From: a virus
Taxonomy: Duplodnaviria > Caudoviricetes
IMG/VR virus record: IMGVR_UViG_3300021964_000051
Coordinates: 1,786 to 65,785 of that record
Strand: one strand, 5' to 3'
Length of the DNA stretch: 64,000 nt
Part shown: positions 1-64,000 of the stretch, in pieces
How the letters are laid out: every line of letters starts with the position of its first letter
Position numbering within the stretch: position 1 is the first letter of the stretch
Position numbers and translations under genes: made by a program
The notes under the pieces: generated by a model
Seen by the model: only the letters and a program-made list of their open reading frames with translations
Told to the model about the DNA's origin: nothing
Database searches by the model: none

Positions 1-1
1 T

Positions 2-241
2 CAAGTCGCTCATGCAACAATTATGTTTATGCAACAAACTTCATTTCGTATGCCCGAAGAATTGAAGACAACACTAAATGACTTCAACTTCCTTGAAGTT
101 TATTTAAATTGGGCAAACTCAGTATTAGAAGGAAATGATGAAAATGACATGGAAATTGATGACAAACTTATTGGAAGCGACGGATGGACGAACACCGACG
201 ATTCAGACAAAAATGATTTTAAGGGAAATGGAGAATTTTGA
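2..241 (+). CDS. hypothetical protein, 5'-truncated by the window edge
   Basis: The frame is open from position 2 through the tracked 23..241 ORF; its C-terminus overlaps the ligase start. Confidence 0.5.
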   Translation, partial: QVAHATIMFMQQTSFRMPEELKTTLNDFNFLEVYLNWANSVLEGNDENDMEIDDKLIGSDGWTNTDDSDKNDFKGNGEF

Positions 242-1670
242 TTCTCCCTATTTCTTTAAAATTCTAGCATTAGAATTGGACGCAAATAATATTGCAGAAA
301 AGAAAGCAGAAAAGTGGATGGCTAATATTTTGGGTGTCCATGACGAAGAAATGGAAACTTCGGCCTACATTTCAGACGATTTGGGAGAAGCAGTATTTAA
401 TATGCACATGGGGAAAGAAACTCTTCAAGAACATTCTCTTGAAGAAGTTTCTAATCTATTGCAAATAAATTGTGCAAAAATGGATTCGCCTGAATTTAGA
501 GCGATACGACTAGCCATAGGAAATATGTCTGCGCTTGAAAGAAAGTGGTTTATCAGATATTGGCTTAGGACTCCAAGAAACGGCATTTCAAAAGGAAATG
601 TTATTAAGATGGTTTCTAAGACATACAAGAAAAACCTTGCCGTGGTTAAGAAGCACACCAATTTTAATTCTATACAATCAACAGTAAGCCACTACGATGC
701 AAATAGTGAACCTCCTTGCAATTTAACATTTGGTAAGTTTATTGCTCCAATGTTAGCAAAAGAAGTGCCTATTTCTAGTTGGCCTAAAAAGTATATTGTT
801 GATTATAAATACGATGGAAACCGCTACCAAATCCATAAGAAAGAAGAAGCAGTTATGATTTTTAATAGAAAGGGGAAAGAAGTCACCGAAAAGTTTCCAG
901 ATGTAGTAGAATTAATTTCCAGATATAATGTAACTACGGCTATTTTTGATGGTGAAATCTATCCCGTAAATCCAGATGGTTCTCCGGCAGAACACAAAAA
1001 AATGGGGACGAGGGTTCATTCTAAGAATGTCATAGAAGCCGTTGAGCGTGTTCCTGTTGCGTGGGTCATGTTTGACTGTCTTCTATGGGAGAATGTAACT
1101 CTCATGGATTTGAGGTTCTCACAACGCTTAGAATATTTCAAGCATATGCCTAACCAAGCACATCGCTTAGAAGGTGGCGACATCATGGCTTTTTATGATA
1201 AGGCCATTAAAGAGGGCTTTGAGGGTATTATTATCAAAAACACTACTCTTCCTTATCACGCCGGAAAAAGAAGTATAGGTTGGGTAAAGTATAAGCCGCC
1301 ACTAATTGAATTAGATGTGGTAATTTTATCCGCAACCTATGGGACAGGAAAGAGAGCCAATGTTTTTGGCCGATTTGAAATTGGAGTTAAATCGGATAAT
1401 GGCTATGTATCTGTAGGATATGTAGGTAATGGATTAGCCGACTATCAGTTTGATTTGTTAACCAAAACATTGAAAACAAAGGTAAAGCACTACAAGGATA
1501 GAATTTATACTTTTATTCCTGAGATTGTTTTAGAAGTCCGAGCAGACTTAATTAGCCAAGATGCACAGGGAAACATTGGTCTACGGTTTCCCAGAATTAA
1601 ACGAATTAGAGATGATAAATTCGTTGAAGATATAGACACAATAAAAACAGTAATGGAGAAATTAGCATGA
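135..1670 (+). CDS. lig: ATP-dependent DNA ligase
   Basis: Motif I KYDGNR, motif III FDGEI, IIIa MFDCL, IV EGIIIK, V WVKYK and VI LRFPRI..IRDDK, plus an N-terminal DNA-binding domain. The true start may be MTWKL, slightly downstream. Confidence 0.95.
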   Translation: MMKMTWKLMTNLLEATDGRTPTIQTKMILREMENFDSPYFFKILALELDANNIAEKKAEKWMANILGVHDEEMETSAYISDDLGEAVFNMHMGKETLQEHSLEEVSNLLQINCAKMDSPEFRAIRLAIGNMSALERKWFIRYWLRTPRNGISKGNVIKMVSKTYKKNLAVVKKHTNFNSIQSTVSHYDANSEPPCNLTFGKFIAPMLAKEVPISSWPKKYIVDYKYDGNRYQIHKKEEAVMIFNRKGKEVTEKFPDVVELISRYNVTTAIFDGEIYPVNPDGSPAEHKKMGTRVHSKNVIEAVERVPVAWVMFDCLLWENVTLMDLRFSQRLEYFKHMPNQAHRLEGGDIMAFYDKAIKEGFEGIIIKNTTLPYHAGKRSIGWVKYKPPLIELDVVILSATYGTGKRANVFGRFEIGVKSDNGYVSVGYVGNGLADYQFDLLTKTLKTKVKHYKDRIYTFIPEIVLEVRADLISQDAQGNIGLRFPRIKRIRDDKFVEDIDTIKTVMEKLA

Positions 1671-2044
1671 CATGGAAACCACATTATATTGCAGACTCAG
1701 CAGGGAAAGTTAGAAGAATATCTGAATTGAGTCTTAAACAAACAGGAACGGCTATCGGACATATTTACAAAGAATTTCATTGTCGGCATCGGCAACTTAT
1801 TTTTCTACATGACCGATTGTGGACTCTTAGGAAAGAGGAAGACCCCCATGTTCTTAAAACAAACACGGAATTGAAAATTGCTGAACAGTTTAAACTTAAA
1901 GAAAATCAAGAGATTATCAGAAATATGTCAGACGAAAACATTCGGCTCAAGACAATTATTTCTTTTTGTTTGCAAAATTTAGATAACATTCCTGTCGTGG
2001 AAGCCATGTTGAAAAATGCGTTTGGAGAGGTTAAAAATGATTAA
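1667..2044 (+). CDS. hypothetical protein
   Basis: 125-aa ORF coupled to the ligase by an ATGA overlap. Confidence 0.7.
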   Translation: MTWKPHYIADSAGKVRRISELSLKQTGTAIGHIYKEFHCRHRQLIFLHDRLWTLRKEEDPHVLKTNTELKIAEQFKLKENQEIIRNMSDENIRLKTIISFCLQNLDNIPVVEAMLKNAFGEVKND

Positions 2045-2504
2045 AAAAGGAGAATTAACAGTTATTGACTTTGTGACATATACTTGCTTAAAGGTTGAAG
2101 ATGGTAAAGCATATCTTAAAGATATTACTTCTACACAAGGAAGGCCAAAAATCATGGATGCGAGGTATGTTCCTTATTTTACCGTAGATGGTTTAGTTAC
2201 ACCAGAAAAGCCCGAACCTAAGCAAGTGAAAATTTCTACCAAACTTAACTTGAGAAAACTTATTAAGGGAGAGATTGACCTACCTGTTACGAATGACGCT
2301 ATTCGCTTCTTATCTGAATGGGCGGAAACAGCCATTTGTCAAATGATTTCATGGGCGGAAGAAAATGCTACAAGGCTAGGCCACGACAAAATTACTGCGG
2401 CTCATATTTATTGGTGGAGTTTGCATCCAAATCAAACAACTGAAGGTTTTTGGTCTGAACAAAAAAATTATTCAAGCAGGGTTCGTTATGAAAGAAATGA
2501 CTGA
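2037..2504 (+). CDS. histone-fold protein with an N-terminal beta-rich extension
   Basis: LRKLIK..VTNDAIRFLSEWAETAICQMISWAEENATRLGHDKITAAHI follows the archaeal HMf pattern RII K..VS.DA...L....A..A.R.TI...DI. ATG at 2037 follows GAGG. Confidence 0.7.
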   Translation: MIKKGELTVIDFVTYTCLKVEDGKAYLKDITSTQGRPKIMDARYVPYFTVDGLVTPEKPEPKQVKISTKLNLRKLIKGEIDLPVTNDAIRFLSEWAETAICQMISWAEENATRLGHDKITAAHIYWWSLHPNQTTEGFWSEQKNYSSRVRYERND

Positions 2505-2838
2505 CTTCTTAGAAAAACATGGTGATTCTACCATTCTTTCTTGTAAGACCTTTTCTAACATAGGGGATGCCGACCTACTGATTCTTAAAACTGGAATTTC
2601 CCTACAACTTACTGCGCTTACGAGTAAAAAAGAATTTCTATTTATTGTTGAAGAAGTGGACGAAGAAATGGCTGAATTAATGCAAGATTATAAGGGCTTT
2701 ATTATTAATGTGGTTATTCCTTGCATATTAGACGATGAAGATGCTTTGGCTATGCTAAGGGAGTTTTCTTACGGTTTAAACTTTTTAAAATTAAAACATG
2801 ATGTTATAGGGTATAAGGTTGTGGAAAATAATGTATAG
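2488..2838 (+). CDS. hypothetical protein
   Basis: 116-aa ORF overlapping both neighbours in the operon. Confidence 0.7.
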   Translation: MKEMTDFLEKHGDSTILSCKTFSNIGDADLLILKTGISLQLTALTSKKEFLFIVEEVDEEMAELMQDYKGFIINVVIPCILDDEDALAMLREFSYGLNFLKLKHDVIGYKVVENNV

Positions 2839-3229
2839 TGAAGACATGTTGGTAGGGATTTTAATTTCTCTTGGTAGGACAGATGTTTTAATTGAAAGGA
2901 AGGAAAGTGCTTCTCTTGGGTATAGAGTTAGATTGAGATTATCTATACGAGGAGAAATGGATTTTTTAGAAGCAATTCATAGAACTTTATTTCAGCATGA
3001 GATTAAGTCTTCAATTTCTGATAAGGAGTCGGGAGGTAGGCCTAAGCCTATTCTTCGCATTGGTGGTAATCTTAACTTATACAAAACTATGGCTTTGATT
3101 CCACCATTCCTTCCGGACTGTAAAAATAACTTGAGTCTCTTCAGACAAATTGTAGAATTAGTAGCAAATAAAGAACATCTTCAACTTGAAGGCTTCAATA
3201 AAATATTAGAATTAAAGGGGCTAATTTAA
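2831..3229 (+). CDS. single-motif LAGLIDADG endonuclease-fold protein, probably catalytically degenerate
   Basis: LVGILISLG occupies the LAGLIDADG position. The ORF also has the GYRVRLRLSI strand and the typical C-terminal HLQLEGFNKILELK of I-CreI-like proteins. Confidence 0.7.
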   Translation: MYSEDMLVGILISLGRTDVLIERKESASLGYRVRLRLSIRGEMDFLEAIHRTLFQHEIKSSISDKESGGRPKPILRIGGNLNLYKTMALIPPFLPDCKNNLSLFRQIVELVANKEHLQLEGFNKILELKGLI

Positions 3230-4080
3230 TGGGATTTACAAATCTAAATAAAACAAGACCAATATTGATAACAGGAAAATCGGGAACAGGAAAAAGCACA
3301 AAGGCACTTACATTTGTAAATGACCCTGTTATCACATATGCTAACGAAATGGACATTGATGATTGGCGTTCTGTTCCTATTGATAGTGGGATTATTATTG
3401 AGGATGTTCACTTCAAACCTAAAAAAGAAACTATTCTAACTATTCTTAGAAGGTATAGGGGTCAAGTGGTCTTGACTTCTATTAATGAAAAGAGCGTCCC
3501 CAAAGAAATTAAATCAATGTGTCAAATAAAGAGAGCAGGGTCTAAACAATGGACTCAGTTACAGATAAAAGAAATTGCTCCCCGTTCAGATAGCCCGCTA
3601 AATACTGAAATAGATACATATTCTTTAGTGATGCAGTTTCTCAAAGAAACTGATAGAGAACTAATGGTAGAATTATTGAAGGTAAATAAACCAGCAGATG
3701 TCCAAATTTTAACTTGGTTGAATGAAAACATGCACCCCAACAAATTAATTTTTGTTGATGGCGTGGTAAAGAGAAGATGGGGACAAGATTATTTTTATGA
3801 GATGCTAGCATATTCTCATTCCGGTAATTCTTATGGAAGATTGAATATGCCCAAACGGGGAACCTATTCTAAAATTCCTTCTCTATTGAGAAGGCTAGGT
3901 ATCAAGAATGCTGATTTGCGTATTTTTAAACAAATGAAAAAAGACGAAGCGTTTGTCAAATATGCTAAAACAAAATTAAATAACAGCGATTGCAGGATTC
4001 TTGGTTTAGGCGAAAAGAAACGCCGTAAGAAAACAGACCCAATCGTTGTGAAACAAAATTCGCTGGAGGAATACATTTGA
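3229..4080 (+). CDS. replication factor C large subunit-like clamp-loader ATPase
   Basis: Walker A GKSGTGKS, degenerate Walker B IIIEDV and a C-terminal PIP-box-like QNSLEEYI; lies near RFC small. Confidence 0.65.
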   Translation: MGFTNLNKTRPILITGKSGTGKSTKALTFVNDPVITYANEMDIDDWRSVPIDSGIIIEDVHFKPKKETILTILRRYRGQVVLTSINEKSVPKEIKSMCQIKRAGSKQWTQLQIKEIAPRSDSPLNTEIDTYSLVMQFLKETDRELMVELLKVNKPADVQILTWLNENMHPNKLIFVDGVVKRRWGQDYFYEMLAYSHSGNSYGRLNMPKRGTYSKIPSLLRRLGIKNADLRIFKQMKKDEAFVKYAKTKLNNSDCRILGLGEKKRRKKTDPIVVKQNSLEEYI

Positions 4081-4319
4081 GAAATGTTAGAATTATTGAA
4101 AAAATAGAAGAAATTTTAAACGGGGAAACTATGACGACGGCTCGTATTTATGATAAACTTCAAGATGCAAAAGCCAAGGTTAAGGGAACAAGAGAGAAAA
4201 GATGGAAACATACGCCGTCAAAAGGGCAGGTCAAAAATATATTGTCTTCCTATTCTCAGTTTAAAAGAGTAAATGATGGCTCTCCTGCTATTTGGACTTA
4301 TGAAAATGAAGAGGAATAA
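4077..4319 (+). CDS. small basic winged-helix-like protein
   Basis: 80 aa; shares LNG..(M/L)T and AIWT with the next ORF. Confidence 0.55.
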   Translation: MRNVRIIEKIEEILNGETMTTARIYDKLQDAKAKVKGTREKRWKHTPSKGQVKNILSSYSQFKRVNDGSPAIWTYENEEE

Positions 4320-4321
4320 CT

Positions 4322-4537
4322 ATGGGAATAAGATTAAAAAACAAACTAAAAACTGTTTTGAACGGTAAAGAATTAACTGTTCAAGATATAATGATAGAAT
4401 TGAAAAAGGAAGACAGAAGAAAATATTCCTTTACAAGTAATTCTATTGCTCAGACTCTTACCAAAAAGAAAGAGTTTGTAAAATGCGGCTTTGATTCTAA
4501 GAGACAAGTTGCAATATGGACTATAAGTGGTGAATAA
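4322..4537 (+). CDS. small basic winged-helix-like protein (paralog of 4077..4319)
   Basis: 71 aa; LNGKELTVQDI...AIWT. Confidence 0.55.
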   Translation: MGIRLKNKLKTVLNGKELTVQDIMIELKKEDRRKYSFTSNSIAQTLTKKKEFVKCGFDSKRQVAIWTISGE

Positions 4538-4539
4538 AA

Positions 4540-5454
4540 ATGCTATGGACAGAAAAATACAGACCTAAACAATTGAGCCAAATTGTCGGACAAGAACACT
4601 TTACAATGGATGCAGTTAATTGGGTAGAAGAAAATAATATGCCTAATATTTTATTGTATGGTAATGCTGGCTTAGGTAAAACTGCGGCGGCAATCGCTTT
4701 AGCAAAATCAATGTTAGGAGAATCTTTTGAAGATAACTTCTATGAATTGAATGCTTCTGATGATAGACGATTAGAAACGGTGAGGACTACAATTAAAGAA
4801 ATTGCTCAAGCAAAAACTTTGGGAGGAATGCCGTTTAGGATTCTTCTTCTTGATGAAATGGGCGGCATGACAAAGGATGCTCAAAATTCTTTGAAGCGCA
4901 TTATGGAAAGATATGCAGGTAATATTAGATTTATTATTACTTGCAACGATAGGAATAAAATTATTTTTCCTCTCCAAAGCCGGTGTGCTAATTATCGTTT
5001 CAAGCCTTTGGCTAATGAAGTCATTTTAGAAGTATTGCAATCAATCATTCAAAAAGAAGGTTTGAGAACATTTGACGATGATGAATTGTCGTCTTTTATA
5101 TATGACTTAAACGGTGACTTGCGTAGGGCGATTACTGAATTACAGGCGGCGAAAGCCTCTAACTTCACATTGTCTAAGCAAATAGAAGAATCAAATAAAG
5201 AATACATAGAAATACTAAACCACCTACAAGAACGCAATTCCAACAAAGCCTTAACTATCCTCCATCAAATGATTTATGATGGCCGTTCAGTTAAGGAGAT
5301 ATGTAACGGATTGCACAATTCTTTGCTTAATATGCAAGGATTAGAAGTGGGAATCAAATTTAAATATCTTAGAGTTATAGGAGAAACAGAATGGCGTTCC
5401 CCAACAATGACACCAAGAATTATTTTATCTTGGATGGTCGGTCAATTAATTTGA
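4540..5454 (+). CDS. rfcS: replication factor C small subunit
   Basis: LWTEKYRP, Walker A GNAGLGKT, ELNASD, Walker B LLDE, SRC motif (LQSRC) and GDLR. Confidence 0.95.
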   Translation: MLWTEKYRPKQLSQIVGQEHFTMDAVNWVEENNMPNILLYGNAGLGKTAAAIALAKSMLGESFEDNFYELNASDDRRLETVRTTIKEIAQAKTLGGMPFRILLLDEMGGMTKDAQNSLKRIMERYAGNIRFIITCNDRNKIIFPLQSRCANYRFKPLANEVILEVLQSIIQKEGLRTFDDDELSSFIYDLNGDLRRAITELQAAKASNFTLSKQIEESNKEYIEILNHLQERNSNKALTILHQMIYDGRSVKEICNGLHNSLLNMQGLEVGIKFKYLRVIGETEWRSPTMTPRIILSWMVGQLI

Positions 5455-5457
5455 CGG

Positions 5458-5486
5458 GAAAAACAAAAAACAAAAAACAAAAAAAA
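5458..5486 (+). repeat. A-rich (A5-8C)n tract upstream of the ssDNA-binding protein gene
   Basis: The intergenic gap reads gaaaaacaaaaaacaaaaaacaaaaaaaa. Confidence 0.8.
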
Positions 5487-5499
5487 GGAAGTGTAATAC

Positions 5500-6708
5500 A
5501 TGGACGAAAAAATTAAGAACGAAATTGAAAAGAGTTTGCAATACTTGGGAATTGCTTTTGATGATGCTTATCAAAAGTTTTTGAGTATTTGTGAAGAAAA
5601 CAATGTGGAAGAAACTGACCCATCAGCAATCGGTTGTTGGAGAAGTTATGTTTCACAAGGAATTAGAGCCAATAAGCGAGGTGGCGAAAGCAAGAGCAAT
5701 AATCTGACAAAACAATGTTTTGGTGCTTTTATTGCTCTTGAAGCCCCAAGAGATACGATGGCTTGGAACAGAACGAAAGCAAAAGAGGAATATATTCGTG
5801 ATGCGGATAAAGCCCTTGAAGAAGGAATTGTAGCCTTGGCGACTCAAAACGCTTTGGGTAAGTGGACAGTTTCTCGCTATTTCAAGGGAGATTATCAAGA
5901 AAAGGTTGTTTCCGAATTGCCCGAAGGTGCTGAAGAAGTGGAAGATGCGATGATTATTCCTCTTGACACGACTGAACGCTATATGAATGGTGGTGAAAAT
6001 CGTAACTTTGGAAAGCCTTTGCCCGCTCAACAAATGCGCCGTAGTGGTATTTTCTATGGTTCAGTTGAAGGCGAAGACTTTTATGTTTATCAGTTTTCTT
6101 ATAAAAATCAAGGAGGCGTAGATTTTCAACCAAATACTTTTGATTGGGTGCATTTTACTGCTATTCCTAGTGAAGACGGCAATAACATTTACGGTATGAC
6201 AGATGTTACCTTGAAGACATTAATTGCAAATGACGATTTAGACCCTGAAAATTCGGCCTATCGTAACATGGGCCATTTTAATTTTCAAGACCTCTTGGTT
6301 GAGTCATTCAACGAAAATGTTTGTGCCTTGGTTGATATTGACCGAAAGCATATCCAAATGCAAACTTTGCCTTCAAGCCAAAGATTTGTTGTAACTGATG
6401 GAACGGTCTGCAATATGAATATGACTCCGACTTCAAACGGAAACCGTATTCTTAATATTACTGACCTCAATGCGGAGTTTGATTATGAAAACGAAGCAGG
6501 TATGGTTACATGTTGGATTCCCGAACATTTGAATATTGACTTTGGAATTGGTTCAAACATTATTGTGATTGGTCGCACATCTCAAAGAATTGTTGATGGT
6601 GAAGCAGACCCCGTTACAATCAATGTTTCTTCAATTCTAGTTACAGAGAAGAAGGGTTCTCCTATTGAGTCGGCTCAACCTGTGGAGGAAAACTACGATT
6701 GGTTCTGA
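5500..6708 (+). CDS. probable single-stranded DNA-binding (RPA/OB-fold) protein
   Basis: OB-like C-terminal region (GTVCNM..ILNITD..VTCW..FGIGSNIIVIG), an acidic/aromatic tail EENYDWF, and position in the replisome cluster. Confidence 0.55.
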   Translation: MDEKIKNEIEKSLQYLGIAFDDAYQKFLSICEENNVEETDPSAIGCWRSYVSQGIRANKRGGESKSNNLTKQCFGAFIALEAPRDTMAWNRTKAKEEYIRDADKALEEGIVALATQNALGKWTVSRYFKGDYQEKVVSELPEGAEEVEDAMIIPLDTTERYMNGGENRNFGKPLPAQQMRRSGIFYGSVEGEDFYVYQFSYKNQGGVDFQPNTFDWVHFTAIPSEDGNNIYGMTDVTLKTLIANDDLDPENSAYRNMGHFNFQDLLVESFNENVCALVDIDRKHIQMQTLPSSQRFVVTDGTVCNMNMTPTSNGNRILNITDLNAEFDYENEAGMVTCWIPEHLNIDFGIGSNIIVIGRTSQRIVDGEADPVTINVSSILVTEKKGSPIESAQPVEENYDWF

Positions 6709-6715
6709 TTTGATT

Positions 6716-6777
6716 ACCTTTCGGGGTTAGTGTAGGCGTTGGCGAAATGACGCTCGGTAAAGGTGCGAAGCCTATAC
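6716..6777 (+). other. GC-rich intergenic element with RNA secondary-structure potential
   Basis: Hairpin ACCT-TTCG-GGGT, then an 8-bp stem GTGTAGGC/GCCTATAC (one G-U pair) enclosing two smaller potential stems. Confidence 0.4.
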
Positions 6778-6787
6778 AGGTGATATT

Positions 6788-7234
6788 ATGATAATTAAAG
6801 ATAAATTTATTGAAACAAGAAGAGCATTTGCTCCTTTGAACGGTATATCTCATATCTCTTGGTCGCATCATCAAGACGGAGAATATGATGTTAAATTACA
6901 TTTAGGAAATGACCGAATCATTCAAAGGATGAACAAAGAAGAATTAGACGAATTAATTCTAGAATTTAAGTCTGTGGATAGAAGTAACATTAATCCCGAT
7001 AGGCCAATTCTACAAGATTCTATCGGAAAACTATACATGGAGAATGGTTTTTTAGAACATTCTCGTAAATGGTCTGTGGACTTAACAGAAGTAGAATTTA
7101 TTTCGTATAAACAGAATGAAGAAAATTTTACATATTTTGTTAAACTTCACATTATGACTAAGGAAGTGCGTATTTATTTAGATACGATAGAAGAAGTTGA
7201 GCAATTAATTCAAATTTGGAAACAATATAGGTGA
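6788..7234 (+). CDS. hypothetical protein made of two tandem similar domains
   Basis: FIE..R...L..I.HIS...Y.VKLHL recurs as FLE.SR...L..VEFIS...Y.VKLHI. Confidence 0.7.
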   Translation: MIIKDKFIETRRAFAPLNGISHISWSHHQDGEYDVKLHLGNDRIIQRMNKEELDELILEFKSVDRSNINPDRPILQDSIGKLYMENGFLEHSRKWSVDLTEVEFISYKQNEENFTYFVKLHIMTKEVRIYLDTIEEVEQLIQIWKQYR

Positions 7235-7239
7235 TAAAA

Positions 7240-8049
7240 ATGGGACTAGCAGATAAAAAAGGAAATGCAAATACAATGGACTTTGGGGCAAAACAAGAAG
7301 AATTTAATAATCGCTTTCGGGCGTTGATGGAAGAGAAAAGAAAGAACCGTAAATCTCGTCTTGTTCTTGGTCTTTGGGGAGAACCGAAAACTGGAAAGAC
7401 GGGGATTGCTCTTGATTTTCCCGACAGAAAGATTTATGTTCTTGATTGGGATAGCGGCGTGGAATCTACATGGATTGAATGTCATGATGCAACAGAGCGA
7501 ATTGAAGTTTTTGACCCCATCGTTCAAGATAAAGATAACAAAATTGATATTACTGTTTCGGAAAACAATTCACATGATTTTATCCGGTATGTTCGTGGTA
7601 AAATTGAAGAGGGAGAAAATCCTATCTTTGTCATGGATGGAGTAGATACATGGTTTGATAAGTGCATTTATAAGGTTAATCCTAATCCAACGACAGTAAC
7701 GAAAATGATGCCCTTTCAGTATGGTGCTAGGAATAAAACCTTTTATCATTTGCTTGAGGCAATTTTTCAATTGAAGTGCGATGTTATCTATATTACTCAC
7801 GAAACTGAAAAATATGTAGATAATACTCCTGCTGGTATTCAGCCAGCATGGAAAGATTGGGGCGGTAAATTGGAACAAGAGATTTATTGTTCTAAAAAGA
7901 AAATCAAGGGCGAGATTCATTTTATTGCTGAATTGATTGGTTCAAGGACTCACGGAAATAAAGTCGGAACTCGCTGGACTGTTCGTGAAGGAACGCCACC
8001 TAATATCGTTTGGAACGGTATTCCCGATTTGCAGGAGGGTAAGATTTGA
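7240..8049 (+). CDS. Sak4/RecA-like (AAA_24-type) P-loop ATPase, probable recombinase
   Basis: Walker A GEPKTGKT, VLDWDSG, Walker B FVMDGV and YITHE. Confidence 0.75.
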   Translation: MGLADKKGNANTMDFGAKQEEFNNRFRALMEEKRKNRKSRLVLGLWGEPKTGKTGIALDFPDRKIYVLDWDSGVESTWIECHDATERIEVFDPIVQDKDNKIDITVSENNSHDFIRYVRGKIEEGENPIFVMDGVDTWFDKCIYKVNPNPTTVTKMMPFQYGARNKTFYHLLEAIFQLKCDVIYITHETEKYVDNTPAGIQPAWKDWGGKLEQEIYCSKKKIKGEIHFIAELIGSRTHGNKVGTRWTVREGTPPNIVWNGIPDLQEGKI

Positions 8050-8786
8050 CTGTTAAATATAAATTAGTGGAAATTAAACCTACCGATAAGGTTTCTTTTC
8101 TAAAAGGAAATAGAGAAGTAAATGAAAAAATGGTAGGAAAAATTATGAAGAGCATGGCCGAATACGGCATTCTAACTTGTATTACCGCAACAAAATATAA
8201 TGGGAGATATTTCATTATTGACGGCCAGCACCGCTTTAGTGCGGCTAAAAAATTAGGGGCGAGTATTCCTGCTATTATTATCCCAAGACAAGCAATCAAT
8301 GTTATTGTTGATTTAAATACAATCCAAAAGAATTGGGGATTGGATGATTATGCTGACTTTTTTGCTTCAAATGACGATAAAGACTTAGCCCTACCCTACG
8401 CCACGCTTAAGCAAATTAGAGAACAAACTGGATTAAACTATACTGCGTTAGTCAAAATATACAGCACAGTAAGCATGGCTAAGTTTAAGCGAGGAGAATT
8501 AGTTCTTGATAGTTTTGATTTTGCAGAAAGATTTATGGGTTATCTTATGGATATTTCGGATTATGTTCCGTTCTTTAATAATGCTAGATTCATTCTTGGA
8601 TATATTCATATTGCGAAGCATGAGCAATATAGCCACGAAAGAATGATGGCGAAGTTGAAGTTGAACGATAAGAAGAAAAAATATCTTTTGGACGGAGAAT
8701 CAAAACCGACTTCTTATGGTCGCCTAATGCAAGACATCTATAATATGCATCAAAAGAACGATTTGGTTATGTTTAGGAAGTGGTGA
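8046..8786 (+). CDS. ParB/Srx-like N-terminal domain protein
   Basis: GNRE..., IIDGQHR and LNTIQKNW motifs; TTG start overlapping the upstream stop. Confidence 0.75.
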   Translation: MTVKYKLVEIKPTDKVSFLKGNREVNEKMVGKIMKSMAEYGILTCITATKYNGRYFIIDGQHRFSAAKKLGASIPAIIIPRQAINVIVDLNTIQKNWGLDDYADFFASNDDKDLALPYATLKQIREQTGLNYTALVKIYSTVSMAKFKRGELVLDSFDFAERFMGYLMDISDYVPFFNNARFILGYIHIAKHEQYSHERMMAKLKLNDKKKKYLLDGESKPTSYGRLMQDIYNMHQKNDLVMFRKW

Positions 8787-8787
8787 A

Positions 8788-9555
8788 ATGAAATTTACAA
8801 CAGAACACCCAAATTTAATTTTTGACGCTATTAAAAAAATGGAAGTCAAAGGAAAATATTTGAAAGAAGGAGGACTCCTATCTGGAAAACTAAAGGACTA
8901 TTTCTATTGTAGTCTTAAAGGAAACTTGCTTTCTTTTTGGAATGGAAATACCACATTCGTAGTTAATTATGATGTGCAAGTTACAGGAGAAGAAGACGGT
9001 GAATTTTTTGGTAGTGTATCTAAAATACTAGATTATATGAAAAAGTTTGAAGGTGAAACACATTTTCATGTAGGAGACTTTATTTCTATCAAGGATTCTA
9101 GAAAAGTTGCGTCTTTACCAAAAGTTGTTAATCATCCGGATTGGGCTTCTATTGAAAGAACAAAAGGAATGCTTGCTCATATTTCATATGAAGCAGAATT
9201 ACAAAACAAGTTTTCTTTTGGGAGCAAAGAATTTGAAGGAGTATTTCAGACCTTTGGAAAAGACTTCAATGAAAGCATTTCATTTCTTGAATTATGTAGG
9301 AGCGGAGTCTATCGTTTAGATTTTGATGGAGAAGGTTGCACCTTTGGTTCTTCTTCTGGAATCCAAAATTCAACTTGTAATCTTGAAATAATTCAGGCAA
9401 TTGGCGAAGCCGCCACGCTAGAATACACTAGCCCTTTACATTCCTTCTTTGATAAGAACGAATTAATTAACTTTTATGTGCGGGATGATTTCCCAATCTT
9501 AATTGTTTCCCACAATAAAAAAGTATTGAAAGCCCCATATACGGCAGGTAATTAA
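8788..9555 (+). CDS. probable divergent PCNA-like sliding clamp
   Basis: 255 aa (PCNA size), beta-rich, ends D.FPILI...LKAP, lies directly before PolB; PolB and RFC-L carry PIP-box-like tails. Confidence 0.55.
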   Translation: MKFTTEHPNLIFDAIKKMEVKGKYLKEGGLLSGKLKDYFYCSLKGNLLSFWNGNTTFVVNYDVQVTGEEDGEFFGSVSKILDYMKKFEGETHFHVGDFISIKDSRKVASLPKVVNHPDWASIERTKGMLAHISYEAELQNKFSFGSKEFEGVFQTFGKDFNESISFLELCRSGVYRLDFDGEGCTFGSSSGIQNSTCNLEIIQAIGEAATLEYTSPLHSFFDKNELINFYVRDDFPILIVSHNKKVLKAPYTAGN

Positions 9556-9556
9556 A

Positions 9557-11191
9557 ATGATAATTAGTAGATGTTTAGACAACCAAACCATTTATACTTC
9601 TTGGAGAGAAAACGGAGAAAAGAAAATCGCAGTTGAATTATTTCAACCGTATTTTTATATTCCGGAAAATGCACCAGAACCTTCTTCCTATAAAATTGGA
9701 AGAGCGGCCACCCGCCCCTTTTCTTATGAAAGGGGAGACTGGGTAAATCTCAATAAAGAAAAACTTAAGCGAGTTTATGTTGAACAATCAACAGATATTT
9801 ATGCCGCTAAGAAAATGTGGCCTAAAACATACGAAGCAGATGTTCCTTATCATTTCCGATATGCAGTTGATAAAATCAATGAAATGCCCGAATACGATAT
9901 GAGAAAGTGGTATTGGGATATGGAATGGCAACAAGGTGGAGAACACCACGATAAAATTACTACTATTGTAATGTATGATAATTATGATAAAGAATACTAT
10001 CAATGGGCTTGGTTTCCTAATTATGAAGGAGAAGAATATTTGTTCTTTGATAATGAAAAAGAAATGATTGAATCCTTTATTCGGGTTATGGTGGAAAAAG
10101 ACCCCGATATGTTAATTGCTTGGTTTGGTAACTTTGCAGATATTCCCGTTTTGCTCAAGCGATGTTGTGCGTTGGGAATTAACCCTTTGCAATTGTCACC
10201 TATCGGGCGAGTAGAGGGCATTAAAAAGACCTCTACGGGCTTTGAATACACTAAGGGGAATGAAGGGTTCTCATCTATTCAACAACCCATAGGGGGGCGC
10301 ATAACCCTCAATTTAGACCATGCTTTTGAAAGACAATGGAATGATTCACAACGAGGAAGTTTGCCTTCTTTGGCTTTAGATTATGTTGCGTCTTTGTTGT
10401 TTGAAGAAGGAAAACACCATGAATCTAAATTCACCGACCCTAACGAATTTTATCGTAGGGCATGGTTGGAAGATACAAAGAATTATCTTGACTACGCATT
10501 AAAAGATGTGGAACTTTTGGTTAGAATTGATGAAAGTAACTTTTGTAGTGAAGCAATTATTTCACTTCAGCGATTACTAAAAGCCCCATTTGATGCCTGT
10601 TTCTTTGCTTCTCATATGGGTTCAATTTATTTTATGAGAAACGCTTGGTGGAAAGCACCAACAGGAAAGAAAGTTGAAAAAAGACAAGAATATGAAGGTG
10701 CTATGATTTACGACCCACTAAGCGAAGGAACCAATGGTTTGCACCTTAATGTAGCCGCTTTTGATTTTGCTGGTCTATATCCTTCAATGATGATTGCACG
10801 AAACATTTCTTGGGAGACAAAATCTGTTGAGCCAACTGAGTTTGGAGTTAATATTCTAACTCCTAGAGATTTCAGCGATGTTAAACATGAACAAGTGCTA
10901 TATTACAAAACAGACAAACTCGGCTTGTTGCCGAGAGCCGTTCTTGAGTTGAAGGAACTCCGCAACGAATATAAACGACTGATGCGAGAGGCGAGAGAAA
11001 CGGACAATGGCGAATATGCGAAGTGGTATAACAATCAAATGGCTGTTAAGAGATTAATGGCTTCTTTCTATGGTATTGTTGCCTTTCAAGGATTCGGTTG
11101 GGCTGATGTTGATTTAGCCGCAAGTATCACGGCCAGCGCAAGAGAAGCAATTAGATTAGCCGCATTTGCAGCAAAGGAGATGGAAATATGA
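9557..11191 (+). CDS. polB: family B DNA polymerase, N-terminal half (exonuclease, palm motif A, fingers motif B)
   Basis: Exo I WDMEW, exo II FGNFAD, exo III YALKD, motif A DFAGLYPS and motif B KRLMASFYG. Confidence 0.95.
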   Translation: MIISRCLDNQTIYTSWRENGEKKIAVELFQPYFYIPENAPEPSSYKIGRAATRPFSYERGDWVNLNKEKLKRVYVEQSTDIYAAKKMWPKTYEADVPYHFRYAVDKINEMPEYDMRKWYWDMEWQQGGEHHDKITTIVMYDNYDKEYYQWAWFPNYEGEEYLFFDNEKEMIESFIRVMVEKDPDMLIAWFGNFADIPVLLKRCCALGINPLQLSPIGRVEGIKKTSTGFEYTKGNEGFSSIQQPIGGRITLNLDHAFERQWNDSQRGSLPSLALDYVASLLFEEGKHHESKFTDPNEFYRRAWLEDTKNYLDYALKDVELLVRIDESNFCSEAIISLQRLLKAPFDACFFASHMGSIYFMRNAWWKAPTGKKVEKRQEYEGAMIYDPLSEGTNGLHLNVAAFDFAGLYPSMMIARNISWETKSVEPTEFGVNILTPRDFSDVKHEQVLYYKTDKLGLLPRAVLELKELRNEYKRLMREARETDNGEYAKWYNNQMAVKRLMASFYGIVAFQGFGWADVDLAASITASAREAIRLAAFAAKEMEI

Positions 11192-11289
11192 AAGAATGTA
11201 AAAGATGTAAAAGACGACGGGCCGTTCACCCAATACACGGATATTGCTGGAATTGTTATAGACAATGGAGATGGGAAAATGAAAACTAA
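11188..11289 (+). CDS. 33-aa CxxC..CxxC zinc-finger microprotein
   Basis: Translated by hand as MKECKRCKRRRAVHPIHGYCWNCYRQWRWENEN; ATGA-coupled to PolB-N. Confidence 0.6.
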   Translation: MKECKRCKRRRAVHPIHGYCWNCYRQWRWENEN

Positions 11290-11449
11290 ATATGTAACGA
11301 TTAAAGTATCATATGATACAGAAGAAACTTGGGATATTACTTTACAAGAAGTAAAGGAGTTATTTCAAATGATGAATAATTTAAAGCGTCATGCTATCAT
11401 TATAGAAGTTGAACAAGGTGTTAATCGTGATGATGGACAGGACGAATGA
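11279..11449 (+). CDS. 56-aa hypothetical protein
   Basis: Translated by hand as MKTKYVTIKVSYDTEETWDITLQEVKELF...; upstream GGAG; overlaps both neighbours. Confidence 0.6.
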   Translation: MKTKYVTIKVSYDTEETWDITLQEVKELFQMMNNLKRHAIIIEVEQGVNRDDGQDE

Positions 11450-11558
11450 ATTACTGGAAGAGTTGCTAGCCATGATAAATAGAAGCAACAAGATTTTGAT
11501 GATGGTTAATATAGTAAATATTGCGACTATCATTACGCTACTGGTGGTGGTATTATGA
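11430..11558 (+). CDS. 42-aa protein with a C-terminal transmembrane segment
   Basis: MMDRTNELLEELLAMINRSNKILMMVNIVNIATIITLLVVVL; upstream GGTG. Confidence 0.6.
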   Translation: MMDRTNELLEELLAMINRSNKILMMVNIVNIATIITLLVVVL

Positions 11559-11749
11559 GAGATGAAGAATTTTATTTTGAAGCATTAAAGGAAATTAAGA
11601 AAATGAAAGAACAGTTAGAAAACGAATTAGAGGACATGGAAATCAAACTTCGTTCTCTTCAATTGGTTAAGAGGCAGATTATGGAACTCCAATATGAAGT
11701 TGCTAAAATACAAAAAGAACCTGTTGGTATGCTTTTTTCTTTAGGGTGA
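11555..11749 (+). CDS. small coiled-coil protein
   Basis: 64 aa with a heptad pattern; ATGA-coupled. Confidence 0.65.
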   Translation: MRDEEFYFEALKEIKKMKEQLENELEDMEIKLRSLQLVKRQIMELQYEVAKIQKEPVGMLFSLG

Positions 11750-11753
11750 TTAT

Positions 11754-12647
11754 ATGAAAGTAGTATATGGACACACAGATTCAATTTATGTGCAAATTGA
11801 TTCTGTTGAAACTGCTGAATCTGCAATTAAGCAGATTGAGGCAAAAGTGCGAGAGCATTTTCCTAATGTAATGGGACTGGAAAATCATCCTGTTGTTCTT
11901 GAATTTGAGAAATACTATTCTGCTTTGGGTGTTGGAACAACAAAGAACCGCAACGCTGGATTAGTTTCTTGGGAAGATGGAGAATGGTTAGATAAGCCAA
12001 AGTTTAGTATGACTGGTTTTACTGCAAAGCGTGTTAGTGAAACTAAATTAGCAAAAGAAGTGCAAACTAATACTCTTAAAATGTGGGTTGAACAAAAATC
12101 TTATGCAGAAATTACTAAGTATTTGCATGAAACCTTTAGCGCAGTAAATAACGGTGAAATTCCTCTTGCTTCTATTATTAAGAGAAGTCGTCTAAGACAA
12201 AACAGATTTACTGTTAAATGCCCCGATTGTAACACTAAATATAATTTAAGAAACTGTTCTACTTTACCGCACAAAGTTTGCGAAAAGTGCGCTACACCAA
12301 CGAAGCAATTCACCACTCTTGAAGGAAAGAAACCTACTATTGGTTCAGGAATTGCTGGTGTTTTATACGCATGGGAAAAGAAAAACACTAATTTTGATGA
12401 CTCTTATCTCTTCTTAAAAGTAAAGAGGGTAAATGATTTCTATACCCATCCTTTAACTCAAGAAAAGCGAGAAGTTGAATACTTATCAGGCATAACCTAC
12501 GAGGATTTTGAGGGTTGTAGTCCCGATTGGGACTTCTATTCTCAACAGGTGGTTAAGAAGGCCGACCCTATTTTCAAGGCGATGGGGTGGGATATAGCGT
12601 CTATACGGACGGGAAAAATACAAGCAAGCCTTGACGAATGGTGGTGA
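11754..12647 (+). CDS. polB: family B DNA polymerase, C-terminal half (motif C, thumb)
   Basis: Begins MKVVYGHTDS (motif C variant), then LEFEK, KNRNAG, a CxxC..CxxC insert and a C-terminal PIP box QASLDEWW; has its own GGTGA RBS. Confidence 0.93.
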   Translation: MKVVYGHTDSIYVQIDSVETAESAIKQIEAKVREHFPNVMGLENHPVVLEFEKYYSALGVGTTKNRNAGLVSWEDGEWLDKPKFSMTGFTAKRVSETKLAKEVQTNTLKMWVEQKSYAEITKYLHETFSAVNNGEIPLASIIKRSRLRQNRFTVKCPDCNTKYNLRNCSTLPHKVCEKCATPTKQFTTLEGKKPTIGSGIAGVLYAWEKKNTNFDDSYLFLKVKRVNDFYTHPLTQEKREVEYLSGITYEDFEGCSPDWDFYSQQVVKKADPIFKAMGWDIASIRTGKIQASLDEWW

Positions 12648-12651
12648 AAAA

Positions 12652-13578
12652 ATGAATACAGAAGAAAAATATGAAGCACGAATTAAATCAATGAGAGAGT
12701 TCACTTACGATTGGTCGCCAGAAAATTATGACGACCCTTCAAAACCAATTTTGAAGATTAGCAAATCTTCTCTTGTTGGTGCTTTTTCTTGGTGTCCAAA
12801 GAAGTATGACTTCTCATATATTCAGCGTTTGCCTCAAGACCAAACCGAGGCCATGAGGAAAGGAACTATTCTTCACAATAGCAGGGAAGCGTTCTTTGAT
12901 GAGTTTGATATTAAGAAAGCAGAACAGATGAACAATTCTGAAGTGCTGGAATACTGCACTTCTCTTATGCCTGTTGATGATTATTTTGACATTTCTTTGA
13001 CGGTTGCTGCTTTTGAAGCACAGCGATTTATTGAAGCAAGAACGGAAGATAGAGTCCATGAGTTTTTACCTGTTATTAATGAGAAGAAGTTTGATTGTGA
13101 ATTTACTCTCCGAAAAAATACGAGTAAGAAATATCCATTACAACGAGATTATGTTATTCGCCTTCAAGGTATTATTGACCGTGTATTTATTGAGAACGGC
13201 AAACTTATTCCCTTTGAATATAAAACAGGAGGTTGGAAAGAATCTAAAGCATCTTCTATGCGTCAAGAAATGGCCTTTTATCAGTTGATGATTGAAAATG
13301 CACCCGAAGAAGTTTTAGAAAAACACGGTTTAACAAAAGACATGGAGGTTAGTCATTGGGGCTGGTATTATCCTGTTGCTAATCACATTACGGTTGAACC
13401 TGTTAAGAAGCAATCAATGACAGCACTATTGAATAATATGGCTAAGTTAGTCTATACTTATGAACAAAGAGCATTTGAGGAAGTAGATTTCCCTGCTATT
13501 TTTTGGAGACAGACCTGTTCCCAATATTGTTCTTATTATGGTATTTGTCCTGCGGCTCAAGAGGATGCTTGGTTATGA
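12652..13578 (+). CDS. Cas4/RecB-like PD-(D/E)XK exonuclease with four Fe-S-type cysteines
   Basis: WCPKKY, GIIDRV, EYKTG, QxxxY-like QEMAFY and C-terminal CSQYCSYYGIC. Confidence 0.85.
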   Translation: MNTEEKYEARIKSMREFTYDWSPENYDDPSKPILKISKSSLVGAFSWCPKKYDFSYIQRLPQDQTEAMRKGTILHNSREAFFDEFDIKKAEQMNNSEVLEYCTSLMPVDDYFDISLTVAAFEAQRFIEARTEDRVHEFLPVINEKKFDCEFTLRKNTSKKYPLQRDYVIRLQGIIDRVFIENGKLIPFEYKTGGWKESKASSMRQEMAFYQLMIENAPEEVLEKHGLTKDMEVSHWGWYYPVANHITVEPVKKQSMTALLNNMAKLVYTYEQRAFEEVDFPAIFWRQTCSQYCSYYGICPAAQEDAWL

Positions 13579-13595
13579 TAAAAGGAGGTGAAAAA

Positions 13596-13802
13596 ATGGT
13601 TGATTTAAAGAAAACAAGAGAAAATTTTAAGAGAGACACTAGGAGAGCATATAGACTGAGACAGGCTACTATGGAAAAAATAGGGGTCAATTCCTATGAA
13701 GATTTTTTGATTGAAGAACTCATCAAAAAACATTATGCTCAATTCTCGCACATTGATTACGAAAAATTATTGGAGGCTCTTTTAGATGAAAGAATTAATT
13801 GA
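13596..13802 (+). CDS. hypothetical protein
   Basis: Strong GGAGGTGA RBS before the ATG at 13596. Confidence 0.6.
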   Translation: MVDLKKTRENFKRDTRRAYRLRQATMEKIGVNSYEDFLIEELIKKHYAQFSHIDYEKLLEALLDERIN

Positions 13803-14157
13803 AAAGAAAGTCCTGTCAAGAAATTGGACATTTAATGAGATTTCAAATCTTAATGATACAGTAGTATCTTTATCACAAGATATTTATTCAGAAATGACGC
13901 TCATTGAAAAATTTAAACTTGTCCAAGATTTGAGAATCAAAGAGGACTATGTGGGAGCATATTTTGAAGATGTTCTCAAACTTACTGTAATGACAGTATT
14001 AAATGGCGAAATTGCTATGGTAATGAAGCAATTATTGAATGGTGCAACAATTAGTTTTGGAGGTAATAATAATGAAATTTCCGAGGGAAGTATGGGCGGG
14101 GAGCCACATCAAGAACGCCCCACAAATGAAAAGAAAAGTCGTCTTAGCGAGGAATGA
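13786..14157 (+). CDS. hypothetical protein
   Basis: 123-aa ORF in the operon. Confidence 0.65.
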   Translation: MKELIEKKVLSRNWTFNEISNLNDTVVSLSQDIYSEMTLIEKFKLVQDLRIKEDYVGAYFEDVLKLTVMTVLNGEIAMVMKQLLNGATISFGGNNNEISEGSMGGEPHQERPTNEKKSRLSEE

Positions 14158-15112
14158 TTATGCTGACTTTATTAATGCTCAAAATAACAGGACGAATGTA
14201 TATACTACTGTCTATGACTTTGAACATTTTTCGGAAAAAGCAAAAATAGAATCTTCTGTTATTATTGATAGAGTTTTTCTTGATTTTGATGCACATGAAA
14301 ATGACTTAGATTTGGCTTGGAGGGATGTTAAAGTGGTAATGCAATTAGTCCATGCAAAAGATTATTTGCATACTCTTTTCTTTTCAGGTCGTGGATTTCA
14401 TTTGTTTTTATTTGGTAAGAGAACAAAGAATATGAGAAATGTTCAAACCTTTTTCCGAGAAATTAAAGCATATCTTTCTTCAAAAGTGGGTAGCAAAAAT
14501 AGTCTTGATGATAGGGTAGGGCAAACTACGAGATTGCGCCGTATTCCAAACACCGTTAATATGTCATCTTCGGATGATAATGGTAATCCTTATTATTGCA
14601 TACCTTTAACACGGTTTGACCTTATGTGTGAAATTGAAGATATTCTTGAAATTGCGAAAGAGCCTCGCCTTATCCCCTTCCAAAAGGACGGAAAAAACGA
14701 GGTGTTGTTTCCCGATGCACCCCCTATGGCGACGATAGAGGGAGAGATTTCTGTCCCAAAAACAGTAGGAAAACTCCCAATGTTGCCTTGTTTGCATAAT
14801 GCAGTAATGACGGAGAATCCCTCCCATATGTCAAGGGCTTACCTTGTTTCATGGTATCGTGATTTGATTTCAGGCTACCGTGATTTGATTTCAGGACAAC
14901 AAAAAATGCAAACACTTGAGTTAGTCGTTGAAGAACTTGAAAGAGTATTTGCTAATTCTGATTCTGTTTGGTTAGATTGGGATAAAAACGAAACGAGAAA
15001 ACACGCAAGATTTACAGTATTCAATAACTACAATACTCCCCATTGTGATAAATTAATTAGTGAAGGATATTGTGTAGGTAAATGTTGGAGGTTCCCCGAT
15101 GCTGATAATTGA
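14072..15112 (+). CDS. archaeo-eukaryotic primase, PriS catalytic domain fused to a PriL-like C-terminal domain
   Basis: FLDFD, FSGRGFH and RLRRIPNT; C-terminal LPCL...YNTPHC..L..GYCVGKC cysteine pattern. Confidence 0.88.
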   Translation: MKFPREVWAGSHIKNAPQMKRKVVLARNDYADFINAQNNRTNVYTTVYDFEHFSEKAKIESSVIIDRVFLDFDAHENDLDLAWRDVKVVMQLVHAKDYLHTLFFSGRGFHLFLFGKRTKNMRNVQTFFREIKAYLSSKVGSKNSLDDRVGQTTRLRRIPNTVNMSSSDDNGNPYYCIPLTRFDLMCEIEDILEIAKEPRLIPFQKDGKNEVLFPDAPPMATIEGEISVPKTVGKLPMLPCLHNAVMTENPSHMSRAYLVSWYRDLISGYRDLISGQQKMQTLELVVEELERVFANSDSVWLDWDKNETRKHARFTVFNNYNTPHCDKLISEGYCVGKCWRFPDADN

Positions 15113-15788
15113 TTCAAGAGAAAAATCAAAACTAGCCAAACTAGTTATGCAGAAAGCAAAAGGATTACAGATTCCTTTTGAACAGCGTTGGATTGAGATT
15201 GGTGATTATGTTTATGATGATATTTGTTTTGAAGCAAAATCCACGACTGATTTCTTAGGTTCAGTAATGTCAAAAAGATTATGGACTCAAGTTGATAATA
15301 TGGATAGACATTACAAAACAAATGTAGTAATTATTCATGGTAGTCTTGATGAAGCAATTATGAATGTTATTGAGAACTCTCCTAGCAAAATGCCTATCGG
15401 AACAAGAAGTATTATGTTAAACAATAAGTTTCTTGGGGCAATAGGTAGACTTATTCTTGATACGGATATTAAACCAGTATGGGTAGAAACAGAAGAAGAG
15501 GCCGCACTTATTATCACGGCAGTTAGCAAAATGAAACCAATGACAAGAGATGTAATTGCACCTCAAGTATTTAAAAGATTAACAACCGATGATTTAAGAC
15601 TTGATTTATTGTCTAGCATTAAAGGCGTTTCAATAAAGAAAGCAAAAAAATTAATAAAAGAATTTGGTTCTATTATGGAAATAGGTGAATGTTCAGCGTT
15701 TGAATTACAAGCCATTGAAGGTATCGGAGAAACCTTAGCCAAAAGAATTATCTCCACATTAAACTCAGAAGAGAAGGTGAAAATATGA
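15099..15788 (+). CDS. ERCC4/XPF-family structure-specific nuclease with HhH motifs
   Basis: IIDSRE, GDY..FEAKS..DF, and HhH motifs IKGVSIKKA and IEGIGETLA. Confidence 0.9.
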   Translation: MLIIDSREKSKLAKLVMQKAKGLQIPFEQRWIEIGDYVYDDICFEAKSTTDFLGSVMSKRLWTQVDNMDRHYKTNVVIIHGSLDEAIMNVIENSPSKMPIGTRSIMLNNKFLGAIGRLILDTDIKPVWVETEEEAALIITAVSKMKPMTRDVIAPQVFKRLTTDDLRLDLLSSIKGVSIKKAKKLIKEFGSIMEIGECSAFELQAIEGIGETLAKRIISTLNSEEKVKI

Positions 15789-17248
15789 ATGAAGAATATG
15801 ATGAAGAAGAATATATGGAATTACTTGAAACCAATGCAGGTGTTTTTAGCGAAGCCTTACCAAGAATTGTTAGAGAGTTTCAATCATCAGCAGTTGAAGT
15901 ATCACACTATAATGATATTCCTGCTGGTATTTGTTTTTTCAATATTTTAGGTCAAATCGTGAAAGATTTTATCACGATTCCTAATGGAAGAAACCACGAA
16001 GATACTAGAATACATTTTTGTTGGGTGCAAACTAGTGGAACTGGGAAATCTACAATGTGGAACTTTGTTGGGCCTGTTGCTGAAAAAACATTTGCTATGA
16101 TTAATTCTAGCAACAAACACCCTCCGTTTGTTCGTAATAACTTACCTATGAACCGCATTTTCAATACTTTCGGCGTGACGGATTATACTGATTCTGTTCT
16201 TATTGGTGGCTATGACAAAGAAATGAATGATGAGGATGAAGTTGAATTTGTGCGAAGGCCTGGAGTTTTAGAAGGAAATGGGCTTGCTCATTGGGATGAG
16301 TTTGAATATTCTGGTATCTTTAAACAAAGCCAGCACAAAGAAAACTCAATTGTTTATCTAAATACTTTGATGAACTCATTAGCAGGTGAGTCTTGGATTA
16401 TTTCTAAGGCTTTGACTTCCTTTGGTGGTATGATTATGGAATGTTTTTGTGAGCGTTCTGTTTTGGCTATGACTTATCCGCCTAATAATCTAAACGATGT
16501 TATGGCTGAAAAGGGTGTTCTTCAAAGAATGCTTTTGTATGTTTGGGAAGTGCCTGAGTTTATTCAGCATAAAATGCGTCTTGAGCAAATTGAAAAGGCT
16601 GGAACTATTGAAGAAGTAAATCAACCAATTGATAAATATGCAAATGCTATCTTTAAGATTTATGAACTTACTCAACAACGATTTAATGAGGTAGGAGGCG
16701 ACCCTCTCAAAACAATGCGTTATACTGAAGATTTCAACCAAGTGTTAAAATTAGAATATGAAAGCATGAGAATGTATCTTCATAATACTCGCCCCGATGT
16801 TGCTAAAATTGCAGGTAATTTTACTACCCGTTTAATGAAGATTCTCTATAAAATGTCTGTTCTTTGTAGTGTGGCTTCTGCACCTTCAATTAAGAATAAA
16901 GACCAACAATTTGTTGTTACGGGGCATAATGTCCGTCAAGCGGCAACAATCGTCCGACAATGTTATATGACATTGGTAGATTGGCTAGAGCGAAGCCTCC
17001 GAGCGAAGCGCAAGAGCATAGCCGAGAACTCGCTTGAATCAGTCTTTATTGATGTTTATACTAAAATGAAGAAAGATGACGAAGGTTTCGTCAATAAGAC
17101 AACTCTCTTAACAGAAGTCCGAACAAAGGCTAAGAAATCAAGAGCGCAAGTGTATAGACATTTTGATGTAATTAGACACAAGTTTGAAGAACAAAAAGGG
17201 TCAAATAACAGGACTTATGTTAAGTTAATTAGGAGTGATGAAGAATGA
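15785..17248 (+). CDS. MCM-like AAA+ helicase lacking the usual N-terminal domain
   Basis: Walker A SGTGKS, MCM-like PGVLEGNGLAHWDEFE, LQRML arginine-finger region, TTRLM sensor and a C-terminal wHTH-like segment. Confidence 0.75.
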   Translation: MNEEYDEEEYMELLETNAGVFSEALPRIVREFQSSAVEVSHYNDIPAGICFFNILGQIVKDFITIPNGRNHEDTRIHFCWVQTSGTGKSTMWNFVGPVAEKTFAMINSSNKHPPFVRNNLPMNRIFNTFGVTDYTDSVLIGGYDKEMNDEDEVEFVRRPGVLEGNGLAHWDEFEYSGIFKQSQHKENSIVYLNTLMNSLAGESWIISKALTSFGGMIMECFCERSVLAMTYPPNNLNDVMAEKGVLQRMLLYVWEVPEFIQHKMRLEQIEKAGTIEEVNQPIDKYANAIFKIYELTQQRFNEVGGDPLKTMRYTEDFNQVLKLEYESMRMYLHNTRPDVAKIAGNFTTRLMKILYKMSVLCSVASAPSIKNKDQQFVVTGHNVRQAATIVRQCYMTLVDWLERSLRAKRKSIAENSLESVFIDVYTKMKKDDEGFVNKTTLLTEVRTKAKKSRAQVYRHFDVIRHKFEEQKGSNNRTYVKLIRSDEE

Positions 17249-17472
17249 AGTGGGAAAACACATACCTAGTGTTTCAAGTTGAGAAAGGGCCAAAAGTGAT
17301 TATTGATACTTTAAACACTTATGGTGAAGATGGTTGGGAATGTTGTTCTCAATTAATCGTAGCAAATAAGCAGATTGTCTGCTTTTTGAAGCGAAGAACT
17401 GACCTTGATGAAGAACCAAAGGTGAACAAGGAAGAAGAAAAGATTAGTAAATTGTGGTCTAATGGTGAATGA
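17245..17472 (+). CDS. DUF4177-like small protein
   Basis: MKWE...LNTYGEDGWE...FLKR pattern. Confidence 0.65.
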   Translation: MKWENTYLVFQVEKGPKVIIDTLNTYGEDGWECCSQLIVANKQIVCFLKRRTDLDEEPKVNKEEEKISKLWSNGE

Positions 17473-17473
17473 T

Positions 17474-18067
17474 ATGTCAGTATTGGCTATTGACCTTGAA
17501 ACTAAAAATATGTCTTATGACATAGGCGGCTTTGGTAATACCCATATGTTTCAAGTTTCAACCGTTGCTACTTGGGACGGTAATACAGGAACAGTTTATG
17601 TGGATGAATCCGTTGATTCATTTGCTAAGTCGGGTCATAATATCAAACCCCTATCTGAACTTAAATATGATTTAGATAATCATTTTCAAAAGGGAGGGCT
17701 ATTGTTAGGACATAACATTAAGGCTTTTGATTTACCTGTTCTTCGGGACTCAATGGACATTTATTGCATCAATAAATATATCAAAGAAGAACAGTTTATT
17801 GATACTTCAAAAATCCTTATGAAAGAACATGGTGAAAGATTTCAATTAAAAAATCTTGTTAAATGCACTATGAATGATTTTAAATTAATGGAAAGTGCCG
17901 ATGCACCTAGATTATGGAAAATGGGTCAATATGATGAAGTAGTTGAGTATTGTATGAAAGACACACAGTTAGTTTATGACCTTTGGAAATACGGACAGAA
18001 TAACGGTATCGTTAAGGCTTTTTCTTTAGAACATGGAGAACACAAAGATTTGGAGGTGAATTGGTAA
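17474..18067 (+). CDS. DEDD-family 3'-5' exonuclease (RNase H fold)
   Basis: IDLET, GHNIKAFD and YCMKD. Confidence 0.88.
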   Translation: MSVLAIDLETKNMSYDIGGFGNTHMFQVSTVATWDGNTGTVYVDESVDSFAKSGHNIKPLSELKYDLDNHFQKGGLLLGHNIKAFDLPVLRDSMDIYCINKYIKEEQFIDTSKILMKEHGERFQLKNLVKCTMNDFKLMESADAPRLWKMGQYDEVVEYCMKDTQLVYDLWKYGQNNGIVKAFSLEHGEHKDLEVNW

Positions 18068-18213
18068 TGACGACTTGGGAATGGATTGGTTTGATTTTCT
18101 TTTTAATCATCTTAATGCTTCTCTTCTTCGCAGCATTCGGTGGAACTAATATCACCGATGAAAGCGTTGAAGAATACATGAAGCGTTTGATGGGCGAAGA
18201 GAACCAAAAGTGA
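18067..18213 (+). CDS. 48-aa membrane protein
   Basis: MTTWEWIGLIFFLIILMLLFFAAFGG...; TAATG-coupled, with a GGAGGTGA RBS. Confidence 0.7.
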   Translation: MTTWEWIGLIFFLIILMLLFFAAFGGTNITDESVEEYMKRLMGEENQK

Positions 18214-18217
18214 TTAT

Positions 18218-18361
18218 ATGGCTTTAAAACAAGAATGCTTCTATTGTCAAGAAAAGACAGTAGCAAGAAGACTTCTTGGTTTTTATGTCGGTTCAACAGA
18301 ACAGACAAAATTATGGGAATGCCGAGCCTGTAAAGCCATTTGGTCGGAAAAAACAAATTGA
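18218..18361 (+). CDS. 47-aa zinc-ribbon protein with TFS/TFIIS-like cysteine spacing
   Basis: MALKQECFYCQEKTVARRLLGFYVGSTEQTKLWECRACKAIWSEKTN = C-x2-C-x24-C-x2-C-x3-W. Confidence 0.65.
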   Translation: MALKQECFYCQEKTVARRLLGFYVGSTEQTKLWECRACKAIWSEKTN

Positions 18362-18391
18362 GGGGAGCGTATGCTCCCTCTCCTTTTTTTT
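18362..18391 (+). terminator. hairpin plus T-tract terminator at the end of the replication arm
   Basis: GGGAGC-GTAT-GCTCCC followed by T8 and further T runs, directly after the last + strand stop codon. Confidence 0.7.
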
Positions 18392-18551
18392 GGATTTTTT
18401 TCTATGGCCTATTTTAAATTCGCTTATTACGAATTTTGTTGGGCTAAATGAGAGCATTTCCGCATTTTAGAAAGGCGACCCCCCTTGCATTCAATACCAC
18501 AATCTCGGCCAATAAATGCAACGCAAAAGTTGGTATTGTTTAGCCAAATAC

Positions 18552-19871
18552 TCACAATTTGTAAGCCATCCATTCAGTTCCGCTTAAGCATATAACTTCC
18601 CAAATATCGCCAGCCGCACCTGTTGGAGTAGTTTGTGATAAAATTTCATAGGGAGTAAATACTGGAGTTCTAGTAACATCATACAATTGGTCACCACTTT
18701 GAACATCAATTGTTAAACTTCCTGTTCCAGTAACGGGAAGAATTAATCTGTAAATTTGTCCCGTTCTTGCAGAAGAAGCAGAAGGCAAATTTAAAGTCAA
18801 ATTGTTTCCGATAGGGTCTAAAGAAGCAAGAATAATATAATCTTCATCTGTAATATCATAAGTATTAAATGGAGGTGGGGCGGCCACTTGTTCAACTAAA
18901 TTCACAACTAAGCCTTTTGTTTTAGAAACGCCACTTACATGAAGTTCTGCATCGGGAGCCGCTACATTGATTCCGACACCATCTTGACTTCCATCAACAA
19001 CCAACATATTGACATTATTATCAGACTCAACTCTAAAATCAACACTAGCCCCTGCATCATTAAAAACAACATTTCCTGCAACAGTTAAAGCACCTGTTAA
19101 ATCTAATGTTGATTCTCCTTCAACTGCTGAAATAGCCCTTGCCCCAGTATGATATAAATTAGTTGAACCTTCGCTTAAATCATCAGTATCTTTTGTAGCG
19201 AGCCTAGTATCAAAGTCTGTATTAAATGAAGTGTATGCGGATAAGTCTGCGATGCTTTGCGGAGTTACAGTTTTTAAAGTGTTATCTGTTGCGTCTTTAA
19301 CATATATTCTATCGTTTGTTCCGTCTAAAGTAACATCTGTTGGCCCAGTAACTAAGATACCGTTAGCATCAGCAGTAATAGTTCCTTTTTCAGTATAGCC
19401 TGAATTATTATAACCAATACTTAGCGAATTTTCAGTTTTATTAACTGTTAAATACTGAATGGGCATAGGATTTGCCCCATCATATGTAATCATAGCAATA
19501 ATAGTGTCTCCTGTTGTTATTGAAGGAACTTTTTGATTTGTTTCAGTAGCGGTAGGGGCTCTTAAAACAATATTATTTGAAGAATTTACAACTAACAAAT
19601 GATAACCGTTAGTGTATGTGGTAGTTAAGGTTAAACTGGAAGGAGTAGCAACAATTGAAATACTTTTACCATCTCTAAAAATTACTCCTGATGAAACATC
19701 AATAGATGTGGCGGAATTAATCGTGATATTAAATCCACTAATAGCATAATTTTGACCTAATCCATCTGATAAGGCCTTAATGATTCCCGTATGGGGAAAA
19801 TCTGTTCCATCAGTAATTTGGTTTGGTGTTCCTGTTGTGCTTTGTCCATAAAAATTTGGGTTATTCACCAT
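18552..19871 (-). CDS. tail fibre / receptor-binding protein
   Basis: Thr/Ser/Gly-rich. Contains TDDLSEGSTNLY and FN..GA.VDFRVESD segments typical of marine viral fibres and a C-terminal LTLNLPSA...W domain; last gene of the tail module. Confidence 0.7.
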   Translation of the reverse strand: MVNNPNFYGQSTTGTPNQITDGTDFPHTGIIKALSDGLGQNYAISGFNITINSATSIDVSSGVIFRDGKSISIVATPSSLTLTTTYTNGYHLLVVNSSNNIVLRAPTATETNQKVPSITTGDTIIAMITYDGANPMPIQYLTVNKTENSLSIGYNNSGYTEKGTITADANGILVTGPTDVTLDGTNDRIYVKDATDNTLKTVTPQSIADLSAYTSFNTDFDTRLATKDTDDLSEGSTNLYHTGARAISAVEGESTLDLTGALTVAGNVVFNDAGASVDFRVESDNNVNMLVVDGSQDGVGINVAAPDAELHVSGVSKTKGLVVNLVEQVAAPPPFNTYDITDEDYIILASLDPIGNNLTLNLPSASSARTGQIYRLILPVTGTGSLTIDVQSGDQLYDVTRTPVFTPYEILSQTTPTGAAGDIWEVICLSGTEWMAYKL

Positions 19872-19872
19872 T

Positions 19873-20211
19873 TTACTCAACCTCCAATAATACAAATAGT
19901 TCTAATACTTCAGTAGTAGAGAAAGGGCCGACTCCATCAAAGTTAATTCTATAAACCAAATCGCTTCCATTAAACAAACCTAATTCACGAATTACCTTTC
20001 CTTGAATAGAGTTACCATCAACACTTACTTTTACTTCTAATACATTCAAATCTGATTTTGTAATAGTAGGTGTTAAAGTAAGACCTAAAGGAACATCTAA
20101 AGAGGTAGCACTAGGGCTAGTTGAATTACCTCCTAATCCTATATCAGCAGAATCAAATAAATTATCTTTAATATAAGAAGCAACAAGAGTTTTAAGTTCA
20201 TCTGTTATCAT
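19873..20211 (-). CDS. small tail-tip/baseplate protein
   Basis: IGLGG...IRELGLF motif typical of fibre-collar/baseplate proteins. Confidence 0.55.
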   Translation of the reverse strand: MITDELKTLVASYIKDNLFDSADIGLGGNSTSPSATSLDVPLGLTLTPTITKSDLNVLEVKVSVDGNSIQGKVIRELGLFNGSDLVYRINFDGVGPFSTTEVLELFVLLEVE

Positions 20212-23200
20212 ATCAAATCTTCCTCCAGTAAATCAGTTATTGTAGTTATTCCTGCATTGAATCCAAATGGTGTTGTAGCAGTATTGAAGGCCGTTCCAAA
20301 ACCGAGAGTTGCTCCGCCCGATGATTCCGTCTTGCGAATCTCCAATTTAAGTTCTTTGGTGTCAAGCGTATTAATGAAATTATATGAAATTTCATTGGAA
20401 GTTAATTCATTACTTCTAAGGGCGGCTTTTGTTTCTTTACTAGAAACCAATAATTCTGAAAAAATATCTGACAAATCTTTACTATATCTTCCTAATTCTA
20501 ATTTAATGAATCCTTTAAGTTGGTGTTCCATTTCTAATACAATATATTTATTCATTTCAATATTTTCTCTAGGAATAGATACATTTACAATATCACCCAC
20601 TCGTAGTTGATTTATTCCTTTATTTTGCATAGTAAATGAAAGTTTCTGATTAAGACTAGAATGAAGGCGTAAAAGTTTAGTGGCTTTTTTATCTACTTCT
20701 TCTTGAGTAATTAAGGTATTATCTACGACTTCTAATGTTTTTCTTCCTCTTTTTTGTATTGAACGCAAGTCTTTACGAGTTGCTTTGTGAACATTTCCAT
20801 AAACAATAATTTCATTAAAAAAGTCAAAGAGAGTAGAAACTTTTTCAAAATCACTAATTAAAAAATTATCGCTATCATCAATTGTAATATTTGTTTTTAC
20901 TGAATTTTCATCATCTGGGAAAATTTTAAACACATTATTTTCTTCAATAAGTTTCATTTCTTTTCTATCAAGAATATATCGGATTGCAGAATATAAGTTT
21001 ATGCCTTGATAGTTAGGTGCTAAATACATCGGAACATCAGTTGAAGTAGTTGTAAATTCAATTCCTTCCTGTTCAAGCAGTTCATTTATTAAATCTTCGC
21101 CTTCAAGACCAATACTTACAGTTGAACCAATACAGGCTCTATTAGCATCAATTTTTACTTCTTGCTTAGATGTAACTAAAAAGGTTTCAGAAACAGAAAC
21201 AACTCCATTTAAATTATAAATATTTGAAAAATTTAAAAGTCCTTCGTTATTCATATTTATTTTTATTTTTTTACTAGTATTTCCGTCACTAATATGCAAA
21301 TCATGTTCCCCTTCGCTTAAAATATCATCTATAAAGTTATCTACATCTTTTATGACAATTCCATCATCTGATGATTGTTTATCTAAATCAATAGCAACAA
21401 ACATAGATAAAATCCCCTCATCTCCAAAGGTATATGTATCTCTGTAATCTGTGGTTTCTTTCAAAAGGTAATTATCTTTAATATTATAAATTTCATTTTT
21501 ATTTGCTATTTTAGTATATTTATTATTTAAAGTATTTAGTTCAATATCTTTAGGGAAAAAAGAATATGAAAAAGTTTCATTTGGTTGTAAGATACGATAA
21601 TTTGTTTCATAACTTAATTCAATATCTGTAATTAAGTGAAAGTGATTATCTGTTGTATTATCTGGTTCATGAGAAATAACATAAATTAGTTCCTCTGTTC
21701 TTAAACCATTAACGCTCCTTGAATCAGCACTATTGGCGATACTAGATTCAAACAATTGTCCTTTTTCTGCTACAAGATAACAACCTGTTAAATCAATAAA
21801 TTTTAAAAATGAATTTGCATGACTTTGGTTACTAGTGCATCTAATAATTGCTTTGTAAATATTACCGTTTGATGAAGAAATTGTTGTAGAAGATTGTAAA
21901 ATGGGATTAGTTTCAGTAGAAGCGTCAATTTTTAATATAGGTTTAAAAACCATATATGCCCCATCAATTCCTTGACTATCATAATTAGTAGTAGAAGTTG
22001 ATTTTTCTGTTATACTATCATAAGACTTAAAGTGTTCACTTGTTTTAAGAACAAGTCCTTCATAAGAACTGGGTGAACCCGCAGTATCTTGATGATAACC
22101 TCCACCAATAATAGAAGAAGTGGTAGCCCCTACATGAGCAGGATATTTTCCACCATCTTCAATACTAAATCTATCTAAAACAACTCCTTTCATATTATTA
22201 TATGTATTTTGATGGCTAAGAAAATCATGCAATACTTTTAACTCATAACCATCATATGAATTACTAAACCCTAAGTGAATATAAATAGGAAGAATTATTT
22301 CGGAATCTGTTGCTAAAGAAACAACACCAGTTGCTTGAGGAATAATTACTGTTTTTAAAGGATGAGGAGTAGAATCTAAATTGTCGAATTTATATGAATT
22401 AACTTTGTTTCTTCCTTTAATTTCTTTTTGAGTGGTAGTTATTTTAACACACGAAGTCGCAATAGAACCATTATCTGTTAAATAAATAAGAGTAGAAGTG
22501 TTATAAGTAGAACCTGAAACAAATGAGTCTATTTTACAAATATAATTTCCATTAGTGTCATAAATTTCATCTCCGCTACTTAAAGCGGGACTAGGGTTAG
22601 TAACAAAAGTAATAGTTGAAGAAGTTACCGAAGAAATATCAGGCAATACTACAACATCAAACGCTAAGGGAATATCTGCATATCCTCTTGTTTTTTCTTT
22701 TAAGTTTTTTTCTGGATTAACAGGATTAAAAAAACAATCATAACAAACTTCTGTTAATCTCATTAAACCAAATCTTTTGATAGAAGAAATATCTAAATCA
22801 CTATTAAAATTAAGGTCTTGGAAATTAGCATCAGATAATTGTTCATTAGTATTTACCAAAAATAAATTATAGTTGTTTAAGTTTTTGTTTCCCGACATAA
22901 GACTATCTGTTCTTTTTGAAGAGTATGGTAATAAATCATAATTAACATACAAAAATAGTCTTTGGGCAGAATCATCTAAAAAGGTATGACTTCTACTAAT
23001 TAATCCTAATTTATAATCATATTTTATGAAAGCATTTTTTGTTCGGGTTTTATCAATTCTAACATCAGTTAAGTTAGAACCATAAGTGCTAGTTTGTGCC
23101 CTATAATCAATAGAAAAGGTTCTAAAGGCTGAGTCTGTTTTATCCCAGTTAATTATATTATTAGTTTCAGAATAAGGAGATACTCGGTAAGCACTTGTTA

Positions 23201-26153
23201 AATAATTTCTTTTTGAAGGAGAGTCATATAATTTTCTATCTGCTTGGTTAGATGAGGTCATATTTCCTACATTAGAACCAAAATTTCCTTTAGAAAATTT
23301 AATAGGGTGATAAATAAAATTTCCATATTTATTGCTATAGTGTCCAGAACCATTTGTATTTTCAATATTAAATCCTATTGTGCCTAAAGAAGAATCATTT
23401 TTTGGATGAATTAATCCTATTGTTTTGCCGCCCCATAAATGTTCACCGTTAATTGTAGCAACATTATGTATTTTAACATTAGCAGTATAAATTTTTGAAC
23501 TTAAAGGTATATCGCCAACTGCTCTATCTAAGTAGACATTAAAAACACTTCCAGAAGAACTGGTTAGATTAACTATTTCTAATACTTTTCCTATGTAAAT
23601 TTTATTTTCTCCCATAAATAAAGGAGTATCTTTTATTAATGTATATGCTGTTGAAGAGGTTGTAGTAAAAACAAAATCATTTGTTCCTGCTTGACTTGCA
23701 GAAATAGTTGCTACTTCAGTAAAAGTGTATTCATTTTTATAGTCATGATATTCGGCTAATCTTCCTAAAGTGATTGGAATATATGGAGATAATTCTAATT
23801 GGGTAATATTTTCTTTTTTTGTGATAGAAACTACTTCAAAATCAATTAAGGTATTAATGGTATCAAAATTAGAATAAGCATCTGTTCCATGCTCATCCTT
23901 TAATCTAGTTTGAAAATTTAAATCATTAGATATAGAAGAAGGTGAATTAATAGCGTAGCCTATTGCCTGTGAACCAGAATTAGAACTTGTCCCTACTAAT
24001 GCATTTTCTTCAACTCCTGTTAAAATATTAATTTCATTTCCAGACTTAAAAACTAAACCCTTATTTGCAGAACCCGTAAGAGTGCTGGGTTTTATGCTAT
24101 CTAAGTGTGATGCTCCTAATGCCTTTGATAATATATAATTTTTTACATTTCTATTAACAAAAATTTCTCCAGAATAAGCAATATTATCTGTCGTTTTTAA
24201 ATAAATTTTGTATGTTATTCCAGTAATTAGTTCAACAGTTTGGACTTCCCCAATATAAATATCAGTAGTAAAAAGATAATCTCCTACTACTGGTAATTGA
24301 TTTAAGGAAGTAGTTCCCGTTGAAATCAACCTATCGCCCTTTGAAGCATCGTCAGTAGCCGCCACACTAAATGAAGTTGATGTTTTAATAGAAGTTAATT
24401 GGTTATAATAACTTTTAGTAGAATAAATAATATCTTCGCTAAACAAAGTATTTAAATTTACAACAGGAGAAAGTAATTTGCTAAATTTATCTCTGCCTTG
24501 AATTTCCATAATAGTTTGTCCATCTTCTTTTCTGCTTTCAATATTTTCAACTTCACCGTTAAATCTCTCAATAAAAATTTGATATTGTCCTTTAGTAAAA
24601 CTTAAAGCGTTAGAGGTATATGAATCATCATCAAAAGATAAAGTAATCATTCCTTTAACTGCATCACAAGCAGTAATTGTAGCAAACCTTTCATTATGAT
24701 TTAATGATGTAAAAGAAACATACATCTTGCTAAACCTTCCATTCAGTAGTGAAATATCAAGCATAAGTGTCCCATTTGTTGCGTTATATGCTCGCCGTTG
24801 AAGCACATCTCCGCTTGATGGGGTCGTTGCTGATGAAGCAAAAACTCCCTCGCTCTCGGTTCTCACATAGGGGTCTGTGCCGTCATTCTCAACTGTGATT
24901 GTTTGGGTATTTCCCGACAGGGAACCAAAGTCCTCAATGATGAAAATATTGTTTCCTAATTTAATTTCATCTCCATCATTTAATACATCTTCTAAATCAT
25001 ATTCTGTATCAAAGGTATATACATTACCTGAATTAGAACTATAAGTAGCCTTAAGAGAAAAGAAACTATTTAATTCACCACGATGAATATTATGCCTTAC
25101 CCTATAACTATAAAACTCTTTAATTTTACTAGGCATAATTCTTGCATTATCAATAATTAAAGTTTCCGCAAATCCTCCCTTTCCATCAATAGATTCAGTA
25201 TTAGTGTGCTCAAATACATTATACAAAATATTTGATTTTGTAGGAGAATAATCATAATGTAAATATCTAGTAGGGCCAATATAATTAGGAGAATTAATTT
25301 CATCATCTAATATTCTGTTAGCATTAATATAAGTTTGATTAAAAACAGTAGTGTCTGCAACCCCTGTTCTGCCTTCATTTGAAGTATAATTGCTGGCTTG
25401 AAGAGAATCCAATTCTTCTAACTTATCTGTTAATTTAACTCTATGAGAAAATTTACTGTAATCAACAATTATATTACCAAAATCCTGAAGAGTCACAAAT
25501 GTTTTTGATGGGTCTGTATTGTCCAAAGTATAAGAATTAGCCGTTCCGCATTCTCTAACAGCATAATATTTTGTATTATGATTTAGTTCATTGGGTTTAT
25601 CTAACCCGTCATAAAAATAAAAGTGTGGCCGAGCAACCACCATTCTTCTCGCTAATTCATCCACTAGGTCTGCTGAATTATCTTGAAGTAATCCCAAAGA
25701 AATAGCAACAACATTTGTATTTTTAACCATTTCAAAAATAATGAATTTAGTATCTTTAGGGATTTCATTTCCCAATTTTGGTGTAAATTCAAAAGCATCT
25801 CCTTCTTCATCTTCTGTTTTTACTTCAGTAATTTTAGCAAAATGATGTTGAAATGGACTATCTGAATATAATAAGACAAAATAATCATTTGTGTTTAGTT
25901 GTAATTCACTAGGATTAAATCTAATTCCCTCGCTAGTTAGTGAATTAAAGCATTTGATTCTAAATCCTTTCGTTGTGTTTAGATTAGAATATTCTGAAAC
26001 AGTTCCTCCCCATCCTTGAATAGAAATAGATGGGTTTCCAATAGATGTAATTGCAGTATAAATTCTATCTCCATCTGAAAAATCAGAAGTAGAAGAAGTC
26101 AATTGAGGATTTGTTGGTGCATTAAAATCATCACCTTGAATATTCAAACTCAT
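20208..26153 (-). CDS. large tail-tip (hub/central spike) protein
   Basis: 1981 aa, beta-rich. Hub-like segments (FNGEVENI..IQGRD; NEIIVYG; LRVGDIVNV) flank a long AT-rich insertion. Confidence 0.65.
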   Translation of the reverse strand: MSLNIQGDDFNAPTNPQLTSSTSDFSDGDRIYTAITSIGNPSISIQGWGGTVSEYSNLNTTKGFRIKCFNSLTSEGIRFNPSELQLNTNDYFVLLYSDSPFQHHFAKITEVKTEDEEGDAFEFTPKLGNEIPKDTKFIIFEMVKNTNVVAISLGLLQDNSADLVDELARRMVVARPHFYFYDGLDKPNELNHNTKYYAVRECGTANSYTLDNTDPSKTFVTLQDFGNIIVDYSKFSHRVKLTDKLEELDSLQASNYTSNEGRTGVADTTVFNQTYINANRILDDEINSPNYIGPTRYLHYDYSPTKSNILYNVFEHTNTESIDGKGGFAETLIIDNARIMPSKIKEFYSYRVRHNIHRGELNSFFSLKATYSSNSGNVYTFDTEYDLEDVLNDGDEIKLGNNIFIIEDFGSLSGNTQTITVENDGTDPYVRTESEGVFASSATTPSSGDVLQRRAYNATNGTLMLDISLLNGRFSKMYVSFTSLNHNERFATITACDAVKGMITLSFDDDSYTSNALSFTKGQYQIFIERFNGEVENIESRKEDGQTIMEIQGRDKFSKLLSPVVNLNTLFSEDIIYSTKSYYNQLTSIKTSTSFSVAATDDASKGDRLISTGTTSLNQLPVVGDYLFTTDIYIGEVQTVELITGITYKIYLKTTDNIAYSGEIFVNRNVKNYILSKALGASHLDSIKPSTLTGSANKGLVFKSGNEINILTGVEENALVGTSSNSGSQAIGYAINSPSSISNDLNFQTRLKDEHGTDAYSNFDTINTLIDFEVVSITKKENITQLELSPYIPITLGRLAEYHDYKNEYTFTEVATISASQAGTNDFVFTTTSSTAYTLIKDTPLFMGENKIYIGKVLEIVNLTSSSGSVFNVYLDRAVGDIPLSSKIYTANVKIHNVATINGEHLWGGKTIGLIHPKNDSSLGTIGFNIENTNGSGHYSNKYGNFIYHPIKFSKGNFGSNVGNMTSSNQADRKLYDSPSKRNYLTSAYRVSPYSETNNIINWDKTDSAFRTFSIDYRAQTSTYGSNLTDVRIDKTRTKNAFIKYDYKLGLISRSHTFLDDSAQRLFLYVNYDLLPYSSKRTDSLMSGNKNLNNYNLFLVNTNEQLSDANFQDLNFNSDLDISSIKRFGLMRLTEVCYDCFFNPVNPEKNLKEKTRGYADIPLAFDVVVLPDISSVTSSTITFVTNPSPALSSGDEIYDTNGNYICKIDSFVSGSTYNTSTLIYLTDNGSIATSCVKITTTQKEIKGRNKVNSYKFDNLDSTPHPLKTVIIPQATGVVSLATDSEIILPIYIHLGFSNSYDGYELKVLHDFLSHQNTYNNMKGVVLDRFSIEDGGKYPAHVGATTSSIIGGGYHQDTAGSPSSYEGLVLKTSEHFKSYDSITEKSTSTTNYDSQGIDGAYMVFKPILKIDASTETNPILQSSTTISSSNGNIYKAIIRCTSNQSHANSFLKFIDLTGCYLVAEKGQLFESSIANSADSRSVNGLRTEELIYVISHEPDNTTDNHFHLITDIELSYETNYRILQPNETFSYSFFPKDIELNTLNNKYTKIANKNEIYNIKDNYLLKETTDYRDTYTFGDEGILSMFVAIDLDKQSSDDGIVIKDVDNFIDDILSEGEHDLHISDGNTSKKIKINMNNEGLLNFSNIYNLNGVVSVSETFLVTSKQEVKIDANRACIGSTVSIGLEGEDLINELLEQEGIEFTTTSTDVPMYLAPNYQGINLYSAIRYILDRKEMKLIEENNVFKIFPDDENSVKTNITIDDSDNFLISDFEKVSTLFDFFNEIIVYGNVHKATRKDLRSIQKRGRKTLEVVDNTLITQEEVDKKATKLLRLHSSLNQKLSFTMQNKGINQLRVGDIVNVSIPRENIEMNKYIVLEMEHQLKGFIKLELGRYSKDLSDIFSELLVSSKETKAALRSNELTSNEISYNFINTLDTKELKLEIRKTESSGGATLGFGTAFNTATTPFGFNAGITTITDLLEEDLI

Positions 26154-27322
26154 TCGTCCACCTCCTCAAATCGCAAATATAAAACAGTATTGTTATAGTT
26201 CGGCATTAAGTTGTTAATAGCAGAAAATTCAGTTTTACGAATATTCATAATACTAAGTTCATGCAGTTCACCCATAAATTGATTATTAGTTGTGGCTGAA
26301 TTAGCACCCGTTGTTCCACTACCATTTGCACCAATATAAAAATCCTCTGCTTCCATTGAGAATGAATCTGTTTGAGTATGAGTTCCACTTTTAACTATTC
26401 TTCCGTTAAAAAAGATAAGTATTTCTTTATTTGTATTATCCCAAGAACAACCAATATGATAAGTGTTATTAATATAACTAGGTTCTTGAATGTTTTTTAT
26501 ATACAAAATATCACCACTATTAATACTAATAGGTGAGTCAGCAGACAAAGTAATAACACTTCCTGTAAAAGAATCAATTGTTCCAATAGAAACAAATTCA
26601 GCATCTTGCCGAACAAATAGTTCAGCATTATCAAAAAGAGTTGAATAACCTGCGCTATAATTTACTGTTGTTCCCGAAGAACCACTTCCAGCAATTGAGT
26701 TTCTTCTATATAGCATCTTACCATCAGTATCAAAGCCCTGTAAATCAGCAGTTGTTTGATATTTGTATTGACTACCTTCATTTGGTAAAATAACTGCATT
26801 ACTTGTAAAGTATTCCATCGGTGCAGTTCCTAATTTAATTCCTACTTTAATTTTATATCTTGCTGGATTATTTTCATTATGTAGAGTATCATTAACTAAA
26901 CTAATTTGAAAATTAGTGCTATGAAAAATTCTCATCTCATGGTTAATACGATTCGCTCTTGGTAAATATAGTTCACTTTCATGATTAGTATGAGTTGAAG
27001 CAGTATATATTGATTCTTCTAAAGCAGACATGATTTTTTTACTATTTGAAACAATTCCTATTCCATCAGTATGGGTTTCTTTAGTTAAATTACCTGTTTC
27101 GGGAATTGCTATATCTCCGCTTGCACTATGAGTCCCATAGCCATTAATTTCATAAGGAGTTAATACACATTCAAAAGTAAAATTATCATCTAAGTCCCAA
27201 ACACCGTAAGAAATACCTGTTCCTGAAGCAATATTATCTGAGTAGTCTAAAGTCAAAAAACCGTTACACATAACTGGAAAAACAAGCGAGCGTTGTTTTC
27301 CTGTGAAGATAGCATAAGACAT
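26150..27322 (-). CDS. LamG/concanavalin A-like tail protein
   Basis: FTFECVL, YHIGCSWD..IFFNG, FYIGA and FMGELHELSI. Confidence 0.75.
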   Translation of the reverse strand: MSYAIFTGKQRSLVFPVMCNGFLTLDYSDNIASGTGISYGVWDLDDNFTFECVLTPYEINGYGTHSASGDIAIPETGNLTKETHTDGIGIVSNSKKIMSALEESIYTASTHTNHESELYLPRANRINHEMRIFHSTNFQISLVNDTLHNENNPARYKIKVGIKLGTAPMEYFTSNAVILPNEGSQYKYQTTADLQGFDTDGKMLYRRNSIAGSGSSGTTVNYSAGYSTLFDNAELFVRQDAEFVSIGTIDSFTGSVITLSADSPISINSGDILYIKNIQEPSYINNTYHIGCSWDNTNKEILIFFNGRIVKSGTHTQTDSFSMEAEDFYIGANGSGTTGANSATTNNQFMGELHELSIMNIRKTEFSAINNLMPNYNNTVLYLRFEEVDE

Positions 27323-27331
27323 TTTTACACC

Positions 27332-27949
27332 TCAAGGAAGAACAGTTGCTACGACAAACTCCATTGTAAAGGAAACTTCAACAGTTTCTCCACTCATGTC
27401 ATAAGAAAAATTTTGAACAAATCCTGAAAGACCTGAAGAAGTTGAGGAAGTAGGAAATGGTTTAGCCAAAACAACATTTGTGTTATCTTTTTCTAAACCA
27501 ATACCTCTTGAAGCAAAGGTTAAAGGAATGTTTCTTTCAGCAACTTGTGAGTAGTTTTCATCCACCATTGAAGGAATCAAAACGACTAATTCGTTAATTG
27601 CTTGATAAGAAGCCAGACCTGTTGAATCAACACCAGACGCAATCATTTGAGCCAATTCTTGAGGAGTAAAATTAAGAGAGTCTGGAATGCTTCCTGTTTT
27701 TGTGTGTGTTCTTTGAATATTAGTTTCAGTAATAAATCCATTTAAAGTGATTCGTTTATTTGACATACCTAAATCTAAAGCGACTGTTGCAGATTCTCCT
27801 GTTGCTAACCCACTTAAAGGAACAGGAATAGCAGGAATCGTTTTATCAACAGAAACGCTAACAGTATTTACTCTCAAAGGAATAGTATCAATAGAAGCAC
27901 TACTTCCCGAATGGTTTTGCAGTTTTAAATAAACGAAATAGTCTGGCAT
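27332..27949 (-). CDS. putative distal tail protein
   Basis: Directly after the tape measure gene; RITLNG and FTMEF strands. Confidence 0.5.
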   Translation of the reverse strand: MPDYFVYLKLQNHSGSSASIDTIPLRVNTVSVSVDKTIPAIPVPLSGLATGESATVALDLGMSNKRITLNGFITETNIQRTHTKTGSIPDSLNFTPQELAQMIASGVDSTGLASYQAINELVVLIPSMVDENYSQVAERNIPLTFASRGIGLEKDNTNVVLAKPFPTSSTSSGLSGFVQNFSYDMSGETVEVSFTMEFVVATVLP

Positions 27950-27954
27950 TTATA

Positions 27955-29667
27955 TCACCTAAATGTGCTAGAAGAAGTGCTTCTATTAATCTTTGAGTTA
28001 ATCATCCGTCCAATTTCATCGGCCATTCTTCTCATTTCTGCTTTTGAAGAATCTTTAGCATTAATAGTAATGTTAAAATTATTTACTGTTCCGCTTGAGT
28101 TCATTCTTCTTGAATTACTGTTAGAATGCACTCTTGAACCTCTCGGTAATGAAACTAATTCTGGGCCTTTTTCACCAACAATAGCCATACCGTTATTAGC
28201 CATACCACCTGAAGCAAATAGTCCTATTCCTTTAATTTTTTTCCAAATCCATTTAACACCAGCCATTATAATAAAAACTCCTAAAACCGTTAAAGCAGCA
28301 GGAAGGCCAAAGAAGAAAGCAACAGCCGCAACAATAACTAAGGCCAATTTACCAAAGTTTTCTTTAAATCCTTTTACTGATTGTATTGCACCATTAAATA
28401 AATTTTCTATTGTTTTCCACGCTAAAGTAAATAATGCACTTGCAGTTACCCATAATATTCCTAAAGCAACCTGAACTAAGCCCCAAGCAATAGTAAAAAT
28501 ACCATCAAGCATTTGCATTAAATCTCCATTAATAAGACCCATAAATACATCTTTGACCCCTTCCCAAACATTTGCTAGTCCAGCAAGAAGTAGCCCTAAA
28601 TTATTTTTAAATACATCAAATGCTTCTTTTAATGCTGGCCAAATTGTTTTTCTTAGGAGAACTACAACAAGAGCAATACCAGTTAAATACATCATACCAG
28701 TAATTAAGAATTGCATGACTGGTGTTTTAATTAGTTTAATAAATTGGTCTGCTATTGTTTTTCCTCTTTCTTTCATGCTCATATTATTAAATAAAATAGC
28801 ACTTCGTAGAAATTTACTTCTTAACGCTCTTGTCTTAACTTGTGCTTTTAAATGCATAAGTTCTAAAAACCCAATCGCTTTTTGCATTCTTAAAGAAATT
28901 CCTGCCCCTGCACTCCCAACCGCCTCCTTTGTCTTTGTAAAAGCGGATTTTTGGGATTGAGAAACTTTAGTATCAACTCTTTTTTGTTGCTCGGCATCAA
29001 ATCCGAAAAGGCTTCCGAAAACACCCCCTTCTTCTTGTTCTGCTTTAAATCTCTGTGCTTCTGCATCCTGTGTCTTAGAAAGCCCTATTCTTTCAAAAGC
29101 ACCCCTAATATTTATTTTTCTACCTGCTTTACCAATTGTAGTAAAAATATTATTTGCATCTTCACCTTCTCCTGCTATTTGCCTAAGTGCTGCTGAAGTG
29201 GCTCTTAGGCTGGTTGATATTTTATTTACTGCTCTAAACATTCCAGGCGGTAAAAACCCATACATGATTTTTCTAGCAGTAGCGGCTTCAAATCCAAACA
29301 CTTTAATTGTTTGACTTGAACTGCTCAAAAGTAAATCAAGATATTCCATTCCAGCAATAACTGTTCCAGTCTTGCCTTTAATTCCTACAATATCTCTAAA
29401 AGTATCAAAATTTTTCTTAGTCTGTGTGAGACTTGATGAAATTAAATTAAGTTCTTTACCTTCTTTCTTTAATCTATCAACTAATTTTGAAGAAGCCTGT
29501 CCTCTCGTTAAGGCAATCTCATTAGCCTTTTCGGAGACTTTATTTGCTTCTTTTGTAATTCTAGTTGTTCTTTGGAATTGTTTTTCTAAATTTCCTAGAA
29601 CTCTATTCATTTCAACTAAGGCCGCATTGTTCGCAATAAGCGTATCAGTATATGTCGGCCTAGCCAT
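27955..29667 (-). CDS. tail tape measure protein
   Basis: Helical, with hydrophobic segments and the C-terminal FASGG...VGEKGPELV motif; follows the chaperone genes. Confidence 0.8.
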   Translation of the reverse strand: MARPTYTDTLIANNAALVEMNRVLGNLEKQFQRTTRITKEANKVSEKANEIALTRGQASSKLVDRLKKEGKELNLISSSLTQTKKNFDTFRDIVGIKGKTGTVIAGMEYLDLLLSSSSQTIKVFGFEAATARKIMYGFLPPGMFRAVNKISTSLRATSAALRQIAGEGEDANNIFTTIGKAGRKINIRGAFERIGLSKTQDAEAQRFKAEQEEGGVFGSLFGFDAEQQKRVDTKVSQSQKSAFTKTKEAVGSAGAGISLRMQKAIGFLELMHLKAQVKTRALRSKFLRSAILFNNMSMKERGKTIADQFIKLIKTPVMQFLITGMMYLTGIALVVVLLRKTIWPALKEAFDVFKNNLGLLLAGLANVWEGVKDVFMGLINGDLMQMLDGIFTIAWGLVQVALGILWVTASALFTLAWKTIENLFNGAIQSVKGFKENFGKLALVIVAAVAFFFGLPAALTVLGVFIIMAGVKWIWKKIKGIGLFASGGMANNGMAIVGEKGPELVSLPRGSRVHSNSNSRRMNSSGTVNNFNITINAKDSSKAEMRRMADEIGRMINSKINRSTSSSTFR

Positions 29668-29671
29668 TTAA

Positions 29672-29902
29672 TCACCTAAGATTATTCATAGAACTTTTCG
29701 TTGCTTTGTCCATTTCTTCTGCTTTAATCTTTTCCGCTTCTGCATGAACTACTAATAAATCTTTGACTAAACTAACAGGCATTTGATATATTTCTAATGG
29801 GCTTATTCCAAGTGCTTGAGATAAAGAATAAACAACAGTAAGAGACACAATTTCAGGGTCAGAAGCCTTCCCCGTTAATGCGGCCCTTACTCGTCTTTTT
29901 TT
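29672..29902 (-). CDS. tail assembly chaperone extension (gpGT-like), reached by a -1 frameshift
   Basis: The -1 frame after the A7 run reads RRVRAALTGKASDPEIVSLTVVYSLSQALGISPLEIYQMPVSLVKDLL...NNLR* with no start codon at its beginning. Confidence 0.75.
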   Translation of the reverse strand, partial: KKRRVRAALTGKASDPEIVSLTVVYSLSQALGISPLEIYQMPVSLVKDLLVVHAEAEKIKAEEMDKATKSSMNNLR

Positions 29903-30255
29903 CCTTCATCATCCTCCAACGCCATAAATGGATTTGGTAGGACTTCTTTTAATTGATTCCCAATATAGGGAGTGAGTCGTAAAATGTCAATTGCGGAAAG
30001 ACTTGGTTCAGTCTTTACCACAAAGTTTTCAACCATGAATTTAAACATAGCATTCAAATCAATGTTCATGTCTTGACGCTTTGCATCAATCTTCATCATA
30101 CTGTTCATGGCTTTGTCCACCTCAAGCCATGTGGGTTCTTTGACCCACACTTTGAGGTATTCATCGCTTTCGGGTGCTACACGAATATAGTGTAGTTTTG
30201 GCTCGGTTAGTGCAAATAGCACACTTTTATCTGATACAATTTTTCTGTTCAACAT
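29887..30255 (-). CDS. tail assembly chaperone (gpG-like)
   Basis: Between tube and tape measure; ends GGA AAA AAA GAC GAG TAA (slippery site). Confidence 0.75.
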   Translation of the reverse strand: MLNRKIVSDKSVLFALTEPKLHYIRVAPESDEYLKVWVKEPTWLEVDKAMNSMMKIDAKRQDMNIDLNAMFKFMVENFVVKTEPSLSAIDILRLTPYIGNQLKEVLPNPFMALEDDEGKKDE

Positions 30256-30300
30256 ATTATCCACCTTTTATACCAACAAACAAACGGTGTTGGTGGAATA

Positions 30301-30405
30301 TTATTTAGTTAATTTAGATTTCTTTTTAACTTTCTTTTCTTTCTTCATAAGGTTGCGAGCAACCTTTTCTTTATTTTTATCGTATGCAGAAGGCAGATAA
30401 ATCAC
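30301..30405 (-). CDS. possible Lys-rich microprotein
   Basis: (VIYL)PSAYDKNKEKVARNLMKKEKKVKKKSKLTK*. The start is either GTG overlapping the tube stop or CTG at 30396 behind GGTGA. Confidence 0.35.
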   Translation of the reverse strand: MIYLPSAYDKNKEKVARNLMKKEKKVKKKSKLTK

Positions 30406-32417
30406 CCTTGTAGCATCCAATGAGTAGTAACTTCACAAAGAGAACAAGTTCTCGGCATAACTGTTGCTTCAACAACAATTGGGCCTTTATCATCAGCAAT
30501 TGGGAAATTGTTTGCGCTGAGATAATAGTTTTGGAAGTTTAGGTTAATCTTCTCTCCTGTTGATTTTGTAAAAGTTAATTCAATAGTATTGCTGGTATCT
30601 TCCACTTGATTTAACAATTCATTGTATAATCTATCATCAGTCACATGACCAGTAAATGAAATCTCATAGGTTCTTTGTGCGGGAATAGCCTCCTGAATAG
30701 ATTTGCTACCAACACCAAAAAATCTTCGGTCTTGAAGAGAATTGTTCATGGTTAGAGTCAAAGTGTTAATTTTTAAGAAAGAATGACCGAAGCATTTGAA
30801 AACACCATCTGAGAAAAAGAAAGGTTCACGCAGTTCATCAACGGAAGTAAAGTTAAAGAAAGAAGTTTCGTCAGTCACGCCTCTTCTAGCATCATAAGAT
30901 TCAGTCTTTTCTAAAGAATGAACAGCCCTTGTGTTTGCGCTAAGAGTCATTTTAACTTCTTCATTTTCATTAGCAGTTAAAGTGAGAGTATTAACTCGGC
31001 ATCCTCTAGCGATTTTAACAAAGTTAAGTTCTTCGTTATCGTTAGCAGTTTGAGTTCGGTATGTGTCCGAAGAAGGCAATTTGCTCATCACTTGTTCTAA
31101 AGCAAACGAAGGAAGAAGGTCTTGTTCTTGTTCGGCAAAAGTATATTTAATAGCATTCTGCAATTTACCGCTAGTTAATGAGAAAGCCCCTACTTTATCA
31201 AGATTTGCCCTATCATCAATTGAAATATTAACAGGAGGTGTCATTACATTTACACTATTTTCACGAACAGACCTTTGAAAAATTGGGCCTGTTTCTGAAA
31301 TTGAATTGTAGTCAATATATACTGCATTTGCGCTTTCAGCAGTAAAATCATTCGTTGGAGGAATCCCGCTTGGCGCACTTTCACTAAAAACATCACTTGT
31401 GCTAATATTTCCTATATCAACATTAGTGCATCGCCCTAAGAAATAATACAACCAAGCACCGTGATTCGCAACAAGACTCAAATCAGCCGCACCTGCGGTT
31501 TCAATACCCTTATATTGGTAAGTCCAATTTCTTGAACCTCCAAGAGATAAATTGGTTTGTTTCATTTCAACCTCAGTAGTAGGGAAAGTAATAGATTCTG
31601 TAATGCCTAACCAAGTATCAGCAAGAAGTCTTTTTCCAGTAGTAGTGGTTGCCGTTGTTCCTACTACTGAAGTAATAGTCAAATTAGAATTAATAGACTT
31701 AGCGGTTCCATCTAATTGACTCATTGTAGTTGCTACTGCGTTAGAACCACCATGAACACTAGTAATTGTGACTGTTGCGCCATTTCTTGTAGCAGTAGCA
31801 TTAGTTAAGCCATCTGCGGCAGTAGCCAAAATCGCAGCAAATTCTTCTCTTGTGTTGTTTGATACTCCATCAATAGCCACTTCCGCAGATGTTGAAATAC
31901 CTCCACTATATGTTTGACCACCAGATGAATCAATAAATAGGGCTGCTTGAGCCAAAGTCCCTCCACCTGATGTTTCAGCAGAAAGGAGATTCAAAACAAT
32001 TACATCATCATCATAATCAGTTTTATCATCACTAAGGAAAGTAATAGTCGTAATTAAATCGGTGTGGGTTGTTCCAGAAGAAACTTTTGGTGCAGGACAT
32101 GGCGCACCATAGGATTCAATAACGAAATAATCATCTGAAGCCAAAGTATCAACAGAAGGGCTGATAGTGATAGTAGTTTCTGTATTAGAAGTAATTCTGT
32201 GAATAGTTTGTAAATTATCACCAGTATTATATCTGCGAATAACACAACCAACATAAATATCATTCACAAGAGAAAAATTATCCGTGAAGTTAGCGTGTAA
32301 AGTAAAGGTTGATACATTACTTCCTGCACTTGCAGTTGTAATTTTACAGTATAAGTCCAATTCAGGGACTTTTGTGATACTTGCTCCGCTACCTAAAAAT
32401 ATATCGCTATTTACCAT
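30402..32417 (-). CDS. major tail tube protein with inserted domains
   Basis: SFALEQ, GCRVNTLTL, LTLTMNNSL and RTYEISFT tube-like strands; position before the chaperones. Confidence 0.75.
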   Translation of the reverse strand: MVNSDIFLGSGASITKVPELDLYCKITTASAGSNVSTFTLHANFTDNFSLVNDIYVGCVIRRYNTGDNLQTIHRITSNTETTITISPSVDTLASDDYFVIESYGAPCPAPKVSSGTTHTDLITTITFLSDDKTDYDDDVIVLNLLSAETSGGGTLAQAALFIDSSGGQTYSGGISTSAEVAIDGVSNNTREEFAAILATAADGLTNATATRNGATVTITSVHGGSNAVATTMSQLDGTAKSINSNLTITSVVGTTATTTTGKRLLADTWLGITESITFPTTEVEMKQTNLSLGGSRNWTYQYKGIETAGAADLSLVANHGAWLYYFLGRCTNVDIGNISTSDVFSESAPSGIPPTNDFTAESANAVYIDYNSISETGPIFQRSVRENSVNVMTPPVNISIDDRANLDKVGAFSLTSGKLQNAIKYTFAEQEQDLLPSFALEQVMSKLPSSDTYRTQTANDNEELNFVKIARGCRVNTLTLTANENEEVKMTLSANTRAVHSLEKTESYDARRGVTDETSFFNFTSVDELREPFFFSDGVFKCFGHSFLKINTLTLTMNNSLQDRRFFGVGSKSIQEAIPAQRTYEISFTGHVTDDRLYNELLNQVEDTSNTIELTFTKSTGEKINLNFQNYYLSANNFPIADDKGPIVVEATVMPRTCSLCEVTTHWMLQG

Positions 32418-32444
32418 GCTAACTCCCCCTTCCTAACAAACTTA

Positions 32445-32957
32445 CTAGGGAATACTTAATGCAAATCTTTTTGCTTCTAATGATACTTTATATCCAAATA
32501 AACGCTTTGCTCTATCATTTGATTCGCTTCTTGAGCCAACAAATAACTGATTGAATCTTGAGCCATCACTTGCAGTATAGCCCTTGCGCTTACCCTCAAG
32601 AACCCTACGCAGAATCAAGTATATAGCCCTTAGCCTGTCTTTTCCGTAGTCGGCATCAGCCCCACCTCGCTCATCATGCAGGACACGAATATGAAGAGTA
32701 AATGAATAAGTTTCATTTCTTACATCATAATGAATTGTTGGGTATGTAATTGATTGAGAATCCTCAAAAACAACGATTGTTGCAGGTGTCCTGCTCAAAT
32801 CAACACGAACACCTTTATTTGCAGATAATGTTCTAATGTCAATAAAATCAGGAGTAACTGCATGAGAAGCATCAATTGTTCCATCGCTAACAAGGGCAGT
32901 AGCGTTAGATGCCCAATTGTTTGATAATAAATCTAAGAGAAGAGAGACTTCATCCAA
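32445..32957 (-). CDS. putative tail terminator/neck protein
   Basis: 170 aa, alpha/beta, directly upstream of the tube gene. Confidence 0.5.
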   Translation of the reverse strand: MDEVSLLLDLLSNNWASNATALVSDGTIDASHAVTPDFIDIRTLSANKGVRVDLSRTPATIVVFEDSQSITYPTIHYDVRNETYSFTLHIRVLHDERGGADADYGKDRLRAIYLILRRVLEGKRKGYTASDGSRFNQLFVGSRSESNDRAKRLFGYKVSLEAKRFALSIP

Positions 32958-33148
32958 TTTTCCACCTCCGTATTAATTTGTTTTTCAATTAATTTCTGAT
33001 ATTCTTCTAAAGCAAACTTCATTACTTCATCATCACTAAAACCAATATCAATCCCTAATGATTCTGAAACGGCTTGCATGGTTAATTGTCTTTCTTTTTG
33101 AATCTCAAGTAATTGGTTAAACTTGGAAAGGTCAATTTCAATTGCCAT
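32933..33148 (-). CDS. hypothetical protein
   Basis: Short ORF in the neck region. Confidence 0.55.
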   Translation of the reverse strand: MAIEIDLSKFNQLLEIQKERQLTMQAVSESLGIDIGFSDDEVMKFALEEYQKLIEKQINTEVENWMKSLFS

Positions 33149-33153
33149 AAAAA

Positions 33154-34461
33154 TCAATCCAAGAAATAAACAAGGTCAGCCTTACCTTTAAGAATATCCA
33201 TAGCCTCTTTACGAAGAATATCATATTTTTCCTTTGTAGAAATATTTCCACCAGATTCAGTAATCAACACGCTTTGGTCATCATGTCGGATAATTTCTGA
33301 TGCGGCTAACTTCGTGGTGGCTTCGTGAATTGCAGAAGGAACTCTATTATTTCCAGCAATATAAGTCACAATAACAGAATTATTTCTATGATAAGGATAA
33401 TCCTTTAGAAAGAAAATACGGCCTTCTTCATTAATTGTCCAGTAATCTCCAAGACGGCGCATATCTTCTTTGTCAGTAAATGCAGTTAGTGTGCAAACTG
33501 TTGGTATTTGGTCTGTTGTAATAAATGTCGCTGTTCCCGACCCTGTATTTGTAGTGGCGGCAGACATAGTAACATTTGTTGAATCCACAATAGCAGTAAT
33601 TGTTGTTCCACTAGGAATGTGATTGTTATTATCTTCAACTTCCATACCTACAACTAATTTAGACGAATCAGCCACAATGAGGTTAGTATCTCCGTTTGTA
33701 TGTGTGATTGACTGTTTTATGGTGGCCTTTAGCACACAATCTGCCCCATCGTCTCCCGAAAGTAGGGATGAGAAGAGAATCTCCTTGCCGTTTGACTTGT
33801 TCTTTCCAGCATAGAAAAAGTCAGAAATTGATAATTGCGAAGAAGTGAGGCTCTTTGGTGCAGTTGCTCCTGTAAATTGAGACATAGTAGGAAAGGTTTC
33901 ATTTACTAAAGAAAGGATTTCTTCATTGGTTGTCTTGATACCAAAGGTATTACAAAATTCATCGTTTCCTAAATTATTCAATGTGTTTTCTGCAGCCATT
34001 TCAAAAGATACTCCACTATTCGGTAATTGAAGAATAATAGAATTTAAGTCTCTAAAATTATCTAGAAGAGTTAATTTTGCTTGAGCCGATGCAATTTCAA
34101 TATATTGACTTCCCTGCCAGAGTTGTAGAGAAACAATCTTTCTTACTTTCATTTTTGATAATTGCACAAAACCAACATGACCGCCATAATATGCCTTGTG
34201 TGGGAGATGAGAAAATTCAAAGTTATGATACTCGTCCTTCGTAATAATTGGACGGTATGAACGCTTTACCTTGTCGTCCACGATACCCTCCACCCGTTTG
34301 ATAATTGACCCGATTTGAGCCAATGTGGGGTAGGTAGATACCGAAAAAGCGGGAACCTGTAATAGATTAGCAACCTCGGTAGCATTAGTATAATAGCCTC
34401 TCCCTTCGCTATAATCTGGATTAATTTCCGTAAAGTCGCTAGGCGAGATTGTTTGACTCAT
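33154..34461 (-). CDS. head-tail adaptor protein with inserted beta domains
   Basis: N-terminal YYTNATEV and C-terminal VTYIAG..VPSAIHEAT adaptor motifs. Confidence 0.65.
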   Translation of the reverse strand: MSQTISPSDFTEINPDYSEGRGYYTNATEVANLLQVPAFSVSTYPTLAQIGSIIKRVEGIVDDKVKRSYRPIITKDEYHNFEFSHLPHKAYYGGHVGFVQLSKMKVRKIVSLQLWQGSQYIEIASAQAKLTLLDNFRDLNSIILQLPNSGVSFEMAAENTLNNLGNDEFCNTFGIKTTNEEILSLVNETFPTMSQFTGATAPKSLTSSQLSISDFFYAGKNKSNGKEILFSSLLSGDDGADCVLKATIKQSITHTNGDTNLIVADSSKLVVGMEVEDNNNHIPSGTTITAIVDSTNVTMSAATTNTGSGTATFITTDQIPTVCTLTAFTDKEDMRRLGDYWTINEEGRIFFLKDYPYHRNNSVIVTYIAGNNRVPSAIHEATTKLAASEIIRHDDQSVLITESGGNISTKEKYDILRKEAMDILKGKADLVYFLD

Positions 34462-34463
34462 TT

Positions 34464-36206
34464 TCAAACACCAACGATTTTCTTTAATCTTCTAATGTTT
34501 TTCTTAAGTTTGTTAGTATGGGTCGCCATTTTTCTATTTTGTTTCATTCTAGCACCACTTAAGTTAAATTCACCATGTTTAATTAATTCAATGGTTAATT
34601 CAACAATAGCACCAGCAAATGCGTCTTGAATATCATCAACATAAATATTGTCTGATTTATATTTAATACCACCAAAATCAGTTGATTCTCTTGTTGAAAG
34701 ACTTGGTTTAATTTTAGGATTTTCACGGTCGCCTTCTTTAATGTCATAAATTCTAATTTCTGATTTATAGTCTTTTTTATCTTTAGAAGAAAGTGCATTA
34801 TAGGCATTTTCAGAAATAAATACTTTATTAGAATAATTTTTCTTTTCATCATTTCCTAACTCAAAATATTCCGAAGCACTAATTTTATTTCCTGTTTTAA
34901 GATTAGTATATTCTTGTTCTTTTTCTGTTTTGTGACTATAAGCCCTCTTAGATTGATTCTTAATATCTTTAACTGATAATTCCTTACCCGATTCTGCATC
35001 AACTAATTTATCATCTTCTTCGCTTTGAACACCTAAAGCATATGTTTGATAAGACTGAAGTTTAGTAGCCTTAGTGTTAATTTTACCATATAACTTAACA
35101 CTATAAACATTTTCAGGATTTTCTAAATGAGGTTTAACAATTCTCATAATTAATGCTTTATTATCTTCAATAAATTGTTCGGGACTACCTGCACCTTTAG
35201 GGAAAGTAACTCTTGCTTGTTTTAAATCATCAACATCTGTAAATTTAACATAATAGTATTTATCATTCAACCTAATAATGCTTTCTTCTCTCATAGTATC
35301 TGTCCTATCTAAAGCAGATAAGGCATTTGCTACATTAAATGAGTTAATCTCATCTTCAGGATTAGAAGTAAAAGAAATTCTTTTACCTACCTCAGTAAAA
35401 ACCTCTTCTCCATCTTCTCCTTCACTAAGTTCTTGTTCAATAACATAATCATCTTTACCTTTACCTTTTAATTGAGAAATGACAGAATCAGGTATTTTAA
35501 AACTAAAATCAATATTTTCTGTTGCGATTTTATATTTGCCCGAAGAAGGACTAAATCTAGTTTCTTGACCAGTCTGTTCTAAAATATAATCAGCCTTAGC
35601 ATTTGCTAAACTGTCGGGGTCATAAACAGGAAATCTTGCTTCAATATGAGTGTCAAGACCGCTTTTATATTGCTTATGTCCATAAGTATAAACATCTGGT
35701 AATTTAGAGTGTTCTGTTAATATTAAATCGTATTCAACTTCAATTTCTTTTTCTTCATCTGCAAATGAGTCATCCCAATCGTCAAAATCAAATGGCGGTA
35801 AAGTGATTTTTCCTCCACGAATAAAAGAAACATCAGTTCCTTTTAATCTGCTTAGAACTTCAGAGTCTAAAAGGTCAGAAAGTTTTTTTCCTTCAATAAA
35901 TTTCAAATTTATTTCATTATCTGTTTTTCTGTCTCTTAGTTTAGAAAACATCTTCCAAGCATCTGAGTCTTTTTGTAATTCAGGAACAAGAGGTTCATTA
36001 AGAACTTTTTCAAGAACAGAGTTCATTTCTTCTTTAAACTTATTTAGATTCACTTCACTATCTTCCACGCTTTCTTTTGCGATTCTTACCTTTGTTCGGA
36101 AATTTTTATCTCCGCTACTAATATAATCACGCATCTGTGTTATAAGAAAATTTTCTGACTTAGGAAGAGAAAGAGTTTGATTTCCCCATCTAAAACTAAC
36201 AGACAT
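34464..36206 (-). CDS. hypothetical protein (charged, 580 aa)
   Basis: Long ORF coupled to both neighbours; no recognisable motif. Confidence 0.7.
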   Translation of the reverse strand: MSVSFRWGNQTLSLPKSENFLITQMRDYISSGDKNFRTKVRIAKESVEDSEVNLNKFKEEMNSVLEKVLNEPLVPELQKDSDAWKMFSKLRDRKTDNEINLKFIEGKKLSDLLDSEVLSRLKGTDVSFIRGGKITLPPFDFDDWDDSFADEEKEIEVEYDLILTEHSKLPDVYTYGHKQYKSGLDTHIEARFPVYDPDSLANAKADYILEQTGQETRFSPSSGKYKIATENIDFSFKIPDSVISQLKGKGKDDYVIEQELSEGEDGEEVFTEVGKRISFTSNPEDEINSFNVANALSALDRTDTMREESIIRLNDKYYYVKFTDVDDLKQARVTFPKGAGSPEQFIEDNKALIMRIVKPHLENPENVYSVKLYGKINTKATKLQSYQTYALGVQSEEDDKLVDAESGKELSVKDIKNQSKRAYSHKTEKEQEYTNLKTGNKISASEYFELGNDEKKNYSNKVFISENAYNALSSKDKKDYKSEIRIYDIKEGDRENPKIKPSLSTRESTDFGGIKYKSDNIYVDDIQDAFAGAIVELTIELIKHGEFNLSGARMKQNRKMATHTNKLKKNIRRLKKIVGV

Positions 36207-36216
36207 TAATTACACC

Positions 36217-36867
36217 TCACATGAGCCACTTAGCCCAAGCCGCCCCTTTTTGAATAGCCGAACCCAAATGTAATCCGCTTGAAGGTGGCTCATAACTCAT
36301 TTGACCTTGAGCATCAATCCAATATGGGCGACCATATCCGTCTGTTCCCGAAGGAGGAATAGGATAACCTGAACCATTATTCATAGCACCTTGCATTTGA
36401 TTGTATTGCTGAGTATTTCCAGTAGCATTGGCTAAAGCCATACCTGCTGATGGTTGTTGCATACCTCCACCATTAAAGCCTTGCGATTCAAGATATTGTT
36501 GTTTAGCCATTTTTCTTTGCATAACAACTTCACTATTGATAGCAGACTGTAATAATTTTTGAATATCTAAGTCAATATTTTCTTGAGTAATTCTCTCGTA
36601 TTCACGAAGAGCATCCCTGTTGATAGTCATGCTTGTTCCGTTAGTCTCAAAACTTAACTTAGCCAACATTTGAGAAACTACTCTTTCTACTACATCTTCC
36701 ATCATTTTTTCAAAAGCAGTTAAAAACATTTCACCATGATATTGGAAAAATTCTTCAACATGATTTTCTTGTAATGAAAGAAGATTATTAACTGTTTTAA
36801 AGTTATTATCATTTTGTGCCTGAACTGCACCTAAAACTGTGTTATTGCTGGTTCCTAGTAGTCCCAT
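36217..36867 (-). CDS. helical protein with a Gly/Gln/Pro-rich linker and an amphipathic C-terminus
   Basis: 216 aa; starts MGLLG and ends GSAIQKGAAWAKWLM; part of the GTPase cluster. Confidence 0.7.
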   Translation of the reverse strand: MGLLGTSNNTVLGAVQAQNDNNFKTVNNLLSLQENHVEEFFQYHGEMFLTAFEKMMEDVVERVVSQMLAKLSFETNGTSMTINRDALREYERITQENIDLDIQKLLQSAINSEVVMQRKMAKQQYLESQGFNGGGMQQPSAGMALANATGNTQQYNQMQGAMNNGSGYPIPPSGTDGYGRPYWIDAQGQMSYEPPSSGLHLGSAIQKGAAWAKWLM

Positions 36868-36869
36868 AT

Positions 36870-37529
36870 TTATTCCTCCTTACTTTTTTCTTCTTCGTTT
36901 TGGGCCTGAACATTGTTCTTAAGCATCAAATGATTTAATCTTTCGGTCATAAGGCTGATTTCAGTAATCAAACGAATTACTTCTTCGGTGGCCGTCTTTG
37001 TATCTGCTAGTGCGGGTGGGGTTATAAACCATCCTGCCGCAGTAAGGGTCATAACATCTTCTTTAGTTAAAGTCTTAATTGGGCCACTTTTAAGCACTTT
37101 AGGCATTCGTGGCTTAAAAGCACTAAACTCAAGACCGTGTTTATCAGCCAGTATTTGTTGTTGAAGCATTTCCATTTGCATATAGATTGAAGCGTGTTTA
37201 GGACAATAAGTTCCCATTAATGGCCTTCCTTTAGTAACTCCATCTAAAGGCATAGGAGGACGCATATAATCTCCTTGTTCCCAAATGTGATGAAAACCAC
37301 AGACAACGCAACGGTCTTTAAGATTAAACTTTTTTCCATATTTGATGCCTAAAAACTTCTTAGGTTCTGCCTTTAAAACCAATTTAAGTTCCTTTAATTG
37401 TGCCTTTGGTTTAAATGAAATAAACTTGTATTCTTGCACAACACCGCTTGCTCTCGCCTGTTGTAGCGGAGATAGCGCAGGGTTAAATTGTGCTGGTGCG
37501 TTTTGTCCTATAATTTGTTGTTGATACAT
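36870..37529 (-). CDS. putative zinc-binding and coiled-coil protein
   Basis: CVVCGFHH...YCPKH; C-terminal heptads; adjacent to the GTPase. Confidence 0.7.
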   Translation of the reverse strand: MYQQQIIGQNAPAQFNPALSPLQQARASGVVQEYKFISFKPKAQLKELKLVLKAEPKKFLGIKYGKKFNLKDRCVVCGFHHIWEQGDYMRPPMPLDGVTKGRPLMGTYCPKHASIYMQMEMLQQQILADKHGLEFSAFKPRMPKVLKSGPIKTLTKEDVMTLTAAGWFITPPALADTKTATEEVIRLITEISLMTERLNHLMLKNNVQAQNEEEKSKEE

Positions 37530-37555
37530 CTTTTATTCCTCTCTTCCACACAATA

Positions 37556-38224
37556 TCAATAATCCTTTATCATTGTAGTAATTCCTCTATAAACCATTTC
37601 AGGGTCAGACTTTGCGGAAACAATATACTTGAAACAAGGTATTCCTTTATCATTTAACTTTCTCATTCCGTATTTAAATGGTTCAAAAATTTGGTGTTTA
37701 TCAATAGATTGTCCTTCTTCTAATGGATATTTTTTTGCCCATATATCATATTTATTTGCCCAAATACCTACCGCCATTGGATAATCCGAGTCTCTTTTCT
37801 TTTTTCCGTTTGACCATGTGCTTGAAATAATTGAATCTACTAAAAATTTCCATGCTAATTGGTGGTCTAAGTTTGCTTCACTATCTAAATGCCTGTGGTC
37901 AATCATAAAAATAACATATTTAACTCGTCTATTTTGCATATCTTTTTCCCATTCTTTCCAGTAAATTGCTTCTCCACCAATATCTGCGCTTCTTACTGTA
38001 TGTGAGTCTCCATCAATTTTGACATTCTTTCTCGTTGCTCTATGTCTCCCAACGGTTCTTTGTTGTATTTGTGGAACTTCTCCTCTCGTTCTTAATTGAT
38101 GACTAAGTGTTGTTTTACCGACCATTGTTGCCCCATAAACTCCAAAGTTAATAGCGTGAACCTTTTTGTAAAAACCTAATAGTGCTTCTCCCACTAAAAT
38201 AGCAAAGCCTGTCATTAGGGACAT
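37556..38224 (-). CDS. Arf-like small GTPase
   Basis: G1 GATMVGKT, G2 RTVG, G3 DIGG, VIFMID, G4 ANKYD, G5 SAK, and an N-terminal hydrophobic/amphipathic helix. Confidence 0.88.
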   Translation of the reverse strand: MSLMTGFAILVGEALLGFYKKVHAINFGVYGATMVGKTTLSHQLRTRGEVPQIQQRTVGRHRATRKNVKIDGDSHTVRSADIGGEAIYWKEWEKDMQNRRVKYVIFMIDHRHLDSEANLDHQLAWKFLVDSIISSTWSNGKKKRDSDYPMAVGIWANKYDIWAKKYPLEEGQSIDKHQIFEPFKYGMRKLNDKGIPCFKYIVSAKSDPEMVYRGITTMIKDY

Positions 38225-38225
38225 T

Positions 38226-38519
38226 TTATTCACCTATAAATACATCTAATCCAATAAATTCTCCTTCTATTTTCTTTTCGTAGTTCCAAAAAAGTTCTCC
38301 GTTAAATTCATCTTCATCGGCATATCTCATTTTCCAACCTAAATTGTTCAGTTTTCTATTTAATTCATCCCAATTCACATCTAATGGAAACAGTAAATCA
38401 ATATCTTTTGGATTATCCTTTTTTCCGACAGAACCAACAATTTTTGGTTTAAATTCCTTTAAATCATCAAGCAAAGAATTAGCAATAGAAACATAGTTTT
38501 TGAGTATGCTAAACCACAT
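38226..38519 (-). CDS. minimal (Pol beta-like) nucleotidyltransferase with a WxxILK leader
   Basis: IVGSV...KDIDLL...LDVF; starts MWFSILK. Confidence 0.75.
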   Translation of the reverse strand: MWFSILKNYVSIANSLLDDLKEFKPKIVGSVGKKDNPKDIDLLFPLDVNWDELNRKLNNLGWKMRYADEDEFNGELFWNYEKKIEGEFIGLDVFIGE

Positions 38520-39184
38520 ATCAATGCCCCCACCTAAAAATATTTATTTAACATCATTTCTAAATGTTTTATAGCATCTTCCATCTCATATTCTGTAATT
38601 CCTGCACTTCTTCTAAGATTTTCTTCATCTTTACTCGTTAAAGAATTATTTTTCATTCTTTGTAATAATTGTTTTCCTAATTCTGCTACTTTTGAATCTG
38701 GTAAATATTTATATTTGGGGGTATCAGGCATTCTTCTATCTATTTTGGAAGGGAATTCTTTCCCTCTTGGGGTAATGTTTCTTCTAGTGTCAATAAACAT
38801 CCAATAAATCTTATCTTCCGTATCTTTATAATTAGCGTAGCCTTCATCCATTCGCATTGAAAAATCTTGGTCTGTTTTAAGAGCCTGTTTAATTGTGGGT
38901 TTTGCTTCATTTTTATATGAGGATTTTTGTTCAGGAACGACCTGTGAACCGAAGAAAGCATAACATAAGGCTTCATCTAATCTAGGAGTCCAATGTAAAG
39001 TGCTATCTTCATACCTTCTATTTTCTGGTAAATTTGAAGTTTTTCCTTGTGCGCCTTGAAATAATTTATTAAATTTAAATCTCATGTCATACGGTTCGCT
39101 GTCAGTTTCTCCGGGATTTACAATTTCTCCATGTATAACATATGGCTTTTTTAAAATATCCCACCACATATTAATGCCCCCACC
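38513..39184. repeat. 22-nt direct repeat pair at 38513-38534 and 39163-39184 (1 mismatch)
   Basis: accacatat(c/t)aatgcccccacc at both ends of the 38534..39169 gene. Confidence 0.85.
38534..39169 (-). CDS. WxxILK-leader protein, possible ADP-ribosyltransferase-like fold (paralog of 63123..63608)
   Basis: MWWDILK; LFQG...HWTP..DEA..YA..GS...KPTIKQA. Confidence 0.6.
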   Translation of the reverse strand: MWWDILKKPYVIHGEIVNPGETDSEPYDMRFKFNKLFQGAQGKTSNLPENRRYEDSTLHWTPRLDEALCYAFFGSQVVPEQKSSYKNEAKPTIKQALKTDQDFSMRMDEGYANYKDTEDKIYWMFIDTRRNITPRGKEFPSKIDRRMPDTPKYKYLPDSKVAELGKQLLQRMKNNSLTSKDEENLRRSAGITEYEMEDAIKHLEMMLNKYF

Positions 39185-39389
39185 CGTTTAACAAAGTGTC
39201 AAACAAGAAACCCATGATGTTGATGTCAAAAACACCAAGGATGTTTCCAATAAGGAAACCCGAAAGACAAGCGCAACTGCCCCAAAACCATGCTCGCATT
39301 TTCAAAAAGAAAATATCAGCAGAATGCGCTCTTTGTTGATTATAAGCATAATCCGAATCGGAAAAGCCCATCAAATCTCCAAAGACCAC
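39171..39389 (-). CDS. small membrane protein
   Basis: 72 aa with the hydrophobic C-terminal half AWFWGSCACLSGFLIGNILGVF. Confidence 0.75.
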   Translation of the reverse strand: MVFGDLMGFSDSDYAYNQQRAHSADIFFLKMRAWFWGSCACLSGFLIGNILGVFDINIMGFLFDTLLNGWGH

Positions 39390-39401
39390 TCAACCACCGC
39401 C

Positions 39402-39785
39402 TTATTGAAGGGCGGCTAAGAACTCATTTCCAACGCTATTTTCTTCTTCCTGTTGAATAGGTTGATAAAAAGTAGTATTGTATTGCTTTGCGCTTTCACG
39501 CATCTTTTGTCTTTGTTGTTCGTCCCTAGCCTTTCTTTCCCAGTATGCCGCAATTTTACGGTCTAAGAGCCAAAGTTCAATTTTGTCGTTAAGGGATAGG
39601 TCAAAAATAGCCTTCATAACCATAATCGCACCAATCGTCCCTAAGCCAAATAGAACTGAATGCGCTAATGGGCCATATGGGAAACTCATGCCGAAAGCGG
39701 CATATGCCCAAACATTTGTTCCGCTTAATGCACCAACAAATAAAATGGTCATAATTAGACGAGTATCTTGACTTAATGCAACCAT
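39402..39785 (-). CDS. two-transmembrane-helix protein with a charged cytoplasmic tail
   Basis: LIMTILFVGALSGTNVWAYAAF and SVLFGLGTIGAIMVMKAIF, followed by a coiled/charged tail. Confidence 0.8.
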   Translation of the reverse strand: MVALSQDTRLIMTILFVGALSGTNVWAYAAFGMSFPYGPLAHSVLFGLGTIGAIMVMKAIFDLSLNDKIELWLLDRKIAAYWERKARDEQQRQKMRESAKQYNTTFYQPIQQEEENSVGNEFLAALQ

Positions 39786-39809
39786 TTCACTTAGCCTCCT
39801 TATCTCACC

Positions 39810-40091
39810 TTAAGCAAAGTGAATGAACACATTTGCATTACCAGAGGTTTCCTCATAATAAAGTCCTTCAGAACAAAGAACGCTGTGCATATCAAATTCA
39901 ATATTTTGAACAGCCGCACCATCCAGACTTAAACGGGCTAATTCTTTACCCGTATTATCGGTTCCATCAAATATCTTAACTTGACAAGCAGACCCGCTAT
40001 CATTATTAACATGAATAGAAACTAATTTGCATTTACCAGTAAAAATTTGTCCACTAGCCGTCAAAAGGCCACTACTTCTACAACTCGTCAT
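39810..40091 (-). CDS. small beta-rich virion protein
   Basis: Short all-beta ORF downstream of the capsid genes. Confidence 0.6.
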   Translation of the reverse strand: MTSCRSSGLLTASGQIFTGKCKLVSIHVNNDSGSACQVKIFDGTDNTGKELARLSLDGAAVQNIEFDMHSVLCSEGLYYEETSGNANVFIHFA

Positions 40092-40151
40092 TTTAAACAA
40101 CTCCGTTCAACCTGTCTATGAGGTATCACCCTCTTAACCCTATCGCTAGGA

Positions 40152-40472
40152 TTATTCGGTCAAAGACGATTTTTTGCTCTTAGAAGAGGTTTTTTTCGTC
40201 TTTGGTTTAGCGGGGAGAAGATATTCACACAATTTATCATGTGTGTCAAAATCTCTTCCTAATGCTCTTCCTAAGCGAGTTAAGTGGGAAGGCTCTAATT
40301 GCTTTAATTCATTTCTTTCACTTTCTGCAAAAGAAATATCAAGACAATTATCACCTAAATATCGCAAAGCGTCTTGAGTAGGAATATCTAAAGTAATGTT
40401 CCTACTTAAGACCTCTCCATTAACCAATAGGGTTTTTGACCGAGAGCCTTGAGAAAGTTTAATTGTAGCCAA
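40152..40472 (-). CDS. hypothetical protein
   Basis: TTG start after GAGGTGG; basic C-terminus. Confidence 0.65.
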   Translation of the reverse strand: MATIKLSQGSRSKTLLVNGEVLSRNITLDIPTQDALRYLGDNCLDISFAESERNELKQLEPSHLTRLGRALGRDFDTHDKLCEYLLPAKPKTKKTSSKSKKSSLTE

Positions 40473-40482
40473 TTAAACCACC

Positions 40483-40818
40483 TCAAAGGAGGCCAAAGGC
40501 TCTAACTCTTACTGTTCCAGCATTTCCTGCTACTTCTGCGCCAGTAGCCAAAATATACGCTGTTACGGTAAAGGAGGAATTAGAGGTATAAGCCCCATTT
40601 GCTGCACAAAGAAGTTTAAATCCATTCAATGCACCTTCACTTCCAGTAATAACAACTGAAGAAATAGATGACAAACCCAAAGAAGAAGCAGTAATCACTT
40701 CTCCAGTAGGAGTAAGGGAAGTAATATCCAATGCTGCATCAACCATATATTCGTCGCCATTGGCTCTTGGCTTGGTAAAACCTTTATGGTCAGCCAGTAA
40801 AGTTACGGTATGCGTCAT
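40483..40818 (-). CDS. putative capsid decoration protein
   Basis: Small beta-rich ORF right after the capsid gene, with GE.I.AS.LGL and VRVRAFG. Confidence 0.55.
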   Translation of the reverse strand: MTHTVTLLADHKGFTKPRANGDEYMVDAALDITSLTPTGEVITASSLGLSSISSVVITGSEGALNGFKLLCAANGAYTSNSSFTVTAYILATGAEVAGNAGTVRVRAFGLL

Positions 40819-40827
40819 TTAATCACC

Positions 40828-42180
40828 TCAAAGGAGATTGGTAATCTTTCCTTGGCCCTTGAAGTAAGAACAACCAGTTTCAGCCATTGTGCGGTAAAGA
40901 GCCTTGTTTCCAAGAGAACCGACACCGAATGGGTTTCCGTTGCTGATACCATCTTCAAAGTATTGTGTAGGCTTCATCACAGATAGCCACAAATGGTCAG
41001 TATCAAGGAAAAGCATATCACTAATCAAAGAACTGTTTGTTCCAGTAGAAGGCATAGCCGCAACAGGAATCAAAGGAATGTCGTAGTAAGTAGAAACACG
41101 GAAACCGACTTCTGCACCCTTAACACCACGAACACCGTTCACAGTAGGAACGATTTCCTTTCTATCCATGAAACGCTCTTGAGCCTGAAGCAAGTCAGAA
41201 AGCGTTTGAAGAGTATCATATCCCGTAAGAATGACCTTTGGCGAACCACCAGCAACACGGAGTCTGCGAACCATGTCGTTAATCACAGTAAGCGTCAATT
41301 GTCGTGCTTCTGCGGAAAGGTAGCCATCACCGAAAGAAATCTCGGAGTCTAAATACTCATTACCAGCCGCACTTCGGAGTTTTCCGTAAAGAGTGTCAAT
41401 TTGTTGGTCAGTAGCCGTTCCAACAAGGTTTCCTCCAGCATTGTCAGCCAATTCATCAATTTCAGCAGAACTGCTCACAATCTTGTAAAGAGAAGTGTAT
41501 GCTCTATCAATGGCGTTTGCCGTAGCATATGCCGTAGTCGGAGAATAGTTCTCCAAAGGCATAACAAGCATTTGATTCTGCACTTCAGCGTGATGCTTAC
41601 CCATATCCTCTCTCAATTGCGCTCTAATATCACCGATACCATCGTCAATTTGAGCCATTTCCATAGCCAATTCGCTGAAAGCAAATTGATGAGCGATGAT
41701 TTTTGGACTGGTAAAGAGCGTATCATACTCAGGAGCAATTGAAATCAAACCATCCGTATTTGAATCAAGGCTGGCGTTTTCGGGAACACCACCAATTCGG
41801 TCAGCACGAAGGGCATCAGCACCATAAAGTGAATCAGCGAGAGCCGTGTTAGAAGCGGCAGAAATGTCCAAAAAGTTTCCAGCACCACCAGCAGGTCGCT
41901 TTCTGAGGATTCTCCAACCACTTGACGAATAAGGACGCTTTGCGATAACAGACAATGCGTTGCATTCTCGGTTTAGCATAGACCAGACCTTTTGGCCGTA
42001 AATCTTGTTGTAAAGGTTTGCATTAATACCCGTTGGGTCGCTTAACGAACCATCGTGAGCGACATGAATACCGCTAACGGTTCCTGCCGCTTTAAGCAAT
42101 TGGTTGCTAATATGACCAGTTGCGCCCGTTCCGTAAGTTTGTGCTTCTAAATCTGCAATAGTGTTAATATATCCTACCAT
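40828..42180 (-). CDS. major capsid protein (HK97 fold)
   Basis: 450 aa directly downstream of the protease/scaffold gene; composition and GC-richer codon usage fit a highly expressed gene. Confidence 0.85.
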   Translation of the reverse strand: MVGYINTIADLEAQTYGTGATGHISNQLLKAAGTVSGIHVAHDGSLSDPTGINANLYNKIYGQKVWSMLNRECNALSVIAKRPYSSSGWRILRKRPAGGAGNFLDISAASNTALADSLYGADALRADRIGGVPENASLDSNTDGLISIAPEYDTLFTSPKIIAHQFAFSELAMEMAQIDDGIGDIRAQLREDMGKHHAEVQNQMLVMPLENYSPTTAYATANAIDRAYTSLYKIVSSSAEIDELADNAGGNLVGTATDQQIDTLYGKLRSAAGNEYLDSEISFGDGYLSAEARQLTLTVINDMVRRLRVAGGSPKVILTGYDTLQTLSDLLQAQERFMDRKEIVPTVNGVRGVKGAEVGFRVSTYYDIPLIPVAAMPSTGTNSSLISDMLFLDTDHLWLSVMKPTQYFEDGISNGNPFGVGSLGNKALYRTMAETGCSYFKGQGKITNLL

Positions 42181-42191
42181 CTTAAATCACC

Positions 42192-43361
42192 TCAAAGGTT
42201 TCCTCCAACCATTTTATGAATGTCAGCCCAATCCATTTCGGCTAATTCTTCCATAGTAGGGAGTTTGATTTGGGCTTCTTCTTGAGCCTTAATGATGCTA
42301 TCTCTTTCAGTCGTCAAAGACTTTCGGAGAGCAGTAAATTCCTGCTTAAGAGAAGCAATTTCGCTTTGTGCATCATATTGCGACTTAGCGAGAATGTGTT
42401 CTCTTGAAGAGGTTTCAGCATTGAAACGAGCCTCAAATTGCTTTTGGAGGTTATCGTAAGCCAATTTCTCCAATTGTTCTTGACGGAAAGCCTCGTAAGC
42501 CTTCTCAATGTTTCCAACGGACAAATCAAGAGTTTCTAATTCTTGGTTGTCAAATGCCTTAACAACGGGCAAATCCGATGCTCTTGGCTTTCCGTTGTCA
42601 ATAACGACTCTATCGGCAGGTTCACCGATTTCAACGCCAGCACCGTCAAGGGTAGAAACATAAGCCTTTGCTTCGGAATCACCGTAGCCCATGCTTTCTT
42701 CATCTTCTTCCATCGGCATACCCTTTTCATCTGCGGGCATATCCATACTTTCCTCTTCTTCTTCTTTACGGAGCATATTCACTTCTTCCATCAAAGCGTC
42801 TAGTTCCGCTAATGCTTTTTCAATTTTGGTCATATTTTTCACCTTTTTATCTTGCTTTAAAATGTCAAATTTTGCTTCTGGATTAATTCCTTTTTCACAA
42901 ATAGTGACTTCGTGTAATTCTAACTTTGAAATTTCATTGTATTGTCCAAATTCATCATTGGTTTTCTTTACTTTTTCTAAAGCCTGTCCTCCAATACTGA
43001 AACTTCTTAATGAACCTTTTCTAATGCCTCGGTTAATTTCTTTGGCTTTTTCAATATCATCTCTTAACTTAATAACAACAAAGAATCCAACATCATCAAC
43101 TTCAGTTTTCCATATTCGTCCTGTTTTATCTCGGTATGATTCAACAACTTCCCCAACTTGAACATTTGAATGATTAGTCATTACATTTCTAAACTTGGGG
43201 TTCTCCATATATTTTTTAACAGCATCATTGAGTGCTTTAAGTGTAATTAAGTCATTTTGCTTATCAACGATTTCAATGCTTGCATATCCACCAATCATTA
43301 ATTCGTCGCTTTTTAGAATCCTGAAATCTTGAGTTGTGTTTCTCATCACAGCAGAAGTCAT
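42192..43361 (-). CDS. prohead protease fused to a scaffolding domain
   Basis: IGGYAS..VDKQND, H in MTNHS, SFSIGG and EVTIC..GINPEA; acidic coiled-coil C-terminal half. Confidence 0.9.
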   Translation of the reverse strand: MTSAVMRNTTQDFRILKSDELMIGGYASIEIVDKQNDLITLKALNDAVKKYMENPKFRNVMTNHSNVQVGEVVESYRDKTGRIWKTEVDDVGFFVVIKLRDDIEKAKEINRGIRKGSLRSFSIGGQALEKVKKTNDEFGQYNEISKLELHEVTICEKGINPEAKFDILKQDKKVKNMTKIEKALAELDALMEEVNMLRKEEEEESMDMPADEKGMPMEEDEESMGYGDSEAKAYVSTLDGAGVEIGEPADRVVIDNGKPRASDLPVVKAFDNQELETLDLSVGNIEKAYEAFRQEQLEKLAYDNLQKQFEARFNAETSSREHILAKSQYDAQSEIASLKQEFTALRKSLTTERDSIIKAQEEAQIKLPTMEELAEMDWADIHKMVGGNL

Positions 43362-43390
43362 TCTTCCTCACCCCTACTAACCAATATCCA

Positions 43391-43400
43391 GTATATAAAG
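43391..43400 (-). promoter_or_regulatory. archaeal TATA box upstream of the protease-capsid operon
   Basis: CTTTATATAC on the - strand about 30 nt upstream of the protease ATG, in one of the few intergenic gaps. Confidence 0.6.
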
Positions 43401-43405
43401 AACAC

Positions 43406-46387
43406 CTAATCCTCAACAGGAAGGGGCAATTTGTTATACCTATCCTCATAAATATTCCACTTTCCTTCATCCCCGTCTTTATCAGCAGGTTTTTGTTTGA
43501 ATCCTGTCCATGCTAACCACATAGACTGTCCATCAACTTCAATGACTCTATAATGCATTTTAGTTTCAAATTTATTGCCTTCTAAGAAATATTCATGGTA
43601 GCCGTCCCTTTGAATACCTAGACGAATTTTACCAGAATCTATAAGTTTTCCCTTAGAAACAGTCTTTGCTACTTCTGCTGGATATTTACCAGCCGCACCG
43701 AATAAGTCAAACATCTCTTCTTCATTTTCAATGTTAATTGTCCAGAACATATTTTCTGTTTTAAGTTTAATTGCTAGAGTTAAATTATCATCTTCTCTAG
43801 CATAAATTTTAAATTCTCCTTCTCTTAATTCAGGAGGTGTTTTATATTCTCCTTCTACTGCTTTAATATCCTCTTTTAGCATAGCATATTTATCACTAAA
43901 ACCAGAGTCTCCGTGAACGCATTTTTGATATTCTTCTAAGGCTCGTTTTAGTTCACCTATATCTACCCCATCTACGGTAGTATCAAAAAATTCTTCAACT
44001 ACTTCCACTAATATTTCACATTTTAAAGTATCTACTGCATTATTCATGGCTTGCACTTCTGCCTCATAATTGTTTTCCCAATTATCCTCTTCAAATTCTT
44101 CTGGTCTTGACAAAACATCTTCATATAGTTTTTCATAACTGCCATAATATCTAATATGAGCGTCTAGGGTTTGTTTTCTGTTTTGTTTAATGGCTTCCTT
44201 TAAATTGCGACAACATTCATCATCTTCGTTTGTATCAATTTGAACTGCATCATCTTCTTCTGCTTCTTCAATGATTTCTTTAGTGCGAACCAATTCAGCC
44301 ATTTTAGTTAAACTTTTTTTAATTTCCTCTTCCTGCATAATTTTATCATCATCAGCAGCAATTTTATTATCTTTTTCACTAATACCGTCTCTAAGGACAG
44401 CCCATTGTTTTAATTTCTTTTCACTAGAATCAAGAACTTCTTCATATAAGTCCTTATGTTTTTCTTTCAAAAAATTATGTAATTGTCTCGGAGTCTGTTC
44501 TCCATTTAATTTTAGGTGCTGAAACATAGCAACAGTTAATTCACTTTGTTTAGTTTTCATAATGTCCAATGCCTGTTGCTTCCACATATCTAAATCCATA
44601 GTAGCGTTCTTAGACATTAAATTATTTTCTTCATATCCATAAATAGTAAATCCATCTAAATCATATTTTATGATTACATTTGCTTCTCCGTGAATATGGT
44701 CTGTAATTTTAATACCTTTCTTAAATGCTTCAACATTATAGTTTAAAGATTTTTTGGTGTCTTGAGACAATAATTCCAAAGTGACTAATTTATCGGGATG
44801 TTCAACTTCAGGAACTTCAATTACTTTAGCAGAAAATAAACTATACCCTTCTCCTTTCTTTTTAACTTCATCCACTTTAACTCGGATAATATCTCCAATA
44901 TCAACAGAAATTTTAGTATTTAAAGCCCTACCTACATTTAAGTATTGTCTTTTATTAACATCAACTGTTCCTTCCATTTCTTCTGTGATTGGCCCAACAC
45001 CAACACTATAAGAATAAAGATTACTCTTGGTCTTTTTCTTGTCAAGAACAATAACATCTAAATCAACAAACTTTTTCCATTTAATCCACTTAGGATTTTT
45101 CTTTGTTCCGATATAATAAGTTGAAGTAGAGTCTTTAATAACTACTCCCTCAGAAGCAGGGTTTTCCATAATTTCTTTTGAATACTTTTCAATATCCTTT
45201 AAGTTATCTGCTTGTCTTGTATCTTTCTTTGATGGGAAAGCAATCACTTCATTTGTTTTTGAAGAATAATTGTTGAATAATATAGTCATTCTATTTTCTA
45301 ATTCCTCATCAGCGAGAGTTTGAGATTCATGTCGTATAATATCAAAGACATGACAACGCAGTTTTGCATCTTTGTATTTTCCTTTGAAAACATGAGCGAT
45401 AGTATCTGCTCTATGCAAGGGTTCACCTTCATCATCAAATAGAACTAATTCACCATCTAAAATACAATCACCATATTCTTTCTTTTTAAGTTCCTCAACT
45501 TGTTCTTTACATTTCTTAGTAATGTCTTTTTCATTATAAGAATATATTGTAACTTTGTCATCAATTTTATGTAATTGAACTCTCATACCATCATATTTTT
45601 CTTGAACATACCAATTTCCACTAAAGCCTTTTAATTCATTAATGTCATCTATTTCAAATATTCTATACATGGGTTTATTGGGAACAATAAATTGTGAAAT
45701 TGATTTTTTCTCATCACTTGGAACAGACTTAGAAAGACCTTCAATATCAATTAATTCTTCCCATTCTTTTTGTTCTTTCTTAGAAAAGAAAATTAGTTCT
45801 AACATATCCATAGCAGCCTTTACTTTAGATTCAACTTTCTTTGAGTCTTTTCCATCCCCGTAATGCTCAATAATATAGAGGGCTACATCGTCTGATTCTA
45901 GGTCAAGTCCGATAAGACCCTCCGTAATTGTGTCGGGGGTCATGCCTTTAACCTCATAAATGTCATCAGATAGTGCTTTATTGTTGTCTCTTATTGCATA
46001 ATGCACAAACTTAACCATAGATTCGGGATTATCTAACAATTCTTCAAGAACACCATCCTTGAACATGGAGGCGAAGGGGTCGTCCACAATGGACGAAGAA
46101 TAACGAAGAAGTTTAATATTTTCAAACAGTTCTTTAGCCTGTCTTGAAGTAGGGTCTTTAGTGTCCTTATCTTCTAAATTTTTTTCATCAATAAAGTTCC
46201 GCATTTCTTTTCCTGCGGCATCTGTTTCATTATATGATTCAATGATAGTATCAACTGCTTTACGCCAACGACCACTATACTCATTAGGGTCTTGCTTTGC
46301 AGATAAATAGGCTACTCTTGTCTTTTCAAATAGACGAAGAATTTCTTGAGAAGGTTGTTTATCCTTCTCAATAGAAGCCAACTTCAT
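43406..46387 (-). CDS. large multidomain protein with an ATP-dependent DNA ligase domain
   Basis: EKYDGMR, LDGELV, VFDII, EGVVIK, WIKWKK and an OB-like region, with long extra N- and C-terminal regions. Confidence 0.85.
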   Translation of the reverse strand: MKLASIEKDKQPSQEILRLFEKTRVAYLSAKQDPNEYSGRWRKAVDTIIESYNETDAAGKEMRNFIDEKNLEDKDTKDPTSRQAKELFENIKLLRYSSSIVDDPFASMFKDGVLEELLDNPESMVKFVHYAIRDNNKALSDDIYEVKGMTPDTITEGLIGLDLESDDVALYIIEHYGDGKDSKKVESKVKAAMDMLELIFFSKKEQKEWEELIDIEGLSKSVPSDEKKSISQFIVPNKPMYRIFEIDDINELKGFSGNWYVQEKYDGMRVQLHKIDDKVTIYSYNEKDITKKCKEQVEELKKKEYGDCILDGELVLFDDEGEPLHRADTIAHVFKGKYKDAKLRCHVFDIIRHESQTLADEELENRMTILFNNYSSKTNEVIAFPSKKDTRQADNLKDIEKYSKEIMENPASEGVVIKDSTSTYYIGTKKNPKWIKWKKFVDLDVIVLDKKKTKSNLYSYSVGVGPITEEMEGTVDVNKRQYLNVGRALNTKISVDIGDIIRVKVDEVKKKGEGYSLFSAKVIEVPEVEHPDKLVTLELLSQDTKKSLNYNVEAFKKGIKITDHIHGEANVIIKYDLDGFTIYGYEENNLMSKNATMDLDMWKQQALDIMKTKQSELTVAMFQHLKLNGEQTPRQLHNFLKEKHKDLYEEVLDSSEKKLKQWAVLRDGISEKDNKIAADDDKIMQEEEIKKSLTKMAELVRTKEIIEEAEEDDAVQIDTNEDDECCRNLKEAIKQNRKQTLDAHIRYYGSYEKLYEDVLSRPEEFEEDNWENNYEAEVQAMNNAVDTLKCEILVEVVEEFFDTTVDGVDIGELKRALEEYQKCVHGDSGFSDKYAMLKEDIKAVEGEYKTPPELREGEFKIYAREDDNLTLAIKLKTENMFWTINIENEEEMFDLFGAAGKYPAEVAKTVSKGKLIDSGKIRLGIQRDGYHEYFLEGNKFETKMHYRVIEVDGQSMWLAWTGFKQKPADKDGDEGKWNIYEDRYNKLPLPVED

Positions 46388-46392
46388 ACTAA

Positions 46393-46929
46393 TCATCTAT
46401 TTTTTTGGTATTCGGAGTCTAAAGTTTCTCCTGAATATTCCGAATCATAAGCAATCGTTTGTTCAGGAATTTGAGATAATTCGCTTTCAAGTTCCATTAA
46501 TTTCTTATTAACTTCAACAATTCTATTCATCATCTCATTCTGTTCATCGGGTTTAGCATCCTTGATTTGTTTAGATAACCCAGTAAGCATAGCAGATAAA
46601 CCATCAATTTGTCCAATCAATCTCATTCTTTGTTCATGGTCTAACATAGGATTAGTTTCATAATCTTCAGGTAAAATGTTCTTTAGAATCTTAACCATTT
46701 TAGTTACTTCACCAGCATAAGCATGAAGAGTAGTCGGGCCATCATTTGATTCTGCCTTGTAGTTGTAATTTTCAGCCTTTGGTCGCTTCAATTTAACTGC
46801 TTCTGAATCATCATCTTCTGGACTACGGTTGTTGTCCATTAAGGATTGATAAAGCATTTCTTTTGCTTCTCTTGCTTTTTGAATCATAATACTGATTTTT
46901 CTTTCTTCTCTAGTAACTCTTTGAGGCAT
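46393..46929 (-). CDS. hypothetical head-region protein
   Basis: ORF with a GAGTGA RBS; coiled-coil C-terminus. Confidence 0.65.
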   Translation of the reverse strand: MPQRVTREERKISIMIQKAREAKEMLYQSLMDNNRSPEDDDSEAVKLKRPKAENYNYKAESNDGPTTLHAYAGEVTKMVKILKNILPEDYETNPMLDHEQRMRLIGQIDGLSAMLTGLSKQIKDAKPDEQNEMMNRIVEVNKKLMELESELSQIPEQTIAYDSEYSGETLDSEYQKNR

Positions 46930-46934
46930 TTTAA

Positions 46935-47180
46935 TCACTCCATCTTTGAAACCATTTTATGAATATCAGACCAATCCATGCTAGAAACATCGGTAGTGGG
47001 TAATGAATCAAAACCACCAACAGTATTATCCATAGCAGGTGTTGGACTTTGTGAAACAACAAGACCCGCCTTCATCAAAAGACTGTCTTTTGCGTAGATT
47101 GTCTTTTCTAATGCTTCAACCTTTGCGGTCAAAGCCTTGATAATTTCTAAAACATCTTTGTTAATACTTTCTTCTGTCAT
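46935..47180 (-). CDS. small scaffold-like protein
   Basis: Coiled coil plus C-terminal MDWSDIHKMV, nearly identical to the scaffold C-terminus. Confidence 0.7.
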   Translation of the reverse strand: MTEESINKDVLEIIKALTAKVEALEKTIYAKDSLLMKAGLVVSQSPTPAMDNTVGGFDSLPTTDVSSMDWSDIHKMVSKME

Positions 47181-47184
47181 AATA

Positions 47185-47439
47185 TCACATTCCAAATTTA
47201 GCCTTGCACCTGTCTCTTTCTTCCATATATTCTTTTTCAGACATTCCGCCCATTCCAAATTTCTTATTCAAACGGTCTATACAGGCAAGATAACTTTGAG
47301 AATCTAAAGTGCTTCCCCTCATGGGCTTTCTTCTACTTCCGCCTCTAAATCCTGCTGAACTCAGTCCTCTTCCTTTTGATACTTCATTACAGTCATCACA
47401 ACCGCAACCATGTGCCTTTAATATATTTTTCCAACTCAT
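47185..47439 (-). CDS. WxxILK-leader Cys/Gly/Arg-rich small protein
   Basis: MSWKNILKAHGCGCDDC... Confidence 0.7.
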   Translation of the reverse strand: MSWKNILKAHGCGCDDCNEVSKGRGLSSAGFRGGSRRKPMRGSTLDSQSYLACIDRLNKKFGMGGMSEKEYMEERDRCKAKFGM

Positions 47440-47801
47440 TTCTTTTCCTCTCCTTTTCCACTAGGATAAACTAAATCTCTTAATTGCCGATAGAGTAACT
47501 CATACTCCTTACGCAACTTCGTAGCAGTAGCCACAATATCAATGTTGCGCTCATCCATAGACTTCATTTTTTTGTTTAATTTCTTATCTGACTTAGTTAA
47601 ATCTAATTCTCTAAGAACCTCAATAAGTTCACCTAATTTAGTAAAGTCTTGACCGAAAAACTCAGTTGGTTCTGCGGCTTGAAGAGTTTTCTTTAACTTT
47701 TTTCTTCCTTTAGCATCTAAAGAATCAAGAAGTTTTTTAGGTTCTTGTTTTTTCTCTTTGAGAATAAAATTATCACCATCACCATAATAGTCCCAAGTCA
47801 T
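47436..47801 (-). CDS. hypothetical head-region protein
   Basis: 121 aa, translationally coupled. Confidence 0.7.
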   Translation of the reverse strand: MTWDYYGDGDNFILKEKKQEPKKLLDSLDAKGRKKLKKTLQAAEPTEFFGQDFTKLGELIEVLRELDLTKSDKKLNKKMKSMDERNIDIVATATKLRKEYELLYRQLRDLVYPSGKGEEKK

Positions 47802-49456
47802 TACTCTTCCTCCTGTGGTGAATCTTTGCCTTCAACTAAACTATCTAATTGCTTAACAATATCAAATAGTTGATTTTCTTTTTCTTTAAATTTATCAGAA
47901 ACTTCTTCAAATTCCATTAATTCATTAACTGGAATTGTAGGGAATCCTTCAAAGAAGCCATCAACAATAGTTGTTGCAGTTGGATTTTCTTCCATAAACT
48001 CTTTAAAACCCATGTTTATTTGTCCTTCAGATTTTCTTGAAATTTTAGACATAGCAGTAGTGTGTTTCCTCATATAAGGTAACAAAGTAATTCCTTTTGT
48101 TAAAAGTCTTTTAACTTCAGCAATAGGTTCCATTTGTCTAAAACGATTTAAATAACTATTGAATTTAGAAATAGTTTCATTACTATCAAAAATATCAACA
48201 TCTGCAATAACTCTATGGAGTTTTCTTTTTTCTGCTTTAATTTCTTTTTCTAATTCTTCAGTTGCTTCTTGAACATATTTTTCTTTGTTATTTTTAATAT
48301 CATTCATCATATCCATTAATTGTTTAATATTTTTGTCTCTTTTCTTTTTATTATCTCTTTTGTTTTTTGATTTACCAGAAGAGGCAATAACCGTTCTTAA
48401 TGAAGTATTTAGTTTTTGAATTTTCCTAGCAATAAGTTTATCTTTATCTGCAAGTATTTTTTCTAATTCTGCAATTTTTTCTTCATAAAATATTTTAGAT
48501 TGTTGAATTTCTCTTTTATCTTTTTTAATTCTATCAATTCTTCTTAATGCCCTTTCATATTCTGCATTTGTAGAGCCTTCTGTTCTTCTTCTCGCTCTTT
48601 GTAGCATTCTTAATCGTTCTGCTTTAACCTTGCCTCTAGGAACAAGATTCCTTGGTTGCCTTTTATATTTTTGAACATGAAGTAATCTAAACATTTCTAA
48701 GAAATCAATACTATCAACAACTGTTCCAGATTCTTCAACAGCCATTTCAAAATCAAGAATAGTATTAATATTAGATATTAGTCTATTAACATCAATATCT
48801 TCTCCTCTTTTAGTTTCTTCTCTTTCTTTTCTTGAAATAGTATAGGACTTACCTGTTAATATACCATCAACTAAGTATTCTCCATATTGTTCTTCTAAGT
48901 AGTCGGGATTATTCTTAATTGTTTGAAGTAAAGTAAGTAATTTAGAAGATTCACCTGAAGTTGCACCTAATCTTAAGTAATCTTGCATGGCTCCTCTAAC
49001 AGTTAGTTTATTTTCTTCTTTAACTACTTTAATTTTATCAGAATTTCTAACCATATCAATTAAAATATCAACTTGAAATTCAAGTTGTGAAAGAAACTTA
49101 TATGCAGAATCTTCTTTATTTTTTCTATCAACTGCTTCTCCTAATCTTCTTTCAGAAAGAACTCTTTTCCTAGCATCTTCTTCTTCAACTACACTATCAT
49201 AAACTTCATCAGCATCTTCTTCTTCACTTAATCTTTCATCAGCCCTTCTTGCGGCTTCATCATCTTCTTCTTCTTTAGCAATACGAATGTATTTACGATA
49301 GGAAATCATATTTTCCGAAGTGATATTATCCATCAATGATTTTTTAAGAATAGAAATACTTGCCCCTTCTTTAACTAAAGCAGCAGTAGTGTCATCTAAA
49401 TCAGCCTTTCTCAAGACATTTATCAAAGATTTGTCTTTGGCTAATTCGTAGAACAT
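47801..49456 (-). CDS. long charged coiled-coil protein
   Basis: 551 aa, rich in K/E/R. Confidence 0.75.
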   Translation of the reverse strand: MFYELAKDKSLINVLRKADLDDTTAALVKEGASISILKKSLMDNITSENMISYRKYIRIAKEEEDDEAARRADERLSEEEDADEVYDSVVEEEDARKRVLSERRLGEAVDRKNKEDSAYKFLSQLEFQVDILIDMVRNSDKIKVVKEENKLTVRGAMQDYLRLGATSGESSKLLTLLQTIKNNPDYLEEQYGEYLVDGILTGKSYTISRKEREETKRGEDIDVNRLISNINTILDFEMAVEESGTVVDSIDFLEMFRLLHVQKYKRQPRNLVPRGKVKAERLRMLQRARRRTEGSTNAEYERALRRIDRIKKDKREIQQSKIFYEEKIAELEKILADKDKLIARKIQKLNTSLRTVIASSGKSKNKRDNKKKRDKNIKQLMDMMNDIKNNKEKYVQEATEELEKEIKAEKRKLHRVIADVDIFDSNETISKFNSYLNRFRQMEPIAEVKRLLTKGITLLPYMRKHTTAMSKISRKSEGQINMGFKEFMEENPTATTIVDGFFEGFPTIPVNELMEFEEVSDKFKEKENQLFDIVKQLDSLVEGKDSPQEEE

Positions 49457-49465
49457 TTAACCACC

Positions 49466-49690
49466 TCAAAAGGGAATGTTTTCTTTCTTTCCTCTTTTCC
49501 TAGAAGGAAGGAGAATAACATCAGGATTATCAGCAGAAGAAGGTAAAGATTTATGAGAGGAATCTGGAGGAAGTCCAACAGACATATCTTTATTCTTTTG
49601 AACCTTATTATTTTCTTGAGCCGTCATAGCCTTAACTTTGGCTAACTCTTGAGTCAATCTTCTTTGCTTTTGGTGTAAATCTTCGCTCAT
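49466..49690 (-). CDS. hypothetical protein
   Basis: 74 aa with a GGAGG RBS. Confidence 0.65.
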   Translation of the reverse strand: MSEDLHQKQRRLTQELAKVKAMTAQENNKVQKNKDMSVGLPPDSSHKSLPSSADNPDVILLPSRKRGKKENIPF

Positions 49691-50016
49691 AGTTTTTCCT
49701 CCAATGTTCCCTGTGTTCTTTCTAAAATAGCAATGATTTGTTCTTTGGAAAGGCTTTTAATATAATTAGTAGCCCTATCAATTAAATCTTCTCTTGTCAT
49801 TTCAGCAAGATTAGACATATCTTCTTCAAAAACCATATCTAAACTATCCACTCTTCCTCTTGGATTTAGGTCAGCAATAGGATTTCCTCCCTTCATTCTT
49901 GTTTGAGTGGGTCTTTTGACCTTATTACTCAAAACCTTTTCAGGGATTTCTTTACCCCCTCCAAGTTTGCCTTTTCTATCTCTTACTGCTTTTAAAATAT
50001 TTTCCCAATTATTCAT
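49687..50016 (-). CDS. WxxILK-leader protein
   Basis: Starts MNNWENILKA immediately after the portal stop. Confidence 0.7.
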   Translation of the reverse strand: MNNWENILKAVRDRKGKLGGGKEIPEKVLSNKVKRPTQTRMKGGNPIADLNPRGRVDSLDMVFEEDMSNLAEMTREDLIDRATNYIKSLSKEQIIAILERTQGTLEEKL

Positions 50017-50017
50017 C

Positions 50018-51658
50018 TTAATCAACTCTCCTTTCGGTTCTGTTGTCATTGTTTTGATTACCTGCATCTAATGGTAATCCCGAAAGTCTCTTATCGGGTG
50101 CTACGCTCATCCTGCTTTTATTCCTTGTGGCGGGTGGGTTCTCTTGAGGTTTCCCTCCGCCTTCCATAGCCTGTTCTTGCATCTGCCCTAGTTGTGAAGC
50201 ATCAATATTTGTTCCTGCATAGGGGTCAGGAGCCGCTTGTTCTCCTTCACCTTCTGCTGGCGGTTTTTCTTCGGGTTCAGGTTTCTTAAAAGTAAAGTTA
50301 CCATCTTCATCCATATCAACATCAAATCCTAAATTTTTAGTTGATGCTGCGATATTAACTTCTATTTCACGCTTACGAAGAACAGCAATTTCATCTTCTT
50401 CTTCGCTCGGTGGTAATTTCAAATCCCAATCTGTAATTCCAAATTGTTTAACAAGGAACGGAAATACATAATTATTATACACAGTTTGTGCTTTTTGAAC
50501 TGCACGATTTGTTACGAGGATTTGCATACCTTCATTGTTTAATCCACCGCTTGTAGTGTTATCAGCCATGAATACTTTACTTACACCATAGAACGCTGAA
50601 ATTCTATCTCGCAAATCATCTTTAACAGAAACATAATCCATTTCCTTAAGACTATCCATGAACTTAATCCATTCAACTGCTCCCTTACCACTTTCTGCTT
50701 CAATTCCCATAACTGGGATAAAATGAGGGTCAGCCTCCATTTTTTCTTTTACTGAACGCCAAAAAGAACGCATTGAGTCCATATTTCTAGTTTGAACTGC
50801 AAGTAATCCTCTCGGCATTCTGCTCTTAGTATAAGATTGATTAACATAGTTTTCCATAGCAATAAGAGTCATAATATTATTAAATAAAGTAATAACAGGA
50901 GACATACCATAAAGACGAGAAGGACTATATTTACTAAAATGTAATACTTCTCCCTTTAAAAAGTGCTGGTCTTCCCCATTTACTCTATTAACATAATGAA
51001 TAGGAAATAAATTACTATCACAGACTTCACATCTTTCGTGAGGGTCAGGATGAATGACTCCACGATGATTTACACAAGTGAAACCTTTAGTTCCTCTTTG
51101 TCCATTTTCATCACTATAAATAAACATAGTAACTGGGTCGCCACGATAAATTTCTTTAATTCTATGCATTCTAATTTTACCATTACCATCAATAAAATAT
51201 TCTTTAACCAAAACAATGTAAGCATCGTCCATGATATTTAAATCATCTTCAAGTTCTTGAAGAACATCAATAAATAGTTGTTCAGATTTATTAACATATC
51301 CTTCAATGAATCTTTCAGCATATTCTAATTGTTTAACATCAGGAATTTTTAAATCAGGACTTTTACAACGAGAACATTCTTGAACAGGTCTTTTATGTTC
51401 TTTTCCACAAGAATTACATAGTGCTTCATAAGACTTTTCCCAAACATATCCTCTTCTAAAAACTTCTTGTTTTAGTTGAGTAATACAAGTTCTAGCAATA
51501 ACAGATTGATTAACAATATTATAGATAATTGGGCCAGTCATCATGTGATTGGTTTCCCTTTCTTGGATGCCCATATTGAAAACTTTTCTATCAGCAGGTT
51601 TAGGAGTTTGCCTCCTAAAGAGGTTACTAAAACTAAATCTTCTGCTATCTTCAGCCAT
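50018..51658 (-). CDS. portal protein with two zinc-ribbon insertions
   Basis: EVLHF..YGMSP, MPRGLL and ISAFYGVS portal motifs; CNSC..CSRC and CVNH..CEVC inserts. Confidence 0.9.
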   Translation of the reverse strand: MAEDSRRFSFSNLFRRQTPKPADRKVFNMGIQERETNHMMTGPIIYNIVNQSVIARTCITQLKQEVFRRGYVWEKSYEALCNSCGKEHKRPVQECSRCKSPDLKIPDVKQLEYAERFIEGYVNKSEQLFIDVLQELEDDLNIMDDAYIVLVKEYFIDGNGKIRMHRIKEIYRGDPVTMFIYSDENGQRGTKGFTCVNHRGVIHPDPHERCEVCDSNLFPIHYVNRVNGEDQHFLKGEVLHFSKYSPSRLYGMSPVITLFNNIMTLIAMENYVNQSYTKSRMPRGLLAVQTRNMDSMRSFWRSVKEKMEADPHFIPVMGIEAESGKGAVEWIKFMDSLKEMDYVSVKDDLRDRISAFYGVSKVFMADNTTSGGLNNEGMQILVTNRAVQKAQTVYNNYVFPFLVKQFGITDWDLKLPPSEEEDEIAVLRKREIEVNIAASTKNLGFDVDMDEDGNFTFKKPEPEEKPPAEGEGEQAAPDPYAGTNIDASQLGQMQEQAMEGGGKPQENPPATRNKSRMSVAPDKRLSGLPLDAGNQNNDNRTERRVD

Positions 51659-51711
51659 TGATTACACCCCCTGTTTAAAGCCTACGCTATTCCTGCCTAT
51701 CAACGCTTCGG

Positions 51712-51951
51712 TTAGGGTCGTCCACTATCCTCAACATCATACCTTTCATTACTTGAACGAAGCATTTCTTCAAGAATACCCTTTAAACACATAACTTGCT
51801 TTTCAGGGCGTTTATATCCAAGTTTAAGATAGTAGATGACCATTCTTTTATTAATATCAGATAAATTACTAAAGCGAACATATTTAGTTCTATCTTTTGG
51901 TAATTTATCAGAAACAATTCCTTCTTTTAATTCTTTCCAAGTCATTGACAT
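51712..51951 (-). CDS. hypothetical protein with a W..LK leader variant
   Basis: MSMTWKELKE; GGTGA RBS. Confidence 0.6.
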   Translation of the reverse strand: MSMTWKELKEGIVSDKLPKDRTKYVRFSNLSDINKRMVIYYLKLGYKRPEKQVMCLKGILEEMLRSSNERYDVEDSGRP

Positions 51952-51956
51952 TAATA

Positions 51957-52244
51957 TCACCACAATTTTTTACAGGCTAAACATTTAGGAGTAGTAATTC
52001 TTCCTTTACATTGGTCACAGTTATGTCGTGCTTTGAAATTAGCACGACGCTTTTTGTTAGTATGTGTTCCGCCACCACGATTCTTTCCTTTTCCTTTGTA
52101 ATTACCATAACCCTTCGCACCAGCATGAATTTTCTTTCCTTCGTGAGTAAGCATCATAATTTTCTTACCTTCCCTATCAGAAGCATAAACACGACCAACT
52201 CTCATATCTTTTTTGTCTTTCTTTAAAATTTCTTCCCATACCAT
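51957..52244 (-). CDS. basic small protein with a WxxILK leader
   Basis: MVWEEILKK; GKK...IHAGAKGY...RRANFKARHNC pattern, recalled from widespread marine-virus basic proteins. Confidence 0.7.
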   Translation of the reverse strand: MVWEEILKKDKKDMRVGRVYASDREGKKIMMLTHEGKKIHAGAKGYGNYKGKGKNRGGGTHTNKKRRANFKARHNCDQCKGRITTPKCLACKKLW

Positions 52245-52255
52245 AATATCATCTC

Positions 52256-52420
52256 CTAATAAGGCTTTGTCCATAATTTTGCTTCATCAATTTTACAAGT
52301 CCAACAGCGTTTGGAAATAGTTTCTTTTTTACATTTTCTACAAACGGTTGCGTATCTAATTTTTTTAGGCAGTTTTGTTCTTACTCTATGCTTAAAAACA
52401 TCATAATGTCTGCGAGGCAT
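52256..52420 (-). CDS. 54-aa basic zinc-finger microprotein
   Basis: Translated by hand as MPRRHYDVFKHRVRTKLPKKIRYATVCRKCKKETISKRCWTCKIDEAKLWTKPY; fills the gap between its neighbours. Confidence 0.65.
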   Translation of the reverse strand: MPRRHYDVFKHRVRTKLPKKIRYATVCRKCKKETISKRCWTCKIDEAKLWTKPY

Positions 52421-52795
52421 TCAACCTTTCCTCCTTTTATAAGTTTTACAAGCGGCACAGGTTGGTCGGCATCTTTGCTTTGTTCCTTTAGAAGCATCCT
52501 TTCTTCCGCAAGGTTTTGTTCCTTCCTTATCATCTTCGCAAGATTGACAAGAAACCCAACCTTTCTGTCCATCTCCACCTCTTCTTGAAAACCAACCGTG
52601 AAGTCCTTCCTCTTTTTCTCTTTTGAAATTATCTCCGCCTTTTTTTACAGAATTACCCCAATTCTTTGCACCGACCTTTCGGCATTGAACCAAAGCACCT
52701 GAAGCATAAGCAGAAGGCCATTTCTTATAACGACTCCGCACCTTATGATAACAGGCATCTTTTTCCTTTATGAGTTCTTCAAACCATAAGGACAT
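52421..52795 (-). CDS. basic Cys-rich protein with a W..LIK leader
   Basis: MSLWFEELIK; DACYHKV..RY..WPSAYASGALVQCRK and L..WF...GWV..KPCGR modules recalled from marine phages. Confidence 0.72.
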   Translation of the reverse strand: MSLWFEELIKEKDACYHKVRSRYKKWPSAYASGALVQCRKVGAKNWGNSVKKGGDNFKREKEEGLHGWFSRRGGDGQKGWVSCQSCEDDKEGTKPCGRKDASKGTKQRCRPTCAACKTYKRRKG

Positions 52796-54419
52796 TTAAA
52801 TCACCCTTCCAAACGCTTCCTTTTTCTTCCACATATAACTTAATATATGTATGCATTCTTCCTATCGCATAATTGTAATTATTTCCTGATTCATACATAT
52901 AATCTGCTATTTTTAATTCATGTAAAATTTTATTAAGTCTTTCATTGTCGTGTGATTTTCCTCTATTTAAAGATAAAATGTTTTTTGCTGTTTTAATAAT
53001 ATGTTCTACTGCGCTATCATCTAATCCTTTCTTTTGTCTTAAATAAGGCGTGGAACTTTTAATAACTGTTCCGATTTGTTCAAGCGAATCCATCACAGAA
53101 ATTTTACAATTATCTTTATATTTTTGAATATCGTCAAGATTAATATTTTCTTTTGTCCAATCAAATCCTACATGGTCTTTATGATTTTCCCACTTCATTA
53201 ATTTAAAAATTTCATCACATCTATTTTTATACCAGTCTGCTTTCTTGTATGATTTCTTCATACGAATCAATTCAAGAAGCAATTCAGCATTACCTTTCTT
53301 TAATCTAAAATGAGGTAAGCATTTTGTTAAAAGATTAGAAACATCTGCCTGTGAATAAAAATTTAAACGATTAATAAGACGAGTATCTTGTGGTGATTTT
53401 TGGTCTAAGTGCATACGGCCAAAACCAATTGATTTGTGCATTTCTTGCATAAAAGCCTTACCTCTTTCACCAGTAGCAACTAAACCTACTCTTGGGTTCA
53501 TATTACGGTCAAGAGTAATATAACCATCAGAGTCAATAAACGCAGCAGTATAAGCCCAAATATTTTTCTTTATCATTGAAGGAACTTTATAGTAAGAACC
53601 CTTCACAGAAACAATATCTAGTTTTTTAATTGCCTTTGAGATAGAATTAGGGCTTGCCGCTTTATGTAAAGTAGAAGGCATTCTTTCGTGAATACTTGAC
53701 GCATTAATTCCTGGATTTTCACAAACCATTTTGAGAATAAAATCATTTTGTCTTTCATTTTTTGATTTAGTAAGTGATTGGTCAGTAATTTTGTTAATTG
53801 CTCCTCTAAAATCTTTTTTAGCAGAACTCATAGTTTTATGTAAATCAGAATATTTTTTTCCATAAGCCATTCCTGTTTGCTCAATTTCTGCCTCCCAAAA
53901 CTTACAAAGAGCATCAATAGTCTCTCTTCTTAATTCAGCACTTTTCATCTTATGGAGTTTTGACAAATCTTTTTCGTTATAGCGCATCTTTCTAAGTGGA
54001 ATCTGATAATCATTTAACCAAGTTATAGAATCAATACACTTATTTAAATGGTCAGTATAAGCATCAATCATTGTATCAATTGCTTTTGACATTCGTGTTC
54101 GGTGTTCTCCTTTTAATGCACGACGAGCCTTTCTCATCTTTCTAACTAAATCGGGAATAGTATGTTCTTGAACAATGTATTCATTAGGAAATTCAGTTAA
54201 TCTTTTTCTTGCATCACTAGCATTAATGTTAAAAGAATTAGATAATTTAACGATTTCTTCATGCTCAGACATTACATAAGAATTACTAAAAACACTCTTT
54301 AATTCAGTATCTAATTGTTCCTCTATGGTATCTTTGACACTCTCTTCTTCTTCGTCTAAATCGGCCAAACGGTTCATTTGTTCAGCCGCTTGTCGGTATT
54401 TATCTGCCTGTTCTGTCAT
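52779..54419 (-). CDS. multidomain protein: helical N-terminus, HTH-like segment and LAGLIDADG endonuclease domain
   Basis: YTAAFIDSDGYI (LAGLIDADG helix), LPHFRLKK, and NPGINASSI...SISKAIKKL (HTH-like). Confidence 0.8.
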   Translation of the reverse strand: MTEQADKYRQAAEQMNRLADLDEEEESVKDTIEEQLDTELKSVFSNSYVMSEHEEIVKLSNSFNINASDARKRLTEFPNEYIVQEHTIPDLVRKMRKARRALKGEHRTRMSKAIDTMIDAYTDHLNKCIDSITWLNDYQIPLRKMRYNEKDLSKLHKMKSAELRRETIDALCKFWEAEIEQTGMAYGKKYSDLHKTMSSAKKDFRGAINKITDQSLTKSKNERQNDFILKMVCENPGINASSIHERMPSTLHKAASPNSISKAIKKLDIVSVKGSYYKVPSMIKKNIWAYTAAFIDSDGYITLDRNMNPRVGLVATGERGKAFMQEMHKSIGFGRMHLDQKSPQDTRLINRLNFYSQADVSNLLTKCLPHFRLKKGNAELLLELIRMKKSYKKADWYKNRCDEIFKLMKWENHKDHVGFDWTKENINLDDIQKYKDNCKISVMDSLEQIGTVIKSSTPYLRQKKGLDDSAVEHIIKTAKNILSLNRGKSHDNERLNKILHELKIADYMYESGNNYNYAIGRMHTYIKLYVEEKGSVWKGDLNVLMV

Positions 54420-54428
54420 ATAAATACC

Positions 54429-55859
54429 TCAAAAGTTCAAGCCTATGGTGGACGAAAAGCCCTGTTGTGGTCGTTGTGGCTCATCACCAAACAGTCCTAA
54501 ATCATCAAGGAGTATGAAGTTATCCGAGGCTTGGTATGTGGCCGCATTTGCTAAAGCAAGGCTCATCACCATGTCGTCATGCGCCCCAATTCCCTCAAAC
54601 TTTCCTCGTTCAGTAATCGCAAACATTGACATTTCTTCAATCAATAATGAAGAAACTTTTCTACTCTCTTCGTTGCCGTATGGAAAGTTAATCTTTCCAT
54701 TTTCAAGAGTCATCTGTAAATTAAGAATAATCTCCTGTTTCTTTCTTCGGGTTGTATCAAAATCATGAACATTTACATCAGCAACTTGCCGAAGTTCTTG
54801 AGTAAAGGATTTAGCAAATGTGTTTGTTTCAAACAGAATAACTTCTGGTCTAAAGACCTGATTTAGTAATTTTACCTTTTGAATGTTTTCACGAAACTGA
54901 ACATTTTTTGCTCTATCAACATAGACAATAGATTTATTTTCATTAGCGTCCATTTCAATGACAGTAATAACATTATAGTCGCCATCTGTTGAAATAGCAG
55001 GGTCTACGCCAATAAAATACTTATATCCTTCACGCTTCAAAGGCTTCAATACTAAGTCTTTATTCTTAGCATTCTCTAAATGTTCTGGACTAAACAAAGA
55101 AGTTCCTGTTGAAATCGGAACACACATATATTCTCTTGTGAACATCAATGAACCAACTTCCGCCTTACGAGCCATTAATGCTTCATAGTTCCAACGCTCA
55201 GGCCATAGCGGTTCGTTTAGTGCGTTTAAACAGGGGTAAGTTCTAACAGTATAAGCAGTATTTTCTGCTAATTGTTGGTAAATATCTGTATAACTGAAAG
55301 GAGTTCCAATGACACGCAAAGAAGCGGTGTGGTGAAGAGTAGGAATCATATCACCATAAAACCAATCAGTCACTTTTTGAATACCTGTCATACTAAACTC
55401 TTTCAAAGGGTCGTCAATAATAATTTCTTGAGGGTGAAGCCCACGAATCTGCGAACCAACCGACCTCTCAAGGATTTGGTTTCCATTGGTTAATGTAATG
55501 TTTCCAATAGCCCAACCTCTTGCGGGTTTAAACTTCTTAAGCATTGGATGGGTGAACATTTTATCAATGTCTCTCATGTGAACGAGAGTCTGCTTTTGGT
55601 TAGAAGAAATATAAAGCATTTGATATGGTGGCTCTTCAAAAATTAACTTCCATACAACCCAACTGTGCATAAATACAGATTTACCGTGGTCACGGGAACA
55701 AATAATAACTGTTCTTTGGGTAGTGTTCATTAATTCGTGCCATTCTTGAATATAGGAAGGAAAGTCAAAACCTAATACATTTTGAAAGAAATACGGAAAT
55801 GAATTGCGGGACAATTGCATATCCATTTCGTGTTCAAAATTGAAGGCTTCTAATTCCAT
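54429..55859 (-). CDS. terL: terminase large subunit
   Basis: Walker A SRDHGKS, RG motif, Walker B IIIDD, IGTP, nuclease GVDPA and HDDMVMS. Confidence 0.95.
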   Translation of the reverse strand: MELEAFNFEHEMDMQLSRNSFPYFFQNVLGFDFPSYIQEWHELMNTTQRTVIICSRDHGKSVFMHSWVVWKLIFEEPPYQMLYISSNQKQTLVHMRDIDKMFTHPMLKKFKPARGWAIGNITLTNGNQILERSVGSQIRGLHPQEIIIDDPLKEFSMTGIQKVTDWFYGDMIPTLHHTASLRVIGTPFSYTDIYQQLAENTAYTVRTYPCLNALNEPLWPERWNYEALMARKAEVGSLMFTREYMCVPISTGTSLFSPEHLENAKNKDLVLKPLKREGYKYFIGVDPAISTDGDYNVITVIEMDANENKSIVYVDRAKNVQFRENIQKVKLLNQVFRPEVILFETNTFAKSFTQELRQVADVNVHDFDTTRRKKQEIILNLQMTLENGKINFPYGNEESRKVSSLLIEEMSMFAITERGKFEGIGAHDDMVMSLALANAATYQASDNFILLDDLGLFGDEPQRPQQGFSSTIGLNF

Positions 55860-57937
55860 TAATACGCCTCCTCAAGTAATTTATCTACTTCTTCTTTTTG
55901 TTTTTTACCGATAAAAATGTTTTTCTTTCTATTATCTAAAATAGTCTTGTCAATCATCGGTCTTACATGGCCTATGGGTAATCGCCAGTTAAGTTTTGTT
56001 TGTAATATTTTATCTATTCTGTCTCTTGCATTTTGCTTTCTCTCAGCAGGAGATAGTGTTGAAGAAACGGCTGGTTTAGTTTCAGGCTTTTCTTCTTTTG
56101 GTTGTGTTTCAGGCTTAACTTTACCTTGCTTAAATGCTTCTAGGCTTGTTAAAAGTTTATTTTTCTCTTCTTCTGTCATTTTTTTATTACGGACTTCTTC
56201 TAATAATGCTGCCCCTAACTGCTGAATTGCTAATTGTGGGCCTAAACTACTCATAGTGACTCCATATTTATCTAATACTTCTTTTACTTCTGCAAAGGTT
56301 TTTTGAGGAATAACTTCTTCTTCCCACATAGGGTATTCATCTTTTACATCTCCCCTTTTATATCCAGCATCTTCATCAGAATATTGATGTTTAGGTTTTC
56401 CATAATCACCGTCATAAATTGTAGTGAAAACTACTGCTAAATCATAAGGATTTGTTGCTTTACCTGCACGAGAACTAGTTTTTGCCTGTTGTGGTAGGGT
56501 ATCTCCTTTACCAAGCATTTCAAAAACAATTATTTCATTTCTGTTAGGTTTAATATAAAACCAACCATGTTTAGAAGAAGGAGGATTACTTAAAATCTTT
56601 TTTGCGAACATATCTAAATCTTCTTCTGTATATATGTCAGTATTTTTAAGATATTGTTCACCCCTATAAATGTAATGCCCACTAACATAAACTCTTTCGT
56701 TTGTTGGAACATCTTCGTCCTTTTTAGCATCTCTCATAGAAACAGGTGCTTTACTTTTATATCCGCCAGCATCATGTGGCTTATAAAAGTCAAAATCAAC
56801 ATAACTACTATCTGGCCTCCACTTAAGAATATCTTTCCAAGACTTCTCAAAAGTTGGGAAAATATTCTTTGGTTCTTTTGGTAGTCTCCTATTATTTGGT
56901 TTTCTTCCCAATCCTCTCACCCCATATTTTCCATGAATGTTAAGAAATTTTCTTCCTTTTGGAATACCTTGTCCTCTTTTGACTTTACCGACCATTTCTT
57001 TGCTAACGCCTGTAAAAACAATAGCAGTTTCAAATCCTTCCAAATTAAGTTTCTTATCTGCGGTTGCTGTGTAAGGCTCTCCTTGTTTGATAACATCAAT
57101 CATAACATAAGTATTGTCTTGCTTTACATTTGTTCCAAAGAACCAGTATTTTCCTTTCTTTAGATTCATCTCAGTTAATTTTTCTAACCAACCTTTCATT
57201 AAAGTAGTCCCTGCATTTGGTATTCTGTCGCTAACCTGTCTTAAATATTGCTGAGAGACAAATGCCTTATATTCTGCTTTACCCTTTGACTTAATATTTT
57301 TGTCTTTAAATCTGTCTCTTGTTCCTAAGTCGGGTGCAGGTTCTCCCAACTCAAAATCATCCCAAGTGTTATCGGGTAAGTATTTGAGAAGATTAAACCA
57401 AGCAGGAGCAGGGTCGTCAAGATAGATACACTTAGCAAACTCACCCTTACCACGAATAGAACGAATAGCCCAATTACCATTAGGATATGCACTATTCCAT
57501 TCATTAACTACTGATTCGGGAAGCATTTGTTTTGCTTGTTCCCAATTCTCGCTATCTGGAAAAATCCATCCATTCTGTTTTGCAGTAGAAATCCAACGAG
57601 CATTATTACCATCCCTATGTCCAAAAGCAGCAACTAAAGGTTTAGATTGATTTAACTGTGGCTCTCTCGCATCCTGTAATGCACGATTATTTCCACCTAT
57701 TTCTCTTCCTTTAGCACTAGCATACATTCCACCAACAACAGTATGTGATGGGTGTTCTTTGAAGCCGACTGTTGATATTGCTTTATTATCATCATCAACA
57801 CGAATAAGCCAGTTATCTAAAGCATAAAGACCAGTTTCTAAATCCTTTCTGCGAGTATAAGGGTCGTCAGGGTTATCCTGAGCAAACCTTCTTTTCATAT
57901 CTTCATATGAAAATATCGCAGGAAGAACCTTAACCAT
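55859..57937 (-). CDS. modular protein (GNAT-like N-terminal domain plus two related domains) with internal WxxLLK/WxxILK motifs
   Basis: VGGMYASAKGREIGG resembles GNAT motif A; WFNLLK and WKDILK precede domains 2 and 3. Confidence 0.7.
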   Translation of the reverse strand: MVKVLPAIFSYEDMKRRFAQDNPDDPYTRRKDLETGLYALDNWLIRVDDDNKAISTVGFKEHPSHTVVGGMYASAKGREIGGNNRALQDAREPQLNQSKPLVAAFGHRDGNNARWISTAKQNGWIFPDSENWEQAKQMLPESVVNEWNSAYPNGNWAIRSIRGKGEFAKCIYLDDPAPAWFNLLKYLPDNTWDDFELGEPAPDLGTRDRFKDKNIKSKGKAEYKAFVSQQYLRQVSDRIPNAGTTLMKGWLEKLTEMNLKKGKYWFFGTNVKQDNTYVMIDVIKQGEPYTATADKKLNLEGFETAIVFTGVSKEMVGKVKRGQGIPKGRKFLNIHGKYGVRGLGRKPNNRRLPKEPKNIFPTFEKSWKDILKWRPDSSYVDFDFYKPHDAGGYKSKAPVSMRDAKKDEDVPTNERVYVSGHYIYRGEQYLKNTDIYTEEDLDMFAKKILSNPPSSKHGWFYIKPNRNEIIVFEMLGKGDTLPQQAKTSSRAGKATNPYDLAVVFTTIYDGDYGKPKHQYSDEDAGYKRGDVKDEYPMWEEEVIPQKTFAEVKEVLDKYGVTMSSLGPQLAIQQLGAALLEEVRNKKMTEEEKNKLLTSLEAFKQGKVKPETQPKEEKPETKPAVSSTLSPAERKQNARDRIDKILQTKLNWRLPIGHVRPMIDKTILDNRKKNIFIGKKQKEEVDKLLEEAY

Positions 57938-57943
57938 CAAACA

Positions 57944-60391
57944 TCACCTAAACGATGCTTTGATTAGATAAACCTGTTCACTACTAATACCATATTCTCT
58001 TGAAATATTTTCGTGAGAATCAACAGCCTTAATAATCTGTTCCACCTCAAATGAAGTCAAGTCAATATTATCATCAACTTGAAGTTTAGTAATCATCTTA
58101 TTAATACCGTAATCATTAAGAGGAATTTGTCCGTAAATAACTTGCTTTCCTAATTGTTCTCTAATTGCATCGTGAGCCTTTAATAATTTGTGAAGAAGAA
58201 CAGGTAAGTCCACTTGAGCCGACTCAAAGATAGCCTTCAAATTGTTATATGCTTTCTTAGAAGCAGGAGATTTTTTCGTAAGAATACCTTGATTCATGTC
58301 TAACCAATGAGGCAAAGCAAAAACAGGGAAAGGTTTTCGTGCTTTGAAGTCTTTGTAAAATTGCTCGGCTCTTTTCTTAATAGACTTACCATCAAAGTCT
58401 TTCTTTTCTTTTTCCATGCTTCCAGTTTCTCGCATATAATGATGCAATAGTGCGGCAGCATAATTATTGTTTTTCTCTTGAGTGCCTTGACCAAAAATTT
58501 CAGTTAATGCGTCAGCAAACTCTTCACCATCAGTAATCAAACCAGAATCAATTTTAACTTCGGGCATAAAGATAACATTGAGAAAATCAGCAATAGCATT
58601 CATATCCCCAACATCAATTTCTTCTCTTGAACCCTCAAAAAGAGTATCATACGCACCAGACATAACAGTATCTAAGCCCAAATCAAGACTTAAGGTTTGC
58701 ATAACCTTTGAACCAATACTAGAAGCAAAATTAGGCATTTCAATAGGTAGCATACCACTATAAATCGGGTCAAAGAAATAAGCAATAGCAGAATCCATCA
58801 TCTTCTGCAAGTCACTTTTAAAACCTTCTAATTCTCCTCTTAGTTGGCCTTTTTGATTTAAAGACAAGGGAACCTTTGCTCCACCAATTAAACCAACGGT
58901 TGAACCTTGTGCTTCTCTTGCTTCAAAATCACTACCTCTTCCTCTTCCTTTGGAACTTCGGGCTTCAACCTCCATTCGGAAATCGTCATCACTTAAAATT
59001 TCATATAAGTCATTAAAGAAATTTTTAATGTTATCAATATTTTGAACACTAATTTTTTCTCCATCAACAAAAGAAGGGAATGAATCTTCTTCATAAATTT
59101 GATTAAACTTAGCATTATTAAGAACAGAAATAGGCAAGGCCATAACATCAACTTCGCCTTCATCAAGAATCTGAGTATCTTCAACTTGTTCTAACCATTC
59201 TTCAACATCTCTAGTAGTTTCTAAAGTAACTCCTTCTCCCTCATCTAAACTATCTAAAATATCATCAAGAACTTCAAGAATTTCTCTTTCCATATCTTGA
59301 GTAATAGCAATTAACTTTTCTCCTCTATTATATTCATAAACCAATAAAGGGTCAGTTGATTCTAAAATATGTCCTAATTCATCTTTCCAAGTGTATTCTT
59401 CTCCTAATTCAGATAAATCAACAGTATCGCCTTCATTACTACCTCTAGAAAGAGAACTACTCATATCCTGTAATAGTTCTTGGTTCACATCTGCGGCATC
59501 AAATTCATCTTTGTAATTTCCTGCATTAGTTTCTTTAGTAAGCATTCTATCCATAGCCAGTTTATAAGAAACAGCGTTAAAGAAACGATGATAACCAGAC
59601 TCAAATTTTCTATCAACATTATCAAACTTAGCAATATATTCTAAGTTTAAATCATTAAACCGACGAGACAAATCATCAAACTTAGATTGAGTAGTCTCAT
59701 CCCATTCAATTTCTCTAACTTCAATAAAGAAGTTAGCCATATCTTCTTCAAACTGTTCATATAGGCCACCAATTTTTGCCCAGTAATTATATACTTCAAT
59801 ACGATTGCTTTTCTTAGAAACATCAATCGCTCCTAGAACACTATTAATATCAATAGTAAAAGAACTATATTGAGTAGTTTCTAATCTATCTTCAAGAACT
59901 TCTTTTACCTTTTCAAGATTATATCTTAATTCTTCATTAATTAAAGATGTAGGGCCAAGCATCATATTTAGTTCTTTCATCACTTCTGCTTTGGGACTCC
60001 TAACATCAATGCTTCCTTTAATTTTTTGATTTAGTAATTGATTAGAAGAAACTCTTGCTCCTTGATTATATAGATTTAAAGACATAATGTTTGAAACCAT
60101 TCCAGAAGACTGTTGTTGCGAAGCCCGTTCCTGTTTCATAGGCTTGGTTTTCAATTGTTCTGTAATATATTTTCTTGCTGCTTTTCCTTTCTCAGCAATA
60201 CCCGATAGTGCTTTTTCTCTTTCGGAAGCATCTTCAATTAGCCGAGCCTTATCTCTAAGAGAATCGGTAAAGCGATTTAAAATAGAACGCATCTCGGTTC
60301 TTTTCTCGGCGGTTTCTGCTCTCGCTAATCCTTCAAGCCTTTCACGGCTAAGGTCTAGCATTTCTTTTTCTTCCTTTGTTAATTCAACCAT
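57944..60391 (-). CDS. large acidic helical protein, possible internal virion protein
   Basis: About 815 aa, D/E-rich, upstream of terL in the late arm. Confidence 0.7.
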   Translation of the reverse strand: MVELTKEEKEMLDLSRERLEGLARAETAEKRTEMRSILNRFTDSLRDKARLIEDASEREKALSGIAEKGKAARKYITEQLKTKPMKQERASQQQSSGMVSNIMSLNLYNQGARVSSNQLLNQKIKGSIDVRSPKAEVMKELNMMLGPTSLINEELRYNLEKVKEVLEDRLETTQYSSFTIDINSVLGAIDVSKKSNRIEVYNYWAKIGGLYEQFEEDMANFFIEVREIEWDETTQSKFDDLSRRFNDLNLEYIAKFDNVDRKFESGYHRFFNAVSYKLAMDRMLTKETNAGNYKDEFDAADVNQELLQDMSSSLSRGSNEGDTVDLSELGEEYTWKDELGHILESTDPLLVYEYNRGEKLIAITQDMEREILEVLDDILDSLDEGEGVTLETTRDVEEWLEQVEDTQILDEGEVDVMALPISVLNNAKFNQIYEEDSFPSFVDGEKISVQNIDNIKNFFNDLYEILSDDDFRMEVEARSSKGRGRGSDFEAREAQGSTVGLIGGAKVPLSLNQKGQLRGELEGFKSDLQKMMDSAIAYFFDPIYSGMLPIEMPNFASSIGSKVMQTLSLDLGLDTVMSGAYDTLFEGSREEIDVGDMNAIADFLNVIFMPEVKIDSGLITDGEEFADALTEIFGQGTQEKNNNYAAALLHHYMRETGSMEKEKKDFDGKSIKKRAEQFYKDFKARKPFPVFALPHWLDMNQGILTKKSPASKKAYNNLKAIFESAQVDLPVLLHKLLKAHDAIREQLGKQVIYGQIPLNDYGINKMITKLQVDDNIDLTSFEVEQIIKAVDSHENISREYGISSEQVYLIKASFR

Positions 60392-60392
60392 C

Positions 60393-62672
60393 CTAATCAC
60401 TCACTTGTTGTCTAATGATGTTTGCCTCAAGGAACCTTTTATTAGCAAGAATAACTTGGTTGTCTGGGAATGAGGCTGGATTTTTAACAAATTTCTCAAG
60501 ATGTAATTTAAACCCTTCAATAATCTGTTTTTTGATATTTTCTATAATGTTAGGCATATTGTCATTTAATTTCTTAGCCGCCTCTTGCGCTTCTGCTGAA
60601 TCGGGGTTAGCGTCTATGGTCTTAAAGGATTCCCTTACTTCCTCGTCGCCAACCAACTCATCAACTTGAGCAAAGAAACTTAAACTTCTTTCGGGAGTAA
60701 TTGTCTCTAAAGCAGATGCTTTATTTTCTAAAGTGTCAGCGAGTTTTATTAAGCCCCCACTATCCTTTAATTTTTTACCCATCATAATAATATATGCTTC
60801 AAAATCTTCCATGTTTAAAACTTCTTGACGAAGGGTTTCAGTTTGAGCAGAAATATCTATTTCTTTTTTACCTTCTAATCTTTTCTCAGTTTGAGCAATA
60901 TCTCTTTTGAGATTCTTAATTTTTTCTTCTTGTCTTGAAATAGATTCAAGTTTATCCTTCGGTAATTTTGCTTTTCTTCGCATGGCTGTTTCTAATTTTT
61001 GTTTAAGATTAGAAAGTGTTTCCTCAGTCTTTGTTTTTGCACTTTCGGATAACTCAGCAGTTTTACCTCTAACTCCTTCCTTATATGCAGTTTTGGGAGA
61101 AACTTGTTTTAATTCTCCTGTTTCATCATCAATAACTTTAATTACTGCATAATTTGCTTTTTCTTTACCTGAATACCATCTCATTATTTTTTGTCCAGAT
61201 TCATCATATTGTTCGTTTCCATTTTCATCAAGGTCAGGCCCAAGAAACTTTGTGTCATATCCGTCTCTAAAATATTCAACAGTAAAATCTTCACCTTCTT
61301 CATAAAATAGTTCATCTTCTAAAGAGTTAATATAAGCAGTAGCCTCTTTAATAGTAAAATTACCTTCAAGGAATGTCAATTGTTCTTTTTGTCTATTTAG
61401 TGCTTCTGTGGAAATTATGTTCTGGATTCTCTCACTATCAGAAATAATTTTTCTAATTTCAGAAGTAATTTGTTTTCTAGACTTTGAGCCAAGTCCATCA
61501 ATACTAGTAAAAGCACGAATATTAAACTTTCTATCAGTAGATGTTTTACCAGCAATTAATGCTTGATAAATCTCTTCAATAATTGTTTCAGTTGCCTGTT
61601 CTTCTGTAAGTAACTGCTGGACTCTTATAGAATTAAAGAAAGGTTTAGCCCAATCATTAGGAAAGTCGTTTGTAAGAATAATTTTAACAAAAGGATTAAC
61701 ATTTAAAGATTTAGGACTAGATTTATCCAAGAAAATAACAGAAGCAAAGTCAGAACCGTTTGGAAATTTTTTAGGCCTAAATGCTCTTACACTTCCAGCA
61801 ATATTATCAACCGCACTAATGTATTTCATAACAGAAGCACCAGTAAAAGGCTCAACGATTTCCATTTTTTCGCCTGTTGCTACAAAAATCTTCTTTTGAC
61901 GAACTAAATCATCAACTTCAACAGATTCGCTGCCTGAAACAAATAACATTTTCGTATTTGTCTTGCTTCCATCGGGATTTCTCATAATTTTGTTGTAAGT
62001 TTGCTTAACCCTGTCTTTTTGCGTAATAGTCGCATCATCGTCAATGATTTCCTTTGTCTTTTTGCTTCTTTTTGGAACCATTAGAGCAACTAATTCACCA
62101 TTATCTTTTAAATCTGTCAAAATTGAGCCTTCTTTTAGTTCTCCGCCGATTGCTTCGGCAAAATCAGCCAAAAGTTGCTCATTTGATGGTGGATTTTCAA
62201 ACATAATTACAGATTTTCCTGATTTTTCACGCAAAATGTCCAAAGCATCTCTAATATCTCGGTTGGATTGGAGGGTTCTCTTACCTAAATTAGCATTTTG
62301 CTCAATTTCTTCCAAAATTTCATCAACTTTTTGTTGATTTGATTGACTTTTGGCCTCCATAGCCTCATTGAGTAGCCTTCTTACATCATCAATTGTCATA
62401 AAACTAGCGGCTTCCTTCAATTTTTGAATATTTTCTTGCATTTGCTCAATGGTTTGGTCGCCAAACGGAGGTTGACCGTATAAATCTTTCAGTTTTTGCA
62501 GGTCAATTGTCCCTGCATCCACTTGACGAAGCACATCTTTCAATTTTTGGGGCTCAGTTTTAAGATTTTTAATGTCTTCAACTGCTTTTGCTGTTTGAGC
62601 AGCATTAACAATTACAAAGGCCAAAGTATTTTTGTTCGATGGAATCATTTTTAACTGCTCAAACCAACTCAT
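60393..62672 (-). CDS. large helical protein with a W...LK leader, possible internal virion protein
   Basis: Starts MSWFEQLK after a GGAG RBS; 759 aa. Confidence 0.72.
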   Translation of the reverse strand: MSWFEQLKMIPSNKNTLAFVIVNAAQTAKAVEDIKNLKTEPQKLKDVLRQVDAGTIDLQKLKDLYGQPPFGDQTIEQMQENIQKLKEAASFMTIDDVRRLLNEAMEAKSQSNQQKVDEILEEIEQNANLGKRTLQSNRDIRDALDILREKSGKSVIMFENPPSNEQLLADFAEAIGGELKEGSILTDLKDNGELVALMVPKRSKKTKEIIDDDATITQKDRVKQTYNKIMRNPDGSKTNTKMLFVSGSESVEVDDLVRQKKIFVATGEKMEIVEPFTGASVMKYISAVDNIAGSVRAFRPKKFPNGSDFASVIFLDKSSPKSLNVNPFVKIILTNDFPNDWAKPFFNSIRVQQLLTEEQATETIIEEIYQALIAGKTSTDRKFNIRAFTSIDGLGSKSRKQITSEIRKIISDSERIQNIISTEALNRQKEQLTFLEGNFTIKEATAYINSLEDELFYEEGEDFTVEYFRDGYDTKFLGPDLDENGNEQYDESGQKIMRWYSGKEKANYAVIKVIDDETGELKQVSPKTAYKEGVRGKTAELSESAKTKTEETLSNLKQKLETAMRRKAKLPKDKLESISRQEEKIKNLKRDIAQTEKRLEGKKEIDISAQTETLRQEVLNMEDFEAYIIMMGKKLKDSGGLIKLADTLENKASALETITPERSLSFFAQVDELVGDEEVRESFKTIDANPDSAEAQEAAKKLNDNMPNIIENIKKQIIEGFKLHLEKFVKNPASFPDNQVILANKRFLEANIIRQQVSD

Positions 62673-62688
62673 TGTAATTTCTCCTGAA

Positions 62689-63126
62689 TTATCTTTTCCA
62701 TGAAGGAATGTTCTTTTCATCAGTAGTCCAGCCTTCTCCGCCTGTTCTTTCCCATGATTGGGGATTAGAAAAATATTCTTGAATTAATTCCCATAATGCT
62801 TTTCTTTGGGGCAAGTTATCTTCTTGTTGCATAATTTCCATAAGAACGCCCGAAATAGTATTAGAAACACCATATCTACCTCTATTGAATTTATTTTTAC
62901 CTGAAACTTTTTTAAAGGCCGTTATAAATTTATCAACACCAACATAAGTTTTATCCTTTAATTCATATTGAATACCGCTTCCCATTTGGTCTTTAGTCAT
63001 AAAATCTTTCATTTCTTTTGGGTTTTCCATATCTTCCCAAGCATTAGATTCTTCTAAATAACTAGGGCCAGCAACGCCCTTTCTATCATGTTCAAATCTT
63101 GATTTGATTATATCTTTCCAACTCAT
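62689..63126 (-). CDS. WxxIIK-leader hypothetical protein
   Basis: Starts MSWKDIIKS. Confidence 0.75.
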   Translation of the reverse strand: MSWKDIIKSRFEHDRKGVAGPSYLEESNAWEDMENPKEMKDFMTKDQMGSGIQYELKDKTYVGVDKFITAFKKVSGKNKFNRGRYGVSNTISGVLMEIMQQEDNLPQRKALWELIQEYFSNPQSWERTGGEGWTTDEKNIPSWKR

Positions 63127-63608
63127 TGTAATCTCTCCTGCATTTTTTTAGCGTGTTGTATTCTTTCTTCATTTGAGTAAAACTGAGCAGTAGTTTCCAT
63201 CAATTGATTGAATTGTTCGGGTGAAGCATAATTGACCCCATTACTCTCAAAGTCATCATAACCGACAAACTCTAGTTCTCCAATCAATTCATCTATTGCT
63301 TCCTTAACTTCTTTATCAGAAACCAAAGTATAGTCTAACTTACCCATACCCGCCATTGTGTATTCGGGGTCATCTTCCAAATCAATGTTTTCTTTAGTTT
63401 CTTTTGCTTGTTTTATTGTAGGTTTTCCTATATTTTTCATAGGTCTTTTTGTATTGGCTTCGGAACCATAGACAGAATAAACTACGGCTTGATTAAAATA
63501 AGGAGTCCAATAGTTCGTATCTTCTTCTGATTGACTTCCTTGATATAAAAAGGGAGTTTCTGTCCCCCCAATAGAATATGGAGATTTCAAAACAGTTTTC
63601 CAACCCAT
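63123..63608 (-). CDS. WxxVLK-leader protein, paralog of 38534..39169
   Basis: MGWKTVLKSPY; LYQG..YWTP...A..YS..GS..KPTIKQA. Confidence 0.72.
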   Translation of the reverse strand: MGWKTVLKSPYSIGGTETPFLYQGSQSEEDTNYWTPYFNQAVVYSVYGSEANTKRPMKNIGKPTIKQAKETKENIDLEDDPEYTMAGMGKLDYTLVSDKEVKEAIDELIGELEFVGYDDFESNGVNYASPEQFNQLMETTAQFYSNEERIQHAKKMQERLQ

Positions 63609-63609
63609 T

Positions 63610-63864
63610 TTAATCCCTCATCGCTTCTTCCTGCTTTTTCTCATAACATGACCTGCATCCTGAAATCCAATTGTCATTGGGTTTTCTTGGGTCTATTGGG
63701 CCACTTACTTCTTGAACTCCTTCGCAACCTCTCAATGCAATTCTGCATGGTTTCAATGGGGTTCTAAACTCTCCTTCGTCGGAAAAGTCCACATCGTTCA
63801 AAGTGGGAAGAAGGTAAATCTCTCTATGGTCTATCCTTTTAAGAATTTTTTCTTTCCAACTCAT
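63610..63864 (-). CDS. W...ILK-leader small Cys-containing protein
   Basis: Starts MSWKEKILKR; contains C-x6-C and CRSC. Confidence 0.68.
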   Translation of the reverse strand: MSWKEKILKRIDHREIYLLPTLNDVDFSDEGEFRTPLKPCRIALRGCEGVQEVSGPIDPRKPNDNWISGCRSCYEKKQEEAMRD

Positions 63865-63880
63865 TGTAATCTTTCCTGCA

Positions 63881-64000
63881 TTAAAATCTTCCTTTAGCAT
63901 GAAGTAAATCCTTTTTCTTTAATTCAAACCTTAGTGCTTCAAATGTATCTTTATCATATTTATCTTCTAAGGACTTGATATAAAATCTAATTAATTTTTT
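63881..64000 (-). CDS. 3' end of a gene truncated by the window edge
   Basis: Open frame KKLIRFYIKSLEDKYDKDTFEALRFELKKKDLLHAKGRF*. Confidence 0.55.
   Translation of the reverse strand, partial: KKLIRFYIKSLEDKYDKDTFEALRFELKKKDLLHAKGRF

Follow-up and report, generated by a model that had tools for sequence, protein, structure and literature searches.

The locus lies at positions 36217-39785 of the window, by which we mean the whole 64,000-nt stretch of DNA analysed, and comprises seven ORFs in one orientation on the minus strand with gaps of 1-26 nt, in keeping with the co-orientation proposed by the initial annotation. The source is a magrovirus; viruses of this kind are tailed and infect the Poseidoniales (uncultured Marine Group II archaea). 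In reading order, the ORFs encode a 127-aa membrane protein with two hydrophobic segments and a charged tail (TM2, 39402-39785), a 72-aa protein with a single hydrophobic segment at its C-terminal end (TM72, 39171-39389), two variable inserts of 211 aa (38534-39169) and 97 aa (38226-38519), a divergent Arf/Sar-like small GTPase (37556-38224), a 219-aa Cys/His (Zn-type) protein whose C-terminal tail is helical (36870-37529) and a 216-aa Gln/Asn-rich helical protein with 39 Q+N residues (36217-36867). We compared four divergent clades, namely the clade of the window and the P0133, P0137 and P0132 sets. Every locus was retrieved via the GTPase, so co-occurrence was tested from the GTPase side only and is one-directional.

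The GTPase ORF can be read from a GTG (37556-38233, 225 aa) or an ATG (37556-38224, 222 aa). The ATG at 38224 is likely the true start, since most of the 80 close homologues begin aligning at residue 4 of the GTG form and a GGTGA sequence lies 8 nt upstream of this ATG. In the 222-aa numbering, we located G1 (the P-loop GATMVGKTT, residues 31-39, 38108-38134), G3 (DIGGE, residues 81-85, 37970-37984), the IFMID strand (residues 105-109), G4 (ANKYD, residues 156-160, 37745-37759) and G5 (SAK, residues 203-205). All five G motifs had been claimed for this protein; G1, G3, G4 and G5 were intact, whereas the G2 threonine was ambiguous between T57 in RTVG, the original choice, and T64, which HMMER aligned to the switch-I Thr of Sar1b. 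A family alignment of 22 sequences showed G31, G36, K37, T39, D81, G84, D109, N157, K158 and D160 to be invariant and W92, S203 and A204 to be kept in at least 90%, and both GxxxxGK[ST]T and ANKxD were found in all 165 family ORFs checked. G1, G3, G4 and G5 are strictly conserved even though the sequences share about 30% identity, which argues for the importance of nucleotide binding. The Gln that follows DxGG in the Arf family is, as had been noted, a Glu in the window protein; it is a Glu in 80/80 close loci of its clade. At the same position, the P0133 set (n=80) carried Q in 54 loci, E in 14 and D in 6, with 6 others or unmatched, and the P0137 set carried H in 4/4. Sar1 likewise has a His at the catalytic Gln position. 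That E, Q, H and D all occur here suggests that a partner protein is required for hydrolysis.

Family placement was evaluated with a broader profile built from the 22-sequence alignment (A1) and a virus-only profile (A6). Searching the PDB with A1 returned KRas at 8e-9 and Arl3 at 2.4e-8, so that Ras scored as well as Arl3. A phmmer search with the window protein ranked Sar1b first among PDB entries (E 0.13); in the alignment LGFYKK is paired with LGLYKK, and the switch-II Trp is matched as well. The best small GTPase for A6 was 8oun_A (E 8e-5), collinear over the N-terminal helix with G1, then the Trp of switch II and then G4, followed by five Arl8/Arl10 entries (7e-4 to 5.6e-3) and then Rab33B (5.6e-3 to 9e-3). 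A preprint describes 8OUN as the full-length, GDP-bound form of GerdArfR1, which is an Arf-family protein from Asgard archaea and requires its N-terminal helix for membrane binding in yeast (bioRxiv 10.1101/2024.02.28.582541). Aligning A6 to seven Arf-like references with hhalign gave a probability of 97.15% (E 4.8e-11, 160 columns), and among named ESM Atlas clusters the nearest ones bear Arf domains. Three distant homologues had Pfam Arf as their best model and matched it along its full length, at 57, 36.5 and 27 bits (cut-off 22.3). The window GTPase itself stayed below the PF00025 gathering score, with no Arf match at E≤0.1 for the protein and none at E≤10 for the six-frame record. The same Pfam model matched 14/14 control genomes, and its matches are therefore unspecific. 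A Trp in switch II followed by an I-F-x-x-D strand is a signature of the Arf family; W92 did not vary in A6 and lined up with the corresponding Trp in Sar1b, in GerdArfR1 and in the Arf-like reference set, and the viral IFMID aligned to the IFVMD/IFVVD of Arf-like proteins. In a tree restricted to Arf-like references, the viral family formed one well-supported split (99/95).

These comparisons support the viral protein as a genuine Ras-superfamily small GTPase, closest in resemblance to the Arf/Arl/Sar/ArfR branch, and thus bear out the original description of a virus-encoded Arf-like GTPase. As in Arf/Arl/Sar1 and ArfR, its small G domain bears G1, G3, G4 and G5, its N-terminus forms a hydrophobic helix with basic residues after it, set in the same register ahead of strand 1, and it has the switch II Trp with its I-F-x-x-D strand. 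It differs from the Arf family in falling below the Pfam threshold, in about 30-40 extra loop residues before and after G4, in often having Glu, His or Asp for the catalytic Gln, in a less amphipathic helix and in being encoded by tailed archaeal viruses.

The N-terminal segment, a hydrophobic helix plus Lys-Lys (residues 1-21, 38162-38224), aligned with the N-terminal helix regions of Sar1b and GerdArfR1. It had been called hydrophobic/amphipathic, and it is more evidently hydrophobic than amphipathic: residues 1-18 had a KD of 1.71 and an Eisenberg <H> of 0.67 but a low muH of 0.19, with moments of 0.19-0.27 overall. The helix may act as an anchor rather than as a switchable amphipathic helix. 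The loop preceding G4 was rich in basic residues in three clades, with 6.2-6.6 K+R per 16 residues (background 2.67, 95th percentile 6), and this feature was weak in the clade of the window (4.2 K+R, 2.3 D+E).

Co-conservation of the neighbours, which the initial annotation had asked to be checked, was observed on both sides of the GTPase. The Zn-type protein, an invariant downstream partner, and then the Gln-rich helical protein, the third conserved member of the trio, directly followed the GTPase in 4/4 clades examined. The former was present in 76/80, 80/80, 4/4 and 6/6 loci across the four clades, with a median gap to the GTPase of 11, 5 and -3 nt in three locus sets. Its putative metal site (37194-37310) consists of C74-x2-C77 and C109-P-x-H112, with a conserved G101-R102 between the halves; C74 and C109 were invariant in 20/20 sequences, H112 was kept in at least 90%, and GRxxx[GA]TYCPxH occurred in 154/160 family members, although the paired-Cys first half was missing in 19/84 members outside the clade of the window. 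No consistent Pfam family was found for this protein (0/20 members), and its 952 metagenome relatives had no Pfam domain and bore generic or positional source labels only. The helical protein occurred in 72/80, 80/80 (seeded from L085), 4/4 and 5/6 loci, and hhalign between clade profiles gave 100% probability, with Met1 as the sole invariant column of its alignment. Its matches to Phasin_2 (E 0.003) and to a PHROG 'virion structural protein' (E 0.014) were weak.

Small membrane proteins preceded the GTPase wherever the flank sufficed (77/77, 72/72 and 4/4 loci). TM2 was present in 78/80 close loci, and its positional counterpart elsewhere is a 2-TM family, TM178, found in 78/80, 4/4 and 5/6 loci. 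TM72 was likewise present in 78/80 close loci, with the TM81 family in its position in 79/80 P0133-set and 5/6 P0132-set loci. These upstream proteins are counterparts by position, as hhalign between the clade of the window and the others was weak at 3-22% (TM2 against TM178, 11-15%; TM72 against TM81, 3-22%). The hydrophobic segments of TM2 had 19-mer KD values of 1.49 (computed by hand) and 1.89, followed by a tail of 66 residues with 10 K+R and 12 D+E. Small size, transmembrane segments and a charged C-terminal tail make TM2 holin-like in architecture. It had no Pfam match, and its PHROGs matches were to unknown-function families only (E ~0.01), so that no holin family was among them; nor did an endolysin of the two families searched adjoin it. 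The 65.8-kb record as a whole had no match to Amidase_2 or Phage_lysozyme, the only lysis families searched, which agrees with the earlier remark that the window held no endolysin.

In the window, a major capsid gene (40828-42180, PHROG major head protein, E 3e-18) lies on one side of the cluster, and tail genes lie on the other (minor tail, 30402-32417; tape-measure-like, 27955-29667). The placement between capsid and neck genes described originally was typical of this clade, in which a capsid gene was within reach in 74/80 loci, but did not extend beyond it: the P0133 and P0137 sets had a capsid gene within reach in 0/84 loci, and 6/12 distant loci, all six of the P0133 clade, had a terminase-like gene about 7-8 kb downstream in the same orientation as the cluster and no capsid gene within 8 kb. 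The GTPase module thus moves as a unit, with capsid or terminase neighbours that differ by clade. The module was always located in the late morphogenetic region, a placement that suits an assembly role equally well. Ocean viruses carrying the GTPase cluster form a widespread group. The GTPase family itself is nearly virus-only and isolated: it accounts for 61 clusters in a set of 1.84 billion representatives, and a search of 185,579 species genomes gave a single match, on a 12-kb contig of viral look. No mention of the GTPase was found in the magrovirus literature searched.

Beyond the Arf family, comparison with known systems yielded two partial parallels. Phage holin cassettes resemble the viral cluster in having small late-region membrane proteins with a charged C-terminal tail, co-oriented with structural genes; they differ in that the cluster has neither a holin-family match nor an endolysin of the two families searched, and we know of no lysis cassette with a GTPase, a Zn protein or a Gln-rich protein. 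The other parallel is the vesicle-forming GTPase operon ArvA/ArvB/ArvC (OapABC) of Haloferax volcanii and other Euryarchaeota (PMC10927574). The initial annotation had named eukaryotes and Asgard archaea as the typical holders of Arf relatives; this leaves out ArvA, an Arf-like vesiculating GTPase of Euryarchaeota (PMC10927574), which we regard as the more relevant comparator. In Haloferax, vesicle formation requires ArvA, which begins with an amphipathic helix, carries the Pfam label MMR_HSR1 though closest to Arf, and shares its operon with a Zn-ribbon protein for which a GAP role has been proposed (PMC10927574). The viral GTPase is comparable, by description only, as an Arf-like GTPase of the euryarchaeal world with an N-terminal helix, likewise labelled MMR_HSR1, that lies beside a Zn-binding protein and a second small partner. 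Unlike the ArvA system, the viral cluster includes membrane proteins, and OapB (PF09846) and OapC (PF09845), both found in Haloferax volcanii controls, had no match among the viral partners in the virus record, with OapC matching 0/20 Zn-family members. ArvA acts in outward membrane budding (PMC10927574), and any such role for the viral protein would be by inference; the resemblance between the two modules is by analogy only.

The likeliest role, in our view, is that of a GTP-switched module which works on the host membrane during late infection and serves egress or membrane-linked assembly. More specifically, we give a probability of roughly 40% to the cluster being a conserved magrovirus late-gene module, built around the Arf/Sar-like GTPase, that opens or deforms the host membrane for virion exit. 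The membrane proteins would insert in the host cytoplasmic membrane late in infection, and the GTP-bound GTPase would dock there via its N-terminal helix and, in three of four clades, its polybasic loop. The Cys/His protein could tune GTP hydrolysis in a GAP-like manner through its conserved Gly-Arg, with the Gln-rich protein as a recruited effector or scaffold. Jointly, these components would deform or open the membrane and let virions leave a host without peptidoglycan. A review calls the machinery by which tailed viruses of archaea leave their hosts completely uncharacterized (PMC10791045), and such a GTPase module could fill this gap.

A role in morphogenesis, in which the module would chaperone assembly or act as a checkpoint while heads are completed, heads and tails joined or tails built, appears doubtful to us but accounts for several observations. 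In the clade of the window the cluster is embedded in the structural region, flanked by capsid and tail genes, and in the P0133 clade it lies upstream of the terminase-like gene and shares its orientation; the helical protein has its weak virion-structural match, and the low-complexity Gln/Gly/Met-rich proteins are scaffold-like. The membrane proteins would then either provide a site for assembly at the membrane or function in the virion or in ejection. Nevertheless, one would not expect cytoplasmic head or tail assembly to involve three small membrane proteins, the location of the cluster with respect to capsid and terminase genes is not fixed, and neither the GTPase nor the Zn protein nor the membrane proteins were given a family by PHROGs. 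Moreover, we know of no GTPase in tailed-virus assembly pathways. Loss of hydrolysis, which would leave a pseudo-GTPase scaffold that binds nucleotide as a static adaptor only, is suggested by the fixed Gln-to-Glu change in the clade of the window and by the variable catalytic position elsewhere. We regard it as very unlikely: G1, G3, G4 and G5 are strictly kept at about 30% identity, Sar1 itself has a His at this position, and a partner bearing a conserved Arg always adjoins the GTPase.

It also seems unlikely, if somewhat less so, that the viral GTPase serves host take-over by mimicking ArvA or another Arf-like GTPase of the host, or by competing with it, which would alter vesicle output, block superinfection or change the cell surface without driving release. 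The viral family is Arf-like, ArvA-type GTPases control euryarchaeal vesicle formation (PMC10927574), and the review speculates that viruses exploit such GTPases (PMC10791045). However, the viral protein brings conserved partners of its own rather than ArvB/ArvC, and no close cellular homologue of it was found, the one match in the species genomes being on the viral-looking contig; the PADLOC families also gave no match. Compared with such mimicry, action of the module at the host membrane for virion exit remains the reading we prefer.

The two inserts fall outside the conserved module and were correctly recognised from the outset as inserted cassettes, the 211-aa ORF being present in 2/80 close loci and the 97-aa ORF in 0/80. 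The former had no family match below E 0.01. The two share an N-terminal motif (MWWDILK in the 211-aa and MWFSILK in the 97-aa protein), and the 97-aa insert gave a weak Pfam DUF6932 match (E 0.05) and contains a GS...DxD stretch that we take to be a candidate small nucleotidyltransferase motif.

Seven co-oriented minus-strand ORFs, 1-26 nt apart, occupy positions 36217-39785, which confirmed the cluster around an Arf-like GTPase described in the initial annotation, with the listed G motifs lying where that annotation had placed them. For the GTPase itself (222 aa, 37556-38224), the ATG at 38224 is the most probable start, since residue 4 of the GTG-initiated form is where the alignments of most close homologues begin and a GGTGA sequence lies 8 nt upstream. 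Alignment of 22 sequences with identities down to 24% revealed that the key residues of G1, G3 and G4 were invariant and that the G5 Ser-Ala and Trp92 were conserved at 90% or more, while T57 and T64 were both candidates for the G2 threonine. The glutamate that replaces the glutamine after DxGG, already remarked upon, proved to be fixed in the clade of the window (80/80 loci); other clades carry Q, E, D or H at this residue. The first 18 residues were hydrophobic as had been proposed, with a low helical moment, and the helix is not clearly amphipathic. The corresponding segment in other clades was likewise hydrophobic and followed by basic residues, and the loop preceding G4 was strongly basic in three clades and less basic in that of the window.

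Pfam searches with the GTPase alone returned sub-threshold matches only, to MMR_HSR1 (6e-4), Ras (0.03) and Roc (0.04), and Pfam Arf matched neither the GTPase nor, even at E≤10, anything in the virus record. Its best PDB matches were Sar1b (E 0.13), Rab33B and Arl8/Arl10, the Sar1b alignment beginning within the N-terminal helix (LGFYKK versus LGLYKK) with the spacing to the P-loop preserved. When three very distant homologues were included in the profile, Ras and Arl3 matched equally, at about 1e-8. A profile built from viral members only gave 12 PDB matches at E≤0.01, comprising three RecA concatemers (a P-loop artefact), 8oun_A (8e-5), five Arl8/Arl10 sequences (7e-4 to 5.6e-3) and three Rab33B sequences (5.6e-3 to 9e-3). 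The 8OUN entry is described as the full-length, GDP-bound Asgard Arf-family protein GerdArfR1, whose membrane binding is reported to require its N-terminal amphipathic helix (bioRxiv 10.1101/2024.02.28.582541), and the match to it spanned the N-terminal helix and G1, the switch-II Trp with the next strand, and G4. Comparing the same viral profile by hhalign with seven Arf-like references (nematode ARFRP1 plus Asgard and other metagenomic proteins) yielded a probability of 97.15%, the 160 aligned columns extending from G1 to G5.

For three distant homologues, P0171, P0176 and P0163, Pfam Arf was the best-scoring family and was matched over the full model length, P0163 having Arl6, Arl3 and Arl5 as its top PDB matches, and the nearest named ESM Atlas clusters carried Arf domains. 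A six-frame search with PF00025 (Arf) matched all 14 control genomes, including bacteria without Arf, 13 of them above the cut-off; Pfam Arf matches alone are therefore weak evidence, and Arf labels on prokaryotic or viral proteins require a second line. In the tree, the viral GTPases formed one well-supported split (99/95), and because the references exclude Ras, Rab, MglA and Roc, this topology is no test of Arf placement. The "Arf-like" designation was upheld by several independent but modest lines, against the lack of any Pfam Arf match in the record, and we file the protein by sequence as a Ras-superfamily small GTPase with affinity to the Arf branch rather than as a proven Arf-family member.

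This family was found to be rare. At E≤0.001, 61 of 1.84 billion cluster representatives matched in an exhaustive HMMER scan; 35 of these passed E≤1e-10 and 9 passed E≤1e-30. A word-indexed search returned 349 proteins, and among the 120 matches listed, identity was 71-92%, names were mostly absent and, for five, the automatic JGI annotation read "GTPase SAR1 family protein". No match was detected by tblastn in GenBank phage records (INPHARED), and, among the most distant homologues, searches of viral contigs recovered none of P0163, P0171, P0150 and P0178, nor did metagenome contigs yield P0178, whereas P0132, absent from the viral contigs searched, was present in metagenome contigs. P0163, P0171, P0176 and P0206-P0212 make up a second rare Arf-like family, intermediate between the viral family and ordinary Arf-like GTPases and known from short metagenome contigs only (1.2-20.8 kb). 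Across 185,579 prokaryote genomes, one per species, a single match was obtained; it lies on NZMJ01000024.1 (locus L166; 12.2 kb), a contig filed under a bacterial (Maricaulis) MAG. This contig, encoding an 87% identical GTPase, is probably a magrovirus contig mis-binned with a bacterium, given that its Zn and helical neighbours are the same as in the virus.

We then evaluated the conservation of the neighbouring genes. In 80 close loci with GTPases 82-98% identical to that of the window, tblastn recovered the 127-aa (39402-39785) and 72-aa (39171-39389) membrane proteins in 78 each, the Zn protein (36870-37529) in 76 and the helical protein (36217-36867) in 72. The 211-aa (38534-39169) and 97-aa (38226-38519) ORFs were recovered in 2 and 0, in agreement with their earlier description as inserted cassettes. 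Three further clades, whose GTPases are only 28-38% identical to that of the window, were represented by P0133 (80 loci), P0137 (4) and P0132 (11). Iterated profile searches located the Zn protein in 80/80, 4/4 and 6/6 examined loci of these clades, respectively, and the helical protein in 80/80, 4/4 and 5/6 examined, so that both accompany the GTPase in all four clades, as the proposed co-conservation check had asked. Between the genes for the GTPase and the Zn protein the median gap was 11, 5 and -3 nt, and between those for the Zn and helical proteins it was 3, 10 and -3 nt. An upstream 2-TM family was also present (78/80 in the P0133, 4/4 in the P0137 and 5/6 in the P0132 clade), together with an upstream small 1-TM family (79/80, and 5/6 in the P0132 clade) and an additional 2-TM protein downstream of the helical protein (80/80 and 6/6 loci). 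Since profile-profile similarity between these membrane proteins and the two of the window was weak (3-22%), we regard them as positional counterparts, homology not having been demonstrated. All loci were recruited through the GTPase, and the co-occurrence counts accordingly run from GTPase to partners. These comparisons indicated that the module is real and conserved. PHROG annotation of the neighbours in distant loci yielded nothing useful, and PADLOC gave one match, at chance level.

For the Zn protein, 952 metagenome relatives were detected at E≤0.001, and the 120 of these listed lacked Pfam domains and bore labels that were generic or positional only; no consistent Pfam family emerged for any of 20 aligned members, and ESM Atlas gave no family (best score 0.83). 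Of 160 members, 154 carried the motif G-R-x3-[GA]-T-Y-C-P-x-H. Within the clade of the window, counting the MAG contig, the first half-site was CxxC in 76/76; among the 84 other members it was Cx4C in 65 and missing in 19. The conserved Arg could, speculatively, be a candidate arginine finger. The helical protein was Gln- and Asn-rich with zero invariant columns, and its family matches were at chance level only. The resemblance of the 127-aa membrane protein to a holin lies in architecture alone. Contigs from RNA libraries (four metatranscriptome runs) of a relative 90-97% identical covered the helical-protein gene and both membrane-protein genes, the Zn-protein gene in part and no more than 33 nt of that for the GTPase; contigs of this type are not proof of transcription, and this coverage carries no conclusion on expression.

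Several results marked the virus as a magrovirus-type tailed virus of archaea. The record is 65,785 bases long, 64,000 of them in the window, with 71% completeness by CheckV. It encodes a major capsid protein (40828-42180), a prohead protease (42192-43361), a portal (50018-51658), minor tail and tape-measure-like proteins, and a terminase-like protein (54429-55859; Terminase_6C, E 3.5e-4, slightly below the cut-off), and one GTPase homologue bears the name of Poseidoniales virus YSH_150918; the assignment is based on these structural genes and this homologue. Magroviruses are reported to be the third most abundant marine virus group, and thermosome-type chaperonins are reported among their gene products (PMC5434244). 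In the P0137 clade (L162, 5250-6785; L165, 4820-6481), the module is preceded, at a distance of about 1-1.5 kb, by a gene for 511-553 aa that was judged chaperonin-like on visual inspection of its N-terminal sequence. Within the structural region of the window, immediately upstream of the prohead protease gene, a 996-aa minus-strand ORF (43406-46396) contains an ATP-dependent DNA ligase domain (PF01068, E 9e-32). No similarity was found between the 2351-aa ORF upstream in locus L085 and the 1981-aa tail-like ORF of the window.

The main alternative to a membrane function is that the module serves morphogenesis. Its reported position near the capsid genes held for the clade of the window, where the capsid gene was close in 74/80 loci, but not for the P0133 and P0137 sets (0/84), and a homologue of the terminase-like gene lay about 7-8 kb downstream in 6 of 12 distant loci examined. 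Accordingly, the module moves as one unit while remaining within the late region. Among known systems, the Haloferax arvA-arvB-arvC operon is the nearest working analogue. Its Arf-like GTPase, which has an N-terminal helix, is reported to be required for the formation of extracellular vesicles, and the operon also encodes a proposed GEF and a Zn-ribbon protein proposed as GAP (PMC10927574). As with the viral protein, ArvA is annotated as MMR_HSR1 though closest to Arf (PMC10927574). The viral partners, however, matched neither OapB nor OapC, the families of ArvB and ArvC, while both models matched the Haloferax controls. We consider a membrane role of the module in the host late in infection the best-supported reading, at a probability of roughly 0.4. 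An unlikely extension of it is that magroviruses possess their own minimal GTP-switched membrane-remodelling machine, a counterpart of Sar1/COPII or ArvABC, acting as the egress system of tailed archaeal viruses. Besides the Arf-like GTPase and two or three of the small membrane proteins, such a machine would include a GAP-like regulator of the Zn type and a coat or scaffold protein rich in Gln, and virions could leave peptidoglycan-free hosts through membrane opening or vesicle budding.

The exit of tailed archaeal viruses from cells has been described as completely uncharacterized (PMC10791045), and this module, conserved and specific to viruses, with its Arf-like GTPase and membrane proteins, provides a concrete, expressible and testable candidate for it. 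The viral lineage would also join the short list of membrane-linked prokaryotic Arf-like GTPases (Asgard ArfR and euryarchaeal ArvA), and bears on the pre-eukaryotic origin of GTPase-driven membrane remodelling. The word "GTPase" is absent from the main texts of the magrovirus papers and the archaeal tailed-virus survey consulted, whose supplementary gene tables may list the gene, and full-text searches combining archaeal, Poseidoniales or Caudoviricetes viruses with Arf-like or small GTPases did not find it.

In two clades, extra genes are accommodated at the boundary of the small membrane protein with the GTPase (window, 38224-39171; L167, 9229-9999, and equivalents), namely two mutually unrelated cassettes in the window and a conserved additional gene of about 256 aa in the P0132 clade. 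Both variable inserts of the window (38226-38519 and 38534-39169) are among seven minus-strand ORFs that start with a shared motif, M-(0-2 residues)-W-x-x-[IL]-[LI]-K, the others being 47185-47439, 49687-50016, 51957-52241, 62689-63126 and 63123-63608. This N-terminal motif may represent a tag shared by accessory genes or a recombination module carried on them, and similar "KSWxxLK" starts were seen in ORFs of locus L156.

Follow-up and report, generated by a model that had tools for sequence, protein, structure and literature searches.

The window, which is the whole 64,000-nt stretch of DNA analyzed here, belongs to a magrovirus-like archaeal tailed virus. Magroviruses are viruses of Marine Group II archaea, and viruses of the magrovirus-like kind count among the most abundant that infect archaea in the ocean. 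Replication genes of the window include a split PolB, an RFC-like clamp loader, an ATP-dependent ligase and an ERCC4 nuclease; its capsid protein has its best matches in haloarchaeal viruses (24–25% identity), and complete relatives are 91–95 kb in size. These traits agree with the description of magroviruses in PMC5434244, with a tailed-virus head module closest to that of haloviruses, an archaeal-type replication module and a genome of about 100 kb.

Genes were called by a simple ORF-plus-Shine-Dalgarno rule rather than by a trained gene finder, giving 71 genes. Those relevant to this study are listed in Table 1. The protease-scaffold matches Peptidase_S78 (PF04586; 7.6e-10, 39.6 bits against a curated cut-off of 21) and the PHROG head maturation protease (7.8e-16).

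Table 1. Head genes and leader-bearing genes of the window, in order of position.
Coordinates	Strand	Product	Features
38226..38519	-	tagged, 97 aa	MWFSILK (nt 38499-38519); acidic body, pI 4.7
38534..39169	-	tagged, 211 aa	MWWDILK; paralog of 63123..63608
40828..42180	-	major capsid protein (HK97-like)	conserved N-terminal helix, residues 4-17
42192..43361	-	prohead serine protease (S78) fused to scaffold	directly upstream of capsid gene
46935..47180	-	helical protein, 81 aa	ends in scaffold tail MDWSDIHKM (residues 68-76)
47185..47439	-	tagged, 84 aa	MSWKNILK; basic body with 5 Cys
47436..47801	-	conserved, 121 aa	twelfth, stretched leader variant MTWDYYGDGDNFILK
49687..50016	-	tagged, 109 aa	MNNWENILK; directly downstream of portal gene
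50018..51658	-	portal protein	identified by Pfam/PHROGs
51712..51951	-	tagged, 79 aa	MSMTWKELK, one residue shorter
51957..52244	-	tagged, 95 aa	MVWEEILK; very basic (pI 10.2), 4 Cys
52421..52795	-	tagged, 124 aa	MSLWFEELIK, one residue longer
54429..55859	-	terminase large subunit	identified by Pfam/PHROGs
55859..57937	-	modular protein, 692 aa	upstream of terminase; two internal leader copies
60393..62672	-	tagged, 759 aa	MSWFEQLK; large acidic protein
62689..63126	-	tagged, 145 aa	MSWKDIIK; 1 homologous ORF in 160 loci
63123..63608	-	tagged, 161 aa	MGWKTVLK; paralog of 38534..39169
63610..63864	-	tagged, 84 aa	MSWKEKILK, one residue longer; 0 homologous ORFs in 160 loci

The original prediction held that at least 11 genes of this region share a short N-terminal leader. 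All 11 minus-strand starts indeed yield the predicted N-termini, which conform to M-x(0-3)-W-x(2-4)-[LI]-K, and the three deviations in spacing were reproduced, one leader (51951) being a residue shorter and two (52795 and 63864) a residue longer. Every tagged gene starts with ATG preceded by GGAG, GGTG, GAGG or AGGA as a ribosome-binding site. Internal W-x(2-4)-[LI]-K was found 7 times in the 20,710 residues of the 71 called genes. The motif is far more frequent than chance in the window: about 0.1 N-terminal matches are expected (~0.096) and 11 are seen (Poisson P ~1e-19). The claim that the leader is absent from plus-strand replication genes was also borne out, with 11/45 minus-strand genes bearing it versus 0/26 plus-strand genes (Fisher p=0.005). 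In the minus arm itself, the head half has it on 11/30 genes and the tail half on 0/15 (p=0.008). Three plus-strand genes start with MTWK or MKWE and lack the hydrophobic-Lys end; a general M-x-W start bias on that strand was rejected, as W at residue 3 is not significantly enriched. A Sec or Tat signal peptide was dismissed as well, because the leader is amphipathic, is only 7–10 residues long and lacks a hydrophobic core of 10–20 residues. Hydrophobic runs of at least 17 residues were found in 0/520 tagged proteins.

We then compared related loci. Across 80 of them, the leader starts 544/1690 genes near the terminase (32%) and is carried by 175/277 gene families there. At 80 terminase loci, 472/2756 ATG codons that follow a ribosome-binding site on the strand of the terminase open with it, compared with 0/100 on the other strand. 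Two complete relatives bear it on 6/70 and 13/76 minus-strand genes and on 0/78 and 0/74 plus-strand genes, and it is absent from their tail modules. HVTV-1, a cultured relative, has it in 0/36 coding sequences read. Pairwise identity averages 0.52 within the leader, against 0.16 over the 15 residues behind it and 0.28 over the remainder of the protein; the leader scores above the following 15 residues in 7/7 families and above the remainder in 6/7. The residue after the leader Lys is unconstrained. Tagged proteins have a median pI of 9.2 versus 5.6 for untagged ones. The notion that tagged genes are faster-changing than other small genes was abandoned, since single-locus families make up 0.62 of both the tagged and the untagged sets.

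These comparisons bear on whether the motif acts as peptide at all. It might instead be a nucleic-acid element serving translation initiation or recombination, or a duplicated N-terminus simply inherited, the peptide itself having no function. Some upstream bases are indeed shared, GCAGGAGAGATTACA before the starts at 63126, 63864 and 62672 and GGTGGGGGCATT upstream of both 38519 and 39169, and shared gene starts could help cassette exchange. However, the leader draws on the full range of synonymous codons for Leu, Ile and Lys, near background frequencies, indicating selection on the protein rather than the RNA. One-residue changes in length are tolerated while W and Lys are kept, and the same peptide occurs internally and, in related form, at C-termini. 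The 175 unrelated body families and a leader far better conserved than the residues that follow it also speak against this view. We therefore disfavor a functionless peptide as highly improbable, and are very confident that the leader is a functional tag at the protein level. Taken together, these results indicate that the leader is real, protein-level, portable and selected, and that its occurrence is limited to the strand and region of the head genes.

The internal copies lie in the 692-aa protein, as WFNLLK (residues 180–185) and WKDILK (residues 367–372). At locus L009, the second module of this protein forms an ORF of its own, with ..SWKKILK at the start of its frame; tag-plus-body cassettes are thus found fused or as separate genes. 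Families of individual tagged genes keep the leader in various ways. Homologs of the 84-aa gene at 47185..47439 (12 ORFs) have the pattern in 11 cases and a near-variant in one, and all 118 homologous ORFs of the 121-aa gene among 160 related loci start with MTWD[YF]YG..FILK. The 109-aa protein is laid out as leader, variable basic linker and conserved helical C-terminal domain in an alignment of 19 sequences, in which M1 and W4 are invariant. Relatives of the 79-aa protein start with MSWKQLK or MSWRELHK, and the leader of the 211-aa protein is followed by KPY-I in 17/17 database homologs. The family of the 759-aa protein has 17 members of 645–811 aa. The 97-aa gene has 0 homologous ORFs in the 160 related loci, and for P0132 no related locus was found in viral contigs. 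Contigs of three RNA libraries cover relatives of positions 44001–64000; DNA carry-over may account for them, contigs carry no information on timing, and stretches lacking such cover are uninformative.

What the tagged bodies do is hinted at in few cases. A Pfam search of 14 proteins at E≤1 returned nothing over the cut-offs; the 759-aa protein has no Pfam match below E=0.4, and the 95-aa protein shows a weak likeness to DUF5754 (PF19058, E=1.7e-5, below cut-off). The 124-aa protein has a Cys-rich DUF5872-like module starting directly after the leader Lys, and its residues 10–52 match positions 266–308 of phrog_727 (2.7e-19), so that this module is internal in other phage proteins. Two functional labels proposed earlier have weak leads at most. 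Pfam and PHROGs gave no nucleotidyltransferase hit for any tagged body, the sole hint being DUF6932 at E=0.05 in the 97-aa protein. ART-like identity of the 211-aa and 161-aa paralogs is unsupported by Pfam or PHROGs and has weak leads only: the AF2 model of the 211-aa protein is poor (pLDDT 65.6), VIA-align ranks Arr first (Z 3.8, rmsd 5.0 over 107 residues), an atlas search gave scores of at most 0.85 with Arr-ms at rank 16 (0.83), and Foldseek against the PDB found nothing at E≤0.001.

We then turned to the head proteins. In sequence, the leader is similar to a conserved helix at the C-terminus of both the protease-scaffold and the 81-aa protein. This helix reads MDWADIHKM in the protease-scaffold (residues 376–384, nt 42210–42236), where the AF2 model has the tail as a terminal helix at residues 378–386, and the tail of the 81-aa protein is conserved in 53 relatives; the consensus of the two is M-[DE]-W-x-[DE]-I-H-K-M. 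The relatives listed by the homolog search with the protease-scaffold were all close (at least 79% identity), and distant ones came from a search of representatives. Many, not all, of 60 distant representatives have a [ML]-S-W-x-[DE]-[IV] tail, as do proteins of related loci. A second likeness concerns the end of the leader, hydrophobic-hydrophobic-Lys, which it has in common with a site at the capsid N-terminus and with the junction of the protease-scaffold. The capsid protein has an invariant L29-K30 (NQLLK, nt 42091–42105), and three clades retain L-L-K at residue 30 between variable flanks. The junction reads F165-D-I-L-K169; across 37 diverse protease-scaffolds, F-x-I-L-K169 varies little or not at all, and K169 lies between the last strand and a low-confidence linker in the AF2 model. 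An I-L-K just before the protease core (ILK17) adjoins the first strand and recurs in many distant S78 representatives; it may therefore have a structural role instead of being cut, and the same could hold for K169. VVK268 and IIK358 of the scaffold are not kept beyond the clade of the window. Accordingly, we rejected the idea that all five such sites of the protease-scaffold are cut sites.

The likeness to the scaffold tail has its limits. One sister clade uses a type-2 leader, M-S-F-[DE]-x-A-W-x-L-L-K, which shares with type 1 the invariant Lys and the hydrophobic-hydrophobic-Lys end, whereas its scaffold tail, MSWDEVHQLA, is almost unchanged from the MSWDEVHSLF of a type-1 clade. The Lys of the window's scaffold tail is not conserved in other type-1 clades. 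A leader that strictly copies the scaffold tail was thus rejected as a general rule, and simple mimicry is weakened by a leader that changes without the tail. Since the leader is N-terminal and the scaffold helix C-terminal, the leader could be at most a mimic.

These findings fit a capsid-targeting tag that is removed by a protease, like the capsid-targeting sequence (CTS) of phage T4. From the sequence comparisons, the leader is probably a removable label that sends a changeable set of small proteins into the head. It would form a short amphipathic helix with the Trp and two aliphatic residues on one face, and this helix would dock the tagged protein in the assembling procapsid, on the capsid N-terminal arm or the scaffold core, in a way similar to that of the tryptophan tail of the scaffold itself. 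The S78 prohead protease, active inside the procapsid, would then cut after the invariant Lys, and would also remove the first 30 residues of the capsid protein and split itself from the scaffold. The freed proteins, mostly small, soluble and often basic, would remain with the DNA and reach the next host cell together with it. The poorly conserved linker behind the leader is what would be expected of a removable piece. We judge the procapsid to be the destination with slightly better than even confidence; given that destination, cleavage after the Lys may equally well occur or not. The reading as a whole, in which M-[SNT]-W-x-x-I-[LI]-K would be a portable sorting tag of magrovirus-like viruses whose bearers are packaged, cleaved at Lys and injected, is given an even chance. 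Several observations count against it: a changed leader beside an almost unchanged scaffold tail in the type-2 clade, the possibly structural role of the I-L-K before the protease core and of K169, the restriction of VVK268 and IIK358 to the clade of the window, the unconstrained residue after Lys, the absence of the leader from the HVTV-1 coding sequences read, the position of several tagged genes at the upstream end of the minus arm, and the size of the load, with 11–12 genes in the window, a 759-aa protein among them, and 32% of the terminase-proximal genes in relatives. Such a load is, to our knowledge, much larger than known head-cargo sets.

Alternatively, the leader could be a docking tag that is never removed, binding the capsid N-arm or the scaffold with I-L-K as a hook; the tagged proteins may then be assembly helpers or permanent internal proteins. 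A precedent is described in PMC5644958, where the scaffold of phage 80alpha and CpmB of SaPI1 have a common C-terminal helix and hook (R-I-I-K), the amphipathic helix and hook binding the capsid N-arm. The pattern of two different proteins with one short terminal amphipathic helix that ends in hydrophobic-hydrophobic-Lys is repeated exactly by the protease-scaffold and the 81-aa protein of the window; unlike the 80alpha and CpmB helices, the leader is N-terminal, is found on many non-scaffold proteins and lacks sequence homology to them, and its binding to the capsid is a proposal. The leader-like tails of the scaffold and 81-aa protein are C-terminal, so they are not N-terminal propeptides, and the free choice of residue after Lys and the internal leader copies also suit a tag that stays on. 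On the other hand, the Lys is invariant in both leader types and not in scaffold tails, the same three-residue end stands at the capsid N-terminus and at the protease-scaffold junction, and the poorly conserved linker suits a removable piece. We consider a permanent docking tag unlikely.

A destination outside the capsid was also weighed. The leader might address proteins to a common hub, a host or viral factor encountered in the cytoplasm; a chaperone, a degradation machine and a ubiquitin-like protein that binds W-x-x-[ILV] are examples. Host-takeover proteins would thereby be marked for shared handling or for destruction at a set time. Short binding motifs of the form W-x-x-[ILV] are common, the tagged proteins are numerous and highly diverse (175 families, 32% of the terminase-proximal genes), and many tagged genes lie upstream of the terminase at the beginning of the arm, where earlier expression is possible. 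Yet the leader is limited to the head-gene strand and is found neither in the tail module nor in the other arm, portal, protease and capsid genes alternate with tagged ones, the leader sequence is shared with the scaffold tail and with conserved sites of head proteins, and no candidate hub emerged. We regard this explanation as quite unlikely.

Loading of the head by a short tag has parallels elsewhere; the T4 CTS, the capsid signal of P1 DarB and the helix of the 80alpha scaffold and CpmB all count as precedents for the proposed tag. Encapsulin cargo peptides are short terminal peptides that bring unrelated cargo inside an HK97-fold shell, as proposed for the leader; they differ from it in being usually C-terminal and uncleaved. 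An encapsulin itself was ruled out by the terminase, portal and tail genes of the window. Phage P1 DarB has an N-terminal capsid signal (PMC9024508). The Dar system and the leader are alike in that an N-terminal signal would, as proposed, carry accessory proteins of large and small size into the head, from which they are delivered along with the DNA; P1 differs in having the signal on one protein with stepwise loading of its partners, not a motif on dozens of genes. The closest comparison is with T4, whose CTS on diverse internal proteins is treated, together with the polymorphic internal-protein genes of T-even phages, in PMC3012670. The CTS of IPI–III, like the leader, is a short N-terminal peptide and the sole common feature of diverse, fast-changing small proteins, many of them basic, in a virus that encodes a prohead protease. 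The differences are that the protease of the window belongs to the HK97 type (S78) and not to that of T4, that the virus infects archaea, that its tagged repertoire greatly exceeds the T4 set (175 families in 80 loci) and that its leader is similar to the scaffold tail. T4 has proven packaging and cleavage, both of which are proposals for the leader. The leader is not known to have any sequence likeness to the CTS.

Literature searches found no published description of the leader, in agreement with the earlier statement that no such system had been described for archaeal viruses. Even if the tagged proteins go elsewhere than to the capsid, the presence of an eight-residue tag on one in three genes of the region needs explaining. 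If the leader is a head-loading signal, then sequence alone reveals the injected protein set of uncultured, very abundant archaeal viruses, and the hundreds of uncharacterized families in that set would be natural candidates for anti-defense and host-takeover factors in Marine Group II archaea. The system would in that case be the first of its kind in archaeal viruses and by far the largest repertoire known in any tailed virus, and it would join scaffold tails, protease sites and cargo tags in one assembly logic. A further proposal, which we put forward tentatively and hold to be rather doubtful, is that any gene gaining the leader would be loaded into the capsid, released by the protease along with the N-arm and scaffold, and injected, amounting to a programmable delivery system. 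If true, the tag would offer a way to load foreign proteins into HK97-type shells, and the hundreds of tagged families would form a catalogue of first-strike effectors against Marine Group II archaea.

The window comprises bases 1786-65785 of one 65,785-base viral contig, which had no terminal repeat. The plus strand from 1 to 18.2 kb forms the replication module, and the minus strand from 18.5 to 64 kb carries the tail genes and the head module. Among deposited phage records, the capsid protein matched only haloarchaeal and methanogen tailed viruses (24-30% identity). The terminase had 188 relatives in IMG/VR; the genomes of complete relatives span 91-95 kb. We infer that the virus is magrovirus-like, from its agreement with the published magrovirus description (PMC5434244). 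Contigs from three RNA libraries matched relatives across most of 44001-64000, and one 570-base RNA-library contig spanned 49486-50055; DNA carry-over is possible.

Features of the window, with their positions
Feature	Position	Strand	Module	Remark
ATP-dependent DNA ligase	135-1670	+	replication
RFC-like clamp loader		+	replication
PD-(D/E)XK nuclease		+	replication
ERCC4 nuclease		+	replication
Family B DNA polymerase, two pieces	9557-11191 and 11754-12647	+	replication	small ORFs between, 11279-11749
222-aa protein	37556-38224	-		downstream of a tagged pair; weak GTPase-like match below cut-off (MMR_HSR1, E=6e-4); P-loop-like GATMVGKTT
Tagged paralogs	38534-39169 and 63123-63608	-
Major capsid protein	40828-42180	-	head
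S78 prohead protease-scaffold fusion	42192-43361	-	head
996-aa ligase-like protein	43406-46396	-	head	between 81-aa protein and protease
81-aa helical protein	46935-47180	-		ends in scaffold-type tail
121-aa protein	47436-47801	-		stretched leader
Tagged family with basic linker	49687-50016	-
Portal	50018-51658	-	head
Tagged Cys-rich protein	52421-52795	-
546-aa protein	52779-54419	-		between terminase and tagged genes; weak HNH-endonuclease match (phrog_5046, 9.3e-5); HNH genes also flank the HVTV-1 terminase
Terminase	54429-55859	-	head
692-aa modular protein	55859-57937	-		upstream of terminase

The original prediction had listed at least 11 proteins sharing an N-terminal leader, W-x-x-(I/L/V)-(L/I)-K, and all 11 named N-termini were reproduced with genes called by our own ORF-plus-ribosome-site rule. 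Every tagged start was an ATG preceded by a Shine-Dalgarno-like GGAG, GGTG, GAGG or AGGA. Tagged neighbours at 62649-63900 and 38499-39190 (both minus strand) also have 12-15 bases 5' of the ATG in common, GCAGGAGAGATTACA and GGTGGGGGCATT, a pattern suggestive of duplication between neighbours or of cassettes exchanged at the gene starts. The pattern W-x(2-4)-[LI]-K was met internally only 7 times over 20,710 residues; at that rate some 0.1 N-terminal hits would be expected, and the observed 11 lie far above chance. The predicted restriction by strand also held, with leaders on 11 of the 45 minus-strand genes versus none of the 26 plus-strand genes (p=0.005). Of the minus-arm genes, 11/30 in the head half were tagged versus 0/15 in the tail half (p=0.008). 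The 121-aa protein is a twelfth case with a stretched leader, MTWDYYGDGDNFILK, kept in 118 related ORFs from 160 loci; its start, MTWDYYG-x-G-x-x-FILK, has about seven residues inserted between W and ILK. Plus-strand genes at 144, 1667 and 17245 begin MTWK, MTWK and MKWE and lack the hydrophobic-Lys ending; such plus-strand starts were not above chance in two complete relatives (3/78 and 2/74 genes).

The same pattern extended across the lineage. Across 80 loci around the terminase, ATG starts with a ribosome site carried the leader in 472 of 2756 cases when they lay on the terminase strand, against 0 of 100 when they lay on the opposite one. After gene calling within 10 kb of the terminase, 544/1690 genes and 175/277 gene families were tagged. 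In the two complete relatives, tagged genes made up 6/70 and 13/76 of the minus-strand genes and 0/78 and 0/74 of the plus-strand genes, and no tail-module gene was tagged in either. The consensus from 153 families was M-[SNT]-W-[EKQF]-[DNES]-I-[LI]-K, the position right after the Lys being free and the one further on often acidic. Among 211 loci, this type-1 leader was found in clades with 40-100% capsid identity, and a type-2 form, M-S-F-[DE]-x-A-W-x-L-L-K, in a sister clade at 32-40%. In the sister-clade loci L251-L324 the leader is longer, M-S-[AF]-F-[DE]-x-A-W-x-[LFV]-[LM]-K-A, and sits on larger proteins (59-542 aa); this clade retains the tail of the scaffold and the L-L-K site of the capsid protein. 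In HVTV-1, a cultured relative, the leader was found in none of the 36 coding sequences read, and the scaffold-type tail was also absent.

Several features speak against a translation-initiation function and against simple common descent. All synonymous codons were present for the conserved Ile, Leu and Lys, near background frequency. In seven families with at least 8 distinct members each, mean pairwise identity was 0.52 over the leader, 0.16 over the next 15 residues and 0.28 over the rest, and the 49687-50016 family runs from leader through a variable basic linker to a conserved C-terminal domain. The Cys-rich module of 52421-52795 immediately follows the leader Lys, and the same module is internal in other phage proteins. 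Within the 692-aa protein, residues 180-185 and 367-372 repeat the leader at module borders, and the second module of this protein is an ORF on its own at the related locus L009. Both internal copies continue x-x-P-D, and relatives of this protein join the conserved first module (residues 1-185) to differing downstream modules.

A membrane-like hydrophobic run was absent from all 520 tagged proteins. Median pI was 9.2 for tagged, 5.6 for untagged and 6.6 for small untagged proteins. In the window, five bodies were basic, often Cys-rich and weakly like DUF5754 and DUF5872; the remainder, including that of the 759-aa protein, were acidic or neutral. A nucleotidyltransferase had been counted among the tagged bodies, but no tagged body matched one; an ATP-dependent ligase-type nucleotidyltransferase domain (PF01068, 8.7e-32) was found in the 996-aa protein, which has no leader. 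It is the second such domain besides that of the DNA ligase. The two tagged paralogs had 17 database relatives, all of them tagged (17/17). For 38534-39169, the best row in a wide search was the rifampin ADP-ribosyltransferase Arr (Z 3.8, from a poor model, pLDDT 65.6), and Foldseek on the same model returned no match; the putative Arr likeness is a lead only.

A hydrophobic-hydrophobic-Lys motif is a candidate cut site for the protease. In the capsid protein, L29-K30 was invariant amid locally variable residues, and the site read NQLLK-A, NALLK-A and SELLK-A in three clades. In the protease-scaffold, F-x-I-L-K169 showed little or no variation across 37 diverse sequences, with a variable acidic linker next, and in the AF2 model it came after the last strand and before a segment of low confidence. 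Two further candidate sites in the scaffold were clade-specific. The protease-scaffolds of loci L171-L250 have an additional [VL]-L-L-K-A near residue 10, upstream of a conserved I-L-K-S, resembling the capsid N-A-L-L-K-A. The hydrophobic-hydrophobic-Lys motif also closes both types of leader. Prohead proteases of the HK97 and T4 types work inside the procapsid, so if the leader does end in the site of this protease, the tagged proteins would have to enter the head. I-L-K just ahead of the protease core was also found in many distant S78 proteases, where it may simply belong to the fold. A docking tag that is never cleaved is a main rival.

The leader also resembles the tail, a conserved C-terminal helix of the protease-scaffold (residues 378-386 in the AF2 model, pLDDT 67.8). 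The protease-scaffold ends in ...AEMDWADIHKMVGGNL and the 81-aa protein in ...SSMDWSDIHKMVSKME, and an M-[DE]-W-x-x-I-H-K-M core was present in nearly all of the 78 relatives of the former and the 53 of the latter. Many distant protease-scaffold representatives had a [ML]-S-W-x-[DE]-[IV] tail. The two window proteins are alike only over the last ~10 residues (MDWSDIHKM), and the 81-aa protein looks like a mini-scaffold or competitor, by analogy with CpmB and the phage 80alpha scaffold. The leader M-S-W-x-[DE]-I-L-K agrees with the tail at M, at W, at the acidic position and at Ile, and in the window's clade at Lys as well; the tail's Lys is not conserved among type-1 clades. Across the leader switch, the tail stayed nearly constant (MSWDEVHSLF versus MSWDEVHQLA), indicating that the leader does not track it. 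The capsid N-arm differed across this switch, from GY[IF]xT..DLE..TYG to DYVRTITDMERYYYG; from this one evolutionary switch, the leader may track the N-arm.

Term searches in the main texts of PMC5434244, PMC11706807 and PMC10160649, all on magroviruses, gave no mention of such a leader, and wider full-text searching gave no description of it. Its nearest known parallels are the T4 CTS, the P1 DarB signal and the tail common to the 80alpha scaffold and CpmB. The tagged set is very large for head cargo, which counts against capsid loading, and an address to a non-capsid hub is the other main rival. Taken together, these findings mark the leader as a genuine portable tag that is under strong selection and linked to the head module. 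The best available reading is that it would load proteins into the capsid and be clipped by the protease, much as originally proposed for cargo cut after the Lys and injected with the DNA, and we give this reading an even chance of being correct.

Follow-up and report, generated by a model that had tools for sequence, protein, structure and literature searches.

Two proteins of a marine, magrovirus-like archaeal tailed virus, a prohead protease-scaffold fusion of 389 aa and a small protein of 81 aa, have the same C-terminal end, MDW[A/S]DIHKMV, and we believe it fairly probable that the module of about 25 residues containing this motif is a procapsid-incorporation (docking) signal common to both. 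As a principle, a shared scaffold tail is already well known from bacterial viruses and herpesviruses; most likely, the tail holds both proteins within the capsid as it assembles, by a familiar viral strategy in a new sequence form. If the proposal holds, a previously anonymous core gene (that of the 81-aa protein) gets a name, and a portable procapsid-marking peptide of this length would serve as a handle for heterologous capsid reconstitution, as a means to spot head-internal proteins in metagenomes and as a candidate tag to load foreign proteins into an archaeal-virus shell. The tail was studied in a window of 64,000 nucleotides (positions 1,786 to 65,785 of the IMG/VR record IMGVR_UViG_3300021964_000051) and in related loci.

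The virus and the two proteins

The window belongs to a magrovirus-like virus. It combines a halovirus-like head module, an embedded ATP-dependent ligase, a homing endonuclease and an archaeal-type replication module, features that are described in PMC5434244, and it is group B-like within Magrovirales. According to the same source, magroviruses are among the most abundant viruses of the ocean, and their hosts are uncultivated Poseidoniales (PMC5434244). Within the head module, Pfam/PHROG recognised the ligase at 43406-46396 and an HNH-like ORF at 52779-54419; the + strand of the window carries a second ligase, RFC, a split PolB and ERCC4. Judging by the protease, the closest named relatives in the protein search are the haloviruses HVTV-1 and HCTV-1, with similarity limited to the protease domain and no other matches, and the DNA of the region has no match among GenBank phages. 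Because the hosts are uncultivated, we know of no experimental work on the assembly of magrovirus heads. Neither the tail nor the N-terminal leader discussed below is mentioned in the main texts of the magrovirus literature checked, the supplements of which could hold annotations.

The protease-scaffold gene (42192..43361, - strand; the product ends ...AEMDWADIHKMVGGNL) is the immediate upstream neighbour of the major capsid gene and ends 12 nt before it. The product consists of an N-terminal S78 protease domain (Pfam PF04586 Peptidase_S78, residues 22-177, E 7.6e-10, 39.6 bits against a curated cut-off of 21; head maturation protease in PHROG), an acidic/coiled-coil scaffold region and the C-terminal tail, so that about 210 acidic and helical residues follow the protease domain. 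We call it a fusion on the basis of this HK97-type (S78/U35) domain and of the scaffold-like extension encoded next to the major capsid gene. Against PDB sequences it gives chance-level matches only (E 0.5 or higher). An internal ATG (42831..42833, - strand) encodes Met177 at the boundary of protease and scaffold and is preceded by GGTGA 6 nt upstream; a Met occupies the boundary in 18 of the 19 sequences of alignment A3 that span it, the remaining one (P0141) being gapped there. Judging from these signals, Met177 could start a nested scaffold-only product with the same tail. Four representatives start exactly at the boundary Met; they may be fragments.

The small protein was predicted to be encoded by 46935..47180 (- strand; start MTEESINKD). 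A longer form of the ORF (46935..47258, - strand; ends ...SSMDWSDIHKMVSKME) is also present; the shorter form is the conserved one and agrees with that prediction, since the equivalent Met starts 102 distinct homologues in the related loci. The protein starts with an N-terminal helix, which is followed by a DNLLMKxG-xVV-SPTP segment; a variable linker then leads to the tail. The AF2 model (mean pLDDT 66) places helices at residues 3-29, 34-37 and 70-80, with a disordered linker between the N-terminal helix and the terminal tail helix. K15, L17, E25, L35, K37, G39, V41, P46, P48 and W70 are invariant in alignment A1 (83 sequences). The protein has no Pfam family and no PHROG family, and its Atlas clusters are viral 'hypothetical protein' throughout. 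The suggestion that it is a second scaffold or an adaptor is in agreement with the predicted architecture, i.e., with an N-terminal helix and a tail helix at the ends of a disordered linker.

The shared tail

The tail module of the scaffold occupies residues 366-389 (42195..42266, - strand; KLPTMEELAEMDWADIHKMVGGNL), with the core motif MDWADIHKMV at 42207-42236 (- strand), and that of the small protein occupies residues 58-81 (46938..47009, - strand; DSLPTTDVSSMDWSDIHKMVSKME; homologous according to hhalign, with a predicted helix at residues 70-80). This module of about 25 aa is the sole region homologous between the two families (hhalign, 26 columns, probability 95%, E 2.8e-8). The motif had been noted at the C-termini of two genes, and the scores of C-termini confine it to these two: within the window, the pair scores 51 and the next-best C-terminus 21, and the maximum among 5,653 other C-termini in the related loci is 26. 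A chance occurrence of the shared tail is thereby ruled out.

The DNA copies of the motif (42208-42236 and 46951-46979) are indeed identical at 27 of 29 nt, as originally noted. The flanks of 60 nt on each side of the two copies do not align, and the same codon is used at 322 of 667 identical degenerate residues against 280 expected (116 distinct locus pairs). The identity of the DNA is thus a consequence of peptide identity and codon bias, and the near-expected codon sharing means that the constraint acts on the peptide. These comparisons indicate that the tail module is selected at the protein level. A role of the repeat as DNA (recombination site or regulatory element) was considered and ruled out by the unalignable flanks and by the codon sharing.

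The conserved face of the tail comprises M, W, I, M/L and V/A at helical spacing. One could propose that such a tail serves above all as an element which the prohead protease recognises or cleaves, marking both proteins as maturation substrates, rather than as a docking helix. One expects both proteins to be removed from the head, and herpesvirus scaffolds are cut close to the C-terminus, which releases them from the capsid protein. However, a conserved cleavage-like site was not identified in the tails, their conserved face resembles a binding surface, and the proposal is compatible with docking, hence not exclusive of it; as the main function of the tail, we consider it very improbable.

Conservation of the motif in homologous scaffolds had been named as a check, with a positive outcome. 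Both genes are present in all of the 135 related loci having at least 4.5 kb upstream (135/135), with the small gene 2.8-4.5 kb from the scaffold gene, and in 41 of the 44 loci (again with at least 4.5 kb upstream) of a distant group in which the protease is about 45% identical. In the first 80 loci and the window, the motif was found at 71 scaffold and 38 small-ORF C-termini. A looser tail, [ML]-[SD]-W-x-[DE]-[IV], is seen in 20 of 150 distant representatives of the protease-scaffold; among internal windows of 30 aa, taken as a control, 1 of 2,200 has it. The tryptophan is invariant in both families (W70 in A1; W378 in A3, with 23 sequences, where it is one of two invariant columns), and the linkers preceding the tails diverge freely in both. 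In HVTV-1, the protease tail and the adjoining small ORF are both without the motif; the different end of the HVTV-1 protease counts against the interpretation of the tail as a shared docking element. When the distant representative P0163 served as the query, just two loci came up, both from a clade already sampled.

The two tails co-vary weakly across clades. Tails from the same genome agree at 7.1 of 14 positions and tails from different genomes at 6.07 (88 distinct pairs; 0 of 5,000 permutations); over 10 clusters the values are 6.05 and 5.14 with a median p of 0.04, and p reaches 0.22 in some resamplings. The co-variation is modest and confounded by common ancestry, and it could partly reflect occasional gene conversion.

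Candidate docking partners and known analogues

By analogy with characterised systems, the partner of the tails is probably the major capsid protein (450 aa; 40828..42180, - strand; Pfam SU10_MCP, E 4e-6; PHROG major head protein, E 3.2e-18). In phage 80alpha and its satellite SaPI1, the scaffold gp46 (SP) and CpmB are encoded by separate genes and have homologous C-termini, in each of which an amphipathic helix docks on the capsid protein; the helix-and-hook of both binds the N-arm of the latter (PMC5644958). It is established that the C-termini of scaffolds and proteases are capsid-binding elements, and the generalisation extends to P22 and phi29 (PMC12749128). The AF2 model of our capsid protein is of moderate quality (pLDDT 61), and its Foldseek matches in PDB are weak (E 0.005 or weaker), with HK97-fold shells (encapsulins and phage capsids) leading among unrelated folds. 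Residues 1-89 of the model, the usual docking zone of scaffolds, are below pLDDT 50, which weakens the view of the docking site. For the capsid protein and the 81-aa protein in full length, the predicted complex has ipSAE 0.00 in both runs, which were made without controls and count neither way.

We presume that the tail acts as follows. The module would be a Pro-initiated amphipathic helix around M-[D/S]-W-x-[D/E]-I-[H/N]-x-[M/L]-[V/A]. On the fusion, it would bring protease and scaffold into one assembly at the inner side of the capsid protein, probably at the N-arm and spine-helix region, and it would be released or digested at maturation; the site and the release are both proposed by analogy with known scaffolds. 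The 81-aa protein, with the module on a flexible linker, would enter the same assembly as an auxiliary scaffold or adaptor, and its conserved N-terminal helix (LLKELV..VK.LE..VY.KDNLLMKSG.VV) may bind itself or a second component.

The surroundings of the small gene allow another proposal, namely that the tail docks on a different procapsid component (the portal, the coiled-coil core of the scaffold or the 181-aa product encoded just downstream of the small ORF) and that the small protein is an adaptor of the portal or of the core. The small ORF has the portal gene on one side and the protease gene on the other, and the proteins encoded around it are helical and unannotated. It is followed by a translationally coupled helical ORF of no family (46393..46929, - strand; MPQRVTREER...), and in three protein clusters (166-177 aa) the homologue of the small ORF, including the tail, is joined in frame to the homologue of this ORF. 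The tail is internal in these fused proteins, so a free C-terminus may not be required, and this counts against a docking tail. In addition, the N-terminal module of the small protein is so highly conserved that a second specific partner is implied. Nevertheless, the same tail is found on the protease-scaffold, which adjoins the capsid gene, the characterised scaffold C-termini contact the capsid protein (PMC5644958, PMC12749128), and the portal is not specifically indicated by any result; we therefore hold docking on another component to be unlikely.

For a shared procapsid-docking tail, which is our best reading, the closest analogues are 80alpha scaffold/CpmB and lambda C/Nu3. CpmB is a small helical protein of 72 aa with an N-terminal dimerisation domain, a linker and a tail (PMC5644958), and the layout predicted by AF2 for the 81-aa protein is the same. 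As in the 80alpha pair, a second small helical protein shares the C-terminal helix of the scaffold (tail-only homology according to hhalign, helices according to AF2). However, the 80alpha tail ends in a RIIK hook, whereas the tails considered here, which end ...IHKMVGGNL and ...IHKMVSKME, are hookless and centred on M-x-W-x-D-I-H; for this reason the pair is an analogue of 80alpha SP/CpmB and not a member of that type. There is no sequence relationship between the two systems, and CpmB is a satellite gene that competes with the helper phage, whereas both genes here are core to one virus.

In lambda C/Nu3 and herpesvirus UL26/UL26.5, protease and scaffold are nested in frame and have one common C-terminal capsid-binding end. 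The internal Met with its SD-like site suggests a possible nested scaffold product here as well; the difference is that here an unrelated small gene, some 3.7 kb upstream, carries the second copy of the tail. The prohead protease of HK97 is of the same family, Peptidase_S78, and its C-terminal segment is thought to direct encapsidation. HK97 is without a separate scaffold, and its capsid protein bears a delta domain (PMC12749128).

The capsid model has its best structural matches, although weak ones, in encapsulin shells. The cargo-loading peptide of encapsulins is short and C-terminal and docks cargo on the interior of an HK97-fold shell; the likeness concerns the principle only, as the consensus and the biology differ.

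N-terminal leaders of late proteins

The original prediction quoted a second class of peptides, the leaders, and these exist: MWWDILKK at 39169, MSWKDIIKS at 63126 and KSWKDILKW at 56822-56839, the last being internal. Nine ORFs of the window, all on the late strand, begin with a leader. The best example is an ORF of 84 aa, basic and Cys-rich (47185..47439, - strand; start MSWKNILK), which has an AGGAG-like site upstream and ranks first on the leader profile with 29.8 bits; the other leader ORFs start at 38519, 39169, 50016, 52244, 52795, 63126, 63608 and 63864. In 289 loci, leaders occur in 441 of 5,429 + strand frames and in none of 8,079 - strand frames. Among known systems, the MSWxDILK leaders come closest to the CTS of phage T4, a short N-terminal leader on several unrelated head-internal proteins; here too a short N-terminal leader is common to several unrelated late proteins. 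A leader of the T4 type directs packaging into the prohead and is cut off by the prohead protease. To our knowledge, the CTS was never described as resembling the capsid-binding end of the T4 scaffold.

It had been proposed that these leaders (M-x-W-x-[DEN]-I-L-K) mimic the scaffold tail and enter the same capsid pocket, which would load the late proteins as cargo. Part of this stands. The likeness is real, with M, W, D, I and K of the tails in register with the leaders; on the profile built from the related loci, the two tails come 10th and 11th among the 19,633 positions of the window and, if two internal sites are set aside, no other non-leader position matches better. The leaders themselves are real; they keep to N-termini and to the strand of the late genes and are found on otherwise unrelated small proteins. 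However, the tails reach 5.3 bits, and of the eight leader matches ranked above them seven have 15-30 bits and the eighth 7.4. With its L and K, the leader consensus W-x-[DEN]-I-L-K is identical in six of the seven tail-defined clades, while the tails read IHKM, DINAL, IHNLA or EVHLA; the seventh clade offers only 8 candidate N-termini and no leader consensus. Moreover, leaders are almost absent from a sister group, 74 loci, in which both tails are present: 1 of 1,612 + strand frames has one there, and 441 of 5,429 elsewhere. Since the leaders do not vary with the tails and one tail-bearing group is nearly leaderless, the mimicry is unproven, and we regard it as quite doubtful.

It is tempting to go further and propose one docking logic for head assembly and cargo loading in magroviruses, although we would give this a similarly small chance. 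An ancient tail (M-S/D-W-x-D/E-I-H) would have been copied onto a small adaptor protein and, in one lineage, turned into the N-terminal leader M-S-W-x-D-I-L-K, which would now direct unrelated late proteins, at least nine in each genome, to the same site of the capsid and thereby into the head. If true, abundant archaeal viruses of the ocean would possess a programmable code for packaging proteins.

The candidate leader-tagged proteins include basic Cys-rich proteins, and one of the leader-bearing ORFs (38226-38519) looks by eye like a small nucleotidyltransferase.

A C-terminal tail common to two genes

The prohead protease-scaffold fusion (42192-43361, minus strand, 389 aa) ends in AEMDWADIHKMVGGNL, and a small ORF (46935-47180, minus strand, 81 aa) ends in SSMDWSDIHKMVSKME. 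The tail shared by the two genes is a genuine finding, and the originally predicted match of the 29-nt DNA copies holds exactly (27 of 29 positions are identical, and the similarity ends at the copy edges). The proposed start of the small gene (MTEESINKD...) also stands, since 102 distinct homologues share the equivalent initial Met; the stop of the preceding ORF is 4 nt ahead of this ATG. No third tail-bearing gene was found in the window, where the next-best C-terminus scores 21 vs 51 for the pair, or elsewhere in related loci, where the maximum score over 5,653 other C-termini is 26.

In a profile-profile comparison of the small-ORF family alignment (83 sequences) with that of the protease-scaffold (23 sequences), only the final 26 columns align (probability 95%, E 2.8e-8); therefore, the shared unit is a module of about 25 residues, with the consensus [L/V]-P-x-x-[D/E]-x-[L/I]-A-x-M-[D/S]-W-x-[D/E]-I-[H/N]-x-[M/L]-[V/A]-... 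Apart from the tail, the small protein carries another conserved module, independent of it (LLKELV.KV..LE..VY.KDNLLMKSG.VV..SPTP, with invariant K15, L17, E25, L35, K37, G39, V41, P46 and P48), and the linker separating the two is freely divergent. For this protein AlphaFold2 predicts, with moderate confidence (mean pLDDT 66), a helix at 3-29, a short helix at 34-37, a disordered stretch and a terminal helix at 70-80 beginning at the invariant Trp. The family has no name in Pfam, PHROGs or ESM Atlas, and the 81-aa protein is a newly named conserved core gene.

The original prediction proposed conservation of both C-termini as a check, and both are conserved in related viruses. The pattern [ML]-[DEN]-W-x-x-IHKM occurs at the C-terminus of 71 scaffolds and 38 small ORFs in the first 80 loci and the window. 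The locus set was then widened with seeds from three more distant protease-scaffolds, bringing the loci in which the scaffold ORF is complete to 261. A small ORF with a matching tail is present in all 135 loci having at least 4.5 kb upstream, at 2.8-4.5 kb from the scaffold (median 3.3 kb), and is still seen in 19 of the 126 loci having less. In a sister group (L291-L364; protease about 45% identical, seeded by the protein representative P0130), a homologous small ORF (LLRKAGFV...TP...M[ST]W..IH.MA) was found in 41 of the 44 loci whose upstream DNA reaches at least 4.5 kb; there it is located 6.1-7.4 kb upstream, vs about 3.3 kb in other loci. Searched exhaustively with phmmer, a set of 1.84 billion representatives yielded 1,280 relatives at E <=0.001. 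Among the best 150 of these, 20 carry [ML]-[STDNEKG]-[WY]-x-[DEQ]-[ILV] in the final 30 residues, vs 1 of 2,200 internal control windows; many of the remaining 130 are fragments or have other architectures. The C-terminus of the HVTV-1 protease is without the tail.

The tail sequence varies by clade, and the scaffold and small-ORF tails tend to vary alike: the scaffold tails IAKMDWSDINALVERLEG, KMSWDELHQVI, ISWSDIHSIVER and MSWEEVHQLAG are paired with the small-ORF tails IAKMSWDDINDLVDRLGG, DKSWGELHDII, KMDWSQINNIIET and MSWEEIHEMAE, respectively. Over 88 distinct pairs, which are not phylogenetically independent, identity is 7.1 of 14 positions within a genome vs 6.07 between genomes, and none of 5,000 permutations reaches the observed value. 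Collapsed to 10 clusters, the figures are 6.05 and 5.14 (permutation p: median 0.04, maximum 0.22). This co-variation is weakly suggestive of a common partner co-evolving with both tails. Occasional gene conversion between the tails could also explain their likeness; codon sharing, however, shows little sign of it, the same codon being used at 322 of 667 identical degenerate residues in 116 distinct locus pairs (280 expected). The DNA identity of the copies is a consequence of peptide identity and AT-rich codon bias.

Three metagenomic protein clusters (P0271-P0273) have the tail-bearing small ORF fused in frame to a homologue of the next ORF (MPxxVTxEE...; window stretch 46393-46938, minus strand). 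The fusion suggests that the two ORFs are functionally linked and that the tail may also lie internally.

Candidate role in procapsid docking

In characterised tailed viruses, the capsid protein is contacted by the C-terminus of the scaffold or protease, and for this reason we read the module as a putative procapsid-docking tail. It would take the protease-scaffold and the 81-aa protein to one site, with the capsid protein as its most likely location; by means of its own N-terminal conserved module, the 81-aa protein may serve as an adaptor or an auxiliary scaffold. The closest parallel is the 80alpha scaffold with CpmB. According to PMC5644958, the final 16-21 residues of the 80alpha scaffold form an amphipathic helix plus a hook on the N-arm of the capsid protein; CpmB, a satellite protein of 72 residues, has a dimerisation domain at its N-terminus, joined by a linker to a C-terminal helix-and-hook homologous to that of the scaffold, and binds the same site. 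Contact of the scaffold end with the N-arm or spine helix is proposed as general in PMC12749128. The shared tail is best described as a well-known principle, capsid docking by scaffold-type proteins, in a new sequence form; the main texts of the magrovirus papers searched contain no mention of the tail or leader motif.

At the protease/scaffold boundary, Met177 (42831-42833, minus strand) has GGTGA 6 nt upstream, and a Met is kept there in 18 of the 19 aligned sequences spanning the boundary. This hints at a putative internal start of a nested scaffold-only product, such as is known from lambda C/Nu3.

N-terminal leaders and their likeness to the tail

The leader M-x(0-2)-W-x-x-[ILV]-[ILV]-K stands at the start of nine ORFs of the window. 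All belong to the late operon on the minus strand (starts at 38519, 39169, 47439, 50016, 52244, 52795, 63126, 63608 and 63864) and have SD-like sites upstream. The family is conserved in most magrovirus-like loci. In 289 related loci, a leader lies within the first 34 residues of 441 of 5,429 plus-strand open frames, vs 0 of 8,079 minus-strand frames, and only 18 internal motifs occur in 1.04 million plus-strand residues. The carriers are unrelated proteins, often small, basic and Cys-rich, and leaders are gained and lost among orthologues. The leaders may serve to target proteins to the capsid or to mark them for processing.

Possible mimicry of the tail by cargo leaders is the part of most interest, and here the original prediction of a resemblance stands in part. 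Tail and leader agree in register at M, W, D, I and K. In a scan of 19,633 positions in window proteins with a profile of 279 leaders from other loci, the two tails rank 10th and 11th, so the resemblance is not trivial; at 5.3 bits, however, they fall short of the eight leader matches with a higher rank, seven of which reach 15-30 bits and one 7.4. Two results speak against the leaders being simple mimics that use one common pocket. The leader consensus W-[KEQ]-[DEN]-I-L-K is unchanged in six of seven tail-defined clades, although their tails differ (including IHKM, DINAL, IHNLA, IHKAV, EVHLA and IHNIVE); the seventh (EEVNEL) offers only 8 candidate N-termini and no leader consensus. Moreover, both tails are retained in the P0130 group, yet just 1 of 1,612 plus-strand frames there has a leader. 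These two observations indicate that the tail system is older than the leaders and independent of them. The leaders might still be a later derivative of the tail.

Three further observations concern individual ORFs. A 121-aa ORF (47436-47801, minus strand) starts with MTWDYYGDGDNFILKEKK, resembling a leader broken by an insertion; in other clades, its orthologues have the leader unbroken at their start (MWELILK, MTWEYILK, MWERILK). By eye, the leader ORFs 38534-39169 and 63123-63608 (minus strand) look like paralogues, both having ...W-TP... and ...KPTIKQA... after the leader. A perfect leader-like KSWKDILKW (56822-56839, minus strand) lies at residue 366 of an unannotated 693-aa protein (ORF 55859-57940), with no Met before the motif; this may be a docking site within the protein, or the ORF could encode two products.

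Virus and gene layout

The tail belongs to an abundant, uncultivated archaeal virus lineage. Close homologues in marine metagenomes number thousands (3,816 proteins with E <=1e-5 among 8,000 scored candidates), and the capsid protein is confirmed in 593 IMG/VR stretches. The record is a single contig of 65,785 bases, of which the window takes in 64,000. Genes on the plus strand (1-18 kb) specify two nucleases (PD-(D/E)XK and ERCC4), a family-B DNA polymerase in split form, an ATP-dependent DNA ligase and an RFC-like clamp loader. One long late operon (18.5-64 kb, minus strand) contains the large terminase (54429-55859), an HNH-like ORF (52779-54419), the portal (50018-51658), a 996-aa ligase fusion (43406-46396), the protease-scaffold, the major capsid protein (40828-42180) and tail genes. 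Among named viruses, the protease is closest to those of haloarchaeal siphoviruses (about 31% identity, protease domain only).

According to Philosof et al. (PMC5434244), magroviruses of groups A and B have a halovirus-like head module in which a ligase and a homing endonuclease are embedded, together with a split PolB and an archaeal replisome that is nearly complete; the window has the same features. The embedded ligase is already described there; in the window fusion, its ATP-dependent ligase domain covers residues 255-441 only, and about 550 C-terminal residues are without a family. The two polymerase ORFs (9557-11191 and 11754-12647, plus strand) lie about 560 nt apart, in agreement with the split DNAP of magrovirus group B1 (PMC5434244).
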